NCBI GenBank assembly: GCA_035400625.1
Contig: DAOMZT010000002.1
Location: 137,649-201,648 of the forward strand
Source: an archaeon
GTDB taxonomy: Archaea > Iainarchaeota > Iainarchaeia > Iainarchaeales > CSSED10-239
Direction of reading: 5' to 3'
Length of the DNA: 64,000 bases
Shown here: positions 1 to 64,000 of the stretch, piece after piece
Numbering within the stretch: position 1 is the first letter of the stretch
Layout of the letters: every line of letters begins with the position of its first letter
Position numbers and translations under genes: made by a program
The notes under the pieces: generated by a model
What the model saw: only the letters and a program-made list of their open reading frames with translations
The model's database searches: none
Told to the model about the DNA's origin: nothing

Positions 1-2
1 TA

Positions 3-341
3 AAAATAGCAACAACTAGAAGTGGAACTTTAAGGCAAAGAGAATATGCAGATCCTTGTGCTATTAAAAGCGTTTCTGGAGACTTTACAAAGATTAAAGA
101 AAACGAGTATATGGGTGATTTCCATATTTCCATTGCAAGAGATGAAATACACACGGTAAGTGGTGTTTTAATCAAGGGTGTTGCTGATGGGGAATTAACC
201 ATAGTTTTTAAAATTATTGCTGAGCTTAATGAAGGAACAATCTATAGTCCTGAAGGTCAGAAAGAAGTAACGATGGTAAAAGAAAAGATAATTGAAGAGA
301 CTGCTCCTAAAAAACCAAAGAAGGAAATGATTATTGCTTAA
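3..341 (+). CDS. 3' end of a CDS entering from the left edge (hypothetical protein, C-terminal fragment)
   Basis: The frame of the listed 111..341 ORF stays open back to nt 3 (KIATTRSGTLRQREYADPCAIK...), so the Met at 111 is probably internal. Lys-rich tail, TAA at 339-341. No family recognised. Confidence 0.4.
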   Translation, partial: KIATTRSGTLRQREYADPCAIKSVSGDFTKIKENEYMGDFHISIARDEIHTVSGVLIKGVADGELTIVFKIIAELNEGTIYSPEGQKEVTMVKEKIIEETAPKKPKKEMIIA

Positions 342-354
342 ATCATTCTATTTC

Positions 355-3300
355 TTATCTTTCGTATTTTATTTTTGGAAATCCGCTATCTGGTTTTCTT
401 TTTCTTTCAATAATCAAAAATAAAACCAATAAAATTATTATTATTCCAATTATCCAAAATACCCATGAGAAGTCATGTTTAACCTTACTGCAAATTCCAT
501 TAACACAATCGCTTTCTTCTAATATCTCATTTAAGTCTTCTTCATCACGTAATAGTGCCATGTCTGTCATCTTGGCATTTGATATGAATTTGTTATCTAT
601 CACTTCTTTTTGAGCTACTTTTTTAATTGTGTAATTTAAATCAATGGTTTGGCCTGGGCTTATAGAAGGAATTAGCCATTCAACTATTGGGTCTCTAGAA
701 ACTATCCTTGTTGGATATGTTGTAAAGTCTATATCTGAAACGTCATTTGCTATTTCTTTAGGGATATATTCAGTTATCAGTACATTTTCTACTATCTTTG
801 TGCTTGGGTTGTATATTGATATTATATATTGTGCATTTGCTTTGCTTATTGTTCCATTTTTCTTAGTTATTGTAATTTCTGTTGTTCTAATTATGATTAT
901 TCCGTCTTCTCCAATTTTTGAATCTGAATAGACAAGAGTGTAGGCATCATCATCTAATATTTCTGTGCTGTTTTGTGATTGACTATCTTCTGTTTCTTCA
1001 TTGTTTTCTTCTGGAACATATATAATCTTTTTACTTTTACTGCCTCCGCCTGATGAAGAACTGGTTATTTCAAAATTAACGTCTTTGTTTGTGTTGTTGT
1101 GTGCCCTATCTTTACAGTAAATAAAATATTGGTAATTGCCAATAGAAAGATTATCAAATGTCCAAGATAAATTTGTTCCTTGCTTTTCATTATCGCTTGA
1201 AGCACCATCAAAGTTATCATTTTCTGTGTTTGTGTCTATTCTACAAGTTACATGTTCATTAGCATCTACAGAAATAATTGCTGTTCTTCGTACAATTCTT
1301 TTTGTTAAGTTTATCTCTGGTGCATTTTTGTCAATCTTAACAATTGTGAATTTTATGGTTTCATTATTGTCTGCATTATCTTGAGAGAAATATCTGATAT
1401 ATTTTACACATGTTCCTTCTGGACAATTTACTGAAACATTTGTTCCTATTTCGGTTGGAATACAAGCATTTAGAGTATCCACACAATAATATGTGTGTTT
1501 TACTCCGCTCCAATCATCAGTTGCTGTTAAAGTTATAGTCCTATCGTTTGCATGCCAATTATTATCAGAGTTATCAATTGTTATTGGTGCATCATTATCA
1601 ATTGCAACATATGTTGTTTTTTGAACTTCATAATTTCCCACCTTGTCTTTAGAATAATAAGTTAATTCATGATTTCCATCACTTGATAAGATAATAGAGT
1701 CATAATATTGGTAGGTTTCATTATTAAAGTCATAATAGCTTTTATCGCATCCAGAGCCATTAAAATCATTACAATCAAAATAAAGTGTAAGTGGTCCTTT
1801 TCTCCAAGTATTTGGGTTGTCATTTACTATGCTTGTTGTTGGGCTTTTGGTATCGCCTGTATAAGTATCTGTTCCTAATGCATTTCTTGTATTTGATAGA
1901 TTATCTGTTGCTCTAAGATTAAAAGAATATTTATTGCCATCTGTTATTATTATTGATTCACTAATACACATGCCATTTGTTGCATTCCATGTTGCTGGTT
2001 GCCAATTATTGCCATCAATCGTGTAATTACAATCCCTTATGCCTGAACCAACATCGCTAGCATATGCAAAAATTGTTCCTGTTCCATTAATAAACAATCC
2101 AGAAACATTAAAGTCTTCAGATAGTGTTGTGCTACTAATTGTTGGGGGCAAAGTATCTCCTGTGTATTTGATTGTAGGAATTCCTGTTGCTAATCTATTA
2201 AGATCATCTTCTATTCTTGTGTTAAAAATATAATTTGTTCCATTTATTATTGTTATTTCATCAGACTCACAACGATTTTCATCAGCATTCCAATTTGCAG
2301 GATACCAGCTTAACCCATCTGTTGTATATTCACAACTGTTTGTATCAAGTCCTGCACCGTTAGTATCTGTTATTTTACCACCTATTACTCTGCCAGTGCC
2401 TGTGATATAGTTTTCAGATATTGAAAAGTCTATTGTTTCTGTTTGGCCAACAGCAGGATAATTTTTATCTATTTTTACAAGATTAGATGTTTTTGGGTCT
2501 TCTTCGTTTCCTGCATTATCCACAGAATAATATACCACATATTTTTCACAAATTGAATTTTCTAGACATGTGATTTCAACAACTGTTCCTTCTTTATTTG
2601 GAGAACAGCTGTTACTATCATCAACACAATACCTTGTATAATCGATTCCACTTGTTGCATCATATGGACTTAAAGTGATATTTAGATCAGTAGCATGCCA
2701 TTGATTATCTGAGTTATCAGTAGTTTCAGGAGGTGTCTTATCTATTGCTATATATGCTGTCTGTATATTTTCATAATTATCAACATTATCAACTGAACGA
2801 TATTTAAAAAGATGATTGCCATCAGATGAAAATACAATTGTACGAGTATATTCTTTTATTTCGCCATTGTTTATTCTATAATGACTACTTTTACAGCCAG
2901 AACCATTACCATCATCACATGTTAAATTTATATCAATGTCTGTGGTGTTCCAACCATCATTTATTTCTGTTGCTGTTGTTGTTGGAGCATTACTATCAAC
3001 AATATAACTTTGTGTGCCTTCACCTGTTCCAACATTGCCCAGATTGTCTGATACTCTTGTCTTAAATATTTTTGAACCTTCACTTACACTAAAGGTTGGA
3101 GACTCACAATGATTATCAGTCCAGATTCCTGGTTTCCATGTATTACCATCATTAGCAGAATATAAACAAGTAGTTGTATTTATTCCTGAGCCATTATCTG
3201 TTGCTGTCCCAGAAACTACAATTCCTGAATGATTTATGAAATCATTATATATTGAAAAACCAGTTACTGTTGTTGCGCCAACAGCAGGGGCTTGAGTATC

Positions 3301-6300
3301 TCCAATGTAAGTTATTGTTGGAGTTCCAGTGCCTATTGATCCTGCATTGTTTTTTATTCTTGTATTAAAAGTATATGTTTTTGCATTTATTATTGTTCTC
3401 TCTGGAGATTCACAATGATCTATTTTCCACTCGGCAGGAAACCAGCTTGAACCATCAATTGTGTATTCACAAGTAGATGTGTTTATATCAGAACCAGTGT
3501 CATGCACATAACCACCAATAACTTTTCCTGTGCCTTTTATGTAATTATTATATGTAGTAAATCCACTTATTGTTGTGTCATCAACTACTGGATAGCTTGT
3601 ATCTATTTTTACAAGATTAGATGTTTTTGGGTCTTCTTCGTTTCCTGCATTATCCACAGAATAATATCTTACATATTTCTGGCATTGGCTTTCTGATTCA
3701 CAAGTAACTGGAACAACGATCCCAGGAGTTTGTGGATTACATTCCCCATTTGTGTCTATACAATAATATGTTTGCTTTACTCCACTTACATTGTCTATTG
3801 GATTTAATATTATATTGACATTTCCTGAATGCCAAGATGTATCAGAGTTATCTGTTGTTACTGGTGGCGTCTTATCCACTGCAACAATTCCTAATTTTAA
3901 GGCTTCTTCATTGCCAATATTATCCACAGAATAATAATCAATATGGTGGTTGCCATCATTTGATATTGTAAAAGTTCCTGGATAAGTAAACCAAGCACCA
4001 TTGTTTATTCTATATTTGGTAATTCTACAACCTGATAGGCCATTATCATCACATGTTAAAGTAATATTTTTATCTGTTTTTGACCAATCTGTTGTTGTCC
4101 CAGAAATAGTGGTTATTGGAGAAGATGTGTCCCCTATATATTCTTCTGAACAAAGGCCTGTTTTGTTATTATCAAGTTTGTCTTTTACTCTAAATGCAAA
4201 CTTATAATGTTTACCATCAATTGCGGTTCCATACCTCACACAATGGTCAGTTTCCCAAACAGCATCTGTCCAGTTAATTCCATCATCATCTGTAAACTCA
4301 CAAGAGGTAGTATCAACTCCAACCCCTGCATCTGTTATTGTTCCGCTTGTTATATTTCCTGTGCCTTTAAAATAATTGCCATATACTGTTACATTATTTA
4401 GTTGTATCTCTCCAGAAAATACAGGAGGCAACAAATCACCAGTATAAATTATTGTTGAAATTCCAGAACCTTGTTTTCCAAGCGCGTCTCTTATTCTGGT
4501 GTTAAATGAATAATTTGTTCCATTTTCTATTGTTATGTTTCCTGACTCACAACGATTTTCTTCTGCATTCCAAGTTGCAGTGTCCCAACTTGATCCGTCC
4601 TTTGTGTATTCACAACTGTTTGTATCAAGTCCCGAACCATTAGTATCTGTTATTTTTCCACCAATTACTTTGCCTTCTCCTTTGATGTGGTTTTCAAATA
4701 TTGAAAATCCTGATGTTGTGGTTAAACCTACAAGAGGATAACTTTTGTCAATCTTAACAAGATTAGATGTTTTTGTGGTTTCGTTATTATCGGCATTATC
4801 CACAGAATAATACATTACATATTTTTCACAAACAGAGCTTGATGGACAAGTAACATTTACTATTGTTCCTATAGTTCCTGTTGTCGGATCACATGTGCTG
4901 TCCTTATCTTCTGTTATACAATATTTTGTGTGTTTGATACCACTTGTTGCATCATATGGGCTTAAAGTAATATTTACATTTGTTGCATGCCAACTATTGT
5001 CTGAGTTGTCAGTAGTTCTTGGCTTTGTTGTGTCTACTGCCATATAGCTTGTTTGTTTTACTCCAGAGGTATCTAGATTATCTGTAGAATAATATTCAAT
5101 TATATGATTAGCATCAGTTGTTAGAGTAATTCTTGTAGATAATGCTATAGTTGTTATCCATTCTCCATTATCTACTCTGTAGGTTGTGCTTTTACAGCCA
5201 GATTTGTGGCCTTCACAATTTAAATCTAAATTAACATCTGTATTATTCCAAATATTATTCAACCCATACAACACAGAATCAGGAGCAGTAATATCTTCAA
5301 GATACTTGATAGTTTCTGTTCCTGTTCCTGGTGTTCCAAGATTATCTTTTACTCTTGTATTAAAAATATAATTTGTATCCAGCAGTATACTAAAATCAGG
5401 AGATTCACAATGATCTAATACCCAGATCCCTGGTTGCCAAGTATTACCATCATTAGTTGTGTACTGACAAGAGGTTGTATCAATTCCTGAGCCAGTATCT
5501 GTTGCTTTCCCGCCTACTACTTTTCCTGTGCCTTTGATATATGTGTTATTAAAATCAGAATTAAAGAAAGTTGTAAAACCAGAAAAGCCGGTATTACCAA
5601 CACTTGGAGCAATTAGGTCTCCAGTATAAGCAATTGTTGCAGTACCATAGCCTGTCTTTGGAGGTGATGAGTTATTTTCAATGCTTGTGTTGAAAATATA
5701 TGTCATATCATCATAGATATTAAAATCTGGAGATTCACAATGATCTATAACCCAATTAGCCGGTAACCAATTGACTCCATCGATTGTGTATTTACAAGTA
5801 TCTGTATTGATTCCAGCATCAGAATCATACACATAACCACCAATTACTCTGCCAGTTCCTCTTATATGCTCTTCATAAATTATAAAGCCACTAGTTGTAG
5901 TTTCATCAACAATTGGGTTGCTAGTATCTATCTTTATTTGTCTTGATGTTTTTATATCTTCTTTGTTCTCTGCATTATCAACAGAATAATATCTTACATA
6001 TTTCTGGCATTGACTTTCTGATTCACAAGTAACAGCAACTTGAGTACCTGGTGTTTCTGGATTACATTCCCCAATTATGTCTATACAATAATATGTTTGG
6101 GCAACACCACTGGTCTCATCGCTTGGTACCAAAGTAATATCTACAACTCCACTATGCCACAAATCATCAGAATTATCAATAGTTACTGGAGCCACCTGAT
6201 CTTGATAATAATAATCTGTTTTTGTGTTTTCTATATTTGATAGATTATCTACAGAATAATAATCAATCTGATAACTGCCGTCAGGCAAATTAAAATAAGA

Positions 6301-9300
6301 TGAATAGGTTTGCCAAACACCGTTGTTTATTCTGTAATTGGTTGATGCACAACCTGAAAGGCCATTGTCATCACAAGTCAAAGTAATATTTTTATCTGTT
6401 CTTGACCAATCTGTTGTTGTCCCAAAAATTGTGGTTGTTGGTGCAGTATCATCTCCAATATAAGCAATAGCATATGGTGCAATCTGTGTATTACCAAGCT
6501 TATCTTTTACTCTAAAGGTAGAAAAATATTGAATACCTGTTTTTATTGTTCCTGTTCTTCTACAATGATCTGTTTCCCAGATACCTGGTAGCCAAGTGCT
6601 TCCGTTATTTATTGTAAATTCACAAGTAGTAGTATCAATACCTGCACCTTCATCAACTATCGTGCCACTTCTTGCTTTGCCGAAACCATCAATACCTTTA
6701 AAGTACGAGTCATAAATTGTTACATCATAATATGTGGTTTCTCCTGTTATTACTGGCGGAGTGCAATCTCCAGTATAATTTACAGATGTTCCTGTTCCAA
6801 TACGGCCATTATTATTAGCAATTCTTGTATTAAAAATATAAGTTACATCATCATAGACATTAAAATCAGGAGATTCACAATGATCTGTTTTCCACTCGGC
6901 AGGTAACCAATTATTTCCATCAATTGTGTATTGACAGGAATCTGTGTTTAGATCAGAACCATTTGTGTCATATGTGTAACCACCAACCACTTTACCTTCT
7001 CCTTTAAAATAACTGCCTGCTGTTAAAAATCCAGAAACTGTTGTTTGACCAACTGTTGGGTAACTTTTATCTATTTGTATAAGATTAGATGCTTTTGGGG
7101 TTTCTTGGTTTCCAGCATTATCCACAGAATAATATCTTACATATTTTTGGCAAGCATTTCCTTCATCACAAGTAACATTAACAACTGTTCCTATAGTTCC
7201 TTCTGTTTTTGGATCACATGTGTTACTGTCATCAACACAATATTTTGTGTAATCTACTCCACTATTATTGTCTGTCGCTGTTAATGTAATATTGACATTT
7301 GAAGAATACCAAACATTTAATTCAGAATTGTCTGTTGTTACTGGTGGTGTTTTATCAATATAAACATACCCTGTCTTTGTAGTTTCAACATTATTAACAT
7401 AATCCACAGAATAATAATTTATTGTGTGTTTACCATCTGTTAATATTGTAAATGAATTATTATATTTTATATATTCACTTCCACCAAATGAATAATATGT
7501 TTCTTTACAACCAGCTCCTACATCTGAACAAGATAAAGAAACAGTTACATTAGAATTTACATAATTTGAGTTTGTTCCACTTATTGTTGTTACAGGTTTT
7601 TCTACATCTCCTATGTAAGGTATTGTAGCGGTTCCAATTCCTTGATTATTAAGCTTGTCTTTTACTCTTGTATTGAATTGATAATTTACACCATTTGAGA
7701 TAGTAACTGTTTCAGAAACACAATGATCTATTAGCCAACTTCCTATTTGCCAGCTAAAACCATTATTCAAGGTATATTCACAAGAGGTTGTATCTATTCC
7801 TGAACCAGTGTCTATTGCTTCTCCACCAATTACATTACCATTACCAGTAATATAATCACTTATATAATTGTTATATGTTGTAAAACCAGAAACTGTAGTT
7901 TCTCCTACACTTGGAGCATTTAAATCTCCTGTGTAAGTTATTGTTGGAGTTCCTGTTCCTGGTGTTCCTGCTAGATTTTTTATTCTTGTGTTAAATGTAT
8001 AACTTGTTCCATCTGTTATTGTTATTTCTTCCGACTCACAATGGTTTAGGACATATGTTCCAATATTCCAATCTGTTCCATTTGTCGTGTACTCACAAGA
8101 ATCTGTATTTACATCTCCTGTAACTGTCCCACCAATTATTTTTCCTGTTCCTTTGATATAGTTTGTTGAGATAGAAAAGCCACTTGTTTTTGTTTGACCA
8201 ACCCCTGGAACAGAAGAGTTTATCTTAACAAGTTTAGATGTTTTTGTTTCTTCTTGGTTTCCTACATTATCCACAGAATAATATCTTACATATTTTTCAC
8301 AAATATCATTTGAAGAACAAGTAACATTTGCAATTGTTCCTATTTCGTTTGGAGTACATTCTTCATCTTTATTTTCAGTTACACAATATTTTGTGTGATT
8401 TATATCAGAACCACCCATATCTGTAGCAGTCAAAGTAATTATTTGATTTGTGGCATGCCACTCATCATCTGAGTTATCTGTTGTTATTGGTGCAGTATTA
8501 TCAATAAAAAGCCAATAACCTGGATCATCCATATCTGCAAATTTGCCAGTAACTATATCTTTAACTTTACAAGCAAAAGTGTATCTGCCGTCAGGATATT
8601 GTTGATTATTACTATCAAAGTTACCTGCACCGTTGCCATCTGTCATTAATGTAGCAACAAAAGAGCCGCCTGATTTTTTTAATAAGTTTACATCATATTT
8701 TATATTTGGCCCAACATTATCAGAATAACAATTAAAATCTACTATTCTTCTATGATAACTTTCACTTTCTGGCTTAATCATATAAGGCAAACTAAGATTG
8801 ACATCAATTATTTCTACATTTTTTTGTTGATTTACTGTTAATGCAATAAAATTACCACCATGTATTGTTGCAGTGCCACTACTTGCTTTTGCCCAAAGAA
8901 TAACATTTACATCTTTATCATTAACATCCTCAAAAACAAATTGATTTTTTATAGTTCCATATGTTGAGGTAGTTGGAAATGTTCTACTAAAAACATTTGA
9001 ATTTCTATCATAAGTTTCACCAATAACTTGTATTTGCATATCAACCTGACAATTAGCCATAGAACATGTTACTGGTGCTGTTGAACTTACATATATCCCT
9101 CTGTTTGTGTCTTTTGAAAGTGTCATTGATGCAATTGGAACATAGTTTGCTGAAGAAACAGTTTTATTTGCTAAAGATATTTGATTATAATCCTCTTCAT
9201 CTTGTGAAAGTTGATAAACAAAAACACCTGGAATACTTATTGAAGAAGTTGCCAATTCTCTTTTGCCTTCAAAAACAAGGTTTGTATTTTGGTTTGCATT

Positions 9301-10290
9301 AACATCTACAAATTCTGCAAAAGAACCAGAGGCATTTGTGCCATTATTAACATATCTCGGATATTCTGCTTTTACAGTATTACCATTATAATTCATTCTA
9401 AAACTGATTGTAGAACTGCTTGTTGGTCCTTGCATATAATTTATAGAACCTAAGATAAATAACATTCCATTATATGCTGAAGAATTAAAAGCTCTGGTTG
9501 TTAATGCACTATATTCTGTGCTATTTACTGTTGTTGTTCCAACAACAAAATTATCTGTTTTTATTGTTGAGTTGCTATCGCTTTTGTTTGTAAACAAATT
9601 ACACACTGCTTTTCTAGAGGTTACAGTCACAGGATTATTTGTTATTCTCTGATGTCTTAATCTAAAATATCTTGTTCCATCTGACACTGTCCAAGCTTTT
9701 GTTGAAATATATACTGAACCTATCATATCACTAGTTAATGCCCTCGATACAGTACCTTGTGTTGTCCAGTTTACACCATCATCACTTGATTGAATTTCCC
9801 ATTCTCCTCCACTTGTTTTTTTTGTAAAATCACTAGCAACTTCAAGTACACAACCTACCTGAACAGTTGTGTCAGAGCCAAAATTTGGTTCATATGTCCA
9901 AGTTGCAATTGTTTGAAAACTATTAGGCACTCTTGTGCTTGCAGATCCATTTTGAAGAAATTGATACACAACAGGGTAGTTCTTAAATTCCATTTCTACT
10001 CGTTGTGGGTTTGTGGTTGTTTCATCTACCTGAACAGTTGTTTCTTTCCAATCTTTGTTTATGTTAGTAAATTTACATTCGTAAGTATCATCATCAAAAT
10101 TAATTGTAAAAGGACTTGTTTTGTTTGTTCTGTCATAGGCAGTGCCATTACAATCTACATTAATCCCAGAGACTGTAAATTCCGGACCTTTATCTTGATA
10201 AACATTAAAGGTTACTGCTGCAGAAAAAACATTAGGCAAGTAAAAACCTAAAATTATAAATAATAACAAAACAGTTAATTTTTTTCTCAA
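355..10290 (-). CDS. Giant (3311 aa) repeat-rich cell-surface protein with N-terminal signal peptide and C-terminal TM anchor
   Basis: Uninterrupted 9.9-kb ORF. N-terminus RKKLTVLLLFIILGFYLPNVFSA looks like a Sec signal peptide. C-terminus WVFWIIGIIIILLVLFLIIERKRKP is a TM helix plus basic tail, preceded by a Ser/Gly/acidic linker. About 600 aa of unique N-terminal region is followed by tandem A-B-B-C modules of Cys-containing Ig-like domains. The A/C types carry ...Y(Y/R)SVDN(A/V)GNxE..., a signature I associate with OmpL47-type/CHB_HEX_C-like beta-sandwich domains (recollection, not searched). The start codon is TTG at 10288-10290: no in-frame ATG lies upstream before a stop, and GGGGAT sits 4 nt upstream. 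Confidence 0.9.
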   Translation of the reverse strand: MRKKLTVLLLFIILGFYLPNVFSAAVTFNVYQDKGPEFTVSGINVDCNGTAYDRTNKTSPFTINFDDDTYECKFTNINKDWKETTVQVDETTTNPQRVEMEFKNYPVVYQFLQNGSASTRVPNSFQTIATWTYEPNFGSDTTVQVGCVLEVASDFTKKTSGGEWEIQSSDDGVNWTTQGTVSRALTSDMIGSVYISTKAWTVSDGTRYFRLRHQRITNNPVTVTSRKAVCNLFTNKSDSNSTIKTDNFVVGTTTVNSTEYSALTTRAFNSSAYNGMLFILGSINYMQGPTSSSTISFRMNYNGNTVKAEYPRYVNNGTNASGSFAEFVDVNANQNTNLVFEGKRELATSSISIPGVFVYQLSQDEEDYNQISLANKTVSSANYVPIASMTLSKDTNRGIYVSSTAPVTCSMANCQVDMQIQVIGETYDRNSNVFSRTFPTTSTYGTIKNQFVFEDVNDKDVNVILWAKASSGTATIHGGNFIALTVNQQKNVEIIDVNLSLPYMIKPESESYHRRIVDFNCYSDNVGPNIKYDVNLLKKSGGSFVATLMTDGNGAGNFDSNNQQYPDGRYTFACKVKDIVTGKFADMDDPGYWLFIDNTAPITTDNSDDEWHATNQIITLTATDMGGSDINHTKYCVTENKDEECTPNEIGTIANVTCSSNDICEKYVRYYSVDNVGNQEETKTSKLVKINSSVPGVGQTKTSGFSISTNYIKGTGKIIGGTVTGDVNTDSCEYTTNGTDWNIGTYVLNHCESEEITITDGTSYTFNTRIKNLAGTPGTGTPTITYTGDLNAPSVGETTVSGFTTYNNYISDYITGNGNVIGGEAIDTGSGIDTTSCEYTLNNGFSWQIGSWLIDHCVSETVTISNGVNYQFNTRVKDKLNNQGIGTATIPYIGDVEKPVTTISGTNSNYVNSNVTVSLSCSDVGAGCKETYYSFGGSEYIKYNNSFTILTDGKHTINYYSVDYVNNVETTKTGYVYIDKTPPVTTDNSELNVWYSSNVNITLTATDNNSGVDYTKYCVDDSNTCDPKTEGTIGTVVNVTCDEGNACQKYVRYYSVDNAGNQETPKASNLIQIDKSYPTVGQTTVSGFLTAGSYFKGEGKVVGGYTYDTNGSDLNTDSCQYTIDGNNWLPAEWKTDHCESPDFNVYDDVTYIFNTRIANNNGRIGTGTSVNYTGDCTPPVITGETTYYDVTIYDSYFKGIDGFGKARSGTIVDEGAGIDTTTCEFTINNGSTWLPGIWETDHCRRTGTIKTGIQYFSTFRVKDKLGNTQIAPYAIAYIGDDTAPTTTIFGTTTDWSRTDKNITLTCDDNGLSGCASTNYRINNGVWQTYSSYFNLPDGSYQIDYYSVDNLSNIENTKTDYYYQDQVAPVTIDNSDDLWHSGVVDITLVPSDETSGVAQTYYCIDIIGECNPETPGTQVAVTCESESQCQKYVRYYSVDNAENKEDIKTSRQIKIDTSNPIVDETTTSGFIIYEEHIRGTGRVIGGYVYDSDAGINTDTCKYTIDGVNWLPANWVIDHCESPDFNIYDDMTYIFNTSIENNSSPPKTGYGTATIAYTGDLIAPSVGNTGFSGFTTFFNSDFNNTYIKGTGKVVGGKATDTGSGIDTTSCQYTTNDGNTWQPGIWVLDHCESPDFSILLDTNYIFNTRVKDNLGTPGTGTETIKYLEDITAPDSVLYGLNNIWNNTDVNLDLNCEGHKSGCKSTTYRVDNGEWITTIALSTRITLTTDANHIIEYYSTDNLDTSGVKQTSYMAVDTTKPRTTDNSDNSWHATNVNITLSPYDATSGIKHTKYCITEDKDSTCDPTTGTIGTIVNVTCPSSSVCEKYVMYYSVDNADNNETTKTSNLVKIDKSYPLVGLTTTSGFSIFENHIKGEGKVIGGKITDTNGSGLDTNSCEYTKDGSSWDTATWNAEENRCESGNITIENGTNYSFNTRIRDALGKQGSGISTIIYTGDLLPPVFSGEIQLNNVTVYGNYFKGTGNITSGTITDAGVGVDTTSCEFTDDDGINWTDAVWETDHCVRYGTAIDGKHYKFAFRVKDKLDNNKTGLCSEEYIGDTSSPITTISGTTTDWSKTDKNITLTCDDNGLSGCRITKYRINNGAWFTYPGTFTISNDGNHHIDYYSVDNIGNEEALKLGIVAVDKTPPVTTDNSDTSWHSGNVNIILNPIDNVSGVKQTYYCIDTNGECNPQTPGIVVPVTCESESQCQKYVRYYSVDNAGNEEDPKTSNLVKIDTSYPVVDDTTISGFTTYNNYIKGTGKVIGGYVHDTGSDINTSTCEYTIDGSSWFPAEWKIDHCESPERTIINAKTYTFNTRIKNNAGSIGTGTPTITYIGDTQAPAVGATTVTGFSIYNDFINHSGIVVSGTATDNGSGINTTTCLYSANDGNTWKPGIWTDNHCESPTFSVSEGSKIFKTRVSDNLGNVGTGEGTQSYIVDSNAPTTTATEINDGWNTTDIDINLTCDDGNGSGCKSSHYRINNGEIKEYTRTIVFSSDGNHLFKYRSVDNVDNYENIQTAYIAIDKTPPETTDNSDNQWHATDLNITLSPYDATSGIDYTRYCVDDSNSCSPNKEGTVVEITCLENSICEKYVVYYSVDNAGNEEDPKTSNLVKIDKNYPAVGQTETIDFSISENYITGTGRVIGGKITDTNGAGLDTNSCEYTTDGLSWYPANWNADENRCESDEITIINGTNYIFNTRIEDDLNRLATGIPTIKYTGDTLPPTISSTTLSEDFNVSGLFINGTGTIFAYASDVGSGIRDCNYTIDGNNWQPATWNATNGMCISESIIITDGNKYSFNLRATDNLSNTRNALGTDTYTGDTKSPTTSIVNDNPNTWRKGPLTLYFDCNDFNGSGCDKSYYDFNNETYQYYDSIILSSDGNHELTYYSKDKVGNYEVQKTTYVAIDNDAPITIDNSDNNWHANDRTITLTATDDWSGVKHTYYCVDTLNACIPTEIGTNVSVNCPEGTCVKYIRYFSQDNADNNETIKFTIVKIDKNAPEINLTKRIVRRTAIISVDANEHVTCRIDTNTENDNFDGASSDNEKQGTNLSWTFDNLSIGNYQYFIYCKDRAHNNTNKDVNFEITSSSSGGGSKSKKIIYVPEENNEETEDSQSQNSTEILDDDAYTLVYSDSKIGEDGIIIIRTTEITITKKNGTISKANAQYIISIYNPSTKIVENVLITEYIPKEIANDVSDIDFTTYPTRIVSRDPIVEWLIPSISPGQTIDLNYTIKKVAQKEVIDNKFISNAKMTDMALLRDEEDLNEILEESDCVNGICSKVKHDFSWVFWIIGIIIILLVLFLIIERKRKPDSGFPKIKYER
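2466..2533 (-). repeat. 68-nt perfect direct repeat, copy 1 (inside the macro-repeat)
   Basis: Checked base by base: tatctatttttacaagattagatgtttttgggtcttcttcgtttcctgcattatccacagaataatat is identical to 3600..3667. It encodes YYSVDNAGNEEDPKTSNLVKID. Confidence 0.9.
3600..3667 (-). repeat. 68-nt perfect direct repeat, copy 2
   Basis: Identical to 2466..2533, 1134 nt away (one macro-repeat period). Other unit pairs are also near-identical, e.g. 3655-3712 vs 5985-6042 and 4011-4110 vs 6331-6430. Confidence 0.9.
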
Positions 10291-10425
10291 AAGAATCCCC
10301 GATTTAAAATTATTATTTATCTATTATATATATACTAAATTATATTTATAAATATAATTATTTCAAATAAAATTACGATATTAAAAAGAGAAAAAAAGTA
10401 AAAGATTAGAAAAAGAAAATTGCTA

Positions 10426-10498
10426 CGCCCCAGGTAGGATTTGAACCTACGACCTATCGATTAACAGTCGATTGCTCCAACCACTGAGCTACTGAGGC
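10426..10498 (-). tRNA. tRNA-Asn (anticodon GTT)
   Basis: The minus strand reads GCCTCAG-TA-GCTC-AGTGGTTG-GAGC-A-ATCGA-CTGTTAA-TCGAT-AGGTC-GTAGG-TTCAAAT-CCTAC-CTGGGGC-G. Canonical 73-nt cloverleaf, no encoded CCA. Confidence 0.92.
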
Positions 10499-10654
10499 AA
10501 TGCTTCAAAAGGAAGGCTTAGAAAAACAAAGATTGTTCTTATAATATATTTTATGACATAAATGTTTATAAAGCATTTCTCTTTAGCATTAGAACTTTAG
10601 ATATCCTTTTTTAACCATATCAAAATTGTAATATATCTAAATTAGACTTATTTT

Positions 10655-10703
10655 AAAAAAAATAAAAAAAGAAACAAAATCATCTATCTTAAATGATTTT
10701 GTT
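10655..10703 (-). terminator. Hairpin plus oligo-U terminator downstream of 10712..11464
   Basis: An 11-bp perfect stem (aacaaaatcat 10673-10683 / atgattttgtt 10693-10703) with a 9-nt loop. On the minus strand it is followed by TTTCTTTTTTTATTTTTTTT. It lies directly after the stop at 10712. Confidence 0.6.
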
Positions 10704-10711
10704 GGTTTTTT

Positions 10712-11464
10712 CTATTTATTTAATTCACATGGAGTTTGACTTCTATATAGTGTTCCGTCAGAAGTTAAACAAGCATATGCATTGCCTGTTCCTGTTAAAT
10801 TTACATACTTTGTCGGTACATTTATTTGAACTTGACTGATCGAATTATCATTTGAACCCGTACTTATTTTTATTCCGAAATCTCCTTGATTTTTACCTAA
10901 AGTTACATTATAGGCTAAAAAACTACTTTCTGGACCAACTATTACATTTCCAATTCCGACAGGTAAACCATCTGAATTTTGTAACCCTTGTACTTTAAAA
11001 TAAGGATTTTCTATATAACCTGCATCACTTATAACAAATTCGTGCGCTGTGTTTACTATCCTTCCGTGTTGTGCAGAAATCCCTACACCTTCTCCATCTG
11101 ATCTCAATCCAATAACTCCTCCAGCTGAACGTACAAATAAATTATCCTCTGTTGCGATCTGCATAGACATATTATCAATTGTTTGTGATGGATACATAAC
11201 AATCCTTGAATTTTGAGAATCTACCATAAATCCATTTGTAGATTGCATAAGTAATTGATTATTTTCTCGGTTCTTTATTGTGTTAACATTTAATGTATCT
11301 AATGTTAGGTTTGTTCTTGCTTCTTCTAGATTTGCCCTCTCACCTAAAGCTTTCATTGCTTTGCCAGTAGTAACAACTGTTGTTAAAAATAAACCCATTA
11401 TTAAACCTACAGCTAGACAAATAAGTGCCCAAATAATTAAAGATCTGTTTTCTTTTTTTGCCAT
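10712..11464 (-). CDS. Hypothetical membrane-anchored/secreted protein (250 aa)
   Basis: The ORF-track start at 11485 is TTG. The ATG at 11464 is preceded by AAAAGGAGGTAATAAA (strong SD), so I prefer it. N-terminus MAKKENRSLIIWALICLAVGLIMGLFLTTVV is a signal anchor. The rest is Gly/Asn/Ser-rich. No family recognised. Confidence 0.7.
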   Translation of the reverse strand: MAKKENRSLIIWALICLAVGLIMGLFLTTVVTTGKAMKALGERANLEEARTNLTLDTLNVNTIKNRENNQLLMQSTNGFMVDSQNSRIVMYPSQTIDNMSMQIATEDNLFVRSAGGVIGLRSDGEGVGISAQHGRIVNTAHEFVISDAGYIENPYFKVQGLQNSDGLPVGIGNVIVGPESSFLAYNVTLGKNQGDFGIKISTGSNDNSISQVQINVPTKYVNLTGTGNAYACLTSDGTLYRSQTPCELNK

Positions 11465-11574
11465 TTTATTACCTCCTTTTTTCAAATAATTTTAAATTTT
11501 ATTATGAATTTATTATTATGTTAATAAAATAAAGAATAACCGATTTATTTATATAGGTTAAGTTTAGATGCTAT

Positions 11575-12372
11575 TTAGCTTAAAAGACTAATTGTTAAAA
11601 GATCTCTTAAGCCTGTTAAAAAACCAAGTATTATTATTAAAAGCTTAGTATAGGTTCTTTCTTCTTGCTCTTTTATTAACTTATCAACAAGCCAGAGAAA
11701 AAGAAAAGCAAACAAAAGCTTTGCTATCGGGAATAAAAAAGGATTTACCTGTATGATTGCCCTAGAAATAGGATGTTGCTCATAAAGTATATCTTTAAAA
11801 AAGAAAAAACCACAAAGTGTTGCAGAAAAATCTGTTATTTGACTTAGGATTACTAGCTTGTCTTCTGTTTTTTTTAATCTAACAAAGAATTGCAAGAGAA
11901 GAAAAATAACAATTATTGAGATAACCGCTATTGCTAAAACCAAAATATGCCTAATATGAATGATTTCATAAACAAAAAGAGGTATTGAAAGAAAAAGTCC
12001 TAGAGAGATCAAGAGCTTATAATATTTTTCTCTTAACATTATTACAGAAAACACAAAACAAACAATAAAAATAAAAGAAAGCAAAAGCAACCAGCCAGGT
12101 GTGTGAAAGTAAAAGCCAATCTCTAAAGGGGAAGTAGATGGCTTTACTAACCACACACTTGTATAGCTCTGTTCAAGTATTCTTAAAAGCGCACCAAAGA
12201 AAACAAAGACAAGCACTCCAAAAATGAAATGCTTGTCAATCTTTACAAATGAAGCATATTTTTTTACAACCTTGTAGAAACTAAAATAACCTAAAAATAC
12301 AAAGAAAGTAATAATCGTTGTATTTACTAGATTATATCCCCCACCTACAAAATACTTAAAAATATGCTCCAT
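11575..12372 (-). CDS. Polytopic integral membrane protein (~8 predicted TM segments), function unknown
   Basis: 265 aa with ATG start and about 8 hydrophobic stretches by eye. The size and pattern recall archaeal DUF63-type membrane proteins, but I cannot verify that. Confidence 0.7.
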   Translation of the reverse strand: MEHIFKYFVGGGYNLVNTTIITFFVFLGYFSFYKVVKKYASFVKIDKHFIFGVLVFVFFGALLRILEQSYTSVWLVKPSTSPLEIGFYFHTPGWLLLLSFIFIVCFVFSVIMLREKYYKLLISLGLFLSIPLFVYEIIHIRHILVLAIAVISIIVIFLLLQFFVRLKKTEDKLVILSQITDFSATLCGFFFFKDILYEQHPISRAIIQVNPFLFPIAKLLFAFLFLWLVDKLIKEQEERTYTKLLIIILGFLTGLRDLLTISLLS

Positions 12373-12410
12373 TTAAATTATTTTAGATTTTAATTTATAT
12401 ATAAAATGAC

Positions 12411-13463
12411 ATGGCAAAATATTTTGTGAAAATGAAGATGAAGGTACTAAAAGTTGCAAAAAAACAAGCACAAGAAATAATTGCTAAATTAAAAGAAGAA
12501 CATAATCTTAATAATAACTATAAGATTAAAAGAGATTCTGAAAGTGTATTTATACCTGTCCTTAAGATTACAAGCAACATTAAAAAATACGAAGTTGAAG
12601 AAAAACTAGAAAAACAAAAAGACAAAAAAAAAGGCTTTAAAGATATTCTTCTAGAAGATGGAATTTCTAAAGAAATTGTTTCTGAAATTAATAGTGCTTA
12701 TGATATTGTGGGAGACATAATAATCATTGGCATAGACAAGAAATACAAAAAATATTATGCAGAGATTGGCAAGGCTCTTCTTAAATTACATAGTAATGCA
12801 AAAACCGTTCTTAACAAGATTGGAGAACATAAAGGCATCTACAGAACACAAGAGATGGAGCTTGTTTTTGGTGAAGACAAAAGAGTTACAATCATCAAAG
12901 AAAACAACTGTAGAATAAAGATTGATGTTGAAAAGGTATTTTGCTCTACTCGTTTATCAGAAGAAAGAAGAAGAATTGTTTCTTTAGTAAAACCTGGAGA
13001 AACTGTAGGGGTGTTTTTTGCAGGTGCTGGCCCTTTTGCATTAAGTATTGCAAAAAGCAAAGATGTTAATGAGATTGTAGCAATTGAACTTAATGATATA
13101 GCAGTTAAATATTTAGAAGAAAATATCAAACTAAACCATGTTGAAGAAATAATTAAACCAATCTTAGGTGATGTAAAAACAGAAGCACAAAAATACCCAA
13201 ACTATTTTGATAGGGTTGTTATGCCTCTTCCAAAGTCTTCTGAGCTTTTCTTAGATTCTGCGATTTTTTCTGCAAAGAACAATGGAATAATCCATATTTA
13301 TAAGTTTGTGCCAAAGGATGACCCCTACACAGATACAGAAAAAGATATTTTAAATATAGCAAAAGCAAATAAAGTAAAGCTAGAAATAATTAACAAAAGA
13401 ATAATAAGAAGCTACTCTCCTGCAATTGTTCAGATTGTTATGGACTTAAAATTAAAGAAATAA
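12411..13463 (+). CDS. trm5: tRNA (guanine37-N1)-methyltransferase Trm5 / Taw2-family (Met-10+ domain) SAM-dependent methyltransferase
   Basis: 350 aa. SAM-binding motif VGVFFAGAGPFAL, then EL(N)D and the catalytic-loop-like VVMPLP (NLP-type motif). The N-terminal D1/D2-like region is typical of archaeal Trm5. Confidence 0.8.
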   Translation: MAKYFVKMKMKVLKVAKKQAQEIIAKLKEEHNLNNNYKIKRDSESVFIPVLKITSNIKKYEVEEKLEKQKDKKKGFKDILLEDGISKEIVSEINSAYDIVGDIIIIGIDKKYKKYYAEIGKALLKLHSNAKTVLNKIGEHKGIYRTQEMELVFGEDKRVTIIKENNCRIKIDVEKVFCSTRLSEERRRIVSLVKPGETVGVFFAGAGPFALSIAKSKDVNEIVAIELNDIAVKYLEENIKLNHVEEIIKPILGDVKTEAQKYPNYFDRVVMPLPKSSELFLDSAIFSAKNNGIIHIYKFVPKDDPYTDTEKDILNIAKANKVKLEIINKRIIRSYSPAIVQIVMDLKLKK

Positions 13464-14177
13464 TTATTTTACTTTAGGTCTTATATATTTGGGTAATTTG
13501 ACTCTTGGAATCTTTTGTGGCTTAATTGATGTTACTCTTCTTAACTTAAACCTCATTGTTTTTCTAAATATTCTTTTAACTCTTTCTTTATTAAAATTTA
13601 CATACCCTTCTTTATCAAAAAATTTATCTCTTAACCCATTTATTATTTTTAATTTGTTTGTAAGTTGCTCTTTAGAGGTCCTATCATAGTGTTTGATTTT
13701 GCCTTTTCTTAGTAACTCTTGTTCTGCCTTGTCTATTGCTACAGCTGTTTTTATAGTATCTATACTATTATAAAAAACTCTTCGCTTATGTCTTAAAGCA
13801 ACAGGAATAGCAGATTGCAAAAACAAAGTCATTAATTGCTCAGCCCAATTTTTAGGATATACAAATCCTTCTGTTACTTTGTTATTTTTAACCCCTTGTA
13901 CAAAATCAATTTTTAATTTTCCAGAAATTTTGTTATTAGCTAATTGGTGTGGATAACTAAAAGATATAATGCCAACAGGTATATATTCTCCCCGAAATTT
14001 ATAATTAAAAGACACAATATGTCCTGGGCTATTGGCAGGAAGTATAAAGCCATCAGGAAAAGTCCAGGCAGAGTGCAATTGTAACTTATAATTAGAAGGT
14101 AATTTTTGCCTAATTAAATTTTCTTTTATTTCCTCAATTACCTTTTTTCTTTTTCTTATTTCTTCTTCAAATGACAT
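13464..14177 (-). CDS. Hypothetical basic protein (237 aa)
   Basis: ATG start 14 nt after the upstream gene's stop. Its stop abuts the trm5 stop (TAATTA, convergent, zero spacer). Lys/Arg-rich C-terminus. No family recognised. Confidence 0.6.
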   Translation of the reverse strand: MSFEEEIRKRKKVIEEIKENLIRQKLPSNYKLQLHSAWTFPDGFILPANSPGHIVSFNYKFRGEYIPVGIISFSYPHQLANNKISGKLKIDFVQGVKNNKVTEGFVYPKNWAEQLMTLFLQSAIPVALRHKRRVFYNSIDTIKTAVAIDKAEQELLRKGKIKHYDRTSKEQLTNKLKIINGLRDKFFDKEGYVNFNKERVKRIFRKTMRFKLRRVTSIKPQKIPRVKLPKYIRPKVK

Positions 14178-14191
14178 TATATCTCACAAGA

Positions 14192-16414
14192 TTACTTCTT
14201 CTTTGTTTCTTTTGGCTTTGTTCTTGGTTTTTTGGTTTTTGTTTTTGTGTTGGTTTTTTGAGGCGTTGGAGTTAATGTTTCTTTTTTTTGTTCAAGTCTT
14301 TTAAGTCTTGGACTTACGGCCTTTTGCTCTATTTCTTTTAGCTCTTTTAAATAGCTTTTTTTCATATCTTCATAAGTAAACTTGCTTATGTTTCCATTGC
14401 TTAATTTCTTTTCTAGTTCTAAAAGAGATGATTGTATTTTTTGTTGTTTGTTGTTTCTTCGAATCTCATTATCTAAGACAATTGCTATTATCATTAGAAA
14501 TAAACCAACTACAATAACCCAAAAAATACTCATATCATTATTGTTATTCTTATAAACATAAACCTTTTCTTGTGGGGCATTTACATTTGTAGTACTGCTA
14601 GTGCTATTTGTTTCTGCAGTTTCTTTTTTTACAGGATCTACAACCTCTATTACTATGTTTCCTTTATTATAATAGTCTAATACCTGGTTTTCAATATCAT
14701 ATAACTCAACAGAAAGGCTAACAATTGACATTGCTATCTTAATGTTGCTTTGGGCTTTTGTAATGTTTTTGTTTTTGTAGTAATTATATCTTTTATAAAA
14801 ATATGTTGCATGATCATAATATTGTTTAGACCACACATTATTTTCAGATCTTAAGCCCACTTCAGAACTTAAGAAAGACATAGAGTCATATTTTGAAATA
14901 AATAAATTTTCATCAAAGAACTCTGTGTTTGTTTCTTTTCTAGAATTGATTATTGCCTTAGCAGAAGCTGCATCATAAAGTGCAGTAACATACCATCCCA
15001 TTTCATAATCTGTTTTTGCTGCTTTTAGCCTTCTTTGAATGTCCTCTTCTAGGGCAATACTTTCATTTAACAACACAATCTCATTTTCTAAATTTACAAT
15101 GTATTTTTGTGCTATGTCCTTAAAGTCTTTACTTTCTACAAACTTCACATCATCTTTATCTGCAGAAACTCCTATATCTAAAAAGTCATTTGCAATTTCT
15201 ATCCAACCCAAAGCATAACTATAATCCATTATTCTGTCAAGTGGCGTTCCTGCCTTTTTGTCTTCTTTAATATCTCTAATTTTGTTTTTACCCCAAACTA
15301 ATCTTTGCCTTGCACTTATACACCATTCAATTTTATCCAAAGAACAAGACTTTGATCTGTTTTCTGTTAATTCTATTTTTTCTTCTATCTCTTTTATTCT
15401 TAGATTATAGATTGTTGAATCTGCAGTTAAAATAGAAGGGTTACTTACTACTTCATCAATTGCAATAAGGTAAATCTTTGCAAGGAATGCTTCGTTTGCA
15501 GCAGTATATAGATAGTTGCCTTCAGAATATTTGTGAGCATTAGCAATTGATTCTTTTGAATAATCAACTAAGGATAATAGACTTTGAACAGTTGAACTAT
15601 CTTTTATTTTACTGACATTAATATTTCCTTCTGTTTTTTCTAAAACCATGTTTGCATCAATTAGATATTTATTTACTAATAATCTCATAGGTTCTAATGC
15701 TTTTGAATATTCTATTGCATTAGGAATATATTCTGGGTCTTTTGATTCTTTTATTAAATTAATATCAATATCTTCTATATTCATAGAAACATACTTTTGA
15801 ATATCCTCTATTGTTTCAACTTCTACTATTTTCATACCCCACTTGTCGTAAGCATATTCTGGAAGATCAACAATTTGAGAATTACCAGAGTCAGTAGTTA
15901 TTGCTTGTTTTCTTGTGCCTAATGGTATCATAAACAACTTAATACCAACATCTGCTGCCTTCTTTGCTTTTGCTCCAATACCACCAACTTCTCCAACATA
16001 GCCATCTTCTGTTATGGTTCCTGTTATACTTACTTTTCCTGAAAGATCTTTATCACTAAGCATAGAAATTAATAGCAAAGACATTGCAGCGCCTGCTGAT
16101 GGCCCATCAATACTGCTTGCTACTGCTTGTATTTCAAATAAATAATTATATTTGCCTTTTGTGCCATCTACTACCCTTTCTGCAGCATTAACAGCGTTTC
16201 TTTCAGATTCTTGAGTTAATGATCCGACTTGGGAATTTACATTTGAATAAATTTTGCCAGTTCCTGGTGTGATTTCAATAACTAAATTAGCATCCATTCC
16301 TACATTTGAATTGTTTACTGCAAAAATCTTCATTTCTGCTTTTGGGATATATGCAAAAATATTTGTAGAAATCATTATTATAAATAAAACCACTAATAAT
16401 ACTTTTTTATTCAT
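14192..16414 (-). CDS. Exported Lon-protease (S16) catalytic-domain protein with long helical region, C-proximal TM helix and Lys-rich tail
   Basis: The S16 Ser-Lys dyad context is present: IDGPSAGAAMSLLLISMLS ... VGGIGAKAKKAADVGIKLFMIP. I prefer the ATG at 16414 (MNKKVLLVVLFIIMISTNIFA, signal-peptide-like). The TTG at 16480 would overlap scpB by 53 nt. A TM helix (IFWVIVVGLFLMIIAIVL) lies near aa 650, followed by a coiled/charged KTKTKKPRTKPKETKKK tail. No AAA+ module. Confidence 0.8.
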   Translation of the reverse strand: MNKKVLLVVLFIIMISTNIFAYIPKAEMKIFAVNNSNVGMDANLVIEITPGTGKIYSNVNSQVGSLTQESERNAVNAAERVVDGTKGKYNYLFEIQAVASSIDGPSAGAAMSLLLISMLSDKDLSGKVSITGTITEDGYVGEVGGIGAKAKKAADVGIKLFMIPLGTRKQAITTDSGNSQIVDLPEYAYDKWGMKIVEVETIEDIQKYVSMNIEDIDINLIKESKDPEYIPNAIEYSKALEPMRLLVNKYLIDANMVLEKTEGNINVSKIKDSSTVQSLLSLVDYSKESIANAHKYSEGNYLYTAANEAFLAKIYLIAIDEVVSNPSILTADSTIYNLRIKEIEEKIELTENRSKSCSLDKIEWCISARQRLVWGKNKIRDIKEDKKAGTPLDRIMDYSYALGWIEIANDFLDIGVSADKDDVKFVESKDFKDIAQKYIVNLENEIVLLNESIALEEDIQRRLKAAKTDYEMGWYVTALYDAASAKAIINSRKETNTEFFDENLFISKYDSMSFLSSEVGLRSENNVWSKQYYDHATYFYKRYNYYKNKNITKAQSNIKIAMSIVSLSVELYDIENQVLDYYNKGNIVIEVVDPVKKETAETNSTSSTTNVNAPQEKVYVYKNNNNDMSIFWVIVVGLFLMIIAIVLDNEIRRNNKQQKIQSSLLELEKKLSNGNISKFTYEDMKKSYLKELKEIEQKAVSPRLKRLEQKKETLTPTPQKTNTKTKTKKPRTKPKETKKK

Positions 16415-16427
16415 TTTTTCACATTTT

Positions 16428-16919
16428 TTATTTTTTTTGTTCAAGATCTGGCTTTGCTTTTTTATTATATAAAATATCAAACTTTTTTGTAGTTTCTAAA
16501 ACATTTCTTCTGCCTTTTTTATATACCTGTATTAGGCCAAGTTCTTTTAGAGTAGGAAGATGCTCGTTTGAGCGCCTTTTTGTTATTTTATACTGATAGA
16601 CAGGAGAATTAAGGGCGATTAATGCTAATGTTTTTAGTTCTGGCTTAGTCAATTGCTTACCTGTTGCAAATACACTAAACTTTGAAAATTCTGGTCTAAG
16701 TAGCATCTCTGCTGAATCCCCATCAATGATTATCTTGATTGCTGATTTTTTTCTTTCATATTCTTCTTTTAAATCTGAAAGAACTATTCTTATGACTTCT
16801 TTATCTGTGCCTGGAAAATTCTTTTCAATCTTTTTGATCTGTATACTTCTTGGACTCATGAATAATATTGCTTCAATAGCACATTTAATATATTCAAGGT
16901 CTTGTTTTTCTTTTGCCAT
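16428..16919 (-). CDS. scpB: Segregation and condensation protein B (ScpB)
   Basis: 163 aa. AIEAILFMSPRSI... at the N-terminus and LTKPELKTLALIALNSPVYQYKI...LKELGLI...GRR match the two ScpB winged-helix signature regions. It lies directly downstream of scpA. Confidence 0.8.
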   Translation of the reverse strand: MAKEKQDLEYIKCAIEAILFMSPRSIQIKKIEKNFPGTDKEVIRIVLSDLKEEYERKKSAIKIIIDGDSAEMLLRPEFSKFSVFATGKQLTKPELKTLALIALNSPVYQYKITKRRSNEHLPTLKELGLIQVYKKGRRNVLETTKKFDILYNKKAKPDLEQKK

Positions 16920-16930
16920 ATTTTATCATT

Positions 16931-17605
16931 TTATAAAACTTTAATAAATATCTCTGAGAAGAACTCTTCTTGCCAAGCATCTATCTTATGATCTTGAACA
17001 AGGAACAAAAGAGGTATAAAGTAATTTTCAACAACAAGATAAGGGTCTTTTTCTGCTTTTGTAAAACTAGAGAAAAGAACCATATTATATTTGTCTGCAT
17101 TCTCTTTTATTTCTGCTAATAGGCTATCGCTTCTCTCTGAGAAATCAACTGTTCTTTTTGGAAGAATAAACTCTATTGCTTTTTTTTCTTTAAATTTTCT
17201 TTCTATGTTTTTCTTAGTAGGGGCATTCATCATTAAGTCTATAACATCAATTAATTCATCTAGACTAACTTGCCCTTCTTTTAATCGCATTGGAGTGTTT
17301 AGGTCAACAGAGTTATTTAATATGTAGTTGTTGTCATCGGTTAATAATTTTAGTTCCTCTTCGTTAGTGTCTGTTGCTGTTAATTTTAGGGAATATGCTT
17401 TAAGCTTAAGAAGAATTGCAGCAGCAAGCAAGGCATTTGCAGGAACAATCAAGTTTTCTTCTTTTAGGTTTCTAATCTTTTCTAGATATAAATCTGTTAA
17501 ATTAATCAAATCAACATTCCAGATATCAATCTCATTAGACTTGACAAGATCATAAAGAATGATTTTCCAGTTTGGTTGATCAATAATATCAATTAGTTTT
17601 TCCAT
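16931..17605 (-). CDS. scpA: Segregation and condensation protein A (ScpA, kleisin)
   Basis: 224 aa. EIDIWNVDLINLTDLYLEKI...NALLAAAILLKLKA matches the ScpA N-terminal pattern (D.W.IDI...L...YL...EFL.MAA.L...K). 11 nt upstream of scpB. Confidence 0.8.
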   Translation of the reverse strand: MEKLIDIIDQPNWKIILYDLVKSNEIDIWNVDLINLTDLYLEKIRNLKEENLIVPANALLAAAILLKLKAYSLKLTATDTNEEELKLLTDDNNYILNNSVDLNTPMRLKEGQVSLDELIDVIDLMMNAPTKKNIERKFKEKKAIEFILPKRTVDFSERSDSLLAEIKENADKYNMVLFSSFTKAEKDPYLVVENYFIPLLFLVQDHKIDAWQEEFFSEIFIKVL

Positions 17606-17612
17606 ATTTCTC

Positions 17613-18044
17613 TTACTCTATTATTGTTATTGTTACAGAATCTGTTGCAATCTCATTTCCTGATTTTGCTATTATTGTTATGTTGTATGATCCAGCATTT
17701 GTAAATGGATGTGTGCCTGAACATGTGTTTAAAAAATATGTAGTTCCATAACTCCAGTTACAGTCTATATCGGGCACTTTCTGGTTTACAAAGCCAGCTG
17801 TAAATCTTATATTTGTATTTTTTGAATATGTTTGGCCATCAACAGGAGAACCAATTTCTACAGAGAAGCTATTCATAGAATCAACAAATGTTTCTGTGGT
17901 TTCTTTTACAGAACCATCATCTTGACTTGCAATTGTTGAGTTAAGATGATTAACATAATATACTCCAAAGATAACCCCACCAACAATAAGCAGAGCCAAT
18001 ATAATTAATACCTCTATAGATACCTGCCCTTTTTTACCAAACAT
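17613..18044 (-). CDS. Archaeal type IV pilin-like protein (class III signal peptide) with Ig/PKD-like C-terminal domain
   Basis: MFGKKGQ|VSIEVLIILALLIVGGVIFGV has a basic stretch, GQ, a conserved Glu and a hydrophobic helix, which is the prepilin-peptidase (PibD/FlaK-type) substrate pattern. The C-terminus (...CSGTHPFTNAGSYNITIIAKSGNEIATDSVTITI) resembles a PKD/Ig fold. Confidence 0.75.
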   Translation of the reverse strand: MFGKKGQVSIEVLIILALLIVGGVIFGVYYVNHLNSTIASQDDGSVKETTETFVDSMNSFSVEIGSPVDGQTYSKNTNIRFTAGFVNQKVPDIDCNWSYGTTYFLNTCSGTHPFTNAGSYNITIIAKSGNEIATDSVTITIIE

Positions 18045-18152
18045 AATTAAGCCTCAAATTTAATTGATTACTATAGAATAATATTAACAATAGTTATTTA
18101 AATATATTATATCAAATATAATATAGAAATATAATTTAAAAAGGTGTGATAG

Positions 18153-18863
18153 ATGAAGAGAGTACCGACAGGTGTAACAGGATTTGATGAATTAATTCAA
18201 GGGGGAATGCCAGAAGGAGCAACAGTTTTAGTTTCTGGTGGTTGTGGTTCTGGAAAAACTATTTTTGCAACAACATATATTTATGAAGGAGCAAGAAGAT
18301 TTGGAGAACCAGGGTTGTTTGTTACTGTTGAAGATAATCTTAAAAACATTGTTTGGAACATGGAAAACTTTAACTGGGACATTAAATCTTTAGAACAGAA
18401 AAATCTTATGAAGATTTATAGAATGCATATTGACCCAAGAAAAGATGTTGAATCACAAATAGATAAGGAAATGGATATTATTTCTTCTATGGTTAAAGAC
18501 ATAGGAGCAACAAGACTTACTGTTGATTCCACTACTGCTTTTGGTGGGTGGATAACAGATAGTGGTAGGCTTAGAAATCTTCTGTTTAGGTTTGGGGATT
18601 ATTTAAAAGACTTAAACTGTACAACAATGATGACTACAGAAACAACAGGCGGGGCAAGAGACTTCTCTGCTTATGGTGTTGAAGAATTTGTTGTTGATGG
18701 TGTTTTTGCTTTATACTTTATACCACCACACAGAACTATATTTATTAGAAAGCTTAGAGGAACAAAGCACTCTCCATCAGTACATCCTTGTGAAATTACA
18801 AGCTCTGGTATAATTGTTAATCCTAGAGATGAAGTCTTGTGGAGTGCTATTAAGCAATATTAG
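18153..18863 (+). CDS. KaiC/RecA-superfamily ATPase (single KaiC-like domain; ArlH/FlaH-sized)
   Basis: 236 aa. PTGVTGFDELIQGGMPEGATVLVSGGCGSGKT is the KaiC-type N-terminus plus Walker A, and RLTVDS is Walker B-like. SD GGTGTGAT lies upstream of the ATG. Confidence 0.8.
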   Translation: MKRVPTGVTGFDELIQGGMPEGATVLVSGGCGSGKTIFATTYIYEGARRFGEPGLFVTVEDNLKNIVWNMENFNWDIKSLEQKNLMKIYRMHIDPRKDVESQIDKEMDIISSMVKDIGATRLTVDSTTAFGGWITDSGRLRNLLFRFGDYLKDLNCTTMMTTETTGGARDFSAYGVEEFVVDGVFALYFIPPHRTIFIRKLRGTKHSPSVHPCEITSSGIIVNPRDEVLWSAIKQY

Positions 18864-18934
18864 AACCAATTTAGAAAAAAGCAACTTCTGCCAAGAAAAG
18901 GCAGGTTGCTTATTTTTAGCAAACAGTGAACATT

Positions 18935-19516
18935 ATGCCTAGACCTGCATTTAATAATAAAATTAATAAAAATTTTCATAAAGGGTTTAGAAAACAATCT
19001 AATTTTACAACTAATAAACGATCTAATATTAAAAATCCTAATTTTAGTAACCAATTTTCTGAAAGCTTTAATGCAAGAATGAAAGAAAATATATTTTCAA
19101 ATAAAAATTTTAATTTTTCTGAAAGCTTTAATGCAAGAATGAAAGAAAACATATTTTCAAATAATAATTTTAAAAGCACAACTAAAGAAAGACAAAGAAC
19201 ATGGTTTAGAGAAGATATAAGAGATAAACAAAGTAGAGAGAATGGAGAAAAAACAAGAGAACAGCAAGAAAGACAAAGCACAGGGAGAAGACAACAAACA
19301 GAAGCACCACCAAAAATGAATTATTATGAATTTTTAGGCGTTAAATCAACAGCAACTCCTGAAGAAATTAGAAGAGCATATAAGGCTCTTGCATTAAGGC
19401 TTCATCCAGATAAAGGGGGTTCTGCTGAAAATATGATTATATTAAACCTAATTAAAGAAACATTATTAGATCCATCTAAAAGAAGAGAATATAACCAATC
19501 AATTGGAGTACGCTAA
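18935..19516 (+). CDS. J-domain (DnaJ-like) protein with low-complexity, internally duplicated N-terminal region
   Basis: The C-terminal 70 aa (NYYEFLGVKSTATPEEIRRAYKALALRLHPDKGG...LLDPSKRREYN) is a J domain with the HPD motif. The ORF-track start at 18926 is GTG; the first ATG is at 18935. The N-terminus is Asn/Lys/Arg-rich. Confidence 0.75.
   Translation: MPRPAFNNKINKNFHKGFRKQSNFTTNKRSNIKNPNFSNQFSESFNARMKENIFSNKNFNFSESFNARMKENIFSNNNFKSTTKERQRTWFREDIRDKQSRENGEKTREQQERQSTGRRQQTEAPPKMNYYEFLGVKSTATPEEIRRAYKALALRLHPDKGGSAENMIILNLIKETLLDPSKRREYNQSIGVR
19055..19174 (+). repeat. 2 x 60-bp in-frame tandem duplication inside the J-domain gene
   Basis: The unit ttttctgaaagctttaatgcaagaatgaaagaaaa(t/c)atattttcaaataa(a/t)aattttaa occurs at 19055-19114 and 19115-19174, about 58/60 identical. 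It encodes FSESFNARMKENIFSN(K/N)NF(N/K). Confidence 0.9.
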
Positions 19517-21252
19517 TTTTGCATACTAAATAGCTTTTCTAGTTCTTCTTGGCTTGTGGTGTCCTTAGAGCCTTTATCTGTCCTTATCTTAACAAGCCTT
19601 GGAAAACGAAGTGCCAAGCCCTGATTTGTTTCTGCATCAAAACTTGCTGTGTGTATTGGGCTTTTTGTTATCTCATCATAATTGATTTCTACAACAATTT
19701 CTGGAGTTACATAAAAGTCCGGAGAAATGTTTGTTACCAAGTTGTTTGGTTTAGTCTCAAGCTTTGTAGATTCTAGTTTTTCTGCCAAGTCAAGAAGTGT
19801 TGCATCAGTCAGGCCAGTTCCAATCTTTGCCAACGTAAAATATCTGTCTTCATTTCGGTCATAGAGTGCAACAAGAAGAGCGCCAATGCCTTTGTCTGTT
19901 CTTTTTCCTTGACCATAGAAAGCACCAACAATCACAGCATCTATAGTGTCAAGGTTTTCGGAGCCCTTATAAGACTTCTTAAACTTAATCCAGGAATAAC
20001 CGCGAGAGCCTGCTTTGTAACTAGCCTCTAGGTCTTTTGCAATAATTCCTTCAAAGCCCTGCTCTAAAGCCTCATTAAAAAATTTCTCTATCTCTTCAAG
20101 CTTACTTGTTATTAATATTTTTGTTGGTGTTATAAATGGTGCATGATTAAAATACCTCTCTACAAATTTACGCCTCTCACCAAAAGGAAGATGATAGATA
20201 TCTTGACCATCAAGATACAGACAATCAAAGACCTTCAAGTGAAGAGGAAGCTCTTTTGATTTTTCGCTTATGTCGTATTTTCTTTTTCTGGTTATTGTTA
20301 TTTGAAAGGTATGGTATTTCTTGTTTATTGGGTCATAAGCAATAGACTCACAATCAATTATAAAATCATGCTGTATTTTTTTAACAGCCTCAACAATATC
20401 AGGAAACATCTTTGTTATGTCTTCTTCTTGTCTTGAAAAGATCTTTACTTCGTTTCCTTTCTTATGTATCTGCTGTCTAAAACCATCTATCTTTGTGTCA
20501 ACAGCCACAACTTTTAGTCTTTCATGTATCTCTTTAAGACTTTCTGCTCTTTCACAAAGCTGTGACTTGATTGGAATAAATGCTGTTATCTTTAAAGAAC
20601 TTATTCCTTCTATTCCTTTTTCTTTAATTATCTTTCCAATCAGTCCAAGATCAGAAACAAGCTGGTATTTTTCAGTAATCTCTGCCTTTGCAATCTTTAG
20701 CTCTTCTGCTTCTGTTATTGAAAGGCTAGCTAATGCATCAATTATTGTGGAGTCCCCAAAGCCTAGCCTAAAAGAAATTGGAAACCTTACAAGATATTTC
20801 GCAGAAGCAGGGTTTGAGTTAAAAAGAACAAACTTAAACAACTGCTGTTTCTTTTCTGTTGAACCAGTTCCTGTTGTTTCTGAGATTTTTTTAAAGGTAT
20901 CAAAGACATCTCTAAAGACTAGGCGTTTGGAAAAAAGAGTAGATTGTTTTCTTTTAGAGTGGTGCTTTTCAATGACTAGGCCTATGTCTCCTAAATTATA
21001 GAATTCTTCCTTTATTTCTTCTTGAGGAATAGAAAGATATTCTGAAACTAAAGAGATCAAGGTTGCTTGGCCAATATTTATTTCTTTTGTTTTGTGTTTT
21101 GGGCCAAGAGTTCCTTGACAAAAATAAATCAAATCTTGAATATCTTCTTTTGAGGTTTCAGAAAAAAGTTGTTTTAAAATATCAGTCATCTCTAAACGAC
21201 TAGTAGTTTTACTTATTTTTTCAAAATATTCAGAGATAACATCAAAATACAA
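19513..21252 (-). CDS. lig: ATP-dependent DNA ligase (archaeal/eukaryotic Lig1-type with N-terminal DNA-binding domain)
   Basis: 579 aa. Adenylation motif I KIDGFR is present, followed by OB-fold-type C-terminal motifs (EGIIAK, WIKFK). The N-terminus YFDVISEYFEKISKTTSRLEMT matches the conserved ligase N-terminus. The start codon is TTG at 21250-21252, immediately after an in-frame stop. Confidence 0.9.
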   Translation of the reverse strand: MYFDVISEYFEKISKTTSRLEMTDILKQLFSETSKEDIQDLIYFCQGTLGPKHKTKEINIGQATLISLVSEYLSIPQEEIKEEFYNLGDIGLVIEKHHSKRKQSTLFSKRLVFRDVFDTFKKISETTGTGSTEKKQQLFKFVLFNSNPASAKYLVRFPISFRLGFGDSTIIDALASLSITEAEELKIAKAEITEKYQLVSDLGLIGKIIKEKGIEGISSLKITAFIPIKSQLCERAESLKEIHERLKVVAVDTKIDGFRQQIHKKGNEVKIFSRQEEDITKMFPDIVEAVKKIQHDFIIDCESIAYDPINKKYHTFQITITRKRKYDISEKSKELPLHLKVFDCLYLDGQDIYHLPFGERRKFVERYFNHAPFITPTKILITSKLEEIEKFFNEALEQGFEGIIAKDLEASYKAGSRGYSWIKFKKSYKGSENLDTIDAVIVGAFYGQGKRTDKGIGALLVALYDRNEDRYFTLAKIGTGLTDATLLDLAEKLESTKLETKPNNLVTNISPDFYVTPEIVVEINYDEITKSPIHTASFDAETNQGLALRFPRLVKIRTDKGSKDTTSQEELEKLFSMQN

Positions 21253-21272
21253 TTAAATTTCACTTTTTTATT

Positions 21273-22736
21273 TTAGTAGCTTCTAGCAATATAGACATAA
21301 TGTTTTGCTTTGTTGCCACAGATAACACATTGCTCATCAAGATCTGGAACTTCTTTAATATCCATTCTTGTTCCTCTGACTTCTCCACCAGCAGTTGCGG
21401 CCTTTAGTTCATCAAAGCATTCTTTGCCATCTGGGTCAATGGAACAGAAAGGGATTCTTACAAGCTTTCCTTTGTTTATTTCAGAGATCAATTCTTCTTT
21501 GGTGTTAGCAACTGACAAAGCATCATCAAAATCATTGTCTGCTTGCTCTCTTAAGTTATCTGTAAACTCCATAGAGATCTTTTTTACATTTTCAAAAAGA
21601 TCAGTAAACAATATTTTTTCTTTAGTATTTAGATCTCTTCTAAACAAAACAACTTGTGACTCTTCAAGATCTTTTGGGCCAATCTCTATTCTTATTGGAA
21701 CTCCTTTCATCTCATAGAAAGAAAATCTTTCTTTTGGCTTTTTTTCTTTATTGTCATCAATCTTTACTCTATAGCCTAACTTATCAAGATCGTTTGCAAA
21801 ATCAACACATAAATGTTCTAGTGCTTCTGGATCTTCACCAGAAAAATATAATGGAACTATGATTATTTGTATTGGTGCAAGCTCAAAAGGCAATCTCAAA
21901 CCATTTTGGTCTCCATGTATTCCAATCAAACTACCATAAATTCTAGTAACTCCTGGGCCATAACATGTGCCATAAGGAATCTTTGTTTCTTCGTCTTTAT
22001 CTCTAAACTTTACATTAAAGGTCTTTGTAAACTTCTGACCTAGAAGATGTGTTGTTGCTATTTGGCAGGCTTTTCCGTTTGGCATCATTGTGTCTGCTGC
22101 AAAGGTGTCTTCAGCTCCTGCAAACTTGTCCCATTGTGGGCGTTTAAAGAAAATAAAAGGTATGCCAAGCTCTAAATGTATTATGTCTTCTGTTATTTGC
22201 ATATCTTGAAGCACTTGGGCATATGAGTCTTCATAGGTCTCAAAGATATTATGTGTTTCAAACCAATAGAATTCTCTTCCTCTAAAGAAAGGCTTTGTTT
22301 GTTTTGTGTCATATCTAAAGACATTTGCACGCTGATATGTTTTTATTGGCAGATCTCTGTAGCTTTCTAGCCAATATGCAAACATGTAATAGAATGCAGT
22401 TTCTGAAGTTGGACGCAAAGCATATCTTTGTTCAAGCTTTTCGTTTCCATGTTCTGTTACCCAGAAAACCTCAGGAGTAAAGCCCTCTACATGTTCTGCT
22501 TCTTTATAGAAATTCTCTTCTGGGATTAATGTAGGAAGTATTACTTGCTGATGTGCTGTTTCATCAAAAGCATCTTCAAATAATCTAAACATCTTATTAA
22601 TTGTAAATGTTGACCAAGGTCTATAGACAACTACGCCTTTGATATTATATCTTAGATCTGCAAGTTCTGCTCTTTGATTAATATCAATAAACCATTCATT
22701 AAAGTCTTTTATTTTTAATTCTTCACTTGATGCCAT
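21273..22736 (-). CDS. proS: Prolyl-tRNA synthetase, archaeal/eukaryote-like type
   Basis: Class II ProRS pattern (FNEWF...AELADLRYNIKG..VYRPW, YALRPTSET, anticodon-binding and C-terminal Zn-like domain ending ...YIARSY). ATG at 22736 is preferred over the GTG at 22745. Confidence 0.9.
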   Translation of the reverse strand: MASSEELKIKDFNEWFIDINQRAELADLRYNIKGVVVYRPWSTFTINKMFRLFEDAFDETAHQQVILPTLIPEENFYKEAEHVEGFTPEVFWVTEHGNEKLEQRYALRPTSETAFYYMFAYWLESYRDLPIKTYQRANVFRYDTKQTKPFFRGREFYWFETHNIFETYEDSYAQVLQDMQITEDIIHLELGIPFIFFKRPQWDKFAGAEDTFAADTMMPNGKACQIATTHLLGQKFTKTFNVKFRDKDEETKIPYGTCYGPGVTRIYGSLIGIHGDQNGLRLPFELAPIQIIIVPLYFSGEDPEALEHLCVDFANDLDKLGYRVKIDDNKEKKPKERFSFYEMKGVPIRIEIGPKDLEESQVVLFRRDLNTKEKILFTDLFENVKKISMEFTDNLREQADNDFDDALSVANTKEELISEINKGKLVRIPFCSIDPDGKECFDELKAATAGGEVRGTRMDIKEVPDLDEQCVICGNKAKHYVYIARSY

Positions 22737-22797
22737 AATTATCACATTTAACTATAATATATAATAGGACAATAATTTAAAAATAATAAGGATTTGG

Positions 22798-23343
22798 CTA
22801 TTTGCCAAACAAGCTATCCAATAACCTATTAAATTCAGTTATTTGCTTGCTTCTAGAAACACGTGTATCATACAAATAAGAATGCAAGTTTCTAACATTT
22901 CTAACAATCTCTAGATATGCCTCTCTTTTTTCTAATGTTGAGGTTCTATTAGAACTACACTTTTCAGTTAAACCATTTAAGGTATTCAATGTCTTTCTAA
23001 ATGTTTTTGTGTTTTCAGATTTAAATATTTCTTGAATACCAAAATTAAGTCGTGTTGTTATTGCACCCAAGTCTATAGCTGGGCCATCTAATCTACTAAG
23101 CATTCTTTTAGAAACACCCCATCTTCTTAAATTTGCCTTTACTTTTACTATCTCTCTATTAAGATAATCGTTTGGATATCTTGGGTCAACATGTTTTAAT
23201 TTTGTGGCAAGACTTTTACTTAGTTCTTTTATTGTTCTATCTACAGTGGCTTTTGCTGTTTTTGTTTTTTCTAAATTTTTCAAAAAAACATCAGGTATTT
23301 TTGCTTTTTTTGGTTTAAGAGTAGTTCTGTTCCAGATTTCCAT
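22798..23343 (-). CDS. Hypothetical basic protein (start uncertain)
   Basis: The ORF-track start at 23487 (TTG) lies inside tRNA-Pro. The first ATG after the tRNA is at 23343; in-frame GTG/TTG codons between 23343 and 23457 cannot be excluded. No family recognised. Confidence 0.45.
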   Translation of the reverse strand: MEIWNRTTLKPKKAKIPDVFLKNLEKTKTAKATVDRTIKELSKSLATKLKHVDPRYPNDYLNREIVKVKANLRRWGVSKRMLSRLDGPAIDLGAITTRLNFGIQEIFKSENTKTFRKTLNTLNGLTEKCSSNRTSTLEKREAYLEIVRNVRNLHSYLYDTRVSRSKQITEFNRLLDSLFGK

Positions 23344-23457
23344 TTGAGAAGTAGGCTTTGGGTTTTTTCTTTTTCTAACTAAACTCCAAATCTCCAATTG
23401 TTGTGGGCGTTTTGAAGTTCTAATCTTTGCTATAGTTTTCACCGTTTTATTAAAAAG

Positions 23458-23531
23458 TGAGGCTGCCCCGATTTGAACGGGGGTCAAAAGCTCCCAAAGC
23501 TCTTATGATGACCAAGCTACACTACAGCCCC
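23458..23531 (-). tRNA. tRNA-Pro (anticodon TGG)
   Basis: The minus strand reads GGGGCTG-TA-GTGT-AGCTTGGTCA-TCAT-A-AGAGC-TTTGGGA-GCTTT-TGAC-CCCCG-TTCAAAT-CGGGG-CAGCCTC-A. 74 nt, G37 present, no encoded CCA. Confidence 0.88.
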
Positions 23532-23566
23532 ATAATATATAATATAGTATAGATAATATTTATAAA

Positions 23567-24640
23567 CTAATTTACTTGGTTATTCCAAGCACTCCAATGC
23601 CTTTGAAAGTTTTCTAGATAGTCTTCTGCTAGTTTTTGATGTTTTATTATAACTAGAGTCTCATCGTTGTTGTTTGTGCCATTATTTGAGAAATTCATTG
23701 AGCCAGTTGTAACTACCATATTGTCAAACACACAATATTTGTTATGCATAAGATAAGGATCATTATCATCAATTACAAAAACCCCCATGGCTTTAAACTT
23801 TTCAAACTCTGAGTATTGGCTTTTCTGCTGAGTCTCAAGAATTATCTTGACATCTACTCCTCTTTCTTTGGCCTTTACCATCTCGTCTCCAAAATCATCA
23901 AGAGTAAAGCTATACATCATACAAGCAATAGATTGTTTAGCAGAAGCGATGTTAGAGATTATCTGAAACTTACAATTGTTGTTTGGGCAAAAGAAAATTG
24001 AAAAATTTTCATCAAATGTCTTGCCTAGAATATTTGAGGATTTGGAGAAATTACCAAGATAAAAAGAATCAATCTTTTCTTTTAGGACTTTTGAAAGCCT
24101 TGGGCTTTTAAAAACCAAAATATTATTGTAGCTTTTAGAAAAGCTGTTTTCTGTAAAGTTTGCTGAAGCTATCATTGATATGTTATCATCAAACACACAA
24201 AACTTATTGTGCATGTAGCTGTTTTCTGTTGGCGAAATCAAAACATTTATGCCAGAGACTTTAAGATCACTGACAAGAGTGCTTTTGGTTTGGCTTCTGC
24301 CTTTGTCTGTTACTATTCTTATTTTTGTGCCTTCCTGGTTTTCTGAAATTAAGGCATCTGCTACTTCGCGTGAAGTAATGTCGTAAATTGCACAATCAAT
24401 GGTTTTGTTGGAATCGAGAATCAAAGAAACTATCTCTTCTTTACAAGCGTCTTCTGGGCAAAAATATAATAGGGTGTCTGGGAAATCGCCAACCTGTCCA
24501 AGAATTAATAAGTTTTGGCTTTCATTTGTTTGGCCATTATCTACTGGCCTATTTTCAAAATAAAGCAAAACAAGAAAAACAAAAATCAAAAGAATAATCA
24601 AAAGGAAAAAAAAGAAAAGATTGGAATTTTTCTTTCTCAT
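23567..24640 (-). CDS. Membrane-anchored phospholipase D-superfamily protein (two HKD motifs)
   Basis: N-terminal TM helix (LFFFFLLIILLIFVFLVLLYF). Two HxK(x)4D motifs are present: HNKFCVFDDNISMIASANF and HNKYCVFDNMVVTTGSMNF. Its ATG overlaps the alaS stop (ATGA). Confidence 0.85.
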   Translation of the reverse strand: MRKKNSNLFFFFLLIILLIFVFLVLLYFENRPVDNGQTNESQNLLILGQVGDFPDTLLYFCPEDACKEEIVSLILDSNKTIDCAIYDITSREVADALISENQEGTKIRIVTDKGRSQTKSTLVSDLKVSGINVLISPTENSYMHNKFCVFDDNISMIASANFTENSFSKSYNNILVFKSPRLSKVLKEKIDSFYLGNFSKSSNILGKTFDENFSIFFCPNNNCKFQIISNIASAKQSIACMMYSFTLDDFGDEMVKAKERGVDVKIILETQQKSQYSEFEKFKAMGVFVIDDNDPYLMHNKYCVFDNMVVTTGSMNFSNNGTNNNDETLVIIKHQKLAEDYLENFQRHWSAWNNQVN

Positions 24641-26406
24641 GCTTTTTCAGTATTGTCCTCAAGCACAGCTTTGATTCTTCTAACACCAGCAGCTATGCCT
24701 TCTTCTTTAATGATCTTAAATCTTCCAAGCTCTTTTGTATTATTTACATGTGGCCCCATACAGATTTCTTTTGAGTAGTCCCCAACAGAATATACAAACA
24801 CAACTTCAGGATATCTTGCCCCAAACTCTGCCTGTGCTCCACTTTCTATTGCTTTAGCTAATGGCATAGATTCTTTTACAACATCAAGCTCTCTAGCTAT
24901 TACTTTGTTAACCTCATCTTCTACTGCTTGTATTTCTTCAGGCGTTAACTTCCTATCAAAATTAAAATCAAATCTTAACCTTTCAGAAGTTATGTTACTG
25001 CCTTTCTGTCTAATTTCTTTATTTATAATATTTCTTAAAGATTGATTTAGTATGTGTGTTGCTGTGTGATATCTGGTGGTTATATTTGTTTGTTCAGCAA
25101 GCCCACCCTTAAATTTATGTTCTGCACCAGCTCTTGAGATTTCTTTGTGCTTTTTTTCTTCTTCAATAAACCCAGAAACATCTATAGAAATGTTTTTCTC
25201 CTTAGCAAGTTCTTCAACCACCTCTATTGGAAAGCCAAAAGACTGGTAAAGAAGAAATGCGTCTTTTCCAGACAGTTTTTCTTGAGTTTCTATCATTCTG
25301 TTAAATTCCTTCAAGCCATTTTCTAGAGTTAAATTAAATTTGTTTTCTTCTTTTTCAAGCTCGTTTAAAACAAATTGATATTTAAATTTTAAATGAGGAT
25401 ATTCTTGATCATATAGATCCATTATCTTTTTTGAAACTTTTGAACAGAAATTATTTTCTATGCCTATTAATCTGCCATACCTTATTGCCCTTCTTATAAA
25501 CCTTCTAAGAATATATCCTTGATCAGTATTACTAGGAATTGCGCCTCTAGAATCTGCAAGAATAAAAGTTGCAGCTCTCAAATGGTCAGTTATAATCTTT
25601 ATTGCCTTTGTGTTTTCTTTGTCTTTTGCAAGACTTAAAACATAATCATAAATTTCCTTTATCTTTCCAACCTTAAAAGCGTCATCCAGACCATTAAGAA
25701 TCATAGCCACTCTTTCTGTTCCAAGACCAGTATCAATATTTTTTTGTTCAAGTTCCTCAAATTTGCCATCTTTTGTTTTATTATATTCTAAAAAAACATT
25801 GTTCCATATCTCTACCCAATTTTCATCATCAGGATCAAAAATTAATGGTGCTGGTCTAGAATTATCTTTCCAATAAAACATTTCTGTGTCTGGTCCACAA
25901 GGTCCTGAGTCTCCTGCAGGTCCCCACCAGTTATCAGCAATAGCGACTATTCTTTCCTTTGGCACACCTTGTTCTAGCCAATGGAATATTGTTTCTTTGT
26001 CTATTGGCACATTATCATTTCCAGAAAAGACGGTTATTGCTAATCTGTTCTTGTCAAGACCTAACCATTCTTTACTTGTTAAAAACTCATAAGAATAAGC
26101 AATTGATTCTTTTTTGAAATAATCGCCAAGAGACCAATTTCCAAGCATCTCAAACATTGAAAAATGAGTTGCATCTCCAATTTCATCAATATCTGTTGTT
26201 CTAATGCATAATTGATAGTTAACTAGTCTTTTACCTAAAGGATGTGGCTGACCAAGAAGAAAAGGAACCAAGGGATGCATGCCTGCAGTTGTAAAAAGAA
26301 CAGTATTATCATTTTCAGGAATCAAAGATGCCTGTTCTATTACTTTATGGTCTTTACTTTTAAAAAAGTCTAAAAATTTTTGTTTAAGCTCAATTGTTGT
26401 TATCAT
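24637..26406 (-). CDS. alaS: Alanyl-tRNA synthetase, short bacterial-like form (catalytic plus editing domains, no C-Ala domain)
   Basis: The N-terminus (KFLDFFKSKDHKVIEQASLIPENDNTVLFTTAGMHP...FEMLGNWSLGDYFK) resembles bacterial AlaRS. Editing-domain zinc motifs HTATH and CMGPHV are present. The protein ends right after GVRRIKAV, at 589 aa. Confidence 0.88.
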   Translation of the reverse strand: MITTIELKQKFLDFFKSKDHKVIEQASLIPENDNTVLFTTAGMHPLVPFLLGQPHPLGKRLVNYQLCIRTTDIDEIGDATHFSMFEMLGNWSLGDYFKKESIAYSYEFLTSKEWLGLDKNRLAITVFSGNDNVPIDKETIFHWLEQGVPKERIVAIADNWWGPAGDSGPCGPDTEMFYWKDNSRPAPLIFDPDDENWVEIWNNVFLEYNKTKDGKFEELEQKNIDTGLGTERVAMILNGLDDAFKVGKIKEIYDYVLSLAKDKENTKAIKIITDHLRAATFILADSRGAIPSNTDQGYILRRFIRRAIRYGRLIGIENNFCSKVSKKIMDLYDQEYPHLKFKYQFVLNELEKEENKFNLTLENGLKEFNRMIETQEKLSGKDAFLLYQSFGFPIEVVEELAKEKNISIDVSGFIEEEKKHKEISRAGAEHKFKGGLAEQTNITTRYHTATHILNQSLRNIINKEIRQKGSNITSERLRFDFNFDRKLTPEEIQAVEDEVNKVIARELDVVKESMPLAKAIESGAQAEFGARYPEVVFVYSVGDYSKEICMGPHVNNTKELGRFKIIKEEGIAAGVRRIKAVLEDNTEKA

Positions 26407-26498
26407 GTTTTTTTCACTTAAATATCATATATAATATAGAAAGAGATTTATTTTAAAATTGATTGCTTAAAGCGTTAATTAAATGTGGCTACTATTTC

Positions 26499-27443
26499 TT
26501 ATTTTGTGGTCACCTTTAATTTTTTCTTTAGTGCTTTATATTCTTCTACTAAAAGCTCTATTGTTGGTCTAATATTTTGATTGTTCTGGTATTCTCTAAG
26601 ACAAAAATAATATTTATGTCTATTTTCAAAAGTAATATCTACAGGAGGCAATTTGTTTTTTAGAAGAATATTATTTAAAAGAATTCTTCCAACCCTTCCA
26701 TTTCCATCTTGGAAAGGGTGAATATTTTCAAATTGATTATGAACAACAGCTGCAAGAAGTATAGGCGGGTATTTATCTTTGTATTTATTATACCATGCCA
26801 CCAATTCTTCAAGTAACTCAATTATTTTCTCAGATGGTGCACCTCTATGAACAATGGTTCCTAAACCATTTGAAATTACAACCTCTGTTCCTTTTGGTCT
26901 TATTTGCCCAGCAAATGGTTTTGAGTTTTTAAAAACAAGTCTATGTATTTCTTTAATAAGTTCTATAGAAATATGTTCTTTTGTATTTCTTATAAAATCA
27001 ATTGCAACTTTAACACCTTGGGCTTCTGAAATATCTTCTTTGCTTTTCTCTTTTGGCCAAATCTTATCTTCAATTATTTCTTTAACTTCTTTTTTATCAA
27101 GTTTTGAACCTTCGATAGCATTAGTGTTATATGTGAAATTTTCAGTAAACTGTATCCATTGTTCTTTTGAAAGATGGAAAACCTTTATTTCTTTTTGTAG
27201 CTCTTTTACTCTTTCTATTTCTTCTTTTGAAAGTATATTCTTTAGAGGGTCTTTTATTTTTCTTATGTTTGCTATCTTATACTCTATTCTTTCTTTTGCT
27301 GGTTTTTTAAGAGAATGAATTTTGGTTTTGCTTAGATCATTACCAAGATACTCTCTAATTTTTTTAACCTTTTTTCCTTCTCTGTAAGAATGCACAAGAT
27401 AATATTTTTTACCAGAATCTGTTTTTCTTTCTTCTACAAACAT
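26499..27443 (-). CDS. Fic-domain protein (AMPylase-type), class II with N-terminal inhibitory motif
   Basis: Fic motif HPFQDGNGRVGR, with an upstream TNAIEG matching the [S/T]xxxE[G/N] auto-inhibitory helix motif. Confidence 0.85.
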   Translation of the reverse strand: MFVEERKTDSGKKYYLVHSYREGKKVKKIREYLGNDLSKTKIHSLKKPAKERIEYKIANIRKIKDPLKNILSKEEIERVKELQKEIKVFHLSKEQWIQFTENFTYNTNAIEGSKLDKKEVKEIIEDKIWPKEKSKEDISEAQGVKVAIDFIRNTKEHISIELIKEIHRLVFKNSKPFAGQIRPKGTEVVISNGLGTIVHRGAPSEKIIELLEELVAWYNKYKDKYPPILLAAVVHNQFENIHPFQDGNGRVGRILLNNILLKNKLPPVDITFENRHKYYFCLREYQNNQNIRPTIELLVEEYKALKKKLKVTTK

Positions 27444-27497
27444 AAATATATTTAGGTGGCTACAATTTATAAATAGATTAGATTATTTGGCTACATT

Positions 27498-28790
27498 TTA
27501 AAGATTTACTTTATCAACATCTATTAGTTCTTCTTTTCCTGTTTTTAGGTTTCTGATCTTTATCTTGTTTTGTTTTATCTCATCTTCGCCTAAAAAGCCA
27601 ACATAAGGTATGCCTAGCTTGTCTGCATACTCTATATTTTTAGATACAGACCTATCTAAAAGATCAACTTGTGCCTTTAGGCCTCTTTTCCTTAGTTCTT
27701 GAGTTATTTTTATTGCTTGTTCTTTTGTTTTTATTGGAATAACAAATAAATCTGTTACTGTTTGCCTTTCAGTTCCATCTCTTTTGAGAATAATGTCCAT
27801 AATCGGTTCTATTCCAAAAGAAAGGCCTGTTGCAGGATAGTTCAATTTTTCATTACCTATGTACTTTCCAATCATTTTGTCCCATCTTCCACCACCAGCA
27901 ATAGAGCTATTCATTATTGTTTGATCTTTTAAAAATACTTCAAAGATCGGACCAGTATAGTAGCCAAGTCCCCTTGCAAGTGATGGCGAAAACTCAACCT
28001 CTACAGAAAAGTCTTTAAGATAACCTAAAAGTTCTTCAATCTCTTTTAGGCCCTCTGTTTCTCCCAAGATCTTTTTTAAAGATTTTAGTTTTTCTGTGTT
28101 TGTTCCTTTCTCTATCTCTGTTAAGAGATTCATGAGCTTTTCAATTTTGTCTTTAGGTATTTGCTTTTCAAGAAGCTCAGCTTTGACTCCATTGATGCCA
28201 ATCTTTTTTAGCTTATCTATAGAGATAATTACTTGCGTTGCTTGATTTTCTTCAATTCCAGAATATTTTATGATTTCTGTTAATAATTTTCTGTCATTTA
28301 CCTCAATGACAACATCAAGCATTAGTTTATTAAAAACATCTTTAACAACTGCTAAGGCCTCAGCATCTGCAAGAACACTCTTAACACCAACAACATCAAT
28401 ATCACACTGATAGAATTCCCTGTATCTCCCAGCCTTTATTGGACCGTCTCTAAAGACAGTTCCTATTTGGTATCTTTTAAATGGTAGTTTTAATTGTGGG
28501 TTTTGTCCAACAAATCGTGCAAGAGCAAAAGTAAACTCGTATCTTAATCCCAGGTCTCTATTGCCTTGATCTTTAAACCTGTATATTTCTGAGATTGCAT
28601 CAGAGTTTTCTCCAGCCCCAAACTTTGCCTCAAGTATCTCTAGCTTTTCAAAGGTTGGCGTCTCCAATGGAGAAAAGCCATATATTTCAAATATTTCTTT
28701 AATCTGATTAATAACCTTATCTCTAATTATCTTTTCTGATGGAGGAAAATCTCTAGTTCCTCTTGCAGTTTCAAGTATTAATTTTGCCAT
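27498..28790 (-). CDS. hisS: Histidyl-tRNA synthetase
   Basis: 430 aa. ARGTRDFPP, LRYEFTFALARF, KRYQIGTVFRD..P..GRYREFYQCD and GGGRWD are the class IIa HisRS signatures. Confidence 0.9.
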   Translation of the reverse strand: MAKLILETARGTRDFPPSEKIIRDKVINQIKEIFEIYGFSPLETPTFEKLEILEAKFGAGENSDAISEIYRFKDQGNRDLGLRYEFTFALARFVGQNPQLKLPFKRYQIGTVFRDGPIKAGRYREFYQCDIDVVGVKSVLADAEALAVVKDVFNKLMLDVVIEVNDRKLLTEIIKYSGIEENQATQVIISIDKLKKIGINGVKAELLEKQIPKDKIEKLMNLLTEIEKGTNTEKLKSLKKILGETEGLKEIEELLGYLKDFSVEVEFSPSLARGLGYYTGPIFEVFLKDQTIMNSSIAGGGRWDKMIGKYIGNEKLNYPATGLSFGIEPIMDIILKRDGTERQTVTDLFVIPIKTKEQAIKITQELRKRGLKAQVDLLDRSVSKNIEYADKLGIPYVGFLGEDEIKQNKIKIRNLKTGKEELIDVDKVNL

Positions 28791-28838
28791 ATATTTTCAC
28801 ATTTCATTAATAATTTAAATATAGAAACAATTTAAAAA

Positions 28839-28911
28839 GGTCTATGCCGGGATTTGAACTCGGGCCCAAGGCTTCACAGGCCTTGATGCTAACCACTACA
28901 CTACATAGACC
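28839..28911 (-). tRNA. tRNA-His (anticodon GTG) with genome-encoded G-1
   Basis: The minus strand reads G(-1)-GTCTATG-TA-GTGT-AGTGGTTA-GCAT-C-AAGGC-CTGTGAA-GCCTT-GGGC-CCGAG-TTCAAAT-CCCGG-CATAGAC-C73. G-1 can pair with C73. There is one A:C mismatch in the T stem (52:62). It lies 48 nt upstream of hisS on the same strand. Confidence 0.85.
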
Positions 28912-28918
28912 ATTAATT

Positions 28919-29186
28919 TCATATTTTAGATATCACGATCTTGTCTGGAGTTATACTTACATTTACATAGTCATACAAACCAATAGATCTTCTAATACTT
29001 GATGGTATAAGAACTCTATTCTTCTTATCTGTAGAAATTGATTTAATGATGATGGGAACAAGAGTTTATTTTCTCTAGGATGACTAGAGCAGAATTTAGA
29101 TCATAGCTTACGCTATACTTGCTTGCTGTTGCAAACTTTGGAAGAAACACTCTCCCATAATCGTCTATCTTACAAATCTTGTTCAT
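28919..29186 (-). pseudogene. Tandem SpoVT/AbrB-like domains split over two frames (frameshifted gene or two mini-genes); absent from the ORF track
   Basis: ORF A is 29043..29186: ATG, MNKICKIDDYGRVFLPKFATASKYSVSYDLNSALVILEKINSCSHHH*. The second reading frame ends at 28919: (TLVPIII)KSISTDKKNRVLIPSSIRRSIGLYDYVNVSITPDKIVISKI*. It has no in-frame ATG/GTG/TTG after the TAA at 29066-29068. Both halves show the AbrB swapped-hairpin pattern (D..GR(V/I).(L/I)P ... (V/I)I(L/S)(E/K)(K)I). Confidence 0.45.
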
Positions 29187-29314
29187 ATTTCATCATTTTT
29201 AATATCTATAAATATATTAATGTTAAGAACATTTAAAAAGCGTTTCTGGGAAAAACCAACAGAACATTAAAAAACAGAATTAATTTAAAAATAAAAAAAC
29301 AGAGAAAAGAATTT

Positions 29315-29363
29315 AAAAATAAAAAAAGAAAAAGAAACCCAAGAAAAATCAATAGATTTTTCT
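29315..29363 (-). terminator. Hairpin plus oligo-U terminator downstream of the HU gene
   Basis: A 9-bp stem (agaaaaatc 29342-29350 / gatttttct 29355-29363). On the minus strand it is followed by TGGGTTTCTTTTTCTTTTTTTATTTTT. Confidence 0.5.
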
Positions 29364-29379
29364 TTGATAGTTGTTAAAC

Positions 29380-29649
29380 TTATAACATTTTCTTGAATTC
29401 CTTACTTACTTTGAATCCAACGCTTTTACTTGCTTTTATCTGGATTGTCTTTCCTGTTTGTGGGTTTATTCCTTTTCTTGCTGCTCTATTCTTTACTGCA
29501 AATGTACCAAAACCAACAAGTTGTAATTTCTTGTGTTTCTTAACTACAGCCTTTATTGCATCAAGTGTAAGGTTTAAGGTCTCCTCAATCTTTGACTTTG
29601 AAAGGTCTGATTTCTTTCCGATTTCTTCTATTAAAGTTTGTTTGTTCAT
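29380..29649 (-). CDS. hup: HU/IHF-family (bacterial-type histone-like) DNA-binding protein
   Basis: 89 aa. MNKQTLIEEI...LVGFGTFAVKNRAARKGINPQTGKTIQIKASKSVGFKVSK is the HU signature including the beta-arm RNPQTG. SD GGGGGT lies upstream of the ATG. Confidence 0.9.
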   Translation of the reverse strand: MNKQTLIEEIGKKSDLSKSKIEETLNLTLDAIKAVVKKHKKLQLVGFGTFAVKNRAARKGINPQTGKTIQIKASKSVGFKVSKEFKKML

Positions 29650-29736
29650 TTTTTACCCCCTTTTATATAATAAAAGATATATTATTTTGATACTAACTAT
29701 TTTTAAATATATCTGCATTTTTTGCTTTAAAATCGC

Positions 29737-29991
29737 TTATTTTCCGCCTTTTTCAGGAGTTTTTTCTTTTTTTTCTCCATCTTTTTCTATATATTTTTTC
29801 TTTGCTCCTGCCCATAGCTTCAAAGAATAATATAGAAATATAGCTGTAAAAACAAAAATTACAAGAAATATAATAAAAGACATATTCTTTTGATATGCTC
29901 CACAAATGCCTTTACAAGCAATTTGATTCCATATTACAAAAAATAACAATCCGAGTATCAACAATACAAAACTTGTTCTTTTCCAGTGCAT
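29737..29991 (-). CDS. Small membrane protein (2 TM), hypothetical
   Basis: ATG at 29991 (MHWKRTSFVLLILGLLFFVIW...); the ORF-track start at 30000 is GTG. Two hydrophobic helices and a Lys/Glu-rich tail. Confidence 0.5.
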   Translation of the reverse strand: MHWKRTSFVLLILGLLFFVIWNQIACKGICGAYQKNMSFIIFLVIFVFTAIFLYYSLKLWAGAKKKYIEKDGEKKEKTPEKGGK

Positions 29992-30012
29992 ATTTTTCAC
30001 AAATTAATAAAA

Positions 30013-30086
30013 TGGATCTATTGGGATTTGAACCCAAGTCGCAAGCTCCGCAAGCTTACATGCTATCCAGGCTACACCATAGATCC
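30013..30086 (-). tRNA. tRNA-Arg (anticodon GCG)
   Basis: The minus strand reads GGATCTA-TG-GTGT-AGCCTGGATA-GCAT-G-TAAGC-TTGCGGA-GCTTG-CGAC-TTGGG-TTCAAAT-CCCAA-TAGATCC-A. 74 nt, no encoded CCA. Confidence 0.88.
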
Positions 30087-30124
30087 CTATAAATAATATG
30101 AATCTAAATGGTTTAAAAAGAATA

Positions 30125-30469
30125 TTATCTCCCAAACCTTGCAGTACCCCAGATAAGTACAGATGTAAACCCATAAATCAAAAAGAAATATAATAAAAAC
30201 GCACCTGTTGCAATATAAAAATATTTAAATATAAAATATAACATAACACCTAACACAATAAATGTTAAAATACTATTACCAAATGCTGGTGCGACCATAC
30301 CATAAACAACAAAAGCAATAATAATCATAATAACATACTTAAGTATTGGAACTGCAGAAACAGCAAGTGGAACTGTAAAAATCACTAATAAAATTACAAT
30401 TAATATCTTCCAAATTAAGGAGGCATTTTTTAAAAATGGAATAAAGTTTAAAAATCCTTTAGTATTCAT
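30125..30469 (-). CDS. Small polytopic membrane protein (114 aa, ~4 TM), last gene of the giant-protein cluster
   Basis: Almost entirely hydrophobic. Its ATG overlaps the upstream stop by 1 nt (TAATG), suggesting translational coupling. Confidence 0.65.
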   Translation of the reverse strand: MNTKGFLNFIPFLKNASLIWKILIVILLVIFTVPLAVSAVPILKYVIMIIIAFVVYGMVAPAFGNSILTFIVLGVMLYFIFKYFYIATGAFLLYFFLIYGFTSVLIWGTARFGR

Positions 30470-30867
30470 TATCTTCTCCTCATTCTACTCATGGCTTGAC
30501 GTCTAGCAGCAAACAATTGTTCCATATCTACTTCTGATCCTTCATCACTCATTCGATAACCTTGACTTTGATTTCCAAGCATATCTTCAGGACTTGTGCC
30601 GCCTCCATGACCCTCTTGCATAGTTACAAAGAAGGTATCTACAAGAACAGAGCCAATACCTATTGTAATTAATATATATATGACATATATAGATCCAAAT
30701 ACTGGCCAGTAGAAAAATACTAAAACAATACAAACAATTACAATTGCTGTAATTGCTAGCCAATTTTTGGTTATTCTTTCTCTTACAAATATGATTATAA
30801 ATATTATAAATGCTAATTTTAATAAAAATGACATGTCGCTAAAAAAACCCAATATTGTAAAATCCAT
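30469..30867 (-). CDS. Small membrane protein (132 aa, ~3 TM) with charged C-terminal tail
   Basis: Three hydrophobic helices, then GHGGGTSPEDMLGNQSQGYRMSDEGSEVDMEQLFAARRQAMSRMRRR. It starts 12 nt after the stop of the 2178-aa gene. Confidence 0.65.
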   Translation of the reverse strand: MDFTILGFFSDMSFLLKLAFIIFIIIFVRERITKNWLAITAIVIVCIVLVFFYWPVFGSIYVIYILITIGIGSVLVDTFFVTMQEGHGGGTSPEDMLGNQSQGYRMSDEGSEVDMEQLFAARRQAMSRMRRR

Positions 30868-30879
30868 TTTTATTCTGCC

Positions 30880-33800
30880 TTATTTTATTATATCTGTTGT
30901 GGGGTTATCACTATTACCTAACACACCTGAATTTTCAATTATTTGATCTATTTGTTCTTGTGTAAAACCCACATTTTCATCAATCCATTTTATAGTTGTA
31001 ACTGTAAGTCCACTTCTAATACATGCATCATTATTTATATAATTTAAAAGACTATTTAAACTTACTGTGTTAGTGGTTAAATTTCCAACCCTTGTCATGC
31101 TTTTTATATTATCTGTTGTAGTTGAACCTTCTAAGTTTACTAAATAATAGATTTTTGATCCAGGGTTGTTACCACAACAATTTGAACCGCTATCACTTAA
31201 TACAAGATATATATCTGAAATGTTTTTTGCATAATAATTCATTGGCCAATACATCATTGTTTTTATTAATTTAATATTGTTATTATTGCCATAAACAGAT
31301 TCAAATTTCTTACCATCAATCATTGATTTTAAATAACTCCCTGCACTACTATAATATTGTCCATCTGCTAAAGTTTTGTTCTCATTGTTATAATCTTGCC
31401 ACACTAAAAAATTTGCAAATGCTATTGTAATATTTTGTGTTTCTCCTTTCCGTAATTTATAACTAAACCCAGAAACATTACTATTAACTACTTTTGCATA
31501 AAGTGGTATTGGATAACTTGGAGAGTATGTCATATCAATATTAAAAGATTGATCATCAGGGTCTATATTTGTAAGAATAAGATCTAACAACTTCCCTTCT
31601 GATCTTAGCGTATTTTTAAAATTGTCTGCATCATTTTGCAAAGTAATTATTGCCCTACTTTTGTTTTCATCATTGGCTGTTGGATATATAAAATATTCTT
31701 TTTGATCGCCTATCTGTACAGGCAAAGGTGTTTGTGAATCTTGTGTTAAAGAAGAGCCATAACCGACTCTTGCTGATCTTTTGTTTTGCTCATTACCAAC
31801 AATTCCTAAATCTCCATCTATAGGAATATAATATAATAAATTTCTCATAGTGTATGGCATTTCTCTTACTAATTCTAATTTTATATGTAGTGGTGTTGGT
31901 TTGCTTACAGAAAATTCCTCATTTATTGTTATTCTATATTTTCCTGGCTTTAGAGTTTTTACCTCATTACCTGAGCTATCTATTTCTATTTTTGACACTG
32001 TGAATTTATCTGCATTAATGTTTGCATCAGATAATAAATCATAATTATCCCAATTAGTATTTACTGCACCCATAAATTCATCATGATTTACAAAGTCAGA
32101 CAATAAGTCTTTTGTCACCCCATCGCTCATCAGATAAATATATTTGTTGTTTATACTTGTTCCTGATGTGTTAATTAAATTAAACACACTAAACAACATC
32201 TGTAAAGAATCACAATGCGTTTTAGTTTCATCATATCCTTCTAAAGTATTTTCTATACATTTTTCTTTCCAATTTGTTGAACCAGTCCAATCATATATTA
32301 TTTTTAGTTTTGCATTTTCTCCATTCTTACAATCATTAAGGTTTTCTGTATCACAATTTCCTAATATATAGAAATTATTTGATTCATCAATATTTATACC
32401 ACCAACCCCTAAACAAATATTTCCATACAAGCCATTTTCTCTTAGTAACTCTTGAAGATTTTGTAACCAAACAGATATTTTGAATTTTGTGTTTTTGATT
32501 GTGTCAAAGCTTTGACTTTGATTTATGCCAATTATCTTATATTCATATTTTATAGTCTTATTAATTTCTTTTTCTATTACTCTTATATATTCATTTGAAT
32601 TATTGCTCCCTTTTAATGAATCATAATTACCAATTACATTTAATGTTATCTTTTTAGTGTTATCTACGTTTTGTGAATCTATAGTAATTGGCAACTGTGG
32701 AGATGAAACATTTATTGATAGGTTATCATCTTGTTGCATATTAATGCTAGTTAAATTAAAATCATAGGTTCTAGTTTTATTTGTTGCAGAAACAATCATC
32801 TCAGATGTACAATTACTGCTTGTACAGTCCATTGTTTTTATTGTTGGCTGAGTAATAACAAATGCATCATTACTATCAAAAAGGCTTATTTTGGTTTCTA
32901 TAGTTTCTGTAAAAGTTATGCCATTTAGTGTATAGTTTATATTAATGGTTAGTGGCTCGTTTCTTAAATCTGGATTTATTATCTTGCTATTATTTAAATC
33001 AATTGTTATAAACAGTTGCTCAGAGGTGTTTGGAGCAATATTCAAATTATTAGAGGTTATTGTAATATAACCATTTAAGGATTCATTAATAATCGGAGTA
33101 ACATTTGCAAACAAAGGTTTATTAGAGCCATTTTCTATATTTAGATTAAAGTTCACACTTGAGTTTCTATTTTTTATCAGTTCAATAATTAAATCTTCTG
33201 TATCTTCTGTTGATACTTTTATTCCAGGTTTTGGCAAATCCACATACGAGGTGTTCAAATTTAGATTAAAAAATAAATTTGTTTTAAATGGGGCATTAAG
33301 GTCTAATCTTATTGGCTGATTATTATAATTTCCTGCATTAATTATATTATGATAACCACCTGTAACTGAGGCAATATCACTATCTTGTGTGGTATCTTCA
33401 GTTAAAGGAACTGATGGACCTTTTGGATCTTGTGGTGGCGTAGAACCATTTCCATTTGGCAAATCCAATATTGAAATTCTTGTTTTTATTTCTTTATTTA
33501 AGTCTGACAAATATAATGGGATGTTATTCTCTGTATATATGTAGTTGTTAATATCCTGATAATCTAAATATTGAGTAGGATTAGGATAAGGATCAGCAGC
33601 AATCAGCCATCCATAGACTTGATTTGTTCCTTTTATATAATATTTCTTTAGATCCTTTGTAAACTTAAAATTTCCATTGTAGGTATATTTTCCAATATTA
33701 TAAACTATAGTGTTTCTTGAAGAAATTTCTGTTCCATTTTCTAAGAACAATCTATAATTTGATTTTACTTGCTTAGATATTGTAACAGTGTTATTTGAAA

Positions 33801-36800
33801 GACCATAATTTGCAGGGAACAAGAAACTAAAATAAATATTGTGTCCTAATTTTGTAAGTGGCAAAGATAAATTTTTATTTTCTAGCATTCCATTAGAATT
33901 TGTTGTTCCAAACACTATTGTTTGTGGAGAATTAACAACAGCTGATATTTTAACTCCAGATATTGGACTACCAGATATATTTCTAACCCTAAAACTAATA
34001 ATATTATCTCCTGCATATATATCATTATTTTCTGTTGTATCTCCAGTAATAATTTCTATTATTACATTAGCATCTGTTGGATAATATGCTAAAACAGGAA
34101 CAGAATACGGATTTAAACCAGAAATGTTTAGTATATCTGTAGTAATATTAGAATCTGTATTTAAATCATAACTTGTACTATCATTATTTGGCTGGTATAA
34201 TGTGGCACTAGCCATACCAACATTGTGTATAAGATTGTTATTTTGATGATTATTTTGGTTGTTATTATGTTGATTAAATCCACTAGGCGTATTATTAATA
34301 AAGAAATCTGTTGCTGAAATTACTGAGCTGTGATCTATTTGGGTTGCTAGGGTTGCATCTATATCATTTATTGTATAATTTATTGCATTAATACCTGTTG
34401 CATTAATGTCTGTTTGAGTATTATTAGAATGATTTCTTTTCTTAAATTTATATGCATTATATATTAGATGATTATATGTATTTACTGAGTTTGCAACAAC
34501 CGACCCATTTATTGTATTATTTTTCAAATATAATAATTTCTGAGAATAATAATAGTTCTTACCAATCTCTAATATATATTTGCTACCAAGTGGAGTTAAT
34601 TTTTGACCAACTGTGTTTGTGGGTAAATTATAATCATAAATATCATATAAGAACATATAATCAGAATTATTAAATGTTAATGCGCGACTGTGATAAGGAC
34701 TATAGAAATACCCGTCAGGAACCATATCACATTCTTGCCAAGAAGTACTCAAATTAGGGCTCAACTTATATTCATTATCTTTTGTCTCTGTTAGCCCCTT
34801 ATAATAAATTACATAATCAGAAAGATTTGTTATACCATTTTGGAATTTCACATCAACAAAGAATTCTATTTGTTCTGCAAGAGTGTCTGAAAAGTCAATT
34901 TTTACCCATTTAAAGCCAGAAGTTGATGCTGAACAATTTGTTTGAGAATGATCAATATCGTTATTTGCTAAGAAATGGGCAGGATCCCATACTGCCGTTT
35001 CTCCAGAGAAGTTACAGCCATATTCGTTTTCGCTATTAAATGCTATTACTTTTTCTAATCTTAAATAATCTGATGGTAAAGCAACTCTTTTCCCTGCCCT
35101 GACATAAGCATATGCACGATCTCTGTTCTCTTTTTTATTAGTTGTTAATTTAAACTTTAATTTAAAGGTCTTAGAATATTCTGTTGCTAGATTGATTATA
35201 TTTTTATCAATATTTCCACTTTCATCATATATACCTAATAATTCAATATTAGAAAACGCTTCTGTTCTGGTATTTGAAAGAGCGATGGTGCGATAAACTT
35301 TTTGTCCAGGAATAAGTGTAATTAAGCTTGTTTGATATGTGGATTTGCCATCTGCAGTAATTATTGCATATATGTTTTGAGAAAATTCATTAAATATATA
35401 TTCTTTGTTAGAATCTTGAGAGGTTCCAGCCACAACATAGTTTGTTATTTCGTCTCCATTAGATTTAAAGAAATAAATATTATAATCAATTGTAGGTGTT
35501 ACTTTAAGATTTAATATTGTTGCCTGATCTTCTAATTCCACATCTAGTTCCATAAATTCATTAGCATCTAATCTCTCAGTTTGTGAAATGCCCTGTTCTG
35601 GACTTTTAATTGCATAGGCATAATATTTTCTACCAGACCTAATAAATGAGAAATTACAATCTCCTGAACTATTTGTTATTTGTGGACCAGCAATTGGTAT
35701 ATCGTCGTCACCATCTCTGAAAATATATACACTTGCTCCAACTACATTGTATGCGCTTCTAGAAACATTAACTCCAATTTTACCAGTATTAAGTTCAGAT
35801 GAATATTCTAATGGCACAGTAATTGTTGCATTATTATCAAAACTATTCAAATTTATAATGTCAGGGGCAAAATAACCATAATTTTCTGTATTTGTTACAG
35901 AAATTCTATAAGTTACTGAACTAGCAACTGGCAAAGAAAATGTTGCTTTATTAGTATCTTCTCTTGTGCCTACAGCTTTAACTAAATTTGTATCTGTTCT
36001 TTTTGTATATATTGTGATATCCCCCCTTATTTCTCTTTCAGTATTGCCATTAGCATCTACTAAAACTACATTTAATGTCTTTCCACCAGTTGTTAATAAA
36101 ACATTTCCTGTTGTATTATTATTTATTGATACTTGGTATGGTCCAAATCTATCTAATGTAGAAACATAACCTTCTTTACTTGCAGAAACTGTATATGCTC
36201 CTGGAGTTAGGTTAGTAAACACATAAGTTCCATAAATGGTTGTTGTTCCTGAAGAAACAAATATGTTTGATTCGTTTATTTGCGTTGTTGGATCATCAGG
36301 CCTATATAATTGTAAATACACATCTGGAATTGCTACTTGTGTGTTTTGATCCTTTACTGTTATTTCTAAGGTTCCATAGTTTTGTGCTATTGGTGTTAGC
36401 ATAATTACATTACTTTCAGGAACCAATCTGTTTTGAATAGAATTGTAAAATTCAGAATAAACGTCAACTCTTAAATCTCCACAACCAGCTGGAACACTAA
36501 CAGATAATTGTCCTGTGCTTGTGCTTTTTGAACTAGGATCTGGTGTAGTGCCTGAATTTGCACAGCGTAAATTTACTCTTATTGGTTTTGTTGCTAAAAG
36601 TATATCATTTTCTTTAAAAACTAAATTTCTGGTTGTTGGGTTCATTAGATGTAATTTTAAATTAGTGTCTATTTCTAATTTCACTAAAACTGAATTATTT
36701 CTGCCTTTAAGTTTTAGTTCTTTTGTTTGAGTATTATAAGATTCTTTTTCTACAATTAATTTAACATTTTTTTTCTTCCCAAAATCTTCAAAGATTGCTT

Positions 36801-37416
36801 CTCCAAAGACTCCTGTTTGAGATGTTTTGTTTATATCTCCAATTGATAATATTGCTGTTGCTCCAGAAACTGGCATATCTAAAATATCAGTCACAGTAAC
36901 TTCCAATACTGGTGATCCCATAAGACCACTAAAAATTCCTGAAAAGAATATTAACCAAATTAAAGCAAATATAAATATTATAAATAAAATAAAGCTAGGA
37001 AATACTTTGTCTATTTTATCTACTAATTTTCCTATTGGTATAACTTTATTTATGCCATCGATCATAGAATAATAAAGATTTTCAAAAAAGAAATATATCT
37101 TCTTAAAGAAAGTAATTATTGGTAAAAAGATATTTTTCTTATCTTTTTTTGGAGCTACAAGTGATGGTTTTTCTTTAGTGTCTTCTTTTAAAGATTTAGA
37201 AATTTCTTTAAGAATCTTTTCTTTTTCTTCTGGTGTTGTTATTATTTTTTCTTCTTTTTGTTTATTATCATATAATTTATCAACTACTCTTTTGGCTACA
37301 TCCTTATCATAGCCATCAAAGATAATTAATTTCTCTAATTCCTCTTTTGAGAAGCGATTTTCTCTGCCTTTTAGCATATTGTAGATTTTCTCTACTTCTT
37401 CATCTTTTTCATTCAT
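30880..37416 (-). CDS. Giant membrane-anchored surface protein, paralogue P1 (2178 aa)
   Basis: ATG start. About 150 aa of charged N-terminus is followed by a single TM helix (SFILFIIFIFALIWLIFFSG). Several ~90-aa segments show a carboxypeptidase-regulatory/transthyretin-like pattern (LEVTVTDILDMPVSGATAIL..., GTLEITVKDQNTQVAIPDVYLQLY...YGTYVFTNLTPGAYTVSASKEGY). It is collinear with P2 over most of its length. The C-terminal ~520 aa (30880-32430) is shared with P2, P3 and P4. Confidence 0.9.
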   Translation of the reverse strand: MNEKDEEVEKIYNMLKGRENRFSKEELEKLIIFDGYDKDVAKRVVDKLYDNKQKEEKIITTPEEKEKILKEISKSLKEDTKEKPSLVAPKKDKKNIFLPIITFFKKIYFFFENLYYSMIDGINKVIPIGKLVDKIDKVFPSFILFIIFIFALIWLIFFSGIFSGLMGSPVLEVTVTDILDMPVSGATAILSIGDINKTSQTGVFGEAIFEDFGKKKNVKLIVEKESYNTQTKELKLKGRNNSVLVKLEIDTNLKLHLMNPTTRNLVFKENDILLATKPIRVNLRCANSGTTPDPSSKSTSTGQLSVSVPAGCGDLRVDVYSEFYNSIQNRLVPESNVIMLTPIAQNYGTLEITVKDQNTQVAIPDVYLQLYRPDDPTTQINESNIFVSSGTTTIYGTYVFTNLTPGAYTVSASKEGYVSTLDRFGPYQVSINNNTTGNVLLTTGGKTLNVVLVDANGNTEREIRGDITIYTKRTDTNLVKAVGTREDTNKATFSLPVASSVTYRISVTNTENYGYFAPDIINLNSFDNNATITVPLEYSSELNTGKIGVNVSRSAYNVVGASVYIFRDGDDDIPIAGPQITNSSGDCNFSFIRSGRKYYAYAIKSPEQGISQTERLDANEFMELDVELEDQATILNLKVTPTIDYNIYFFKSNGDEITNYVVAGTSQDSNKEYIFNEFSQNIYAIITADGKSTYQTSLITLIPGQKVYRTIALSNTRTEAFSNIELLGIYDESGNIDKNIINLATEYSKTFKLKFKLTTNKKENRDRAYAYVRAGKRVALPSDYLRLEKVIAFNSENEYGCNFSGETAVWDPAHFLANNDIDHSQTNCSASTSGFKWVKIDFSDTLAEQIEFFVDVKFQNGITNLSDYVIYYKGLTETKDNEYKLSPNLSTSWQECDMVPDGYFYSPYHSRALTFNNSDYMFLYDIYDYNLPTNTVGQKLTPLGSKYILEIGKNYYYSQKLLYLKNNTINGSVVANSVNTYNHLIYNAYKFKKRNHSNNTQTDINATGINAINYTINDIDATLATQIDHSSVISATDFFINNTPSGFNQHNNNQNNHQNNNLIHNVGMASATLYQPNNDSTSYDLNTDSNITTDILNISGLNPYSVPVLAYYPTDANVIIEIITGDTTENNDIYAGDNIISFRVRNISGSPISGVKISAVVNSPQTIVFGTTNSNGMLENKNLSLPLTKLGHNIYFSFLFPANYGLSNNTVTISKQVKSNYRLFLENGTEISSRNTIVYNIGKYTYNGNFKFTKDLKKYYIKGTNQVYGWLIAADPYPNPTQYLDYQDINNYIYTENNIPLYLSDLNKEIKTRISILDLPNGNGSTPPQDPKGPSVPLTEDTTQDSDIASVTGGYHNIINAGNYNNQPIRLDLNAPFKTNLFFNLNLNTSYVDLPKPGIKVSTEDTEDLIIELIKNRNSSVNFNLNIENGSNKPLFANVTPIINESLNGYITITSNNLNIAPNTSEQLFITIDLNNSKIINPDLRNEPLTININYTLNGITFTETIETKISLFDSNDAFVITQPTIKTMDCTSSNCTSEMIVSATNKTRTYDFNLTSINMQQDDNLSINVSSPQLPITIDSQNVDNTKKITLNVIGNYDSLKGSNNSNEYIRVIEKEINKTIKYEYKIIGINQSQSFDTIKNTKFKISVWLQNLQELLRENGLYGNICLGVGGINIDESNNFYILGNCDTENLNDCKNGENAKLKIIYDWTGSTNWKEKCIENTLEGYDETKTHCDSLQMLFSVFNLINTSGTSINNKYIYLMSDGVTKDLLSDFVNHDEFMGAVNTNWDNYDLLSDANINADKFTVSKIEIDSSGNEVKTLKPGKYRITINEEFSVSKPTPLHIKLELVREMPYTMRNLLYYIPIDGDLGIVGNEQNKRSARVGYGSSLTQDSQTPLPVQIGDQKEYFIYPTANDENKSRAIITLQNDADNFKNTLRSEGKLLDLILTNIDPDDQSFNIDMTYSPSYPIPLYAKVVNSNVSGFSYKLRKGETQNITIAFANFLVWQDYNNENKTLADGQYYSSAGSYLKSMIDGKKFESVYGNNNNIKLIKTMMYWPMNYYAKNISDIYLVLSDSGSNCCGNNPGSKIYYLVNLEGSTTTDNIKSMTRVGNLTTNTVSLNSLLNYINNDACIRSGLTVTTIKWIDENVGFTQEQIDQIIENSGVLGNSDNPTTDIIK

Positions 37417-37422
37417 AATCTA

Positions 37423-39666
37423 TCATTTAATATTAAATAATGGTGTAAAGTATATTTCTTTTATTACTACATCGTTTTGTAATTTAAATTTTAAAAGATA
37501 TCTTTGTGCTTGGCAAAACAATCTTACATCATCAATACCATATCCTTTTTCTTCAGGGATATTAGTTAAATCAAAGTTTTCAGGGTTATAATGTAAAATG
37601 TCTTTTGCTATCTTATATTCTTTTATATTTGTTCCTGCAAATTGTTTTGAATCTGGCATTATATTTTCTCCAGTCTTTAGACTATAAACCACATAATTTT
37701 CATCACTTGGATATCCTGGTGGTTTAAACAAGCTTCCATCTGGATTAACATAATAAATATTTAAATCAGTAATCACCCCTGCATTATCAGTATAAATTGT
37801 ATATTCTGTGTCTGTTCTTAATGCGAAGTTGTTAAGTTCTAGGCTATCACATACAGGGCAATTAATCTCTTCTACATCAACACGCCCAACCTTACTTGAT
37901 TCGGAATCAAAATCATTTTGTATTATTCCTAAATTTGCAAGGCGCAATGTTAAATTATCTGTTTTATATGATAAACTGGAATTTCCAGAAGATGCTGCAT
38001 GACAACCATTAATATTTATTGCAGTTTCTTTTACTGGAACATACTTAATTAATTTTAAAGATTTTGGTAAGAAACTACCGGATTTTAAATAATTAATATT
38101 TATGTTACCTATTTTTGGATCTATGTTTTGATTATTGCAACTTTCATCACAATGACAAAAAAGACTATTTATATTTTCTACATTTTGTTCATTTAATTCA
38201 TTAGTTATGTTAAAGTTAAGAGATAGATTTTCTAATTTATCAATATTTATTGAACCAATAGAGCCTGCCTTACCTTGTCCACGATTTTTATTTACATTAA
38301 CTTTGCCACTCAATGCATAATAATAGAAATCTTTTTCATTTATAAAATTAGATATATTATAATCACTTATTGAACCACCAACGCCACTTTCACCATACTT
38401 GCCCCCACCATCGCTTTTGTTGCCTCCCATCTCTCCATCTCCTGCAGATAAATCATATCTTAATATCCCTTGATTCACAATATTGTATTTTGTATTAGGT
38501 ATATAAATAAATTTTATATGCCCCCCATAACCCCCTTTACCGCCATTTGCAGAATCAGCACCACATGTATTATTGCCACCATTACCACCTCTTCCACCAT
38601 TACCTGATTTTATGGTGATATTAAATTCTGCTTGTTGCTGTTCATCTTCTTTTAAATTTTCTAAATTATAAACTATAAAATTACTATGGCCTCCATTTCC
38701 TCCTGCACCACCTGATTTTGGAGAACCACCACAATTGCCTTTTTCGCCACTGCCTTTTGCACCATTTGCTCCATTTCCTGATTTTAAAAAAACATTAAAT
38801 TTACCATAATTTTTGATAAACCCTTCTTGTATTATTAATACTGATTGCCCACCATTACCCCCAACACCACCATTTTTATTATATCCTTTAGATCCTGCAC
38901 TACCTTTTGCTCCATCGGCAGCAAATAAATTAATATCAACAGTTCCATAATTAATTATATTATATGCAGATAATATAGCCACACCTCCATGAATTCCATG
39001 ATCTATAGGATCAGAATATGTTGTACTGTGATCATTTGGTTTTGTAGCAATTAGTGAAATATTTAAATCGGCATTTTTTTCTATAATTAAATTTTGAAAA
39101 TTAAGTCTTGTTCCATGACCTACTCTATTAGGACTACCCACATTTCCATCAGTATCTAATGCCCTTCTTTGTCTTTCTGTTATATTTATTAGTGTGTTGG
39201 TTAATATTTTAGTTTCATTAACATCCATACTTAGTATGCCAGGGATTGGGCTATATCCAACTAGCAACTCTTCATCATTATCCACTATAAAATTCAAAGT
39301 AATTGAATTGTTAGGATTACCAGAATCAAATCTTATTTCATCTATCCCAGAAATTGTTATTTTTTCGTTATTCTCAGTAATTTTAAAATTCTGATTTTGA
39401 GAAATCCACAATATAAATTTTTTATTGTTACAATGCTCATTATTAGAAATCCTCACAAAATTAAAATTAGGATTTATTATTTCTTCAGAATTGTTCAATT
39501 TTAAAAAATATTCATTTGATTGCGAAGCCAACGTTCCTTCATACTCTACATCTTGTAGTACATTCTGCATATTTTGAAAACAATCAACAGCATAAATTGG
39601 AACAATCACTATTTGTATAAATATTAAAATCATTAAAATTTTTAATGTTGTTTTTATTTTTGACAT
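37423..39666 (-). CDS. Secreted Gly-rich solenoid-like repeat protein (747 aa), paralogue of 47327..49399
   Basis: Signal peptide MSKIKTTLKILMILIFIQIVIVPIYA. The central region (nt ~38250-39000) contains 4-5 units of [hydrophobic/Asn beta-like stretch, e.g. IKNYGKFNVFLKSGNG] plus [GGxGGN-type Gly run, e.g. GGVGGNGGQ, GGAGGNGGH, GGRGGNGGN, GGKGGYGGH]. The C-terminal part (NCPVCDS...) aligns with the 690-aa protein (YCPHCEV...). Its stop lies 6 nt before the P1 start. Confidence 0.85.
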   Translation of the reverse strand: MSKIKTTLKILMILIFIQIVIVPIYAVDCFQNMQNVLQDVEYEGTLASQSNEYFLKLNNSEEIINPNFNFVRISNNEHCNNKKFILWISQNQNFKITENNEKITISGIDEIRFDSGNPNNSITLNFIVDNDEELLVGYSPIPGILSMDVNETKILTNTLINITERQRRALDTDGNVGSPNRVGHGTRLNFQNLIIEKNADLNISLIATKPNDHSTTYSDPIDHGIHGGVAILSAYNIINYGTVDINLFAADGAKGSAGSKGYNKNGGVGGNGGQSVLIIQEGFIKNYGKFNVFLKSGNGANGAKGSGEKGNCGGSPKSGGAGGNGGHSNFIVYNLENLKEDEQQQAEFNITIKSGNGGRGGNGGNNTCGADSANGGKGGYGGHIKFIYIPNTKYNIVNQGILRYDLSAGDGEMGGNKSDGGGKYGESGVGGSISDYNISNFINEKDFYYYALSGKVNVNKNRGQGKAGSIGSINIDKLENLSLNFNITNELNEQNVENINSLFCHCDESCNNQNIDPKIGNININYLKSGSFLPKSLKLIKYVPVKETAININGCHAASSGNSSLSYKTDNLTLRLANLGIIQNDFDSESSKVGRVDVEEINCPVCDSLELNNFALRTDTEYTIYTDNAGVITDLNIYYVNPDGSLFKPPGYPSDENYVVYSLKTGENIMPDSKQFAGTNIKEYKIAKDILHYNPENFDLTNIPEEKGYGIDDVRLFCQAQRYLLKFKLQNDVVIKEIYFTPLFNIK

Positions 39667-39680
39667 TTTTTATCTTTCTA

Positions 39681-41084
39681 TTATTTATGTATTTTAAAAG
39701 GGTATTCTAAAGTAATATCAGGATACCCCATATCTTGATTACTATTTAACTTAAATCTAAATAAATACGAATCTAAAAGGTTAGTATCTATTGATTGATC
39801 ATATAAAAATAATTTAAAGAAAATATTTTCGGTTTGGAATATATTAGAAACCATGTGATTTAAATTTTTTGTGTTATATAACCCTGCATTACCAGCAGTA
39901 TCTAATGAAACATCTAGTGGATTATAAGTAATTGCAGAATTAATTGTTCCAAAAATTATTGGTGTTGATGTAATATTTGAATCACTGGTAAACAGATATT
40001 CTGAAATTTGATTAGATACGCTAATTGGCGAACAACTCTTGTTTACTTTATTTATATGTGTTACGCCAGTATTTTGTGTATTTAAATCAATTAAATTACC
40101 CTCTGGCCTTACATAACTTAAATTACATATTTTATAATTTATATTACTTGGCAGAGATATTGGGCCACATGTTGAAAGATATAAATTCCCATAATTATTT
40201 GCATTAATTATTTGAGTTGGCAAATTTCCGGTAATAGATTTAAAATGGAAATTACATGTATTATTCAGATAAATTGTATTATCTACTTTTGTTGAACAAT
40301 TTAAATTTATTGTGCCATTATTATCTACTTGCTCAAATGAGATAATATCTGCAAAATAATCTGTATTTAAATTATATGTTTGTTGATTAGGTGTTTGCTC
40401 CTCATTTTCTTCATCTTCTTCTAAATAGTACTTTAATGAATAATAATAGTTGCATTCTTGTTCATAACCTACATAATTTTTATTATTTATAATATTTAAT
40501 GTACCTGTATTTTTTATTTCAATTCTATTAAATAAAATATTGCTTTCAGGCACATAAGAATATAAATATCCATTAATATAATATTCGCCTAAACACGCAT
40601 TTTTACTAATATTTACATCTAATTTGTTTCCTAAAATTAAATTATTTACATTTCTAAAATCAATTTGAGTATCAGTTAAATTGCCTCTATCTATTTTTAT
40701 TGTTGTAAATTCATTAATTTTTATAAGATTAAAATCAGAAAACATTATATTTATTTTATTAATATCAGGGTTTAAAATAAAACAATCAGAGAGTGTAGTA
40801 TCAAAAGTTACACAAGAAACATTAAAATTTGCATTTTGATTTATCACTAAATTTATTCCAGATCTGCTCGGTCTTATTTCACTCCCAACAATATTATAGT
40901 CTCCTCCATTTAAAATACAATTACCTGTTTGTGAATTATAATTACAGGTTGCAATACCGGTTTGAGAATTATACAAACCCATTATGTCTACATTATCTGA
41001 AAAAACGAAACCAGAAATAGATATACTTATAAGTATTATAAATAGTAAGATTATTCCTTTTTTTGAGTGATTTGTATTCTCCAT
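39681..41084 (-). CDS. Secreted Asn-rich repeat protein (467 aa); its C-terminal domain is homologous to 49470..49877
   Basis: Signal anchor KKGIILLFIILISISISGFVFS. Asn/Ile-rich stretches with an alternating pattern (INLVINQNANFNVS, IDFRNVNNLILGN, LNIINNKN) suggest a beta-solenoid. The C-terminal ~130 aa (..TPIIFGTIN...YLFRFKLNSNQDMGYPDITLEYPFKIHK) aligns with the 135-aa protein. Confidence 0.8.
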   Translation of the reverse strand: MENTNHSKKGIILLFIILISISISGFVFSDNVDIMGLYNSQTGIATCNYNSQTGNCILNGGDYNIVGSEIRPSRSGINLVINQNANFNVSCVTFDTTLSDCFILNPDINKINIMFSDFNLIKINEFTTIKIDRGNLTDTQIDFRNVNNLILGNKLDVNISKNACLGEYYINGYLYSYVPESNILFNRIEIKNTGTLNIINNKNYVGYEQECNYYYSLKYYLEEDEENEEQTPNQQTYNLNTDYFADIISFEQVDNNGTINLNCSTKVDNTIYLNNTCNFHFKSITGNLPTQIINANNYGNLYLSTCGPISLPSNINYKICNLSYVRPEGNLIDLNTQNTGVTHINKVNKSCSPISVSNQISEYLFTSDSNITSTPIIFGTINSAITYNPLDVSLDTAGNAGLYNTKNLNHMVSNIFQTENIFFKLFLYDQSIDTNLLDSYLFRFKLNSNQDMGYPDITLEYPFKIHK

Positions 41085-41108
41085 TTTAATTTGTCACCAT
41101 TTATACAA

Positions 41109-41180
41109 TCACCAAAATAACAATAAAACAATAAACTCAATTATAAGTATGATTATTATTAATTTTAAAGTTAGTTTCAT
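41109..41180 (-). CDS. Possible 23-aa hydrophobic micropeptide (MKLTLKLIIIILIIEFIVLLLFW)
   Basis: An ATG preceded by AGGGGAAATTAC (SD-like) and TATA-like boxes. It is the only ORF in the 288-nt gap between P2 and the 467-aa gene. It is very short, so confidence is low. Confidence 0.25.
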   Translation of the reverse strand: MKLTLKLIIIILIIEFIVLLLFW

Positions 41181-41260
41181 GTAATTTCCCCTATATACTA
41201 TATAATATATTAATTAAATATATTTATATAACTTTTCATAGATAAAAAATGAGATTTTTA
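41181..41260 (-). promoter_or_regulatory. Candidate archaeal promoter (TATA-like boxes) for the distal transcription unit of the cluster
   Basis: The minus strand reads ...GAAAAGTTATATAAATATATTTAATTAATATATTATATAGTATATAGGGGAAATTAC-ATG. TTATATAA and TTATATAG are candidate TATA boxes. This is the largest non-coding gap in the cluster. In such AT-rich DNA these matches are weak evidence. Confidence 0.25.
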
Positions 41261-41372
41261 AGTATAATCATTCGATTGTGCTTAATCTACATGTTGAAAC
41301 TTAAAAAACACAATTTCTTCAACAGATAGATTAAAATGGTCATTGTCCCTTCACTATATTTTATATTTTTAC

Positions 41373-44300
41373 TTAATTATTGTAATTGGTTTCTATTTGG
41401 TTTCTATTACTTCGTGTAATTTTTATCTTATCTGAAACCCATTTGATCTTTGAACTTGATAGAGTATTTGAGATACATGCGTTCCCATCTTTTACTTGGT
41501 CTAACATTTGATTTATTGAGTAAATGTCTGGAACTCTTGAGACTAGAGCAAGTTCTGTTGTGCCTTCTAAACTACTCAAACCATATAGTCTTGACTCAAC
41601 ATTATTATCTAAATCTGATAATGTTAATTTAATATCTAAATAATCTACATTTACAGGCAAATAAATCATTGATTCTAATAGATATTTCTCATCTAAATTG
41701 TTTCCAAATTTGTCTTTTGTAAGTTCGTGTCTTAAATAGTTTGCATGTGACCCAAAGACAGCTATATCATCCATTGCATTATTATAATTTGAATCAGAGA
41801 ATAATTTCCATTTGAATAAATTGTTTGTGCTTATAGGGAATTGATTATTAACCATTAATTTATAGTTAAAACTCTTATCTTTTATGCCATTTACTCTTGC
41901 AAACACATTTATTGGTCTTGAAGGAGTAAAGTTAAAAACTATGTTTTTCTTTTCTGAACCAGATGTATTATCTACTGCTAAATCTAATAAATTACCATTT
42001 GTATTTAAAACATCAGTTACTTGCCAATTTACAAGATAGTTGCTTGGATAATTTGCAGTAATATTTGTTACTCCTGAACAATCAGAGGTACAATTTTCTG
42101 CAACCCCATATAATTTTATTGATGTTGCAGATGGTTCTGTTACTAACAAATCAGAATATTCATAATTTCCTACAATTGTTGAACCATAACCTACTCTATG
42201 TGCCTTGTCATTTACTACTCCAAAGTCCCCATCTATTGGAATATAATAAAACAGATTGTTTTTATTTAATGGAATATTTTGAACCAATTCTAGGTTAATA
42301 TTAAGATCCTTTGTAAAAGCAGGATCAAAATCATTAACAACAATTTTGTATTTTCCGACTTCTTTTGTTGGATTGTTGTTTGGCGTTCTTTTAGTTATTG
42401 TGATTTCTTTATCGTGGTCAGAATCCAAATATTTTTCTGAAAATGCAGAAGAAATACTATGTGTAATAAATTGATCATAATGTCCCCTAAAGTCCTCTAA
42501 CAAGTCTTCTGATTCTATGCCATCATACATCAAATAGATATGATAATCTTTGCTTGTGTCATAATCAGAAGAGCTAATTAATGTAAATATTGAGTATAGT
42601 GCTTGAACAGAATCACAATGTGTTTTATCAGCATCATATTCCTCTTTATCATCTATACAAAGAGTTTTCCAATTTAATGTTTGGTCTCCCCAATTATATA
42701 ATACTTTTGGAAGAGCAGATTCTCCAACACTACAAGCTTCTTGTTCTTCAGTATCGCAAATACCTAAAATAAAATAATCGCCCCCTTGTGCTTGTCCACC
42801 TACTCCCATACAAAAATGACCAGTAACCCCTATATTGTTTAATACAGTTACTGGAGTTTCAGGTATATATGTAACAATTATTGTTATTGGCTTTATCTCT
42901 GTTACTTGCACATTATTTACAGTTAGATAGAAATTCATTTGTTTATTATAGGTTTCCTCTAAATCTGGAATAGTCATTAGATTGCTGTAATTCCCGTCTA
43001 TTTTTATTGGCACCTCTATGTGGTTTTGAGGTGTGATAGGCATTGGTATATCAATTGAAGCAGATTCATAGGCAAGAGGATTGGAATTTAAAAGCTCTAT
43101 TCCTGTTAATTCTAAACTATAGCTTTTAGTGTTGTTTTTTATATTATACACCATTGTTGAACTACAATTGTCTTCTCCCTTACAAGCAATGGTTAAGTGC
43201 GTTCCTGGCAAAGACAATTGGTAACTTTTGTTTTTTGGATATAATGTTATTTTTATTGGAACCTCATATATAAAATTCTCTGTTTGATTACCAATCTTTA
43301 TATTTATGTTTGCATCTTTTTCTATAATTTCTGTAAAATTAATATTCTTAAGAACAAATGTAAAATTAAAATTACCAACCAATCTATTTTGAGAAGAATT
43401 GTTTGTGTGTGCCTGAGTAAAGTTAATATAATTAGAGATGTCTTCTCCAACAATCTGTGTATCTAAGATATCATAGTTTATTGGGTCGGTAAATAAAAGA
43501 TTAAGATCATAACTTATTGAAATATTATCAATAACTTCTTTTATTAGCTCTATTCCTGCCCCTTCTTCACCCTCATAAAAACCATTAACATTAGTTGTTG
43601 TAAACTTAGAAAAATCCTGTATATCTAATATTTTAATTCTTGCTGAAGAGTTTGTGTCTTTGTAAAGTGTAATGTCTGGCATTTCTCCTGTATTTTTCAC
43701 AGTAAATATGTTATTATAACTAAAATTAATATCTTGAATATCTGTGTCAGGATCAATATGTAACCCTGCAGAAATCACATTGCTTTGGTTTAGGTCTTTT
43801 GGTAAATTATTAACAGCCATTAAATTCTGATTAATTATTTCTTCTAAAAACACCTCGTTGTCAGAAACAGAAACCGCTTCTAGTTTTACTACTCTATTTG
43901 TGTTATTTTTAATAATATAGTCTTTTACCAAATCTGTTGCTTTTTTCTTACCACCAATGTTTGTTAAAAGAATATCATATCTTAATCTGTTGTTGTTTGT
44001 TATTAATTTATTGTCAAGATCATAAATATTTATTCCTGTGCCAATAACTTGAGAAAAGGTTAGTTCGTTATTTGGAAGATTAGAGCCTGGTATTGTAAAA
44101 ATAAAGGTAATGGTTTTTCCTGAGTCTTCTAAAGGTATAAATATCTCTGTATTTAATGTGTTGTTTGTTATTTCTCCTAACTCTGTAGCAATTGTTTGAC
44201 CAGAGACTATATATTTTACAGCTATGTTATTTTCATAGTTGCCTGTTTTGTTCTTTAAACTAATATTAAGATCATTAGAACCAACATAAATTTTTCCATC

Positions 44301-47300
44301 TGTTGCATTGGAAGTAACAACTGGAACATATGTGCTCTCAGAATATGATAAAATATTTGTTGAGGCTGTTGCTAAAGATGAATTGTCTTTCTTAAATAAT
44401 TGTGTTCTTAATGTTGGCTGATCAGTTAATGAAAAGAAGTCTATTGGTTTGCCAATTAAATTGTTAACAAAGTAATAACCAATACTTGTGGTCTTTGAAG
44501 ATATGTTAACAGAAGTATTATTATCTATTGTTTGTATGATTGGATTTGTTGATGTTTTATCTTTAAAATAACTGTTTGTAAAAACATAGTTGTTATTTGT
44601 GTTTTGAGTGTCTGTAATTATGTCTCCTGTTCTGTTGGTATCAGAGAACTGTATGAAGCTTAAACTATAATTATAGTCCTTTCCAATATAAAGTATATAA
44701 TCTGAACCAAATTTAGTTAGTTCTGAATTTCGGTCAAATAACTTAATTACATAAGAATAATTGGAATTGTCAAAAGGTATTGCTTCTACTTGGGTTGGTG
44801 CATAGAAATATCCTTCTGGCCTTATTGACCATTCATTCCAGTTTGAAAGGTTTGGAGAAAAGGAAAATGTTTCTAAATCTGAATTTAATGATCTGTAATA
44901 GATTTTGTAATTGTCAATGGTTGTAATTTCGTTTTTGAATTTTACATTTACAGAATATTCTATAATGTTTGCAGTAACATCACTAAAATCAAACTCTAGC
45001 CATTTGTATTTTCCTGCTATGCAGTTGTTAAAAGAATAATCAGATTCAAAGTTTGTAATAAAATAGTTGCTATCAAAAGATTCTAGATCTCCATGATATC
45101 TACAGCCTGTTCTTATCTCTGTGTCTTTTGGAACAAACAAGTCTGTGTTTGTTAAATAAATAAAGTCTGCATTTTCTGTTAGATATCTTCCTGCTTTTAT
45201 AAATGCTTTCTTTATTACGTTTGTTCTGTCTGAGCCAAATACAGTCTTAAATTTTAACTTATATTCTTTTGTTAAATCGTTATTTCCTGAAAAGGTTAAA
45301 TTGTCTATCTTTATTGTGCCTGTGGAATCATAAAGACCTAAAAAGGAGGTGGCTGTTTGAATTTCTGATATAGTAGGGAAGGTTATTTCTTTGTAAGCTA
45401 CCTGTCCAGGAAATAGTGAGATAAGGTCTGTTTGATATAATAGGTCGTCTTTTTCAATAGTCAAATATATTCTTGAACAATCATCACCACAATTAAACAC
45501 AAAGGTTTTGTTTGTATCTTCAGTAACATTTGTAGCAATTACATTTTCTGTAGGTATTTGCTCTCCAGAGACTTCAAAAAAAGAAATGTTATAATCTTGA
45601 TTTGGTGTTATTTTAAGATTAAGGGTTTTAGATTGATTACCTAAAGACACATTTAATTCTAAAACATCATTACTATCAAGCTCTTGTGCTGGCAGAGAAT
45701 CACCATCTGCACTTTCGTTTCTTAATATAGCATAAGCGTAATATTCTCTTTTGCTTTTTACTAAATCAAAATTTGCATCTCCGCTTGAATTTGTAGTTTT
45801 TGGATTTTCTGGATTGTATAGCACGTATTCATCATCTAACTCATAAAATAAATAAACTAATGCATTTGCTCTCTTATAGCCGTTTTTTGTAACATTAACA
45901 TTTATGCTCCCACTATTTAATGAGGACAAATATTCTAAAGGTATTTCTATGGTTGTGTTAGTGTCTGCAGAAAGATTATTGACATCTACTGGTGTTGGTG
46001 GCAAATAGCCATTATCTTCTGTGTTTGATACAATTATTCTATAATTATTATTTGCAACTAGAGCAAATGTTGTTTGGTTCACATCTCTTCTAGTAGTAAT
46101 TAAACTTGAGACATTCTGGTCTCTTTTATAAACTGAGATATTGCCAGTAACTGGAACACTAGTGTTTTGATCTTTTAATTTAACTATTAGATTTGTAAGT
46201 TTTCCTATGGTACAGCCATTACCATTAGGATTAGGGGTAACTAAACCTGTTAATAATGGACTATTACAATCAATTTTTCCATCTTTACAAAAAGGAGCAT
46301 ATATTGGGTTTGAACAGTTAATGTTTGCTAAATCTGATGCTGTAATTAAAGTAATGTTTGCAGTTGTTATGTTATTATTAACAATATTATAAGGCCCTAG
46401 CTTTGGAAGGCTTATATATCCTGTTTTATCTATTGATAAAAGATAATTTGATTGAGGTGCATTAAACTTATATTTACCATAAACATCTGTTGTTCCTGTG
46501 CTATATGTGACATCTGATTCGTTTGTTGGTGTTTGTAAATCATCTACATTATGTAGTCTTAGATTAGCATATGGTACTGCTTGTCCGATTATGTCTTTTA
46601 CAGTAACTTCTAATGTGCCTGTATTTGTATTAACTCTTGTTAGTTCAACTATGTTATCTTCGCTAACATTTCTGTCAGTTATTAGTTCATAATTTGAAGA
46701 TACCACACTTACTAACAAAAAACCACAATAGCCAGGCTGTAAGACATTTGTTCTTCCGTTTGTTACTGTTGTTGTTCTAGGTTCTGGTATTTTTTCAGAA
46801 TTAGAACATTTAAAAGTAACATTAAGATTATCAGTAACAACCACATCATAGCTTTTAAATATTATTTCTCTGCGTCTCTCAGAAGAGGGCCCCTTAAATT
46901 CTCCAGAGGTTGTGTCCATTTCAAGAGTTATTGTTTCTTCTTTTAGTTTTTTATCTAGTTTTATTTGTTTTGTTGTAGGAAAATAATTTTCTTTTGTTGC
47001 TTTTATTTCTAGATCTTTAAATTTTAGATCTTTAAACTCAGTATAGCCAAAGGCATCTGTGCTTTGTGTTATTTCGTTATTTATTGTTACGCTTACTCCA
47101 CCTAATGAAAAGTTCTGTTCATCTACCACATATACTTCTAGTGTTTTTTTGCTTCCACTAAATAATAATATTAAGATAATTATCAAGACAATTACCGCAA
47201 TAATAATAAATATTATTTTTGTAAATTTCTTTTTTGGTTTTTCTGTGGTCTGAGGATTGTTCTGTTCTACTGTTTGTTTAATTTCGTTTATTAGTTTTTC

Positions 47301-47312
47301 TTGTTCGCTCAT
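41373..47312 (-). CDS. Giant membrane-anchored surface protein, paralogue P2 (1979 aa)
   Basis: ATG start. A short N-terminus is followed by a TM helix (IIFIIIAVIVLIIILILLF). CarboxypepD_reg-like segments are present (LEVYVVDEQNFSLGGVSVTI..., GTLEVTVKDIIGQAVPYANLRLH...YGKYKFNAPQSNYLLSIDKTGY). It is collinear with P1. The C-terminal module lies at 41373-42830. Confidence 0.9.
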   Translation of the reverse strand: MSEQEKLINEIKQTVEQNNPQTTEKPKKKFTKIIFIIIAVIVLIIILILLFSGSKKTLEVYVVDEQNFSLGGVSVTINNEITQSTDAFGYTEFKDLKFKDLEIKATKENYFPTTKQIKLDKKLKEETITLEMDTTSGEFKGPSSERRREIIFKSYDVVVTDNLNVTFKCSNSEKIPEPRTTTVTNGRTNVLQPGYCGFLLVSVVSSNYELITDRNVSEDNIVELTRVNTNTGTLEVTVKDIIGQAVPYANLRLHNVDDLQTPTNESDVTYSTGTTDVYGKYKFNAPQSNYLLSIDKTGYISLPKLGPYNIVNNNITTANITLITASDLANINCSNPIYAPFCKDGKIDCNSPLLTGLVTPNPNGNGCTIGKLTNLIVKLKDQNTSVPVTGNISVYKRDQNVSSLITTRRDVNQTTFALVANNNYRIIVSNTEDNGYLPPTPVDVNNLSADTNTTIEIPLEYLSSLNSGSINVNVTKNGYKRANALVYLFYELDDEYVLYNPENPKTTNSSGDANFDLVKSKREYYAYAILRNESADGDSLPAQELDSNDVLELNVSLGNQSKTLNLKITPNQDYNISFFEVSGEQIPTENVIATNVTEDTNKTFVFNCGDDCSRIYLTIEKDDLLYQTDLISLFPGQVAYKEITFPTISEIQTATSFLGLYDSTGTIKIDNLTFSGNNDLTKEYKLKFKTVFGSDRTNVIKKAFIKAGRYLTENADFIYLTNTDLFVPKDTEIRTGCRYHGDLESFDSNYFITNFESDYSFNNCIAGKYKWLEFDFSDVTANIIEYSVNVKFKNEITTIDNYKIYYRSLNSDLETFSFSPNLSNWNEWSIRPEGYFYAPTQVEAIPFDNSNYSYVIKLFDRNSELTKFGSDYILYIGKDYNYSLSFIQFSDTNRTGDIITDTQNTNNNYVFTNSYFKDKTSTNPIIQTIDNNTSVNISSKTTSIGYYFVNNLIGKPIDFFSLTDQPTLRTQLFKKDNSSLATASTNILSYSESTYVPVVTSNATDGKIYVGSNDLNISLKNKTGNYENNIAVKYIVSGQTIATELGEITNNTLNTEIFIPLEDSGKTITFIFTIPGSNLPNNELTFSQVIGTGINIYDLDNKLITNNNRLRYDILLTNIGGKKKATDLVKDYIIKNNTNRVVKLEAVSVSDNEVFLEEIINQNLMAVNNLPKDLNQSNVISAGLHIDPDTDIQDINFSYNNIFTVKNTGEMPDITLYKDTNSSARIKILDIQDFSKFTTTNVNGFYEGEEGAGIELIKEVIDNISISYDLNLLFTDPINYDILDTQIVGEDISNYINFTQAHTNNSSQNRLVGNFNFTFVLKNINFTEIIEKDANINIKIGNQTENFIYEVPIKITLYPKNKSYQLSLPGTHLTIACKGEDNCSSTMVYNIKNNTKSYSLELTGIELLNSNPLAYESASIDIPMPITPQNHIEVPIKIDGNYSNLMTIPDLEETYNKQMNFYLTVNNVQVTEIKPITIIVTYIPETPVTVLNNIGVTGHFCMGVGGQAQGGDYFILGICDTEEQEACSVGESALPKVLYNWGDQTLNWKTLCIDDKEEYDADKTHCDSVQALYSIFTLISSSDYDTSKDYHIYLMYDGIESEDLLEDFRGHYDQFITHSISSAFSEKYLDSDHDKEITITKRTPNNNPTKEVGKYKIVVNDFDPAFTKDLNINLELVQNIPLNKNNLFYYIPIDGDFGVVNDKAHRVGYGSTIVGNYEYSDLLVTEPSATSIKLYGVAENCTSDCSGVTNITANYPSNYLVNWQVTDVLNTNGNLLDLAVDNTSGSEKKNIVFNFTPSRPINVFARVNGIKDKSFNYKLMVNNQFPISTNNLFKWKLFSDSNYNNAMDDIAVFGSHANYLRHELTKDKFGNNLDEKYLLESMIYLPVNVDYLDIKLTLSDLDNNVESRLYGLSSLEGTTELALVSRVPDIYSINQMLDQVKDGNACISNTLSSSKIKWVSDKIKITRSNRNQIETNYNN

Positions 47313-47326
47313 AATTAATCTTTTTT

Positions 47327-49399
47327 CTAGTCACTAAATAATTCTCTTAATGGTACAAATGGGAAATTAAAATTTTTTATAGTACCACCATCAGAAGTAA
47401 TCTTTCCATCTAAAATATATTCTTGGCCATAACAGAACAGATAATCTTCTTGGTTTAGTTCATCAATATCATCTTCTGGAGTATGGCTATAATAAATTAA
47501 ATCTTCTGGTTTTATTTTATATTCATAATTGTTTGTCTTTTGGTTAAAAACACCAGAAATTGGATTTTTATTTGTATAAACAGGTAATTGTTTATTATCT
47601 GTTCTTTTTGTATAATATTTTGATTGATTTAAAGGATTGGAATAATAAACTTTTAAATCTCCAACATTAATTGTTCCGTCAATATTAGAAAAAAGGCTAT
47701 AATCTCTTGTATATCTGTTTTGAGAATCATCAAGAGGCATAACTTCACAATGTGGGCAATAATTAGAGGTTAAATCAAATTCTGAATTTAACATTGAAAT
47801 AACATCTGAGTTTGTTGCTTCTATCCTTATATATTCTTTAATATCAAAATCAACTTTTGTTGGATTAATATAACATCCCTTTATGCTAATATTGTTATTA
47901 AAATATTCATCATCAACTATTGGTGTGCCTGCAGAAATAGTTTTTGGAAGATAAGAGCCATTACTTAAATAGTTTATTTTTATATCTGATAATTTTAGAT
48001 TTAAATAAGGTAATGGCAAGATATTGCCACCATTATCTTCTCCATCATAACCATTATTACTTGTTGCAATAACAGCCAAATCATATTGATGATTAGTAAA
48101 ATTAAAATTAGATGTGATTTCAAAACCATTACTTGATTTATTCTCTAAAAAATCAATAGTAATATCTCCTATTTTTCCTGGTATTCCAAAAGATGCAGAA
48201 TTCTCTGGTGCACAAGTTCCATCTGGACTAATATCAACATCTCCTAATGCACCATTTTTTATATTTAATTTAAATTCGGAGGAATTTAATTTATTTAAAA
48301 AAGTATTAATTTTAATATCACTTATATTCCCGCCATGACCTCCATCTCCATTATGTCCATCTTTGCAATGATCATCATAATTTTCTGCACGTTGCACACC
48401 GCCCGAACCGCCATCTCCTGCGGTTGCATTAAATATTATACTCTTATAATTAGTTATTTTGTCTATATTTGAAATAAATATATTCCCTGCGTTGCCTCCA
48501 TTACCCCCATTATATGTTTCATCTTGTGGGCCTTCATCTTTTTCACTATAGCCTCCTTTTCCGCCTTTCCCTGTTTCTAAACTGATTTTTAAATTATTAT
48601 AATTTTCTATTTGTTTAATACTAAAGTTTAAATCTCCCGAATTATCTCCATCACCCGCACTAAAACCACCATCATGAATAGTTCCTGTATCCCCCCCTGA
48701 AAAAGATTGCCCGTCTCCACCATTCCCTGTTTTTAAATCAATATCAATAAAACCATAATTCTGAATATTATTAATTTTTAAATTTACATATCCACTTCGA
48801 GTTCCATGTTTTGATTCTAAGAATGCATAATAATTATTTCCAAAAGCATCTACTCCATAACCAAAACTTCGATTTCCTATTTTGCCATCATTGCTTTTTA
48901 AATTTAAATTTAGATTTGCATTAGGATAAACAAATATTGATTCTATATTTACATCGTGAGATTTATCAGTTGCTTGCAATGGGGAATATGTTTTAATATC
49001 AAGTTTTTTTTCAGAATTTACAATAATATTTGGTAACGTTATAGATTTTGCATCTTCATATATCGTTATTTTTGAATTATTGTTTGCAATAAGATTTATG
49101 TTTGTATAATCAAAAAAATTAAAATTAAAATAATCTGATTTCAATAAGAAATTATATCCATTTGTATAAAAATTAATTTTATAATCATTACAACTTGTTA
49201 AACTAAATGGAGGTGCTGTGGTTTTTACTAATACAGAATCATTAATATTACAATTACATTCTAATTTATCATGATTACAGTCACAACTTACTTTGCCAGT
49301 CAATGGAGAATCATTATAAATTTCAACATTACAATTAGCAAACACTCCATTTGTTGCCAATATTATTATTAAAAATATAATTGCATATTTTATTTTCAT
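47327..49399 (-). CDS. Secreted Gly-rich solenoid-like repeat protein (690 aa), paralogue of 37423..39666
   Basis: Signal peptide MKIKYAIIFLIIILATNGVFA. Gly-run units at nt ~48300-48745 (TGNGGDGQSFSGGD, GKGGKGGY, NGGNGGNAGN, GDGGSGG, GDGGHGGN) are separated by I/N-rich strands (IENYNNLKISLETG, ITNYKSIIFNATAG). Its stop lies 14 nt before the P2 start. Confidence 0.85.
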   Translation of the reverse strand: MKIKYAIIFLIIILATNGVFANCNVEIYNDSPLTGKVSCDCNHDKLECNCNINDSVLVKTTAPPFSLTSCNDYKINFYTNGYNFLLKSDYFNFNFFDYTNINLIANNNSKITIYEDAKSITLPNIIVNSEKKLDIKTYSPLQATDKSHDVNIESIFVYPNANLNLNLKSNDGKIGNRSFGYGVDAFGNNYYAFLESKHGTRSGYVNLKINNIQNYGFIDIDLKTGNGGDGQSFSGGDTGTIHDGGFSAGDGDNSGDLNFSIKQIENYNNLKISLETGKGGKGGYSEKDEGPQDETYNGGNGGNAGNIFISNIDKITNYKSIIFNATAGDGGSGGVQRAENYDDHCKDGHNGDGGHGGNISDIKINTFLNKLNSSEFKLNIKNGALGDVDISPDGTCAPENSASFGIPGKIGDITIDFLENKSSNGFEITSNFNFTNHQYDLAVIATSNNGYDGEDNGGNILPLPYLNLKLSDIKINYLSNGSYLPKTISAGTPIVDDEYFNNNISIKGCYINPTKVDFDIKEYIRIEATNSDVISMLNSEFDLTSNYCPHCEVMPLDDSQNRYTRDYSLFSNIDGTINVGDLKVYYSNPLNQSKYYTKRTDNKQLPVYTNKNPISGVFNQKTNNYEYKIKPEDLIYYSHTPEDDIDELNQEDYLFCYGQEYILDGKITSDGGTIKNFNFPFVPLRELFSD

Positions 49400-49469
49400 G
49401 TTTTTCTTGCTTTAAATTTATGTTGTTTTTTACATTTTTTATTTTGTGTTATTTTTCATACTTTATATT

Positions 49470-49877
49470 TTATGATAACTTAAATGGAAAAGTTAATGAT
49501 AAGTTCTGATCTGGATTTATCTTTAGATTTGTTTCAATAAAGTAAAATCTAAAGATGTCTTTTGCAGTTAGTGATTGAAATTTGTTTTGATTTAGATTAC
49601 CAATATAAAAAAATACATTTGTTTCTTTTTTAACACACGAAGATGTAAGCTCTATCTCTAAGTCTTCTTGAGATGGCTTAAATACACTTGGAGAGAAGTT
49701 GTCCCCACAAACAATTTTTATTCCATCTGGTTCTTTAATATTTCCAAATATTATTGGATAGGTCTTTATGTTCTCTTTAGGGAAAGCTATCCAATCTGTA
49801 TTTGTATCTTCTGCAAAAACATTATTTAGAAATATAACTAAAGAAAGAACAATTATTAATTTTTGAATATTTTTCAT
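49470..49877 (-). CDS. Small secreted protein (135 aa) equivalent to the C-terminal domain of the 467-aa protein
   Basis: The ORF-track start at 49907 is TTG and overlaps the P3 stop. The ATG at 49877 gives MKNIQKLIIVLSLVIFLNNVFA (a signal peptide) and follows AAGTGAT (SD-like), 10 nt after the P3 stop. YPIIFGNI and FRFYF...LSLTFPFKLS align with the 467-aa C-terminus. Confidence 0.7.
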   Translation of the reverse strand: MKNIQKLIIVLSLVIFLNNVFAEDTNTDWIAFPKENIKTYPIIFGNIKEPDGIKIVCGDNFSPSVFKPSQEDLEIELTSSCVKKETNVFFYIGNLNQNKFQSLTAKDIFRFYFIETNLKINPDQNLSLTFPFKLS

Positions 49878-49887
49878 ATTATCACTT

Positions 49888-52800
49888 TTAGTTTGCAATT
49901 CCTTCAACTAATCCTTCTCCTATAAACATATTGCCATCGGTTTCATATATCGTCTTAGGGTTCCAATAGAATTCAGTTGTCTTTCCATTATCTGAATTAA
50001 CAACACAGACTTCTTTGTTTTCTACTTTTTTAAATAGCTCTTCTAGGCTATATATTTTATTGTTGCTATTTCCTAGTGTTATGGTTGACATATCTTGATT
50101 ATAGTCATTCATAAACAATACGCTTTCTTGATTGCCTCTTGTTTTACTTATTAAATTATATTTTATTGGATTATTATCAGAATCATATGGAGTATAGAAT
50201 ATTGTTCTTAAATAAACTGTTCCTGTTCTTGCTATGTCTTCCCAATCAATAGCATAGGAATTACTCATTCTTTCATCTGGTTCTGATTGCCTATCATAGA
50301 AGTTATTAAACTTAAAGAACACATAGTCTCCCGAAAAGTCTAGATTTCTTGGATTTTCTTTACTTACTCCTGTCCATATACCTAAACTATTTCCTCCAAA
50401 CATTATTTCTCCTGTCTTGTCGTTCTTTAATTGATAGTATGCTGAAAATGGATATAGGTTTGTTTTCTTTACCTTCATAATCACTGGATTTGCAACACTT
50501 GGAGAATAGATCATCTCTATCTGGTTGTCTGTCTTTTCTTTAATAGTAAATAAGTTTCCTCTTGTTTCTACATTACTATTTATTTTAAAGAAGTCTTTAT
50601 TATGTTGTACATTTAGGTATTTCTTTGGATTTGAGCTACCCAAGTATTCTGTTTTTAGCTCTTTATTATCTAAGCGAGTTATTGTAATAACGTCCCCTAT
50701 ATATCCAAGCCCATAGTTTTGTCTTGAATAGCTATTGCTATTTTGCATACCTACAAAGCCATCAAATGGCATTCTGTAGAATACACTATCATTTTCTGGG
50801 CCTCTGATATATGTAAATGTCACAACAACTTTAGCATCTATCTCTCCATTATCTTTTGTTAGTCTCCAATTTTCATTATTATATACTAAATCAATTCTTA
50901 CTCTGTATTTTCCAGGGACTATTATATTTACTCCGTTTTGTGAGTCTGCAGTATATTTTTGAGAAAAGCTTGTGTGATCTCTAAATAATGGTGAATAAAT
51001 TCCGTTTTGATATGCACCTGGAGCACTAAACCAGCTTTCTGCTATTACATTACTTCCTGAAGCCTTACCGCCATGTGCCTTATCAAAGTCATTTAAGAAT
51101 TGTTGATTGTAGTTGTCTGTTATCAGATATGCATCAAATTCTAAATAGTTCTTTAGCTTGTTAATTGTTTCTTTATCCCATGAGTTTACAACATTATTTG
51201 GATAAACATTAGCATCAAACCACATATCTATATAGTCCACACCATTAAACTGTGCTGTTGTTGCTGGAACTTGACAGCCTGTGCCTACAGATGCTTGGTA
51301 TATGCTTGCATTGATGTCTGTTTGGTAATATGTGTAGCTTGGTTCTCCTGAATATGCGTTTGTGCCACTATAGATTACTGTTAATGGTATGTTATTTCCA
51401 ATTATTGGTTGGTCTTCTGTTCCATATGTGAAAGTATAATCTATGGAATCGTCTTCTCCTGTTGGTATCATTATCTGTATATTTTGTTCAGGTGTTGCTG
51501 AAGTTATTGTTGTATCTACCAAGTTACCAACAGAATCATAATTTGAATAATACTTTGGGACATATTCTCCAAATCTTATTCTTATGCTTCCTGTCTGTTG
51601 AGCAGTTGTTCTATTTTGAACAGATACTTGTATTTTTGTTAAATTGCCATCTGTTCCAAATCTTACTTGGTCAATTCCGGTATAGTTTGCTGGAACCTCT
51701 CCTGACCATTGTGGTATTGATGAAGTAAGATTATATGTTCCTGCTGTTGCTTGATCAATCACTTGTGCATTACTTCTTGGGCAGGATATATTATTTTTAT
51801 TTTTTGTAATTAAAGCATCTGCATTGATTAATCTACTTACAATTACTTGAGACAACTGTGTAGCATCACAATAATTTCCATCACTACATTTATCTATATC
51901 TTTATCATCTTTCCAATCCCAATTAAATGAAACATTTGGGAGAGCATCTTTTCCTGTCTTTCCTGACCTGCCAGAATCAGTAATACAATCTTCCAGATCA
52001 ATACTTATTGGCAATCTCTCAGGATATTGTTTAGAGATAAATGCAAACCTGAATTTACCAATCTCTTTAGCACCCTCAAATGCAGGATCTTGTCCTTCAA
52101 TTTGATCATCAAGAGTTGGATAGAAAGTAATTGTTTTATACAAATTATCTCCAAGAGATAATTTATTTACATCATTGACATCACTTATTGTAAAAGACAA
52201 TGGCTTGATACCTGATTGTTCTGGCCAAATAATTTCATCATATTTACAAAAAGAATATGTGTGTGTTGTCAGTTTTATCTTTTTTCTTGGCCAACCACCT
52301 TGACATTCTACACTATATGTTATTTTATCAGACTCTTTTTTTATCTCGCTAAAATCTACATTACAATTTTTTGCCTCTGAAACATAACCATAATTAAAAA
52401 ATTGTTGTTTATGTTCTAATTCATTACAATTTGGCACAGCCATAGATAGTGTTTTATTTTTTACTAATTTGCCGTATCCGTCTCCTTTGCCCTTTAAATA
52501 AGTAACATATCTTGCGCCTGTTATATCAAATACATTTATATATTCTAATTGTTCATCTGTTGAAGAAATTATAATTTCTTTATCACTTTCTATTCTTGGC
52601 ATTGCGTATATTTGATCTACATTTGCAAATTGATATTCTGGAATATATTTATAAACAGAATAAAATGTGTGAGCTACCGCCCCCCCTATAAATGCTAATC
52701 CTACTGCAGTCCATGCTACGATTGATAAAGGGCCCGCTCCCGCCGTTATAATACCAACAAAAGTCGCGGTTTTTGATAACATAGCAAATATTGCAATTAT

Positions 52801-55800
52801 ACCTGTTTCAACAGCTAAAACACTAGTTCCTATTGCTATACTTTGACCAGTATTTATTCCTTTAACATCTGTGTTAACTAAATCATCAAATTTACTCCAT
52901 TTTATATTTTCATATCCTGGATTCTGATAATCATAATTCTTTGACATATATTTACTAAATCCTGTGTCCCCGACTTTCTTCATAGCATAATCCCAAGGGG
53001 TGGTGTTGATGTCGTGGTTTAATAATTTTACTGTCGCACTGTTGTATGCCCCACTGCTATTCTTGTCTACCTCAATAAATGGATCTTCCATGTAAAGGCC
53101 TTTTGATGAATGAACATTTATCTTTAGGTTCTTGTAGATTGTCGTTATCGCCTTGTCGTTGCTGTTTAATATCGCTATTTTTACAGGCACTAGATAACCT
53201 CCAGGAACTTCTGGCTTTTTAATGCCAGCAACAAGAGAACTTTCTCCAAATTTAAATCTTAACTCGTTATCATTAAACCCTTCTAGATTATCATACTTTA
53301 TATTTCCACAACCTTCAAAGGCATTTGGATTTGTTTCAATATCTTCACAGAAGTTTAATCTAAATCTTCCAAGATCTGCACAGTTGTTCTTTACAGTGAG
53401 TTCTTTAACTTCGCCAGTGTTTGTTTCTTTAGTAATAACAAACATATCGTTTATCTTCTTACTTCCGTCATAGAACTCAATACAGTCTTGTATCTTTCTT
53501 ATTGCTATGTTTGTTGTAAATGCAACATCTCTTGTGGTATTTACATATTTTAGACCATCGTTAGTCTTAACTTGCCCATTAATGTAAATCTTTGTTTCTA
53601 CATCCCCAAATTTCTTTTCTTGAGAATAATATGTAAGAACAGCATGATGCCCTCCAGGAGACAAGTTCTTTAATATGGTTGTGTAACTGCCTTCTGAAAG
53701 AGTTATTGTTTTTCCATCAACAGTCAAATTATAACTTCCAAACATATCTTTGGAATTAACAATCTTTGCTCTTATTGTATCTAATGGCAAACTCTGACCT
53801 TCTGTGCCTTTGACTACACAATTGTTTTGTATATCAAAGCTAAAAGATACAGAATCATTACTGCTTACTACTTGCTTCCAAGGGTTGTTTGCACCTTGGA
53901 TTACTAAACAATCATCTTCTTCTACTCCTTCACCAACAGATACCTTTAGGCTTATTGGAATATTAAAAGGATATTCTGCTTGTGAGTTATCTACTGAAAC
54001 ATAACCAATAATGTTACCAGTAATATTTAGGGTTTGAATTAGTTCTTCAGCATCTTGAGAAGTTGCAATCTTTATTCTTAGATTTTCTTCTCCGTTTGCT
54101 GGAATTACAATATTAGCAACCTGACTATTTAGATATTGCTGTAATTTTGGAATATTCAGATAATTAGAATATCTGAAATTAAAGCTATCATCTTTAAATT
54201 GCTTTAATTGTAAAGGATAATCAGTATTATTTATTATTGTTAATACCCTTTCTGTTCCATCTGGATTTGTTTTATTTATATTAATCGTAAATGGAGCCTT
54301 GTCTGTTATCTTTGTGTTGTCCTGTTTAAGGGAAATGATATTTTCTTCAACAGTAAATTCTACAGACTCTGCAAAATATCCACTCTTCTCTAAATTAATG
54401 ATTATTCTTTCGCCTGTTCTTAAAACTGGCATTGGTATTATTGCCTTACCATAATCATTTGTTCTTATTGTTCCACTTGTTATCTTTATCTGTTGGTTGT
54501 TTGCTCTTCTTTGATAGATATTGACAAGAGCACCAGATACTGGCAAGCCTGACTCATCAATTGCAACAACTGTAAGATCAAATGGCTTGTTTGGAACAAT
54601 ATTTTTTGGCTCATAAGTTATAGTAAAAGGATATTGCTGAGACACATTAAAAGTCATAAACTCATTATAAACAACAGATTGATTAGAAATAATCTTGTTT
54701 TGGAATCTGGAAGTTCCAAGAACTGCTGGCTTAATGGTTGTGTTAATTTCTATCTTGTCATAAACGTTTATTTGTGGGATATTTAGATAATCAGAAGTAA
54801 ATGGTATCTTGTTTCTTAACTGGTTATCTGCAGAGCCTGAATCTTCAAACCTTCCACCTGTTATATTATAACTTAAAATATCAATGGCGTTTGCAAACAT
54901 CTCTGTTGTGTTTTCAACATTTGCTATTAATAGTCTATTGTTATTATAAACATTTGATTTTGCATTAGTTAAAACATACTTTAGATTATATGTTTTGTTT
55001 ACTACTAAATTATTAACAGCCTCTAAATCAAAAACAATATCTTCTGAAACATCAACATATTGTCCTGATAAACAAAAAGTTTCAGAACAGATTTCTTCTG
55101 TATCAATATAGTAAACTTTTTGGCTATTAAGATTATCAAGTATTGGTGGAGTGCTTGTAAATACAGAATAATAAATTGGAGCTGCTTGGCCTCTGTTAGC
55201 TTGAACAGTTCCAACAGGAACTAATAGTTCATAAACACCAACAGATGCATTTACAAACTTTGCATCAATTACTTTTGCACGAATATCTGGAGTAACTATT
55301 GTTAAGTTAGTATTACTGTAATAGCTAACATTTGCCTTTGTGTCATACATTGTTCTGATATGGATAATGTCTTCTTCTGCAGTTTCTTTATCTCCTGCCA
55401 AGAACCTAAATCCAACAGTCCCTTCTGTTGGATTAATTAATCTAAACTTAAAATAAAACTTTGAATTTTGAGCCAAATATTCAACTTTCTGGTTTTGCTC
55501 ATTAAACAAACCAACAAAGTCTGCAGTTAGAGTGCTTACTGTTCCCACTCTTATTAGTTTAATGTCTTTTGTTATCGTTTCTCCGCTAATTATTGGTATC
55601 AATTCAGTATAATAATCATAATAGCCTTCTTTTGAGATCTTTGCATAAAGTATCTTGTCTGCTTTTATAGTTTTTGAATATTCTCCGTTCTGTGTTGCTT
55701 GATCGGTTCCAATCTCCTCACCTATTTGGCTATATAGTTTGATGTTTGCAAAGCTTATTGTTTCTTCATTAATATTTTTAATATTAAATCTTATTGTTCC

Positions 55801-57369
55801 AGTTCCAACATTTATTGTCATTGACATGTTTGTGTCTGTTGGCGGAGTGTGAGTGAATTTTTGAGATGAAGAAACAACATTTGCTTTTCTTAGCTTTATG
55901 AAATATTTGCCTTGGGCTATGCTTTCAAAATTAACCTTTCCAAACTCGTCAGTAACCAAAGAATCATATCTGGTATCTTGGAATTCATTATCTCCGTTAT
56001 AGATAATTAATGTTGCGCCAATTACTGGGAGATTTTCTTCATCAAGAACAGTAACATTAATGTCTGAAACATTACTTATGGTTTCTTTTTCTAAATTGAA
56101 AATATAGCTGTTTGCGTTTGGAGTTATATCTTTAGTTGTTGCAAGATAGCCTGTTGCTCTTACTGTTAATGAATAATTTTTTGATTTATCTATTCTAAAA
56201 GAAACGCTTGTTCCTTCATAACTTTTAGTGTCTACTGTCTGCAAACTGCCATTTATGTCAGTAATTAAAAACACTTGTGCTAAAGCACTAGAATTAAAAT
56301 CTACACCTGTATCAGAATCTTTAGCAATTACTGTTATGTCTCTTGTCTCTATGTTTGTTTCAGTATCTCCTGGATTGCCTCCTCCATTAATTGCAGACAT
56401 CTCAACACTCAGTTGTGTTTCCGTGTCTTTTGTTATAGTAAATGTGCTTTCTGCAGATTCATATCTTAAAGAATCATCTGTTGCAATAACCTTGTATTCT
56501 CCAATCTCGATATTTGCAAAAGATTTACCGCCCATTGTTGTTTGGCCTGAAACAACAGGGTTAATTCCATCTTCCATAGCATATATCCTCAAAGTAATTC
56601 CATCAAGATAATTTGTACCACTCTTAACTCTTATTGTTGCTCTTCCAGTTCCTGTTACTGCTGCTTTTGGCGGGACATTAACAACACCTGTTGTTTGGTT
56701 GATTGGAATACCACTGCCAGAATAATTTATTCCGATTGCTGTTGCAACCATGTTTGTACATGAAACTGGAACATCAAAATTAGCAGTACCGTTTGTTACT
56801 GTTGAAGATGTTGGCTCAATTGTTGTTCCATCTTGGCAAGTAATTGTTACATTTAGATTTTCAGAAATTTTCTGACCATTTGCACCAACAAATGTCAAGG
56901 TCTTTGATTGTTTATTTGGTAAATTAAAAATCAATATAGTGAAGTTTTGTCTGGTTTTACTTAAATCAATATCTTCTTCAAAATACTTATAGCCTGCTTT
57001 ATCAACAACAACAGAATAGCTACCATATTTATCTAGTTCTAAAGAAAATTGACCATTATTACCAGTTCTGTAATTTTGAGTAACGTCCTTATCTTTATCT
57101 TTTAATTGAAACTCAAAATTTCTTAAGATTTCTCCACCGTCATCTGCAAGACCAATTGTGAAGAATATTGCTTGTGTTCTTTCTCCAGATAATCCAAATG
57201 GCTTAAATATAAGCAACAACACAACAATTACGAAAATTATAAAAAGAAAAAAAGATGCTAGCGGATGTATTTTATCAATTGGCTTTGTTAACCATTTGAT
57301 TGGTACTCTGTTGTTTATTTTATCTAAAAATTCCTGGTATTTTAAAGCAAATGACATTTTCTTACACAT
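49888..57369 (-). CDS. Giant membrane protein, paralogue P3 (2493 aa) with N-terminal anchor plus an internal TM cluster
   Basis: ATG start. The N-terminal anchor (FLDKINNRVPIKWLTKPIDKIHPLASFFLFIIFVIVVLLLIF) is homologous to that of P1. There are at least 5 CarboxypepD_reg-like segments (e.g. INVTVLDEENLPVIGATLIIYNG...FGKVNFESIAQGKYFIKL; FDLTVVAIDESGLPVSGALVNIY...YGKAIIPMP). An internal hydrophobic block at aa ~1500-1570 corresponds to nt 52650-52870. The C-terminal ~700-aa module (49888-52000) is closest to P4. Confidence 0.9.
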   Translation of the reverse strand: MCKKMSFALKYQEFLDKINNRVPIKWLTKPIDKIHPLASFFLFIIFVIVVLLLIFKPFGLSGERTQAIFFTIGLADDGGEILRNFEFQLKDKDKDVTQNYRTGNNGQFSLELDKYGSYSVVVDKAGYKYFEEDIDLSKTRQNFTILIFNLPNKQSKTLTFVGANGQKISENLNVTITCQDGTTIEPTSSTVTNGTANFDVPVSCTNMVATAIGINYSGSGIPINQTTGVVNVPPKAAVTGTGRATIRVKSGTNYLDGITLRIYAMEDGINPVVSGQTTMGGKSFANIEIGEYKVIATDDSLRYESAESTFTITKDTETQLSVEMSAINGGGNPGDTETNIETRDITVIAKDSDTGVDFNSSALAQVFLITDINGSLQTVDTKSYEGTSVSFRIDKSKNYSLTVRATGYLATTKDITPNANSYIFNLEKETISNVSDINVTVLDEENLPVIGATLIIYNGDNEFQDTRYDSLVTDEFGKVNFESIAQGKYFIKLRKANVVSSSQKFTHTPPTDTNMSMTINVGTGTIRFNIKNINEETISFANIKLYSQIGEEIGTDQATQNGEYSKTIKADKILYAKISKEGYYDYYTELIPIISGETITKDIKLIRVGTVSTLTADFVGLFNEQNQKVEYLAQNSKFYFKFRLINPTEGTVGFRFLAGDKETAEEDIIHIRTMYDTKANVSYYSNTNLTIVTPDIRAKVIDAKFVNASVGVYELLVPVGTVQANRGQAAPIYYSVFTSTPPILDNLNSQKVYYIDTEEICSETFCLSGQYVDVSEDIVFDLEAVNNLVVNKTYNLKYVLTNAKSNVYNNNRLLIANVENTTEMFANAIDILSYNITGGRFEDSGSADNQLRNKIPFTSDYLNIPQINVYDKIEINTTIKPAVLGTSRFQNKIISNQSVVYNEFMTFNVSQQYPFTITYEPKNIVPNKPFDLTVVAIDESGLPVSGALVNIYQRRANNQQIKITSGTIRTNDYGKAIIPMPVLRTGERIIINLEKSGYFAESVEFTVEENIISLKQDNTKITDKAPFTININKTNPDGTERVLTIINNTDYPLQLKQFKDDSFNFRYSNYLNIPKLQQYLNSQVANIVIPANGEENLRIKIATSQDAEELIQTLNITGNIIGYVSVDNSQAEYPFNIPISLKVSVGEGVEEDDCLVIQGANNPWKQVVSSNDSVSFSFDIQNNCVVKGTEGQSLPLDTIRAKIVNSKDMFGSYNLTVDGKTITLSEGSYTTILKNLSPGGHHAVLTYYSQEKKFGDVETKIYINGQVKTNDGLKYVNTTRDVAFTTNIAIRKIQDCIEFYDGSKKINDMFVITKETNTGEVKELTVKNNCADLGRFRLNFCEDIETNPNAFEGCGNIKYDNLEGFNDNELRFKFGESSLVAGIKKPEVPGGYLVPVKIAILNSNDKAITTIYKNLKINVHSSKGLYMEDPFIEVDKNSSGAYNSATVKLLNHDINTTPWDYAMKKVGDTGFSKYMSKNYDYQNPGYENIKWSKFDDLVNTDVKGINTGQSIAIGTSVLAVETGIIAIFAMLSKTATFVGIITAGAGPLSIVAWTAVGLAFIGGAVAHTFYSVYKYIPEYQFANVDQIYAMPRIESDKEIIISSTDEQLEYINVFDITGARYVTYLKGKGDGYGKLVKNKTLSMAVPNCNELEHKQQFFNYGYVSEAKNCNVDFSEIKKESDKITYSVECQGGWPRKKIKLTTHTYSFCKYDEIIWPEQSGIKPLSFTISDVNDVNKLSLGDNLYKTITFYPTLDDQIEGQDPAFEGAKEIGKFRFAFISKQYPERLPISIDLEDCITDSGRSGKTGKDALPNVSFNWDWKDDKDIDKCSDGNYCDATQLSQVIVSRLINADALITKNKNNISCPRSNAQVIDQATAGTYNLTSSIPQWSGEVPANYTGIDQVRFGTDGNLTKIQVSVQNRTTAQQTGSIRIRFGEYVPKYYSNYDSVGNLVDTTITSATPEQNIQIMIPTGEDDSIDYTFTYGTEDQPIIGNNIPLTVIYSGTNAYSGEPSYTYYQTDINASIYQASVGTGCQVPATTAQFNGVDYIDMWFDANVYPNNVVNSWDKETINKLKNYLEFDAYLITDNYNQQFLNDFDKAHGGKASGSNVIAESWFSAPGAYQNGIYSPLFRDHTSFSQKYTADSQNGVNIIVPGKYRVRIDLVYNNENWRLTKDNGEIDAKVVVTFTYIRGPENDSVFYRMPFDGFVGMQNSNSYSRQNYGLGYIGDVITITRLDNKELKTEYLGSSNPKKYLNVQHNKDFFKINSNVETRGNLFTIKEKTDNQIEMIYSPSVANPVIMKVKKTNLYPFSAYYQLKNDKTGEIMFGGNSLGIWTGVSKENPRNLDFSGDYVFFKFNNFYDRQSEPDERMSNSYAIDWEDIARTGTVYLRTIFYTPYDSDNNPIKYNLISKTRGNQESVLFMNDYNQDMSTITLGNSNNKIYSLEELFKKVENKEVCVVNSDNGKTTEFYWNPKTIYETDGNMFIGEGLVEGIAN

Positions 57370-57464
57370 CCTATAAATATATATCTAAAATATATTTATA
57401 TTAAAGAAAATAAGGTATTTAAATGTATCTGTAAAGTTAAAAAGTTAATGAAAAAGAAAAAGAA

Positions 57465-59381
57465 TCATCTACATTTAGTAGATGGCTCATTATAGCAAAA
57501 CTGGTAAGCTGTAGGGACTTTGCCTCTGTCTGGTGTTCCATATAATACTAATCCATAATTAGATGTACATTTAGCAGGAACAACTCTTTTTGCACCACTT
57601 TGTTGTATAATACATACACAACCCCATTGATTTGTAGTTAGATTTGCATTACTACAAGCATCCTTTGTATTGTTTCTTGTAGAATAATATTTGCCAGCGC
57701 CCTCATTTAAATTAGGGACATCTTGTTGTGGTTGTTCATTATCGTTTGGTAATTGTGGTGTGGTTGGCGACCCGCTTGTTCCTGAACTGACATAGCTGGT
57801 CAAATCTATATCTTCATAATTTAAATGATAGCCATTATAACAGTTCTTTATTACTTCACATCTAGAATCTAAACCAGGTCTGCAAAAATAATTTAGAACT
57901 TTTCTGTTTAATTCACAATGACTGTAACTTAAAATCTCATCATTAGTTAGAATAAAGATGTTTGCATAAGCGATATTTAGTTTCTTATCTGATTTTTGTA
58001 AAAACACAACTACAAATTTCTTGTAAGGACTGTTTGGCTCAATTTTAAACTGAACTAAATTGCCATTTAATTTAAATTTTATTTTGTCCATTTTTGGTTG
58101 AGTTAATTTATAATTTATTACTGTTTCTCTAGTCTCTGGCAAGAACAATTCATAATCCCCTAAATCATACTCATAAAGACCAGGTGCATTATTTTTAACT
58201 TCTTTTTGATTTACTTCGCATGCATTAACACAAGAATTATTTACTGATTTTTTTGAAGTCGCATCTAATTCTCCATTAATCAAATTTAAGTTTGCAAATG
58301 TTATAGACATTGGGAAATATTTAATTTCAGAATCTGCTGTTTTTCGGTATTTACAATTACAAGAAACATTATAATAAGGAATTACTTCTGTAGTTTCTCC
58401 TTGATAGTAAGAGTATTCTGAATTGTTTGTACTTACAAATTTATTGATTTCTGGAATTATGTTATCATAATTTTCTTCATTTGCTATTAACATATAAATA
58501 TTTTCATTAAAATTAAAACCATTTTCATCTAATTGCATTTCTATTTTTATATCTCTACCTATATATGCGGTTAAAAGTTCTGAATTGATTACAAAATGAG
58601 GAACCTCTATATTTGTTTTATCTACATACTTGATTGGGAAAACACTTGTGCCTGTTTCTGAATTAACTGCAACAAATCCAACCTTTTCAATTAAACTTGG
58701 AGCTAATACTGCATCTGAAATTGTATTGCTATTGTCAAGTGTTTCTTCTGTAGTATTTTCTCTCGTAGTATCTACAGGTGTTTCTTCTATATCTGGTGTT
58801 CTCAAATCACAAATTGCTTTTCTTAATCTGTTTGTTTCTAAAGGTTTTGAAAATGGATATGGGTTTGGTTCAATAGCATGACCTGATTTTTGATCTTTAT
58901 AACAAACATAATAACCTGTTTTGTCATCTGTACATTTGTAAGTGAATGGATAACCACTAACTTTAATAAAACCTACATCAATACAATCTTGGGTAAAATA
59001 ATCTACTCTCGTATAATTTACAGGCCCCCTACTATTATTGGTTGTGTTATTGGTTGTGTTATTGACTCGTGGGGTGTTTCTATAGTTTGTTTCTGTTCTT
59101 TTATCTCCTTCAACTACATAGCATTGTGATGTTGTTTCTTCGCAAGCAATTATTTTCCTATTATCAAGACCCCTATATACCATACTTGCTGCATATTTTT
59201 GAGCAGGATCGAATTTATCCCATTCATAAAAAGCAGTTTGGCCTGAAAACCATGGTGCACCGCCCATTATATTTCCAAAATTATCTGCTTGCAAATATCC
59301 TGGTGACCATGCAAAAGTGAATTGCAAACAAAATATAAATATTAAGCTTATAGCAACAATTGTTGTTTTTTTAAATCTCAT
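57465..59381 (-). CDS. Secreted Cys-rich protein (638 aa), function unknown
   Basis: Signal peptide MRFKKTTIVAISLIFIFCLQFTFA. Many Cys residues are clustered at both ends. An internal region (APGLYEYDL...IKFKLNGNLVQFKI...FVVVFLQKSDKKLNI) resembles the 775-aa neighbour. Confidence 0.8.
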   Translation of the reverse strand: MRFKKTTIVAISLIFIFCLQFTFAWSPGYLQADNFGNIMGGAPWFSGQTAFYEWDKFDPAQKYAASMVYRGLDNRKIIACEETTSQCYVVEGDKRTETNYRNTPRVNNTTNNTTNNSRGPVNYTRVDYFTQDCIDVGFIKVSGYPFTYKCTDDKTGYYVCYKDQKSGHAIEPNPYPFSKPLETNRLRKAICDLRTPDIEETPVDTTRENTTEETLDNSNTISDAVLAPSLIEKVGFVAVNSETGTSVFPIKYVDKTNIEVPHFVINSELLTAYIGRDIKIEMQLDENGFNFNENIYMLIANEENYDNIIPEINKFVSTNNSEYSYYQGETTEVIPYYNVSCNCKYRKTADSEIKYFPMSITFANLNLINGELDATSKKSVNNSCVNACEVNQKEVKNNAPGLYEYDLGDYELFLPETRETVINYKLTQPKMDKIKFKLNGNLVQFKIEPNSPYKKFVVVFLQKSDKKLNIAYANIFILTNDEILSYSHCELNRKVLNYFCRPGLDSRCEVIKNCYNGYHLNYEDIDLTSYVSSGTSGSPTTPQLPNDNEQPQQDVPNLNEGAGKYYSTRNNTKDACSNANLTTNQWGCVCIIQQSGAKRVVPAKCTSNYGLVLYGTPDRGKVPTAYQFCYNEPSTKCR

Positions 59382-59398
59382 TATTTTTCCCTTTTTTA

Positions 59399-61726
59399 TT
59401 ATTTTTTAAATGTATATTCTGGATTTAACCAAAAGTTTATAGAATCCTCTGTTATATTAAAGCAGACTCTATCCTTAGTTACAAGACTCATGGTAAATCC
59501 TATGTTGTTTGTTTCTATTCCTGAAAACAAATCAGAATAGATGAATTTTCCTTGTGGATTATCTGACTTTATGCTTTTTGGAATATTATATGTGTAGATT
59601 CCATCTGATGTGTTTGGAGAGATTGGCAAATTTAATGATATTGGAGAGCTAGATGTTAATATTAGTTGTGGTTCTTTTTCTTTATTTTCCAAAAACACAA
59701 ATAATGTTTCTTTAAAAGCACCTGTTCTATTGGCAGGTTCACTATATCTCCCATTTTTATTTATATATTTATAAGTGTATCCTGATGGTGCAGTTATTTG
59801 TATTGGTCTAATATCCTTAAATATTATGTCTTCTAATTTATTATTATTTAATTTAAATGAAACTACATAACCGTTTTGTATCTTTGGCCAATCACTAAAG
59901 TCTTTATAGACTGTTACACTCTTTGATTTTTCTCCATATTTTCCATCATGTAATCTTATTGGTAAATCTCCATAATCGTAATACATTGCATTTATTGTAT
60001 TGGTGAAAAGTGCATTTTTCTTATAATCTGCATTTTCTGGCTGATTATAATAATCTAAAAATTTCTTTGTTTGATCATCAGCATTTTTCACATTATATGT
60101 TATGTTCTTTCCATCTAATTTCAAATCAAATACATACAAACCAGGAGAATCTATTTGTTTTATTTCTGAGTCTGTAGCTAATTTTATTTGCTTATCGATA
60201 TTGCTCATAAATCTAACAGATTCAAAGATTTCCTTTGTTAGCCCTGTTTCTAAGGAGCCATATGGTTTTGTATTTATTAAAACAGGAGTTACAGAATCTC
60301 CATAATAGATATCTATGTTTTCCATTAGTTGTTTTAAGAACACTAAATTTGTTGCTTTAAAATTATTATCTTTTGGCTTTGATTTTATGTACTCTTTAAA
60401 TTTAGCTTGATTATTCAAAAAAGAATACATGGATATTTGATATCCATAATAATTTGCTTTATCTGTTTCTTCTTTTTGTGGCGAGTAACTATAGTTGCTA
60501 TTTCCACTTATTATTTTTATTCTTTCTTTTATTTGGGATTCTGTTAAATTACTCAAGAAAACACTGTCTTCCTTGTCATTTAATATAACATCTATAATTA
60601 CAAACTTTCTTAATTCTTCAGGTATTTTATTTAATGTAGAAATTATTGTGTTGTAATATATTTCTGGATCTGAAGAATAAGTAAATTCAGAAGTTATTAA
60701 ATTATTTGCTTGTATATTCATTTTCTTACTATCAAAATATAATAGATAATTTGGTAATATTGCATTCTTTTCAGATTTAGTAAATGTTATTCCATCTAAG
60801 GTAATTGTTTGGCCTTGTTCTAATAATTTGCCTTTTAAGAATAATGCATATTTTAGTTGATCCTGGTCAACATAGTGTTCCCCATAATCAAATGAATTGT
60901 GGGCTATGCCTTGTTCTTCGTATGTGAAGAATAACTTATCAAATCCGTATTTTTCGTAATTTTCTTCTCCTGTTAGGCCTGTAATTGCTGTTCCGTGAGG
61001 GTTATAACATGTGCCTGCTGTTTCTGTTTTAGGTAAAAATTCAGAAGTATCTTCAGGCGTTGTTACTGCGTCTTTGTCTATACAGCCTAATGGTTCAAGA
61101 TTTACATTTAGAGTGACTGTAAAATCTGCGATTTTTTTATCAAACCACCATTTTCTTTTTTGTTTTATAGTAAATACTTTTTTCTTATTTTTATTATCAA
61201 GATAAGATTTGTTTTGTATAATTCTTTCAGAATCGTTTAATGTGGTTACTGGTCTATTAATACAAAGTTCTAATTTGTTTCCTTGCAAAACATTTATTGT
61301 AGAAATTACATTTCCATTAACTAATGTGCCTGTATCTCCTTGTTTTATATATCTGTTTGCTTCTTTAAGTTCTTGAGCATCTATTGGTATTATTATACAA
61401 GAGGTAGCATAGTCTCCTGTTTGTAAGAAATTATGTCTGTATTTTAAAAATTTGTCAGAAACAGTTATATCGATATTAGTTGATGAATAATTTAAAGTTA
61501 CTACATTTTCTGGTGATATATACATTGCATTATCATTATTATATTTTAATTTTAATCTTTCAGACAATGGTGTTTTTTCAGAAGAACAATCAAATAAGCT
61601 AATTGTTGTTTCTTGATCTGCAACATCATCCGAATTTGTGCTATACGCAAAAACAGTTGCAGATATCATAAGCAAACTAAATATTACAAAAATTGATTTT
61701 AAAAATGAAGATTTTGTTTTTACCAT
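59399..61726 (-). CDS. Secreted protein (775 aa), function unknown; its C-terminus resembles the end of the giant-protein C-module
   Basis: Signal peptide MVKTKSSFLKSIFVIFSLLMISATVFA, with SD-like GGAAAC upstream. The C-terminus ...SLVTKDRVCFNITEDSINFWLNPEYTFKK aligns with P3 (...KKVENKEVCVVNSDNGKTTEFYWNPKTIYE) and P4 (...LVTQKKACVNYDNKSFEVFYNPKEISQE). Confidence 0.8.
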   Translation of the reverse strand: MVKTKSSFLKSIFVIFSLLMISATVFAYSTNSDDVADQETTISLFDCSSEKTPLSERLKLKYNNDNAMYISPENVVTLNYSSTNIDITVSDKFLKYRHNFLQTGDYATSCIIIPIDAQELKEANRYIKQGDTGTLVNGNVISTINVLQGNKLELCINRPVTTLNDSERIIQNKSYLDNKNKKKVFTIKQKRKWWFDKKIADFTVTLNVNLEPLGCIDKDAVTTPEDTSEFLPKTETAGTCYNPHGTAITGLTGEENYEKYGFDKLFFTYEEQGIAHNSFDYGEHYVDQDQLKYALFLKGKLLEQGQTITLDGITFTKSEKNAILPNYLLYFDSKKMNIQANNLITSEFTYSSDPEIYYNTIISTLNKIPEELRKFVIIDVILNDKEDSVFLSNLTESQIKERIKIISGNSNYSYSPQKEETDKANYYGYQISMYSFLNNQAKFKEYIKSKPKDNNFKATNLVFLKQLMENIDIYYGDSVTPVLINTKPYGSLETGLTKEIFESVRFMSNIDKQIKLATDSEIKQIDSPGLYVFDLKLDGKNITYNVKNADDQTKKFLDYYNQPENADYKKNALFTNTINAMYYDYGDLPIRLHDGKYGEKSKSVTVYKDFSDWPKIQNGYVVSFKLNNNKLEDIIFKDIRPIQITAPSGYTYKYINKNGRYSEPANRTGAFKETLFVFLENKEKEPQLILTSSSPISLNLPISPNTSDGIYTYNIPKSIKSDNPQGKFIYSDLFSGIETNNIGFTMSLVTKDRVCFNITEDSINFWLNPEYTFKK

Positions 61727-61822
61727 AGTTGTTTCCTTTTTTCAGTTATTTTATTATTCATAAAATTAGTAAACATAAATATTTATTTACTTATCTGTTA
61801 AGAAGAAAAGAAAAAGAAGAAT

Positions 61823-64000
61823 TTAGTTTTTAATACAACTAAATTCGTCTCCTGTATTACTAGGAGTTGTTTCTATCTTGCTGTTTATTGTGTCTGTTAG
61901 TTCTTGAGATATCTCTTTAGGATTATAGAAAACCTCAAAAGATTTGTTGTCGTAATTTACACAAGCTTTCTTTTGTGTTACTAGGTCAAAGACATCTGTT
62001 ATTGAAACTATATCGTGATTAAATCTGTTAGTTAATTCAACATAATCATTAGAGCCTGCCAAATTATCTAAAGTATAGAACTTCAAGCTGTCATTTGCTA
62101 CATCTTTATGTAAGTAGCTTGTGCTTTTGCCAGTTCTGAAGTTTGATGGGGTGTAAAAGATTGTGTACATCCAAACATTTCCTGTTCTTACAATTATATC
62201 TTTTTCCCACTCTATACCATAAGAAAAGGTTTGGCTTTGAGTTACTGGTGCTAACTTTGATTCTGTTGAGACAAGATCGCCAGTTGCTAAAAATCTCTCA
62301 AGCAATGGAACGCCAGTAAAGTCTTTACAATTAGCAAAGCCTGTCCAATATGCTAAACTTAGTCCAGGGCTTGCTACTTCTCCACCTTGTCCTAATGGTA
62401 AGCCTAGTGCAAGCTTATAGAATGCCCATGCATTAGTATTTACAGCTGTATTTTTTACTTTCATAACTACTGGTGTTGGCCTAGATGGTATGTATCTTAG
62501 CTTTAGTAGGTTATTTTGTTCTCTATTAATAGACAATAGCTTACCTCTTTCATTTCCATTATTCATTATTGCAAAATCTTTTACTTCTTTTGTATCAATT
62601 GTTGAAACAGTATTTGATGAAACATAGCCTTCAGTAAACATCGCTCCTGAATAATTACTTTGTGAATCTAGATATATTGGAACTTTGTCATTTAGATAAT
62701 CTACACCATAGCCGTTTCTTGTTTTATCTCCTGTACTTCCAACAAGACCATCAAGTGGCATATAGTATAGTGGATAATCAATTTCTGGATTTTGTTCTTT
62801 ACTTATTACTACTTCTATTTTTCCTGTCATGTTTCCTGCATCATTGAATAATCTCCAACTATCATCATAATGTATTATTATTTTTACATCATATCTTCCT
62901 GGTCCTGATAATGTTTGATTAGTTACAGAGCCTGAATTCATTAGAACAAACTTGAATTTGTCTTTATCTGTAAAGTATTTATATAATGGTGTATAATTGG
63001 ATTGTGTTGTTAAGATTTCTGATGATCCATACCATTGTGGTGTATCTTTTAAGAAAGTTGATCTATAATAATCATCAAAGTCTTTTTTGAAATCTTCACT
63101 ATATCCATCTTTCATTAAATATGCTCTGAAGTTATATAGTTTTTCATCAAAGCCAGGATAGTATTTGTTTAAGTTTTCTGAAGTCTTAGGTAGACTACAG
63201 CCCATTGTTCCGCCAGTTATGTTTGTTTGTGTTGTTAAAATATTATCTATTAGGTTATTTCCTGTTTCGTTATGTGCGATTGCTTCGTGGAAGTTTGTTA
63301 ATGTTAGCTTTATTTTTATTATATCTGTATCTGTTGGGGTTGATGAAAATTCCTCTATTTTTATTTCATCTAGATAATCTCCAGTATTTAGATAGCTTAC
63401 TGGCACTGATACTTTTCCACTTGCTATCTTTTCCCAATTAAATGAGTTTTCTGCTTTTTTTGTAACTTCATAATCTATGTCAAATAAAGATCTTGAATCT
63501 GAAACAGGCATAGACAATTGATAGTTTCCTCTGACTTTATATGTGAAATTTAATCTACTACTACTTATTTTTTCTACATTGATATATGTAATTCCTACAT
63601 TATTGACATCGCTTACTAATGATTGTTCAGTAACTGGTGTTGGACAAGTAAATGAAGCATTATTTGTTCTTACAATTTCGTTTATCTTATTTATTTTTTG
63701 TAAGACTTCTATTGATAGTTGAGTTGCATCACAATATATGCCATTATTTGCAACATCACACCATTCGCTATTTTTTACTTCTGTTCCTTCTCCTGTTATT
63801 GGTGTTACTATTTTATTTTCTTTAAAATCCCAATTGTATGCTACTTTTGGTAGGACTTCAGTTCCTGTTGTGCCTAGGATCATCCCTCCTTCAGTAGTAC
63901 AATCTAATAAGGTTGAATCAATTGGTTCTGCGTTTTCATCAACTCTAGAATTGAATAATAAACGGAATTTTTGTACTTTTTCTACAGGTATTTTTGGATA
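61823..64000 (-). CDS. Giant protein paralogue P4, C-terminal >725 aa (5' end lies beyond the right window edge)
   Basis: The frame of the listed 61823..63883 ORF stays open to nt 64000 (YPKIPVEKVQKFRLLFNSRVDENAEPIDSTLLDCTTEGGMILGTTGTEVLPKVAYNWDF...). The extension aligns with an internal region of P3 (KEIGKFRFAFISKQYPERLPISIDLEDCITDSGRSGKTGKDALPNVSFNWDW), so the Met at 63883 is internal. Confidence 0.85.
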   Translation of the reverse strand, partial: YPKIPVEKVQKFRLLFNSRVDENAEPIDSTLLDCTTEGGMILGTTGTEVLPKVAYNWDFKENKIVTPITGEGTEVKNSEWCDVANNGIYCDATQLSIEVLQKINKINEIVRTNNASFTCPTPVTEQSLVSDVNNVGITYINVEKISSSRLNFTYKVRGNYQLSMPVSDSRSLFDIDYEVTKKAENSFNWEKIASGKVSVPVSYLNTGDYLDEIKIEEFSSTPTDTDIIKIKLTLTNFHEAIAHNETGNNLIDNILTTQTNITGGTMGCSLPKTSENLNKYYPGFDEKLYNFRAYLMKDGYSEDFKKDFDDYYRSTFLKDTPQWYGSSEILTTQSNYTPLYKYFTDKDKFKFVLMNSGSVTNQTLSGPGRYDVKIIIHYDDSWRLFNDAGNMTGKIEVVISKEQNPEIDYPLYYMPLDGLVGSTGDKTRNGYGVDYLNDKVPIYLDSQSNYSGAMFTEGYVSSNTVSTIDTKEVKDFAIMNNGNERGKLLSINREQNNLLKLRYIPSRPTPVVMKVKNTAVNTNAWAFYKLALGLPLGQGGEVASPGLSLAYWTGFANCKDFTGVPLLERFLATGDLVSTESKLAPVTQSQTFSYGIEWEKDIIVRTGNVWMYTIFYTPSNFRTGKSTSYLHKDVANDSLKFYTLDNLAGSNDYVELTNRFNHDIVSITDVFDLVTQKKACVNYDNKSFEVFYNPKEISQELTDTINSKIETTPSNTGDEFSCIKN

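Follow-up and report, generated by a model that had tools for sequence, protein, structure and literature searches.

To our knowledge, candidate contact molecules of DPANN archaea have been put forward for a few cultured lineages only, and they include SPEARE proteins, pili, and host-derived nanotubes. Hamm et al. (2019; PMC6642349) described SPEARE proteins in Nanohaloarchaeota; their defining domains are a serine protease, laminin-G/adhesion, and a restriction endonuclease, and the enzyme part is cytoplasmic. The highest density of non-synonymous SNPs in Nanoarchaeota falls on hypothetical surface proteins, and this was read as host binding (PMC6142677). The locus described here, a concrete and conserved candidate in an uncultured freshwater lineage, may be a way into how DPANN archaea recognise other cells, attach to them, and exchange material with them. 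It offers a defined gene set, an apparently new module (about 700 sequence clusters), an anchor motif, and an unusual internal hairpin.

The window is the whole stretch of archaeal DNA analysed, 64,000 nt in length. In the ORF list for positions 30125-64000, twelve co-directional and closely spaced genes, all on the minus strand, run from tRNA-Arg to the window edge; eleven ORFs are of 114, 132, 2178, 747, 467, 1979, 690, 135/145, 2493, 638, and 775 aa, and one is open at the edge.

30013-30086: tRNA-Arg, adjoining the gene run
30125-30469, minus strand: TM114, small multi-pass membrane protein (hydropathy), final gene of the run
30469-30867, minus strand: TM132, small protein downstream of P1 (gap of 12 nt), with about 3 TM segments and a basic tail at its C-terminus
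30880-37416, minus strand: P1, 2178 aa, with about 130 cytoplasmic aa, juxtamembrane motif, TM anchor, ectodomain, and C-module
37423-39666, minus strand: M747, predicted secreted Gly-rich β-solenoid, partner of P1
39681-41084, minus strand: M467, predicted secreted protein
41085-41372, minus strand: 288-nt gap between P2 and M467
41373-47312, minus strand: P2, 1979 aa, with N-terminal TM anchor, Ig-like ectodomain, and C-module
47327-49399, minus strand: M690, predicted secreted Gly-rich β-solenoid, partner of P2
49470-49877, minus strand: S135, small, predicted secreted protein directly downstream of P3
49888-57369, minus strand: P3, 2493 aa, with juxtamembrane motif, anchor, ectodomain, hairpin, and C-module with insert
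57465-59381, minus strand: M638, predicted secreted, Cys-rich protein
59399-61726, minus strand: M775, predicted secreted protein
61823-64000, minus strand: P4, a protein of 980-984 aa of which the C-terminal 725 aa lie in the window

The ORF coordinates bear out the one-directional packing, the sizes, the 1-nt overlap (TM114/TM132), and the gaps of 288, 96, and 95 nt given in a preliminary description of the sequence; however, it counted only these three longer gaps and missed a fourth, of 70 nt, between S135 and M690 (49400-49469). Intergenic gaps are otherwise mostly 6-17 nt. If S135 starts instead at the alternative TTG at 49907, it would overlap P3 at its end. The 288-nt gap may hold a putative internal promoter for an M467-M747-P1 unit and, on the basis of one short peptide match (EEIVFF), the possible remains of a 178-aa gene; sister strains have this gene intact. 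The extent of 34 kb first proposed was too short, since the cluster passes position 64000: the source contigs match the window at 100% identity, and in them the run goes on with two further giants of 1741 and 2448 aa. The whole cluster thus measures about 47 kb of an 813-kb contig, or about 6% of the DNA of this archaeon with its tiny genome. The context is archaeal and, as supposed earlier, DPANN-like: a pilin with a class III signal peptide and an ATP-dependent DNA ligase are present, the source contigs measure 599-813 kb, and one relative bears the label Ca. (I)ainarchaeum. Asn makes up 9-16% of the cluster proteins and Lys+Arg 8-10%, whereas their cytoplasmic neighbours have 3-6% and 13-22%; this make-up is compatible with export, the comparison set being those neighbours and not known exported archaeal proteins.

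The giants P1, P2, and P3 have the following internal features.

36904-37017, minus strand: TM anchor of P1, aa 134-171 (hydropathy)
30883-32496, minus strand: C-module of P1, short form without Ig-like insert (alignments and profile search)
47133-47237, minus strand: TM anchor of P2, aa 26-60 (hydropathy)
41376-42872, minus strand: C-module of P2
57181-57282, minus strand: TM anchor of P3 (hydropathy)
52313-52978, minus strand: strain-variable cassette of P3, about aa 1464-1686, replaced in strain L016
52666-52842, minus strand: Gly/Ala-rich, hydrophobic internal hairpin of P3, aa 1510-1568
49891-52149, minus strand: C-module of P3, long form with β-sandwich insert (alignments and profile search)

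The resemblance between these proteins is homologous rather than compositional. Under SEG and composition-based statistics, P1 and P2 match at E=8e-165 over 1763 aa (30% identity), P3 and P4 at E=4e-40, and the C-termini of P1 and P3 and of P1 and P4 at E about 1e-6. Of the four paralogous giants of the preliminary description, the paralogy is real and three are giants in the window; P4 is a signal-peptide protein of about 980 aa. Hydropathy favours the N-terminal membrane anchoring that had been claimed for P1, P2, and P3, and an N-terminal TM segment is present in 120 of 127 giants of the family. In P1, P3, and the off-window 1741-aa giant, the TM segment is preceded by the motif Y..LDK.N..PI......IDK..PSF, which was found in 55 of 100 family giants as against 11 of 530 control windows, and which is common to giants with and without the C-module. 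A hairpin of the same kind and position as that of P3, before the module, occurs in 66 of the 127.

CarboxypepD_reg-like repeats had been ascribed to all four proteins. With Pfam PF13620 and PF17802 at the gathering threshold (32.3 bits for CarboxypepD_reg), P1 (42.7 bits, E=7.5e-11) and P3 (67.5 bits) are above the cut-off, P2 (30.5 bits) falls just below it, and P4 has no match. Such a domain is present in 18 of 19 family giants, in which Ig-like, transthyretin-like, and MG-type domains were the only ones found; a match to PF13620 or PF17802 indicates the type of domain and not its function. The ectodomain of P1 is Ig-like/transthyretin-like, and the Ig-like ectodomain of P3 comprises about 1450 aa.

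Alignments and profile search place the C-module in P1, P2, P3, and P4, so that the shared C-terminal module seen by eye is a true homology. Its profile finds 411 proteins at E<1e-30, and 696 cluster representatives at E<1e-3 among 1.84 billion proteins. The module spans 480-730 aa, is always C-terminal, in proteins of either 2000-3100 aa or about 1000 aa, and has invariant Cys residues and the invariant motifs C...W...C...CDxxQ, YLxxD..DF, PGxY, YxxPxDGxxG...RxGYG, SPS.xxP, and Y.L...W. The complete P4 of the source contigs (980-984 aa) combines a signal peptide and a Gly-zipper-like motif with a C-module that stands alone. The module has no match in Pfam, NCBIfam, PHROGs, PADLOC, or PDB, and its confident AF2 model (P4, pLDDT 86.3, few helices, mostly β) has no structural neighbour by Foldseek. 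By sequence, the C-module proteins appear to be a new, uncurated family of DPANN-type archaea.

All six mid-sized proteins have hydrophobic N-termini by hydropathy, in keeping with the signal peptides assigned to them earlier. Their proposed grouping into paralogous pairs holds for M690 and M747 (E=1e-10, SEG and composition-based statistics) and weakly for S135 and the C-terminus of M467 (hhalign probability 36-61%), but M775 and M638 are unrelated to each other. The C-terminal domain of M467 is common to position-equivalent proteins at other loci (hhalign 94.6% to posB), and orthologues of S135 lie at the same position in L003, L004, L005, L006, and L016. The off-window 2448-aa giant has, as its C-terminal part, a paralogue of M775, and M775 has a Cys...GxTG...YCDxxQL motif in common with the start of the C-module; the C-terminal domain of M638 resembles the C-terminus of the 1741-aa giant. 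The solenoid components suggested earlier find support in the AF2 model of M690 (pLDDT 80.8), which has strand pairs every 50 aa or so and whose closest Foldseek folds, all weak, are the β-helix of the HMW1 adhesin, tailspikes of phages, and a PGII bundle. A two-partner-secretion or autotransporter adhesin was rejected (2odl, E=0.013, TM 0.17; no Pfam TPS/ShlB match); archaea are without an outer membrane. A phage tail fibre or tailspike was also rejected, with no PHROGs match, no IMG/VR loci, and BFVD matches at TM of at most 0.14.

The same gene order, P4, P3, small secreted protein, Gly-rich β-solenoid, P1/P2-type giant, was found in at least 8 archaeal MAG species, with P3 36-63% identical, which answers the earlier question of whether the neighbourhood is conserved in related genomes. 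It is present in L001, L004-L011, and L015/L016 (P3 36-90% identical across these loci), the solenoid gene always precedes the P1/P2-type gene, and the chromosomal position beside the HU and HisRS genes is the same in distant relatives. With this order recurring, the cluster is a dedicated, conserved, and apparently undescribed multi-gene unit rather than a chance run of ORFs. TM114 and TM132 may belong to the system as candidate members. TM114 follows the last giant in L005, L020, L021, and L022, where the downstream c87 and HU genes are syntenic too, and TM132 is better conserved than the giants, being 76-88% identical where the latter are only 38-50% identical.

Between near-identical strains the cluster is a mosaic. 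In one such strain P4 and P2 are 98.7% and 97.9% identical, but M690 and M747 only 70% and M467 53%, and the divergence of the solenoids and M467 is confined to their N-terminal and central parts. Thus, about 600 N-terminal aa of M747 vary and about 200 C-terminal aa are constant; M690 varies over aa 50-600 approximately (nt 47600-49252), with a constant C-terminal part of about 150 aa; and M467 varies over its N-terminal 400 aa or so. A 0.65-kb segment of P3 that includes the hairpin is replaced in L016, with no blastn match inside and flanks 96.8-98.2% identical. M775 and M638 are present or absent together, as one cassette, and a 136-aa and the 178-aa gene are also gained or lost. The variation takes the form of whole-segment replacement with indels, at 14-70% identity. 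A diversity-generating retroelement (DGR) target was rejected: no reverse transcriptase was recognised among the window ORFs, which were partly profile-scanned, and segments are swapped rather than points changed in a short repeat.

In agreement with the preliminary description, profile searches of Pfam, NCBIfam, PHROGs, PADLOC, and PDB sequences found no enzyme, ATPase, secretin, or pilin in the cluster, and no defence family either. No adhesin, lectin, or receptor-binding domain was recognised in it, and no SPEARE domain (serine protease, laminin-G/adhesion, type III restriction enzyme) occurs in the cluster proteins or in the 19 family giants. Neither Pfam nor NCBIfam gave an S-layer family, and the anchors are N-terminal; archaeal S-layer proteins usually have a signal peptide and a C-terminal anchor or PGF-CTERM.

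Beside the observed homology, architecture, synteny, and allele replacement, we infer an extracellular location, assembly of the C-modules, docking of the partners, and a contact or adhesion function. The reading that we tentatively prefer, at a little under an even chance, is a lineage-specific envelope complex, exported by Sec, through which the cell would make contact with other cells or a host and whose specificity subunits would vary between strains. The giants would be held in the membrane by an N-terminal signal-anchor behind the conserved cytoplasmic motif and would project long arrays of Ig-like/transthyretin-like domains outward. The three classes of module, free or peripheral in P4, tied to a membrane by the pre-module hairpin in P3, and at the stalk end in P1/P2, may assemble together as the core of the structure. 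Each P1/P2-type giant would be encoded with its own Gly-rich β-solenoid and small secreted protein, whose constant C-terminal parts may dock on the complex, while the variable N-terminal and central parts of the partners would form exposed specificity surfaces. An N-terminal anchor together with a module near a second hairpin seems hard to reconcile with a simple stalk and distal tip. Of the envelope or host-contact apparatus proposed earlier, the conserved multi-gene unit stands, and host contact, still conjectural, is indirectly supported by the way in which alleles of the secreted subunits are replaced between strains. A host for this organism is hypothetical and its phylum-level placement uncertain. 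The map of constant and swapped parts between strains predicts which subunits set specificity.

The strain hypervariability agrees just as well with a structural coat that viruses have driven to diversify. Such a coat, S-layer-like or a sheath, would stand in place of a classical S-layer, with the variable parts as epitopes diversified by viruses; we consider it rather unlikely, yet a serious competitor. It would account for the very large genomic investment, for the fixed position beside housekeeping genes, for proteins that are all β-rich, Asn-rich, acidic, and without enzymes, and for a mosaic hypervariability like that of the Haloquadratum walsbyi cell-wall genomic island (PMC4535781); three stoichiometric module classes could also make a lattice unit. 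However, the anchors are not of the S-layer kind and no S-layer Pfam family is present, the classical topology (signal peptide and C-terminal TM) is seen in another protein, of 3311 aa, 20 kb away, and at least 14 different genes go far beyond the needs of known S-layers. If the cluster is a coat rather than a contact device, it would give a first definition of the envelope in this lineage, and even then the C-module would add a sizeable uncurated domain family to the databases.

It is improbable that there is no joint machine and that the genes form a tandem array of independent adhesins and secreted proteins, duplicated and held together by shared regulation or history. The paralogies (P1/P2, P3/P4, M690/M747, M775 with the 2448-aa giant, M638 with the 1741-aa giant) and the cassettes that come and go between strains without apparent harm agree with such an array, and joint assembly is itself conjectural; but the order and one member of each class (P4, P3, P1/P2, solenoid) are kept down to 36% identity, a solenoid gene always lies ahead of each P1/P2-type gene, gaps are as short as 6-17 nt, and giants with and without the C-module have one anchor motif. 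We would also give little weight to an inter-cellular bridging machine of a kind new to DPANN archaea, in which giants anchored in the symbiont membrane would bridge the space between two cells, the conserved Gly-zipper-like hairpin of P3-type proteins and its half-copy in P4-type proteins would enter the partner membrane, C-modules of the three classes would form a new-fold hub at the contact site, and swappable solenoids and the P3 hairpin cassette would set host range for each strain.

Protease traps of the α2-macroglobulin kind, or another extracellular capture or defence device with the hypervariable internal P3 segment as bait region, are largely refuted and hardly credible. Weak MG3/MG4 Pfam matches occur in 6-7 of 19 giants, and α2-macroglobulin and complement C5 head the Foldseek list for the module (E about 1e-3); however, this is not a fold match because the rmsd is 30-33 Å and TM-scores are 0.10-0.12 (4ziq, TM 0.12, rmsd 33 Å), the mostly β model has few helices, no α/α toroid, and no thioester domain, an invariant CDxxQ with different spacing stands instead of CxEQ, and the MG matches are generic β-sandwich domains. 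A mobile or virus-derived island at tRNA-Arg, such as a polymorphic-toxin or tail-fibre-like cassette, has a next to negligible chance: the adjoining tRNA, a slightly lower GC (25-33% vs 29-34%), and the variable cassettes are set against the lack of an integrase, of relatives among 2.9 million IMG/VR contigs, and of PHROGs, PADLOC, toxin, or immunity matches, against the conserved position by HU and HisRS, and against a polarity opposite to that of polymorphic toxins and Rhs-type systems, since the C-termini are constant and the N-terminal and central parts variable.

The contact complex that we prefer resembles the SPEARE proteins, which are likewise very long, mostly extracytoplasmic, membrane-anchored DPANN proteins that fill several percent of a small genome and were proposed to interact with hosts; one SPEARE variant is also anchored N-terminally (PMC6642349). 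It differs in that several clustered genes encode it, secreted partners are among its parts, and the C-module is novel; there is no sequence relationship. Haloquadratum walsbyi islands (PMC4535781) and Nanoarchaeota surface proteins (PMC6142677) likewise undergo replacement, gain, and loss of surface-gene alleles between near-identical strains, whereas here the backbone of giants and C-modules keeps its sequence and synteny from species to species, variation is limited to defined sub-regions and small cassettes, and the families are unrelated. Among known folds, β-helix adhesins and tailspikes (HMW1 TPS 2odl; 6w4q, 3riq) are nearest to the predicted repetitive β-solenoids of M690 and M747, and their Gly-rich GNGGxGG turns recall PGII-helix folds (Obg N-domain, springtail antifreeze 7jjv). 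None of these matches is significant (Foldseek E of at least 0.013, TM at most 0.17; Obg E about 0.2), with no TpsB partner and no PHROGs match, and the resemblance is one of architecture, not family. Finally, bacterial Ig-repeat giants (SpaA/SdrD/Big/CarboxypepD_reg; Apilactobacillus kunkeei Giant1-5, PMC12863079) also have arrays of Ig-like or prealbumin-like domains, consecutive giant genes, and a share of several percent of a small genome. They use C-terminal cell-wall anchors or secretion systems; in the archaeal giants, in contrast, the signal-anchor is N-terminal and has a motif of its own, and they carry an internal hairpin and a novel C-module besides.

In the ORF listing, the minus-strand genes run without interruption between tRNA-Arg (30013-30086) and the edge of the window, which has a GC content of about 30%. 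The run comprises giants (P1 to P3), a shorter protein that carries the same C-terminal module (P4), secreted mid-sized proteins (M, numbered by length), a small secreted protein (S135), and two small membrane proteins (TM114 and TM132).

Genes of the run within the window
30125-30469, minus strand, TM114, 114 aa
30469-30867, minus strand, TM132, 132 aa
30880-37416, minus strand, P1, 2178 aa
37423-39666, minus strand, M747, 747 aa
39681-41084, minus strand, M467, 467 aa
41373-47312, minus strand, P2, 1979 aa
47327-49399, minus strand, M690, 690 aa
49470-49877, minus strand, S135, 135 aa
49888-57369, minus strand, P3, 2493 aa
57465-59381, minus strand, M638, 638 aa
59399-61726, minus strand, M775, 775 aa
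61823 onward, minus strand, P4, ORF open at the window edge

The gaps of 6-17 nt and the longer ones of 288, 96, and 95 nt were as given in the preliminary description, but these three are not the only longer gaps, since one of 70 nt between S135 and M690 had been overlooked. A 26-nt unit is repeated 2.5 times there (49410-49474); it could be a regulatory element, and a chance origin is plausible because the sequence is AT-rich. Hydropathy analysis located the N-terminal transmembrane (TM) segments proposed for the giants at aa 134-171 in P1, 26-60 in P2, and 30-63 in P3, and found a hydrophobic N-terminus in all six mid-sized proteins, for which signal peptides had been claimed. An unexpected further hydrophobic stretch lies at aa 1510-1568 of P3. 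The cluster proteins contain 9-16% Asn and 8-10% Lys+Arg, versus 3-6% and 13-22% in cytoplasmic neighbours, a composition compatible with export, the contrast being drawn with these neighbours only.

By inspection, four of the secreted proteins and their orthologues carry an aromatic-Pro-Phe type motif 5-10 residues before the C-terminus, with variants such as ..TFPFKLS, ..EYPFKIHK, ..NFPFVPL.., and ..YFTPLFNIK. Judged from sequence, these ends may represent a common docking strand or a sorting signal.

Sites of the aromatic-Pro-Phe type C-terminal motif
49470-49500, in S135
39681-39715, in M467
47327-47370, in M690
37423-37460, in M747

The exact M775 sequence is present on 20 public contigs, two of which are 100% identical to the window across 14.6 kb and extend the run beyond its right edge.

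Window-identical contigs
JGI 3300010357 Ga0116249_10000002, 813,239 bp
NCBI GCA_029563035.1 JAKQTP010000138.1, 598,880 bp

In these contigs P4 is complete at 980-984 aa, its signal peptide looks cleavable, and it has a hydrophobic, Gly-rich motif; hence it is not the fourth giant that it had been taken for. Upstream of P4, just past the window's right edge (L017:1707-6932), lies a 1741-aa giant with the N-terminal anchor motif of P1 and P3, a P3-like ectodomain, a C-terminal Cys-rich domain resembling that of M638, and about 24 tandem copies of the hexapeptide KEPDPN. Its version in L018 has 1669 aa, 72 fewer than the 1741 of L017; the gap falls inside the repeat array, and both contigs match the window at 100% identity elsewhere. 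The counterpart in L019 has 1953 aa and is divergent beyond aa 1505. The length differences may reflect contingency-like variation or assembly collapse. Farther upstream is a giant of 2448 aa, the C-terminal part of which is M775-like. Since two more giants are found upstream of P4, the co-directional run, initially delimited at 34 kb, contains at least 14 genes over about 47 kb, roughly 6% of the 813-kb contig.

The paralogy within the cluster is homologous rather than compositional, as judged by BLASTP with SEG and composition correction. P1 and P2 are 30% identical over 1763 aa (E=8e-165), P3 and P4 are 26% identical over 733 aa (E=4e-40), and the C-terminus of P1 matches P3 and P4 at E of about 1e-6; the N-terminal 600 aa or so are also related among P1, P2, and P3. 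The six mid-sized proteins had been arranged in paralogous pairs. Profile comparison supports this for M690 and M747, which are clearly related (BLASTP E=1e-10), but M775 and M638 show no relation. The C-terminus of M467 matches position-equivalent proteins of other loci with 94.6% probability, and S135 matches the C-termini of M467-position proteins weakly (36-61%).

The C-termini of P1 to P4 align with 36 invariant columns, and this C-module is marked by motifs that include CDxxQ, YLxxD...DF, PGxY, YxxPxDGxxG...RxGYG, and SPSxxxP, by one Cys near either end, and by an insert of about 200 aa in P3 and P4. The M775 family and the start of the C-module have in common a Cys...GxTG...YCDxxQL-helix motif (hhalign 84%, E=7e-6). 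A C-module profile searched against 1.84 billion cluster representatives had 696 matches at E<=1e-3, of which 411 reached E<=1e-30; every matching protein carries the module C-terminally, and these proteins have either 2000-3100 aa or about 1000 aa.

Scans of every cluster protein against Pfam, NCBIfam, PHROGs, and PADLOC agreed with the preliminary description: neither enzymes or ATPases nor families linked to secretion, pili, defence, or phages were detected. The Pfam detections were CarboxypepD_reg, SpaA, bMG3, MG4, Big_1, SdrD_B, and similar β-sandwich domains only, and nothing past Ig-like domains was found in 43 C-module members, 19 giants, and 7 M775-family members scanned likewise. A CelTOS match on M775 (E=0.023) was taken as chance because it is absent in six relatives. 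Sequence searches of the PDB with single proteins and profiles were empty apart from insignificant matches of the Obg N-domain to Gly-rich repeats.

For the structure check, the C-module of P4 was modelled with AF2 from a 43-sequence alignment (pLDDT 86.3, pTM 0.79). Foldseek gave nothing below E=1e-3 in the PDB and TM<=0.14 in BFVD, and the only credible local matches were to single Ig-like domains (TMq<=0.15). Since no fold-level match was obtained, the whole module has no structural relative in these two libraries, against which fold novelty was judged. The C-module represents a new family and, on the predicted model and as far as the libraries searched show, a new fold. The AF2 model of M690 (19 sequences, pLDDT 80.8) has strand pairs about every 50 residues along its GNGGxGG repeats, and its C-terminal part is rich in β structure; no fold-level match was found in the PDB, the nearest, non-significant ones being the HMW1 β-helix, tailspikes, and the PGII bundle.

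When one genome of each GTDB species was scanned by pattern, eight archaeal MAG loci emerged, one of which is labelled Candidatus (I)ainarchaeum sp. Comparison of these and further fetched loci by ORF calling and BLAST showed that the gene neighbourhood is conserved, the same order being kept as P3 identity falls from 90% to 36%: P4-type (about 1000 aa), P3-type (2450-2520 aa), small secreted, Gly-rich M690/M747-type (670-830 aa), and P1/P2-type (2000-2140 aa). M775- and M638-like genes sometimes stand between the P4- and P3-types. There are two solenoid-plus-giant units in the window, L006, and L016, and one in some other genomes. IMG/VR viral contigs contained no relative of the cluster; the locus is chromosomal and its position is fixed, and a mobile-element reading is essentially excluded. 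In four loci the last giant is followed by TM132 and TM114, which are 62-96% conserved there versus 38-50% for the adjacent giants. The downstream genes c87 and HU are equally syntenic in these loci, so that synteny fits membership and mere neighbourhood alike; the pair might act as a conserved membrane partner for the anchor motif of the giants, or might be housekeeping genes with no link to the cluster.

Of the 127 family proteins with 1800 aa or more, 120 have an N-terminal TM segment. A cytoplasmic juxtamembrane motif (approximately Y..hLDKhN..hPh......hDKh.PSF) precedes this segment in P1, P3, and the 1741-aa giant, and was seen in 55 family giants out of 100, versus 11 of 530 control windows. 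The P3 type (66 of 127) has a Gly/Ala-rich hydrophobic stretch of 30-55 aa about 50-150 residues ahead of the C-module, and the frequent central P/G/W turn suggests a helical hairpin. The P4 class has a conserved motif behind the signal peptide, GxxP(I/V)xHG(L/V)(I/V)GGxxSGxxTY, which resembles the second half of this hairpin.

Variation within the species was read from L016, a contig of 520,848 bp that comes from a different sample. P4, P2, and P3 are 98.7%, 97.9%, and 90% identical to their counterparts in the window, versus 70% for M690 and M747 and 53% for M467, whose N-terminal and central parts alone diverge, identity being about 100% in the final 100-200 residues. Between species too, the mid-sized proteins diverge faster than the giants. 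The nucleotide comparison shows blocks of 96-98% identity with intervening segments that have no detectable match; one of these segments covers 0.65 kb of P3 (about aa 1464-1686) and contains the hairpin. There are also precise indels: M775 and M638 (4.3 kb) are missing from L016, which has a 136-aa and a 178-aa gene that the window lacks. The latter, a membrane-anchored protein, is encoded in the sister strains L001 and L016 at the position of the 288-nt gap (41085-41372), one frame of which reads '...LSVEEIVFFKF...'; EEIVFF also occurs in the 178-aa protein, and from this one short peptide match the gap may be a decayed copy of its gene. Variation driven by a DGR was rejected, as whole segments are replaced instead of the point changes typical of a DGR; the window ORFs included no recognisable reverse transcriptase, the profile scan covering part of the context ORFs.

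The left half of the window contains archaeal housekeeping genes (ATP-dependent DNA ligase, ProRS, HisRS, AlaRS, ScpA/B-like, KaiC-like, DUF63, a class III signal-peptide pilin, and HU), among which several further features were observed.

Further features of the window
355-10290, minus strand, fifth giant ORF, 3311 aa
14192-16480, minus strand, 762 aa, Lon_C (S16) protease domain, no AAA+ module
17613-18044, minus strand, 143 aa, class III (type IV pilin-like) signal peptide
19055-19173, plus strand, 60-nt repeat, two copies, 96% identical, within a 196-aa ORF
29380-29649, minus strand, bacterial-type HU DNA-binding protein in archaeal context
29393-29830, plus strand, 145-aa ORF antisense to HU

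The 3311-aa protein (2.4% Cys) starts with a signal peptide and carries its TM anchor near the C-terminus, ahead of a basic tail, the reverse of the cluster giants' topology. It has no meaningful Pfam match, BLAST shows no resemblance to the cluster proteins, and it could be a candidate for the organism's classical S-layer or adhesin. With its hydrophobic N-terminal segment, C-terminal TM segment, and Lys-rich tail, the 762-aa protein resembles a Lon-like protease that is bound to the membrane or extracytoplasmic. The 143-aa protein points to pilus or archaellum-type surface filaments in the organism as well; no assembly ATPase was found near its gene bar a stand-alone KaiC/RadA-like gene (18153-18863). 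The 60-nt repeat doubles a 20-aa 'FSESFNARMKENIFSN' segment, and the C-terminal residues of that ORF appear J-domain-like by eye. HU is 94-100% conserved in relatives, and the ORF antisense to it is probably spurious, its BLAST 'conservation' arising because it shadows HU.

Overall, the cluster is a conserved co-directional set of several gene classes with export signals or signal-anchors and defined hypervariable sub-regions, and its products are built from Ig-like arrays, the new module, and β-solenoids without a catalytic or motor component. We infer that these products form one surface structure, in which the three C-module classes would associate with each other and the giants would be docking sites for the solenoid and small secreted proteins, bound through their conserved C-termini, with the variable parts exposed as recognition surfaces. 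A role in contact or host recognition is the best fit, tentatively held; it matches the small-genome DPANN context and the precedent of Nanoarchaeota, in which variable surface proteins mark host interaction (PMC6142677). A structural coat diversified by viruses would account for the same strain variation and is a somewhat unlikely alternative to host contact. A loose array of independent adhesins is improbable, since gene order and class composition are conserved. An α2-macroglobulin-like reading is essentially excluded. As for the contact role itself, it seems quite doubtful that it takes the form of a bridging machine whose Gly-zipper-like hairpin enters the membrane of a partner cell.

No description of the cluster was found in the literature. 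By functional analogy, it comes closest to SPEARE proteins (PMC6642349), to hypervariable cell-wall islands (PMC4535781), and to bacterial giant Ig-repeat adhesin clusters (PMC12863079); however, it belongs to none of them, since their defining domains were tested for and are absent. The cluster is best described as a giant surface-protein island of a reduced-genome microbe, centred on a new protein module.

Follow-up and report, generated by a model that had tools for sequence, protein, structure and literature searches.

Within the window, the 64,000-nucleotide stretch of archaeal DNA analysed here, two genes encode large proteins in which glycine runs alternate with strand-like segments, and each lies beside a giant gene. 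What fold do these repeats adopt, and what might the proteins do for their neighbours? The initial annotation likened the GGxGGN core of the repeats to the turns of RTX beta-rolls and to mycobacterial PGRS repeats, and suggested a parallel beta-solenoid, either Ca2+-binding or purely structural. We favour, with somewhat more confidence than doubt, a different answer: an exported, lineage-restricted family whose repeats combine beta-hairpins with a bundle of polyproline-II (PPII) helices, which partners the giant encoded downstream and is not a Ca2+ beta-roll.

Two repeat genes and their conserved neighbourhood

Gene B1 (P0001; 37423..39666, minus strand) is an open reading frame for an exported glycine-repeat protein of 747 aa, and gene B2 (P0002; 47327..49399, minus strand) encodes a protein of 690 aa. 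The two had been described as paralogues, and BLASTP agrees (28% identity across 491 aa, E 2e-20). They are the only carriers of the module in the 0.82-Mb genome, and neither could be assigned to a family of Pfam, NCBIfam or PHROGs.

The signal peptide predicted for B1 covers residues 1-26 (...PIYA|VDC; 39589..39666, minus strand), as judged by the hydrophobic residues 10-28 and an inferred cleavage site; the AF2 model renders this stretch as a helix of low confidence. Beyond this hydrophobic segment, B1 has no TM-like segment. It is from these two sequence features, and from them only, that we infer secretion of the B proteins. Just past the signal peptide lies an invariant cysteine (Cys29), for which we considered a lipobox; the residues that precede it (D, T, A, N, L) fit one poorly.

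The rest of B1 falls into three regions. The N-terminal one (residues 27-228; 38983..39588, minus strand) is beta-rich, modelled by AF2 as successive beta-hairpins, and is the least conserved part of the protein (mean top-residue conservation of 0.31 in the 30-homologue alignment). It is followed by the repeat region (residues 229-472; 38251..38982, minus strand), in which five units were delimited by their cross-detection and by the AF2 domain model. The C-terminal region (residues 473-747; 37426..38250, minus strand) is again beta-rich, according to the AF2 strands and the invariant columns. In the 30-sequence alignment, these invariants include C555, C603-P-x-C606-D, C718 and a final FTPLFNI[KR] strand, and the B family as a whole has six invariant cysteines. 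The fold matches of the C-terminal region are weak, local and Ig-like.

Both B genes are immediately upstream of a giant gene, at the distances first reported: 6 nt separate B1 from A1 (37423 to 37416) and 14 nt separate B2 from A2 (47327 to 47312). The stoichiometric co-expression put forward initially is a suggestion drawn from this spacing. A1 (30880..37416, minus strand) encodes 2178 aa with an N-terminal membrane anchor and Ig-like (CarboxypepD_reg/SpaA) domains, and A2 (41373..47312, minus strand) encodes 1979 aa; the two giants share 30% identity over ~2100 aa. An exported protein of 467 aa is encoded by gene C1 (39681..41084, minus strand), which ends 14 nt upstream of B1 and opens the C-B-A module, and another of 145 aa by gene C2 (49470..49907, minus strand), upstream of B2. 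After A1 come two small polytopic membrane proteins of 132 and 114 aa, recognised by their TM-like segments (30125..30867, minus strand). In terms of membrane topology, A has an N-terminal TM segment and B a predicted signal peptide with no anchor.

This arrangement is not specific to the window. The initial annotation had asked whether the repeat genes co-occur with giant genes in other genomes, and they do: in all 16 same-contig pairs (13 genomes), the gene right after B, in the same orientation, encodes an A-type giant. Two genomes have an A-type giant with no detected B and one has a B without A, and all three assemblies are fragmented. Besides the five relatives that we looked up by protein, a further genus also conserves the order C-B-A-small-small. 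The position of C1 is occupied by a gene of 470-576 aa in L002, L003, L006 and L008, and G012 carries a 120-aa equivalent of C2. The two small membrane genes are kept after the giant in the five relatives (L002, L003, L006/L007, L008) and in G012. The C-B-A module was duplicated as a unit, and its copies have since diverged in parallel (B/B 28%, A/A 30%). The operon with its giants fills a large share of the 0.8-Mb genome. Two sequencing runs labelled RNA-Seq behave like DNA, because one of them yields a flat 35-kb contig and their sources are METAGENOMIC and GENOMIC.

Repeat units and their predicted fold

Four to five units of about 50 aa had been noticed in the 747-aa and 690-aa proteins, at window positions 38250-39000 (residues 223-472 of B1) and 48300-48745 (residues 219-367 of B2), and our analysis recovers them there. 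All the strand segments quoted for them (IKNYGKFNVFLKSGNG, FNITIKSGNG, IENYNNLKISLETGKG and ITNYKSIIFNATAGDG) are found in the sequence, and so are all the glycine runs (GGVGGNGGQ, GGAGGNGGH, GGRGGNGGN, GGNGGNAGN and GDGGHGGN). The B1 units are 46, 53, 56, 50 and 39 aa long, and are laid out as a beta-hairpin with an IxNYG turn and then two glycine runs (xGNGGxGxxG ... GGxGGNGG). A profile of unit 2, made from orthologues with the 690-aa protein left out, matches units 1 (E 5e-5) and 3 (E 2e-7) of B1 and three units of B2, in register (E 6e-7 to 8e-6). The unit profiles place the latter at residues 205-256, 257-306 and 307-358, within a B2 repeat region (residues 205-411; 48167..48787, minus strand) that holds three clear units and one degenerate unit. 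The number of units varies naturally from 4 to 5, and one orthologue is without an entire unit.

Glycine accounts for 25% of B1 residues 249-472, in runs of 9-13 residues with beta-hairpins between them. Sequences of such composition are often disordered, and the runs could be read as flexible, low-complexity linkers between small folded elements. We find this very hard to believe, because the glycines are strictly phased in triplets and strongly conserved. At lag 3 the glycines have an autocorrelation of 0.356 (block-shuffled control: 0.024 +/- 0.066), a signal seen in 30 out of 30 homologues; lags 2 and 9 give 0.05 and -0.03, respectively. Across the repeat region of 30 homologues (25-60% identity), conservation is 72% for glycine vs 37% for other residues, and individual glycine positions are invariant or at least 90% conserved. 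Within the GGx triplets, the GG positions are 80-90% conserved and the x positions 20-40%. Mean conservation is 0.59 in the glycine runs and 0.31 in the loops between runs, which carry indels and are the most variable segments.

Structure predictions also argue against linkers. AF2 modelled the full chain of B1 with a pLDDT of 85.9 and a pTM of 0.85, and the repeat domain alone with values of 91.4 and 0.89. The two models agree: hairpins are assigned to E and the glycine runs to neither H nor E, with pLDDT of 82-98 in the runs. The AlphaFold prediction that had been suggested as a check on the repeats thus returned an ordered, repetitive fold and not a disordered linker. The alignments given to AF2 were shallow (9-12 sequences), and AF2 may over-predict polyglycine-II (PGII) packing in glycine-rich sequences.

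We excised the domain before searching for similar folds with Foldseek because the whole chain had given weak local Ig-like matches alone in the PDB. Among 350,542 PDB chains, ranks 1 and 2 for the B1 domain were both 7jjv, a springtail antifreeze protein with nine PPII helices (probabilities of 0.94 and 0.99, target-normalised TM of 0.44 and 0.59, best E only 5.6e-3), and ranks 7 and 16 were the snow-flea antifreeze proteins 2pne and 3bog. The other listed matches of the domain are beta-solenoids with probabilities of at most 0.05. No fold match reached E <= 0.001 in the PDB (whole chain or domain) or in BFVD, and the viral predicted structures of the latter gave no meaningful match. None of the fold or sequence matches that we report proves homology. 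Together with the blanks in the DSSP assignments and the periodicity of the glycines, these fold matches suggest that the runs would be PPII (PGII) helices.

This reading has to be weighed against a conventional all-beta parallel solenoid: a three-sided beta-helix whose strands would be connected by the glycine runs, as tight turns or arcs, with the PPII conformation an artefact of the prediction. Such a solenoid would account for the regular hairpin placed by AF2 every ~50 residues, and the Foldseek matches that come after the antifreeze proteins do include polygalacturonase 1k5c, FHA/TPS 1rwr, pectate lyases, SufD, CsgA and FapC. However, these beta-helix and solenoid matches have probabilities of only 0.01-0.05 and TM of 0.1-0.2, runs of 9-13 residues exceed the length of a turn, and the period of the glycines is 3, not 2. 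Confidence in the predicted runs is high, yet they are not assigned to strands. The comparison with PbH1 profiles that had been suggested finds no echo in Pfam, where no Beta_helix or PbH1-type family matches B1, B2 or 12 family members. We regard the all-beta solenoid as unlikely. The solenoid of the initial annotation survives in part: the ordered, repetitive, solenoid-like fold stands (pLDDT of 82-98 in the glycine runs, 91.4 for the domain), and the glycine runs as turns of an all-beta structure give way to ordered segments predicted to be neither alpha nor beta, with a period of 3 and with matches to PPII bundles.

The proposed calcium-binding beta-roll, in which GGxGGN would act as the GGxGxD calcium turn, has to be abandoned, as its probability seems to us close to nil. 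RTX beta-rolls consist of several tandem GGxGxDxUx nonapeptides, where U is a large hydrophobic residue. What the B proteins share with them is an occasional GGxGx[DN] hexapeptide, with four occurrences in B1 and two in B2. They lack the tandem nonapeptides, the hydrophobic position 8 and the period of 9 that distinguish RTX proteins: the regular expression GGxGx[DN]x[hydrophobic]x retrieves 0 full nonapeptides from either protein, the GGxGG cores are spaced by 18-53 residues with no tandem 9-mers, and the glycine autocorrelation at lag 9 is -0.03. In addition, the conserved GGxGGNGG has Asn instead of Asp, and HemolysinCabind (PF00353) is unmatched at E <= 1 in 12 family members.

Under the PPII-bundle reading that we prefer, the central 4-5 repeats would make up a composite solenoid. 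With its ~50 residues, each unit would add one beta-hairpin, with its IxNYG turn, to a stacked beta layer, and an antiparallel pair of left-handed PPII helices, built from the xGNGGxG and GGxGGNGG runs, to a tightly packed bundle of ~8-10 glycine helices. Both glycines of the GGx triplets would face adjacent helices, where glycine alone fits. The third residue would be exposed and free to vary, and so would the loops that connect a unit's two helices.

Comparison with known glycine-helix proteins

Natural glycine-rich PPII bundles are few: springtail antifreeze proteins, the Obg fold, acetophenone/acetone carboxylase, phage gp38 and ALK/LTK (bioRxiv 10.1101/2023.11.25.568672). The glycine-helix bundle is an already known but rare kind of structure, and the B family would be a variant of it. 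Such bundles are of interest for protein design. With the B family, their list would gain an extracellular member from an archaeon, whose distinct topology regularly iterates one beta-hairpin and one PPII hairpin per coil of ~50 residues.

The antifreeze proteins of springtails and snow fleas are two-layer antiparallel bundles of glycine-rich PPII helices, with the glycines pointing inward (bioRxiv 10.1101/2023.11.25.568672). Although 7jjv, 2pne and 3bog are the best structural matches of the B1 domain model (with a best E of only 5.6e-3), these proteins are pure bundles of 81-126 aa, whose turns are short and which bind ice through a flat face. The B domain is predicted to have a beta-hairpin between helix pairs and to expose polar or charged residues, and its organism lives in anaerobic digesters. 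Homology between the two is undetectable.

The initial comparison with PGRS repeats pointed in the right direction, since PGRS domains are themselves modelled as PGII sandwiches (PMC9436101). PE_PGRS proteins have runs of GGx triplets rich in Asn, and both modelling and AlphaFold predict that these form PGII sandwiches at the cell surface (PMC9436101). They differ from the B proteins in that they are restricted to mycobacteria and have long unbroken GGA/GGN arrays behind a PE domain, with type VII secretion; the archaeal B proteins alternate short glycine runs with beta-hairpins and have no PE domain. We rejected membership in PE_PGRS, as there is no PE match in Pfam and the glycine runs, of 9-13 residues, are interrupted by beta-hairpins.

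The closest sequence likeness is to Obg. Both Obg and the B repeats follow the order strand, xG[DN]GGxG run, loop, GGxGGxGG run, strand, and the glycine runs of Obg are experimentally known to be left-handed type-II helices on a beta base (PMC9545696). The B family might thus be a true homologue of the Obg fold, i.e., an exported protein with a tandemly expanded strand-PPII-PPII-strand unit. This concerns the origin of the family and is compatible with our preferred explanation. When profiles were compared with PDB sequences, Obg N-domains made up six of the seven best matches with either profile (the best two at E 0.0012-0.0025), led by 1udx (E 0.0012) and 1lnz (E 0.0017), where the alignment over chain residues 5-130 spans nearly the entire Obg fold. 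On B2, the Pfam profile GTP1_OBG (PF01018) scored 20.7 bits for the whole protein (E 3.5e-4), below the gathering cut-off of 27 bits; it gave two sub-threshold matches on adjacent units (19.5 and 18.6 bits, residues ~269-317 and ~324-380), which amount to 29.2 bits by rough summation. The family profile also recovered an Obg-like fragment (P0072) among 1.84 billion proteins, with E 2.5e-5. However, such scores are inflated by glycine-rich composition, only two of 12 family members match GTP1_OBG at E <= 1, and B1 is not matched. The alignment of the domain with residues 1-160 of E. coli ObgE by hhalign has a probability of 12%, from which we rejected a claim of homology as too weak. Pfam finds no GTPase domain in B1 or B2, and no Obg chain is among the best 50 PDB fold matches. 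Obg proteins, moreover, are cytoplasmic, fused to a GTPase and ribosome-binding, with three hairpins on an eight-stranded barrel, whereas the B proteins are archaeal and exported, with 4-5 tandem units and other flanking domains. On balance, common ancestry with Obg is improbable.

In the gp38 adhesin of T-even phages, a beta-helix and a PGII sandwich occur together, and conserved glycine motifs come with variable loops (PMC12032242). The gp38 of the S16/T2 type (6F45) resembles the predicted B fold in its beta-solenoid layers next to a PGII sandwich and in the alternation of glycine-rich motifs with variable loops. As a monomeric accessory protein, it sits on a very long fibre protein whose gene is adjacent to its own. 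It differs by its size (~260 aa) and by the C-terminal clustering of its glycine motifs. The B domain shares with gp38 the layout of conserved glycine motifs and variable loops, an analogy of layout only: no PHROG family matches at E <= 0.1, and 6f45 is absent from the best 50 PDB fold matches.

Putative function and distribution

B is probably the partner subunit of the giant encoded downstream, and the C-B-A operon probably encodes the apparatus with which this uncultured DPANN archaeon, common in anaerobic digesters, contacts other cells. Secreted and without an anchor of its own, B would assemble ~1:1 with the membrane-anchored giant and with the protein C encoded upstream. There it would act as a rigid module, for structure or for binding, in a surface fibre with which the archaeon, whose genome is small, makes contact with other cells or with surfaces. 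[quoted passage not shown]

Tight operon linkage alone cannot separate a subunit from a chaperone, and every giant paralogue retains its own B. The gp38 of phage T4, for instance, serves gp37 as a folding chaperone. B could accordingly be a helper in the assembly or secretion of the giant and not a stable subunit, or could act independently of it. An exported, rigid repeat protein of 700 aa, rich in disulfides (six invariant Cys), would nevertheless be an unusual chaperone, and we give little credence to either alternative.

A bolder reading would extend the role of partner subunit. The B proteins may be the receptor-binding tips of archaeal giant fibres, counterparts of gp38 whose variable loops would recognise the host cell of a DPANN episymbiont. 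Every giant paralogue would then have a cognate tip to itself, and the PGII bundle iterated with beta-hairpins would be a new 'beta-hairpin/PPII-hairpin solenoid'. If so, a rare fold class (~seven known natural families) would determine the specificity between an archaeal symbiont and its host, and B might be the first relative of the Obg fold outside GTPases. We regard this as speculative, and more doubtful than not by some distance. In four independent digester runs, the contigs match the window exactly along the full length of the gene; this lack of strain-level variation in the four runs does not speak for a receptor-binding tip that evolves rapidly. Whatever the giants bind, knowledge of the fold would offer a defined, expressible domain with which to probe it.

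The full-length B family is small, unnamed and lineage-restricted. A search of 1.84 billion representatives returned ~45 clusters of full-length relatives of B1, and full-length members occur in one archaeal family (17 out of 22 genomes) and in none of the 39 genomes of sister families. The family profile also finds this module, likewise unnamed, in varied bacterial surface proteins, in the context of CARDB/TSP3, MACPF, inverse-autotransporter and laminin-G domains. The public names of these distant proteins are just 'hypothetical protein'. The module is an uncurated, widespread extracellular domain, and therefore merits a family model.

Repeat units in two paralogous proteins

The proteins B1 (747 aa, 37423-39666, minus strand) and B2 (690 aa, 47327-49399, minus strand) contain every strand-like segment and Gly run quoted in the initial annotation, the repeat stretch at 38250-39000 corresponding to B1 residues 223-472 and that at 48300-48745 to B2 residues 219-367. 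They are paralogues, as had been proposed (28% identity across 491 aa, E 2e-20). The units of ~50 aa are true repeats: a profile built from orthologues of unit 2 matches units 1 and 3 of B1, and also three B2 units in register (E 5e-5 to 2e-7 overall). One orthologue of 682 aa (P0004) lacks exactly one unit, equivalent to B1 residues ~305-353 (38608-38754), and B2 is one clear unit shorter than B1; unit number thus varies naturally.

The GGxGGN cores had been likened to RTX beta-rolls and to mycobacterial PGRS repeats. An RTX beta-roll requires tandem GGxGxDxUx nonapeptides. B1 and B2 have none; their cores lie 18-53 residues apart with Asn at the sixth position, and neither protein gives a period-9 Gly signal or a HemolysinCabind match. 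This reading was therefore rejected, as was PE_PGRS, because the PE domain and an uninterrupted PGRS array are missing. We found no match to a parallel-beta-helix family, and no family covering B1 or B2 in Pfam, NCBIfam, or PHROG.

Predicted fold of the glycine-rich region

AlphaFold2 models of B1 were built for the full chain (12-sequence alignment; pLDDT 85.9, pTM 0.85) and for the repeat domain (residues 183-492; pLDDT 91.4, pTM 0.89). The alignments are shallow overall (9-12 sequences), and the behaviour of AlphaFold on Gly-rich sequences has no validation for the B family; the fold is a prediction. Both models agree that every unit starts with a beta-hairpin, which turns at the conserved IxNYG. 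The Gly-rich 26-40 residues that follow are assigned by DSSP to neither helix nor strand, yet have a pLDDT of 82-98, so that disordered linkers are ruled out.

That the modelled Gly runs would be polyproline-II (PPII; polyglycine-II) helices is indicated by four independent lines: the Gly period, the conservation of GG relative to x, the Foldseek matches, and the profile matches to PDB sequences. Gly autocorrelation is 0.356 at lag 3 (0.05 at lag 2, -0.03 at lag 9), against 0.024 +/- 0.066 in the block-shuffled control, and the strong three-residue period is seen in 30 out of 30 homologues. A PPII helix has three residues per turn. Within GGxGGxGG, the GG positions are 80-90% conserved and the x positions 20-40%, as expected when two of the three helix faces pack on neighbours. 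When the domain model was compared with 350,542 PDB chains, Foldseek placed 7jjv, a springtail antifreeze protein of nine PPII helices, at ranks 1 and 2 (probability 0.94 and 0.99; TM 0.44 and 0.59 on target) and the snow-flea antifreeze proteins 2pne and 3bog at ranks 7 and 16; no fold match reached E <= 0.001. Bundles of PPII helices are rare, though already known as a class. The remaining matches are beta-solenoids (probability <= 0.05). The earlier proposal of a solenoid survives in part: the stacked hairpins may form a solenoid-like base, with which these weak matches are compatible, but the Gly runs themselves read as PPII.

In profile searches of PDB sequences, N-terminal domains of Obg GTPases were six of the seven top matches with both alignments, including 1udx (E 0.0012) and 1lnz (E 0.0017, over chain residues 5-130). 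Since the Gly runs of Obg are experimentally type-II helices (PMC9545696), a motif of the same form is known to make PPII-type helices. Pfam GTP1_OBG gives two adjacent sub-threshold matches that fall on two B2 units, and hhalign against E. coli ObgE gives a probability of only 12%. In the search of 1.84 billion representatives described below, one match (P0072) resembles an Obg N-terminal fragment.

Outside the repeats, B1 residues C29, C79, C555, C603, C606, and C718, which include a CPxCD motif, are invariant in 30 family members; they probably pair into three extracellular disulfides, although a metal site is also possible. In the B1 subfamily, the inter-helix loops of units 2 and 3, which are adjacent, hold two more Cys that could staple them.

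Genomic partnership with the giant genes

The minus-strand run of the window encodes, in transcription order and after further genes, a 2493-aa giant, C2 (145 aa), B2, the giant A2 (1979 aa), C1 (467 aa), B1, the giant A1 (2178 aa), and polytopic membrane proteins of 132 and 114 aa (30125-30867), with a 288-nt spacer between A2 and C1. The spacings first noted between B1 or B2 and the downstream giant (6 and 14 nt) were confirmed. This order—an exported C (120-576 aa), B, A (~2000-2350 aa), then membrane proteins of ~130 and ~115 aa—is kept in the five relatives that were retrieved through their proteins, and also in a different genus (G012). The co-occurrence of B with giants extends to other genomes: with the last 666 aa of A1 as probe, we found 16 same-contig pairs (13 genomes), and in all 16 B immediately precedes A in the same orientation. 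Co-occurrence breaks down in three genomes, one having B without A and two A without B; all three assemblies are fragmented. The double module, which is older than the genus, occurs in locus L003 and genomes G005, G006, and G009. B, A, and C have diverged in parallel (B/B 28%, A/A 30% identity). Judging from gene order, the two small membrane proteins are likely part of the same apparatus, as equivalents follow the giant in every relative examined.

B and C have only an N-terminal signal-like segment, whereas the giants have an N-terminal membrane anchor. B and C also end in a similar two-strand motif: YLLKFKL-x9-IYFTPLFNIK in B1 (37426-37520), NFNFPFVPLRELFSD in B2 (47330-47420), YLFRFKL-x13-LEYPFKIHK in C1 (39684-39770), and IFRFYF-x15-LTFPFKLS in C2 (49473-49560); B of another genus ends in FPFTPLFKN. 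This motif may be a shared docking or assembly strand.

The 2493-aa giant is preceded by exported proteins of 775 and 638 aa (57465-61726) without Gly runs or any resemblance to B or C, and the A1 tail does not match this giant at E <= 1e-5; the partnership of B is therefore specific to A-type giants. A 686-aa ORF (61823-63883) matches the C-terminal third of the 2493-aa giant (49888-52100; 26.5% identity over 739 aa, E 5e-44) and is, by this similarity, a putative stand-alone copy of its distal part.

Distribution and a possible surface role

When 1.84 billion representatives were searched exhaustively with a profile, ~45 full-length relatives (E <= 1e-25) were returned, and ~55 further proteins matching the Gly module alone (profile positions ~240-424). 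Among the latter are proteins with domains that are common on bacterial surfaces (CARDB/TSP3, MACPF with Listeria-Bacteroides repeats, inverse-autotransporter beta-domain, laminin-G); the module itself is annotated in none of them and has no model in Pfam or NCBIfam. Seven of the distant matches, bacterial-type surface proteins (P0052, P0054, P0055, P0057, P0058, P0059, and P0067), show the same strand / xGNGGxGG / loop / GGxGGxGG / strand module together with CARDB+TSP3, MACPF+Flg_new, inverse-autotransporter beta-domain, or Laminin_G_3. A survey of 61 related genomes found the full-length family in 17 of the 22 that share the GTDB family and in 0 of the 39 that belong to the order's other families; in the genome from which the window comes, B1 and B2 are the sole carriers of the module. 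The B proteins are an unnamed archaeal family with a distinct predicted topology of iterated beta-hairpins and PPII hairpins and a conserved genomic partnership.

In the mechanism that we propose, every unit would supply the stack with one beta-hairpin and the bundle, of about 8-10 helices in all, with two antiparallel PPII helices. The product would be rigid, shaped like a rod or plate, and free to vary in its exposed x residues and in the loops between helices. B would be secreted and would stay on the cell by attaching, along with C, to its cognate giant; in a surface fibre it would provide a structural or binding module. The structural prediction is directly testable; the function is inferred. 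The nearest functional analogy is phage gp38, a beta-helix and polyglycine-II sandwich with conserved Gly motifs and variable loops, mounted as a monomer on a long fibre encoded beside it (PMC12032242). The likeness is one of analogy and not of membership, as B matches gp38 neither in sequence nor in fold, nor through PHROG.

The assembly (5 contigs, 0.82 Mb, completeness 85%) and the archaeal-type genes elsewhere in the window (TRM5/TYW2, DUF63, ATP-dependent DNA ligase, a TrmB-like domain, archaeal-type ProRS) indicate a DPANN-type small-genome archaeon. Metagenomes with the B1 gene come from anaerobic digesters, biogas, and wastewater. Across the gene (37423-39666), the contigs of four independent runs on anaerobic digesters or activated sludge (2016-2024) have 0 differences, so that no strain-level variability of B1 was seen in them, and the population appears clonal across facilities.
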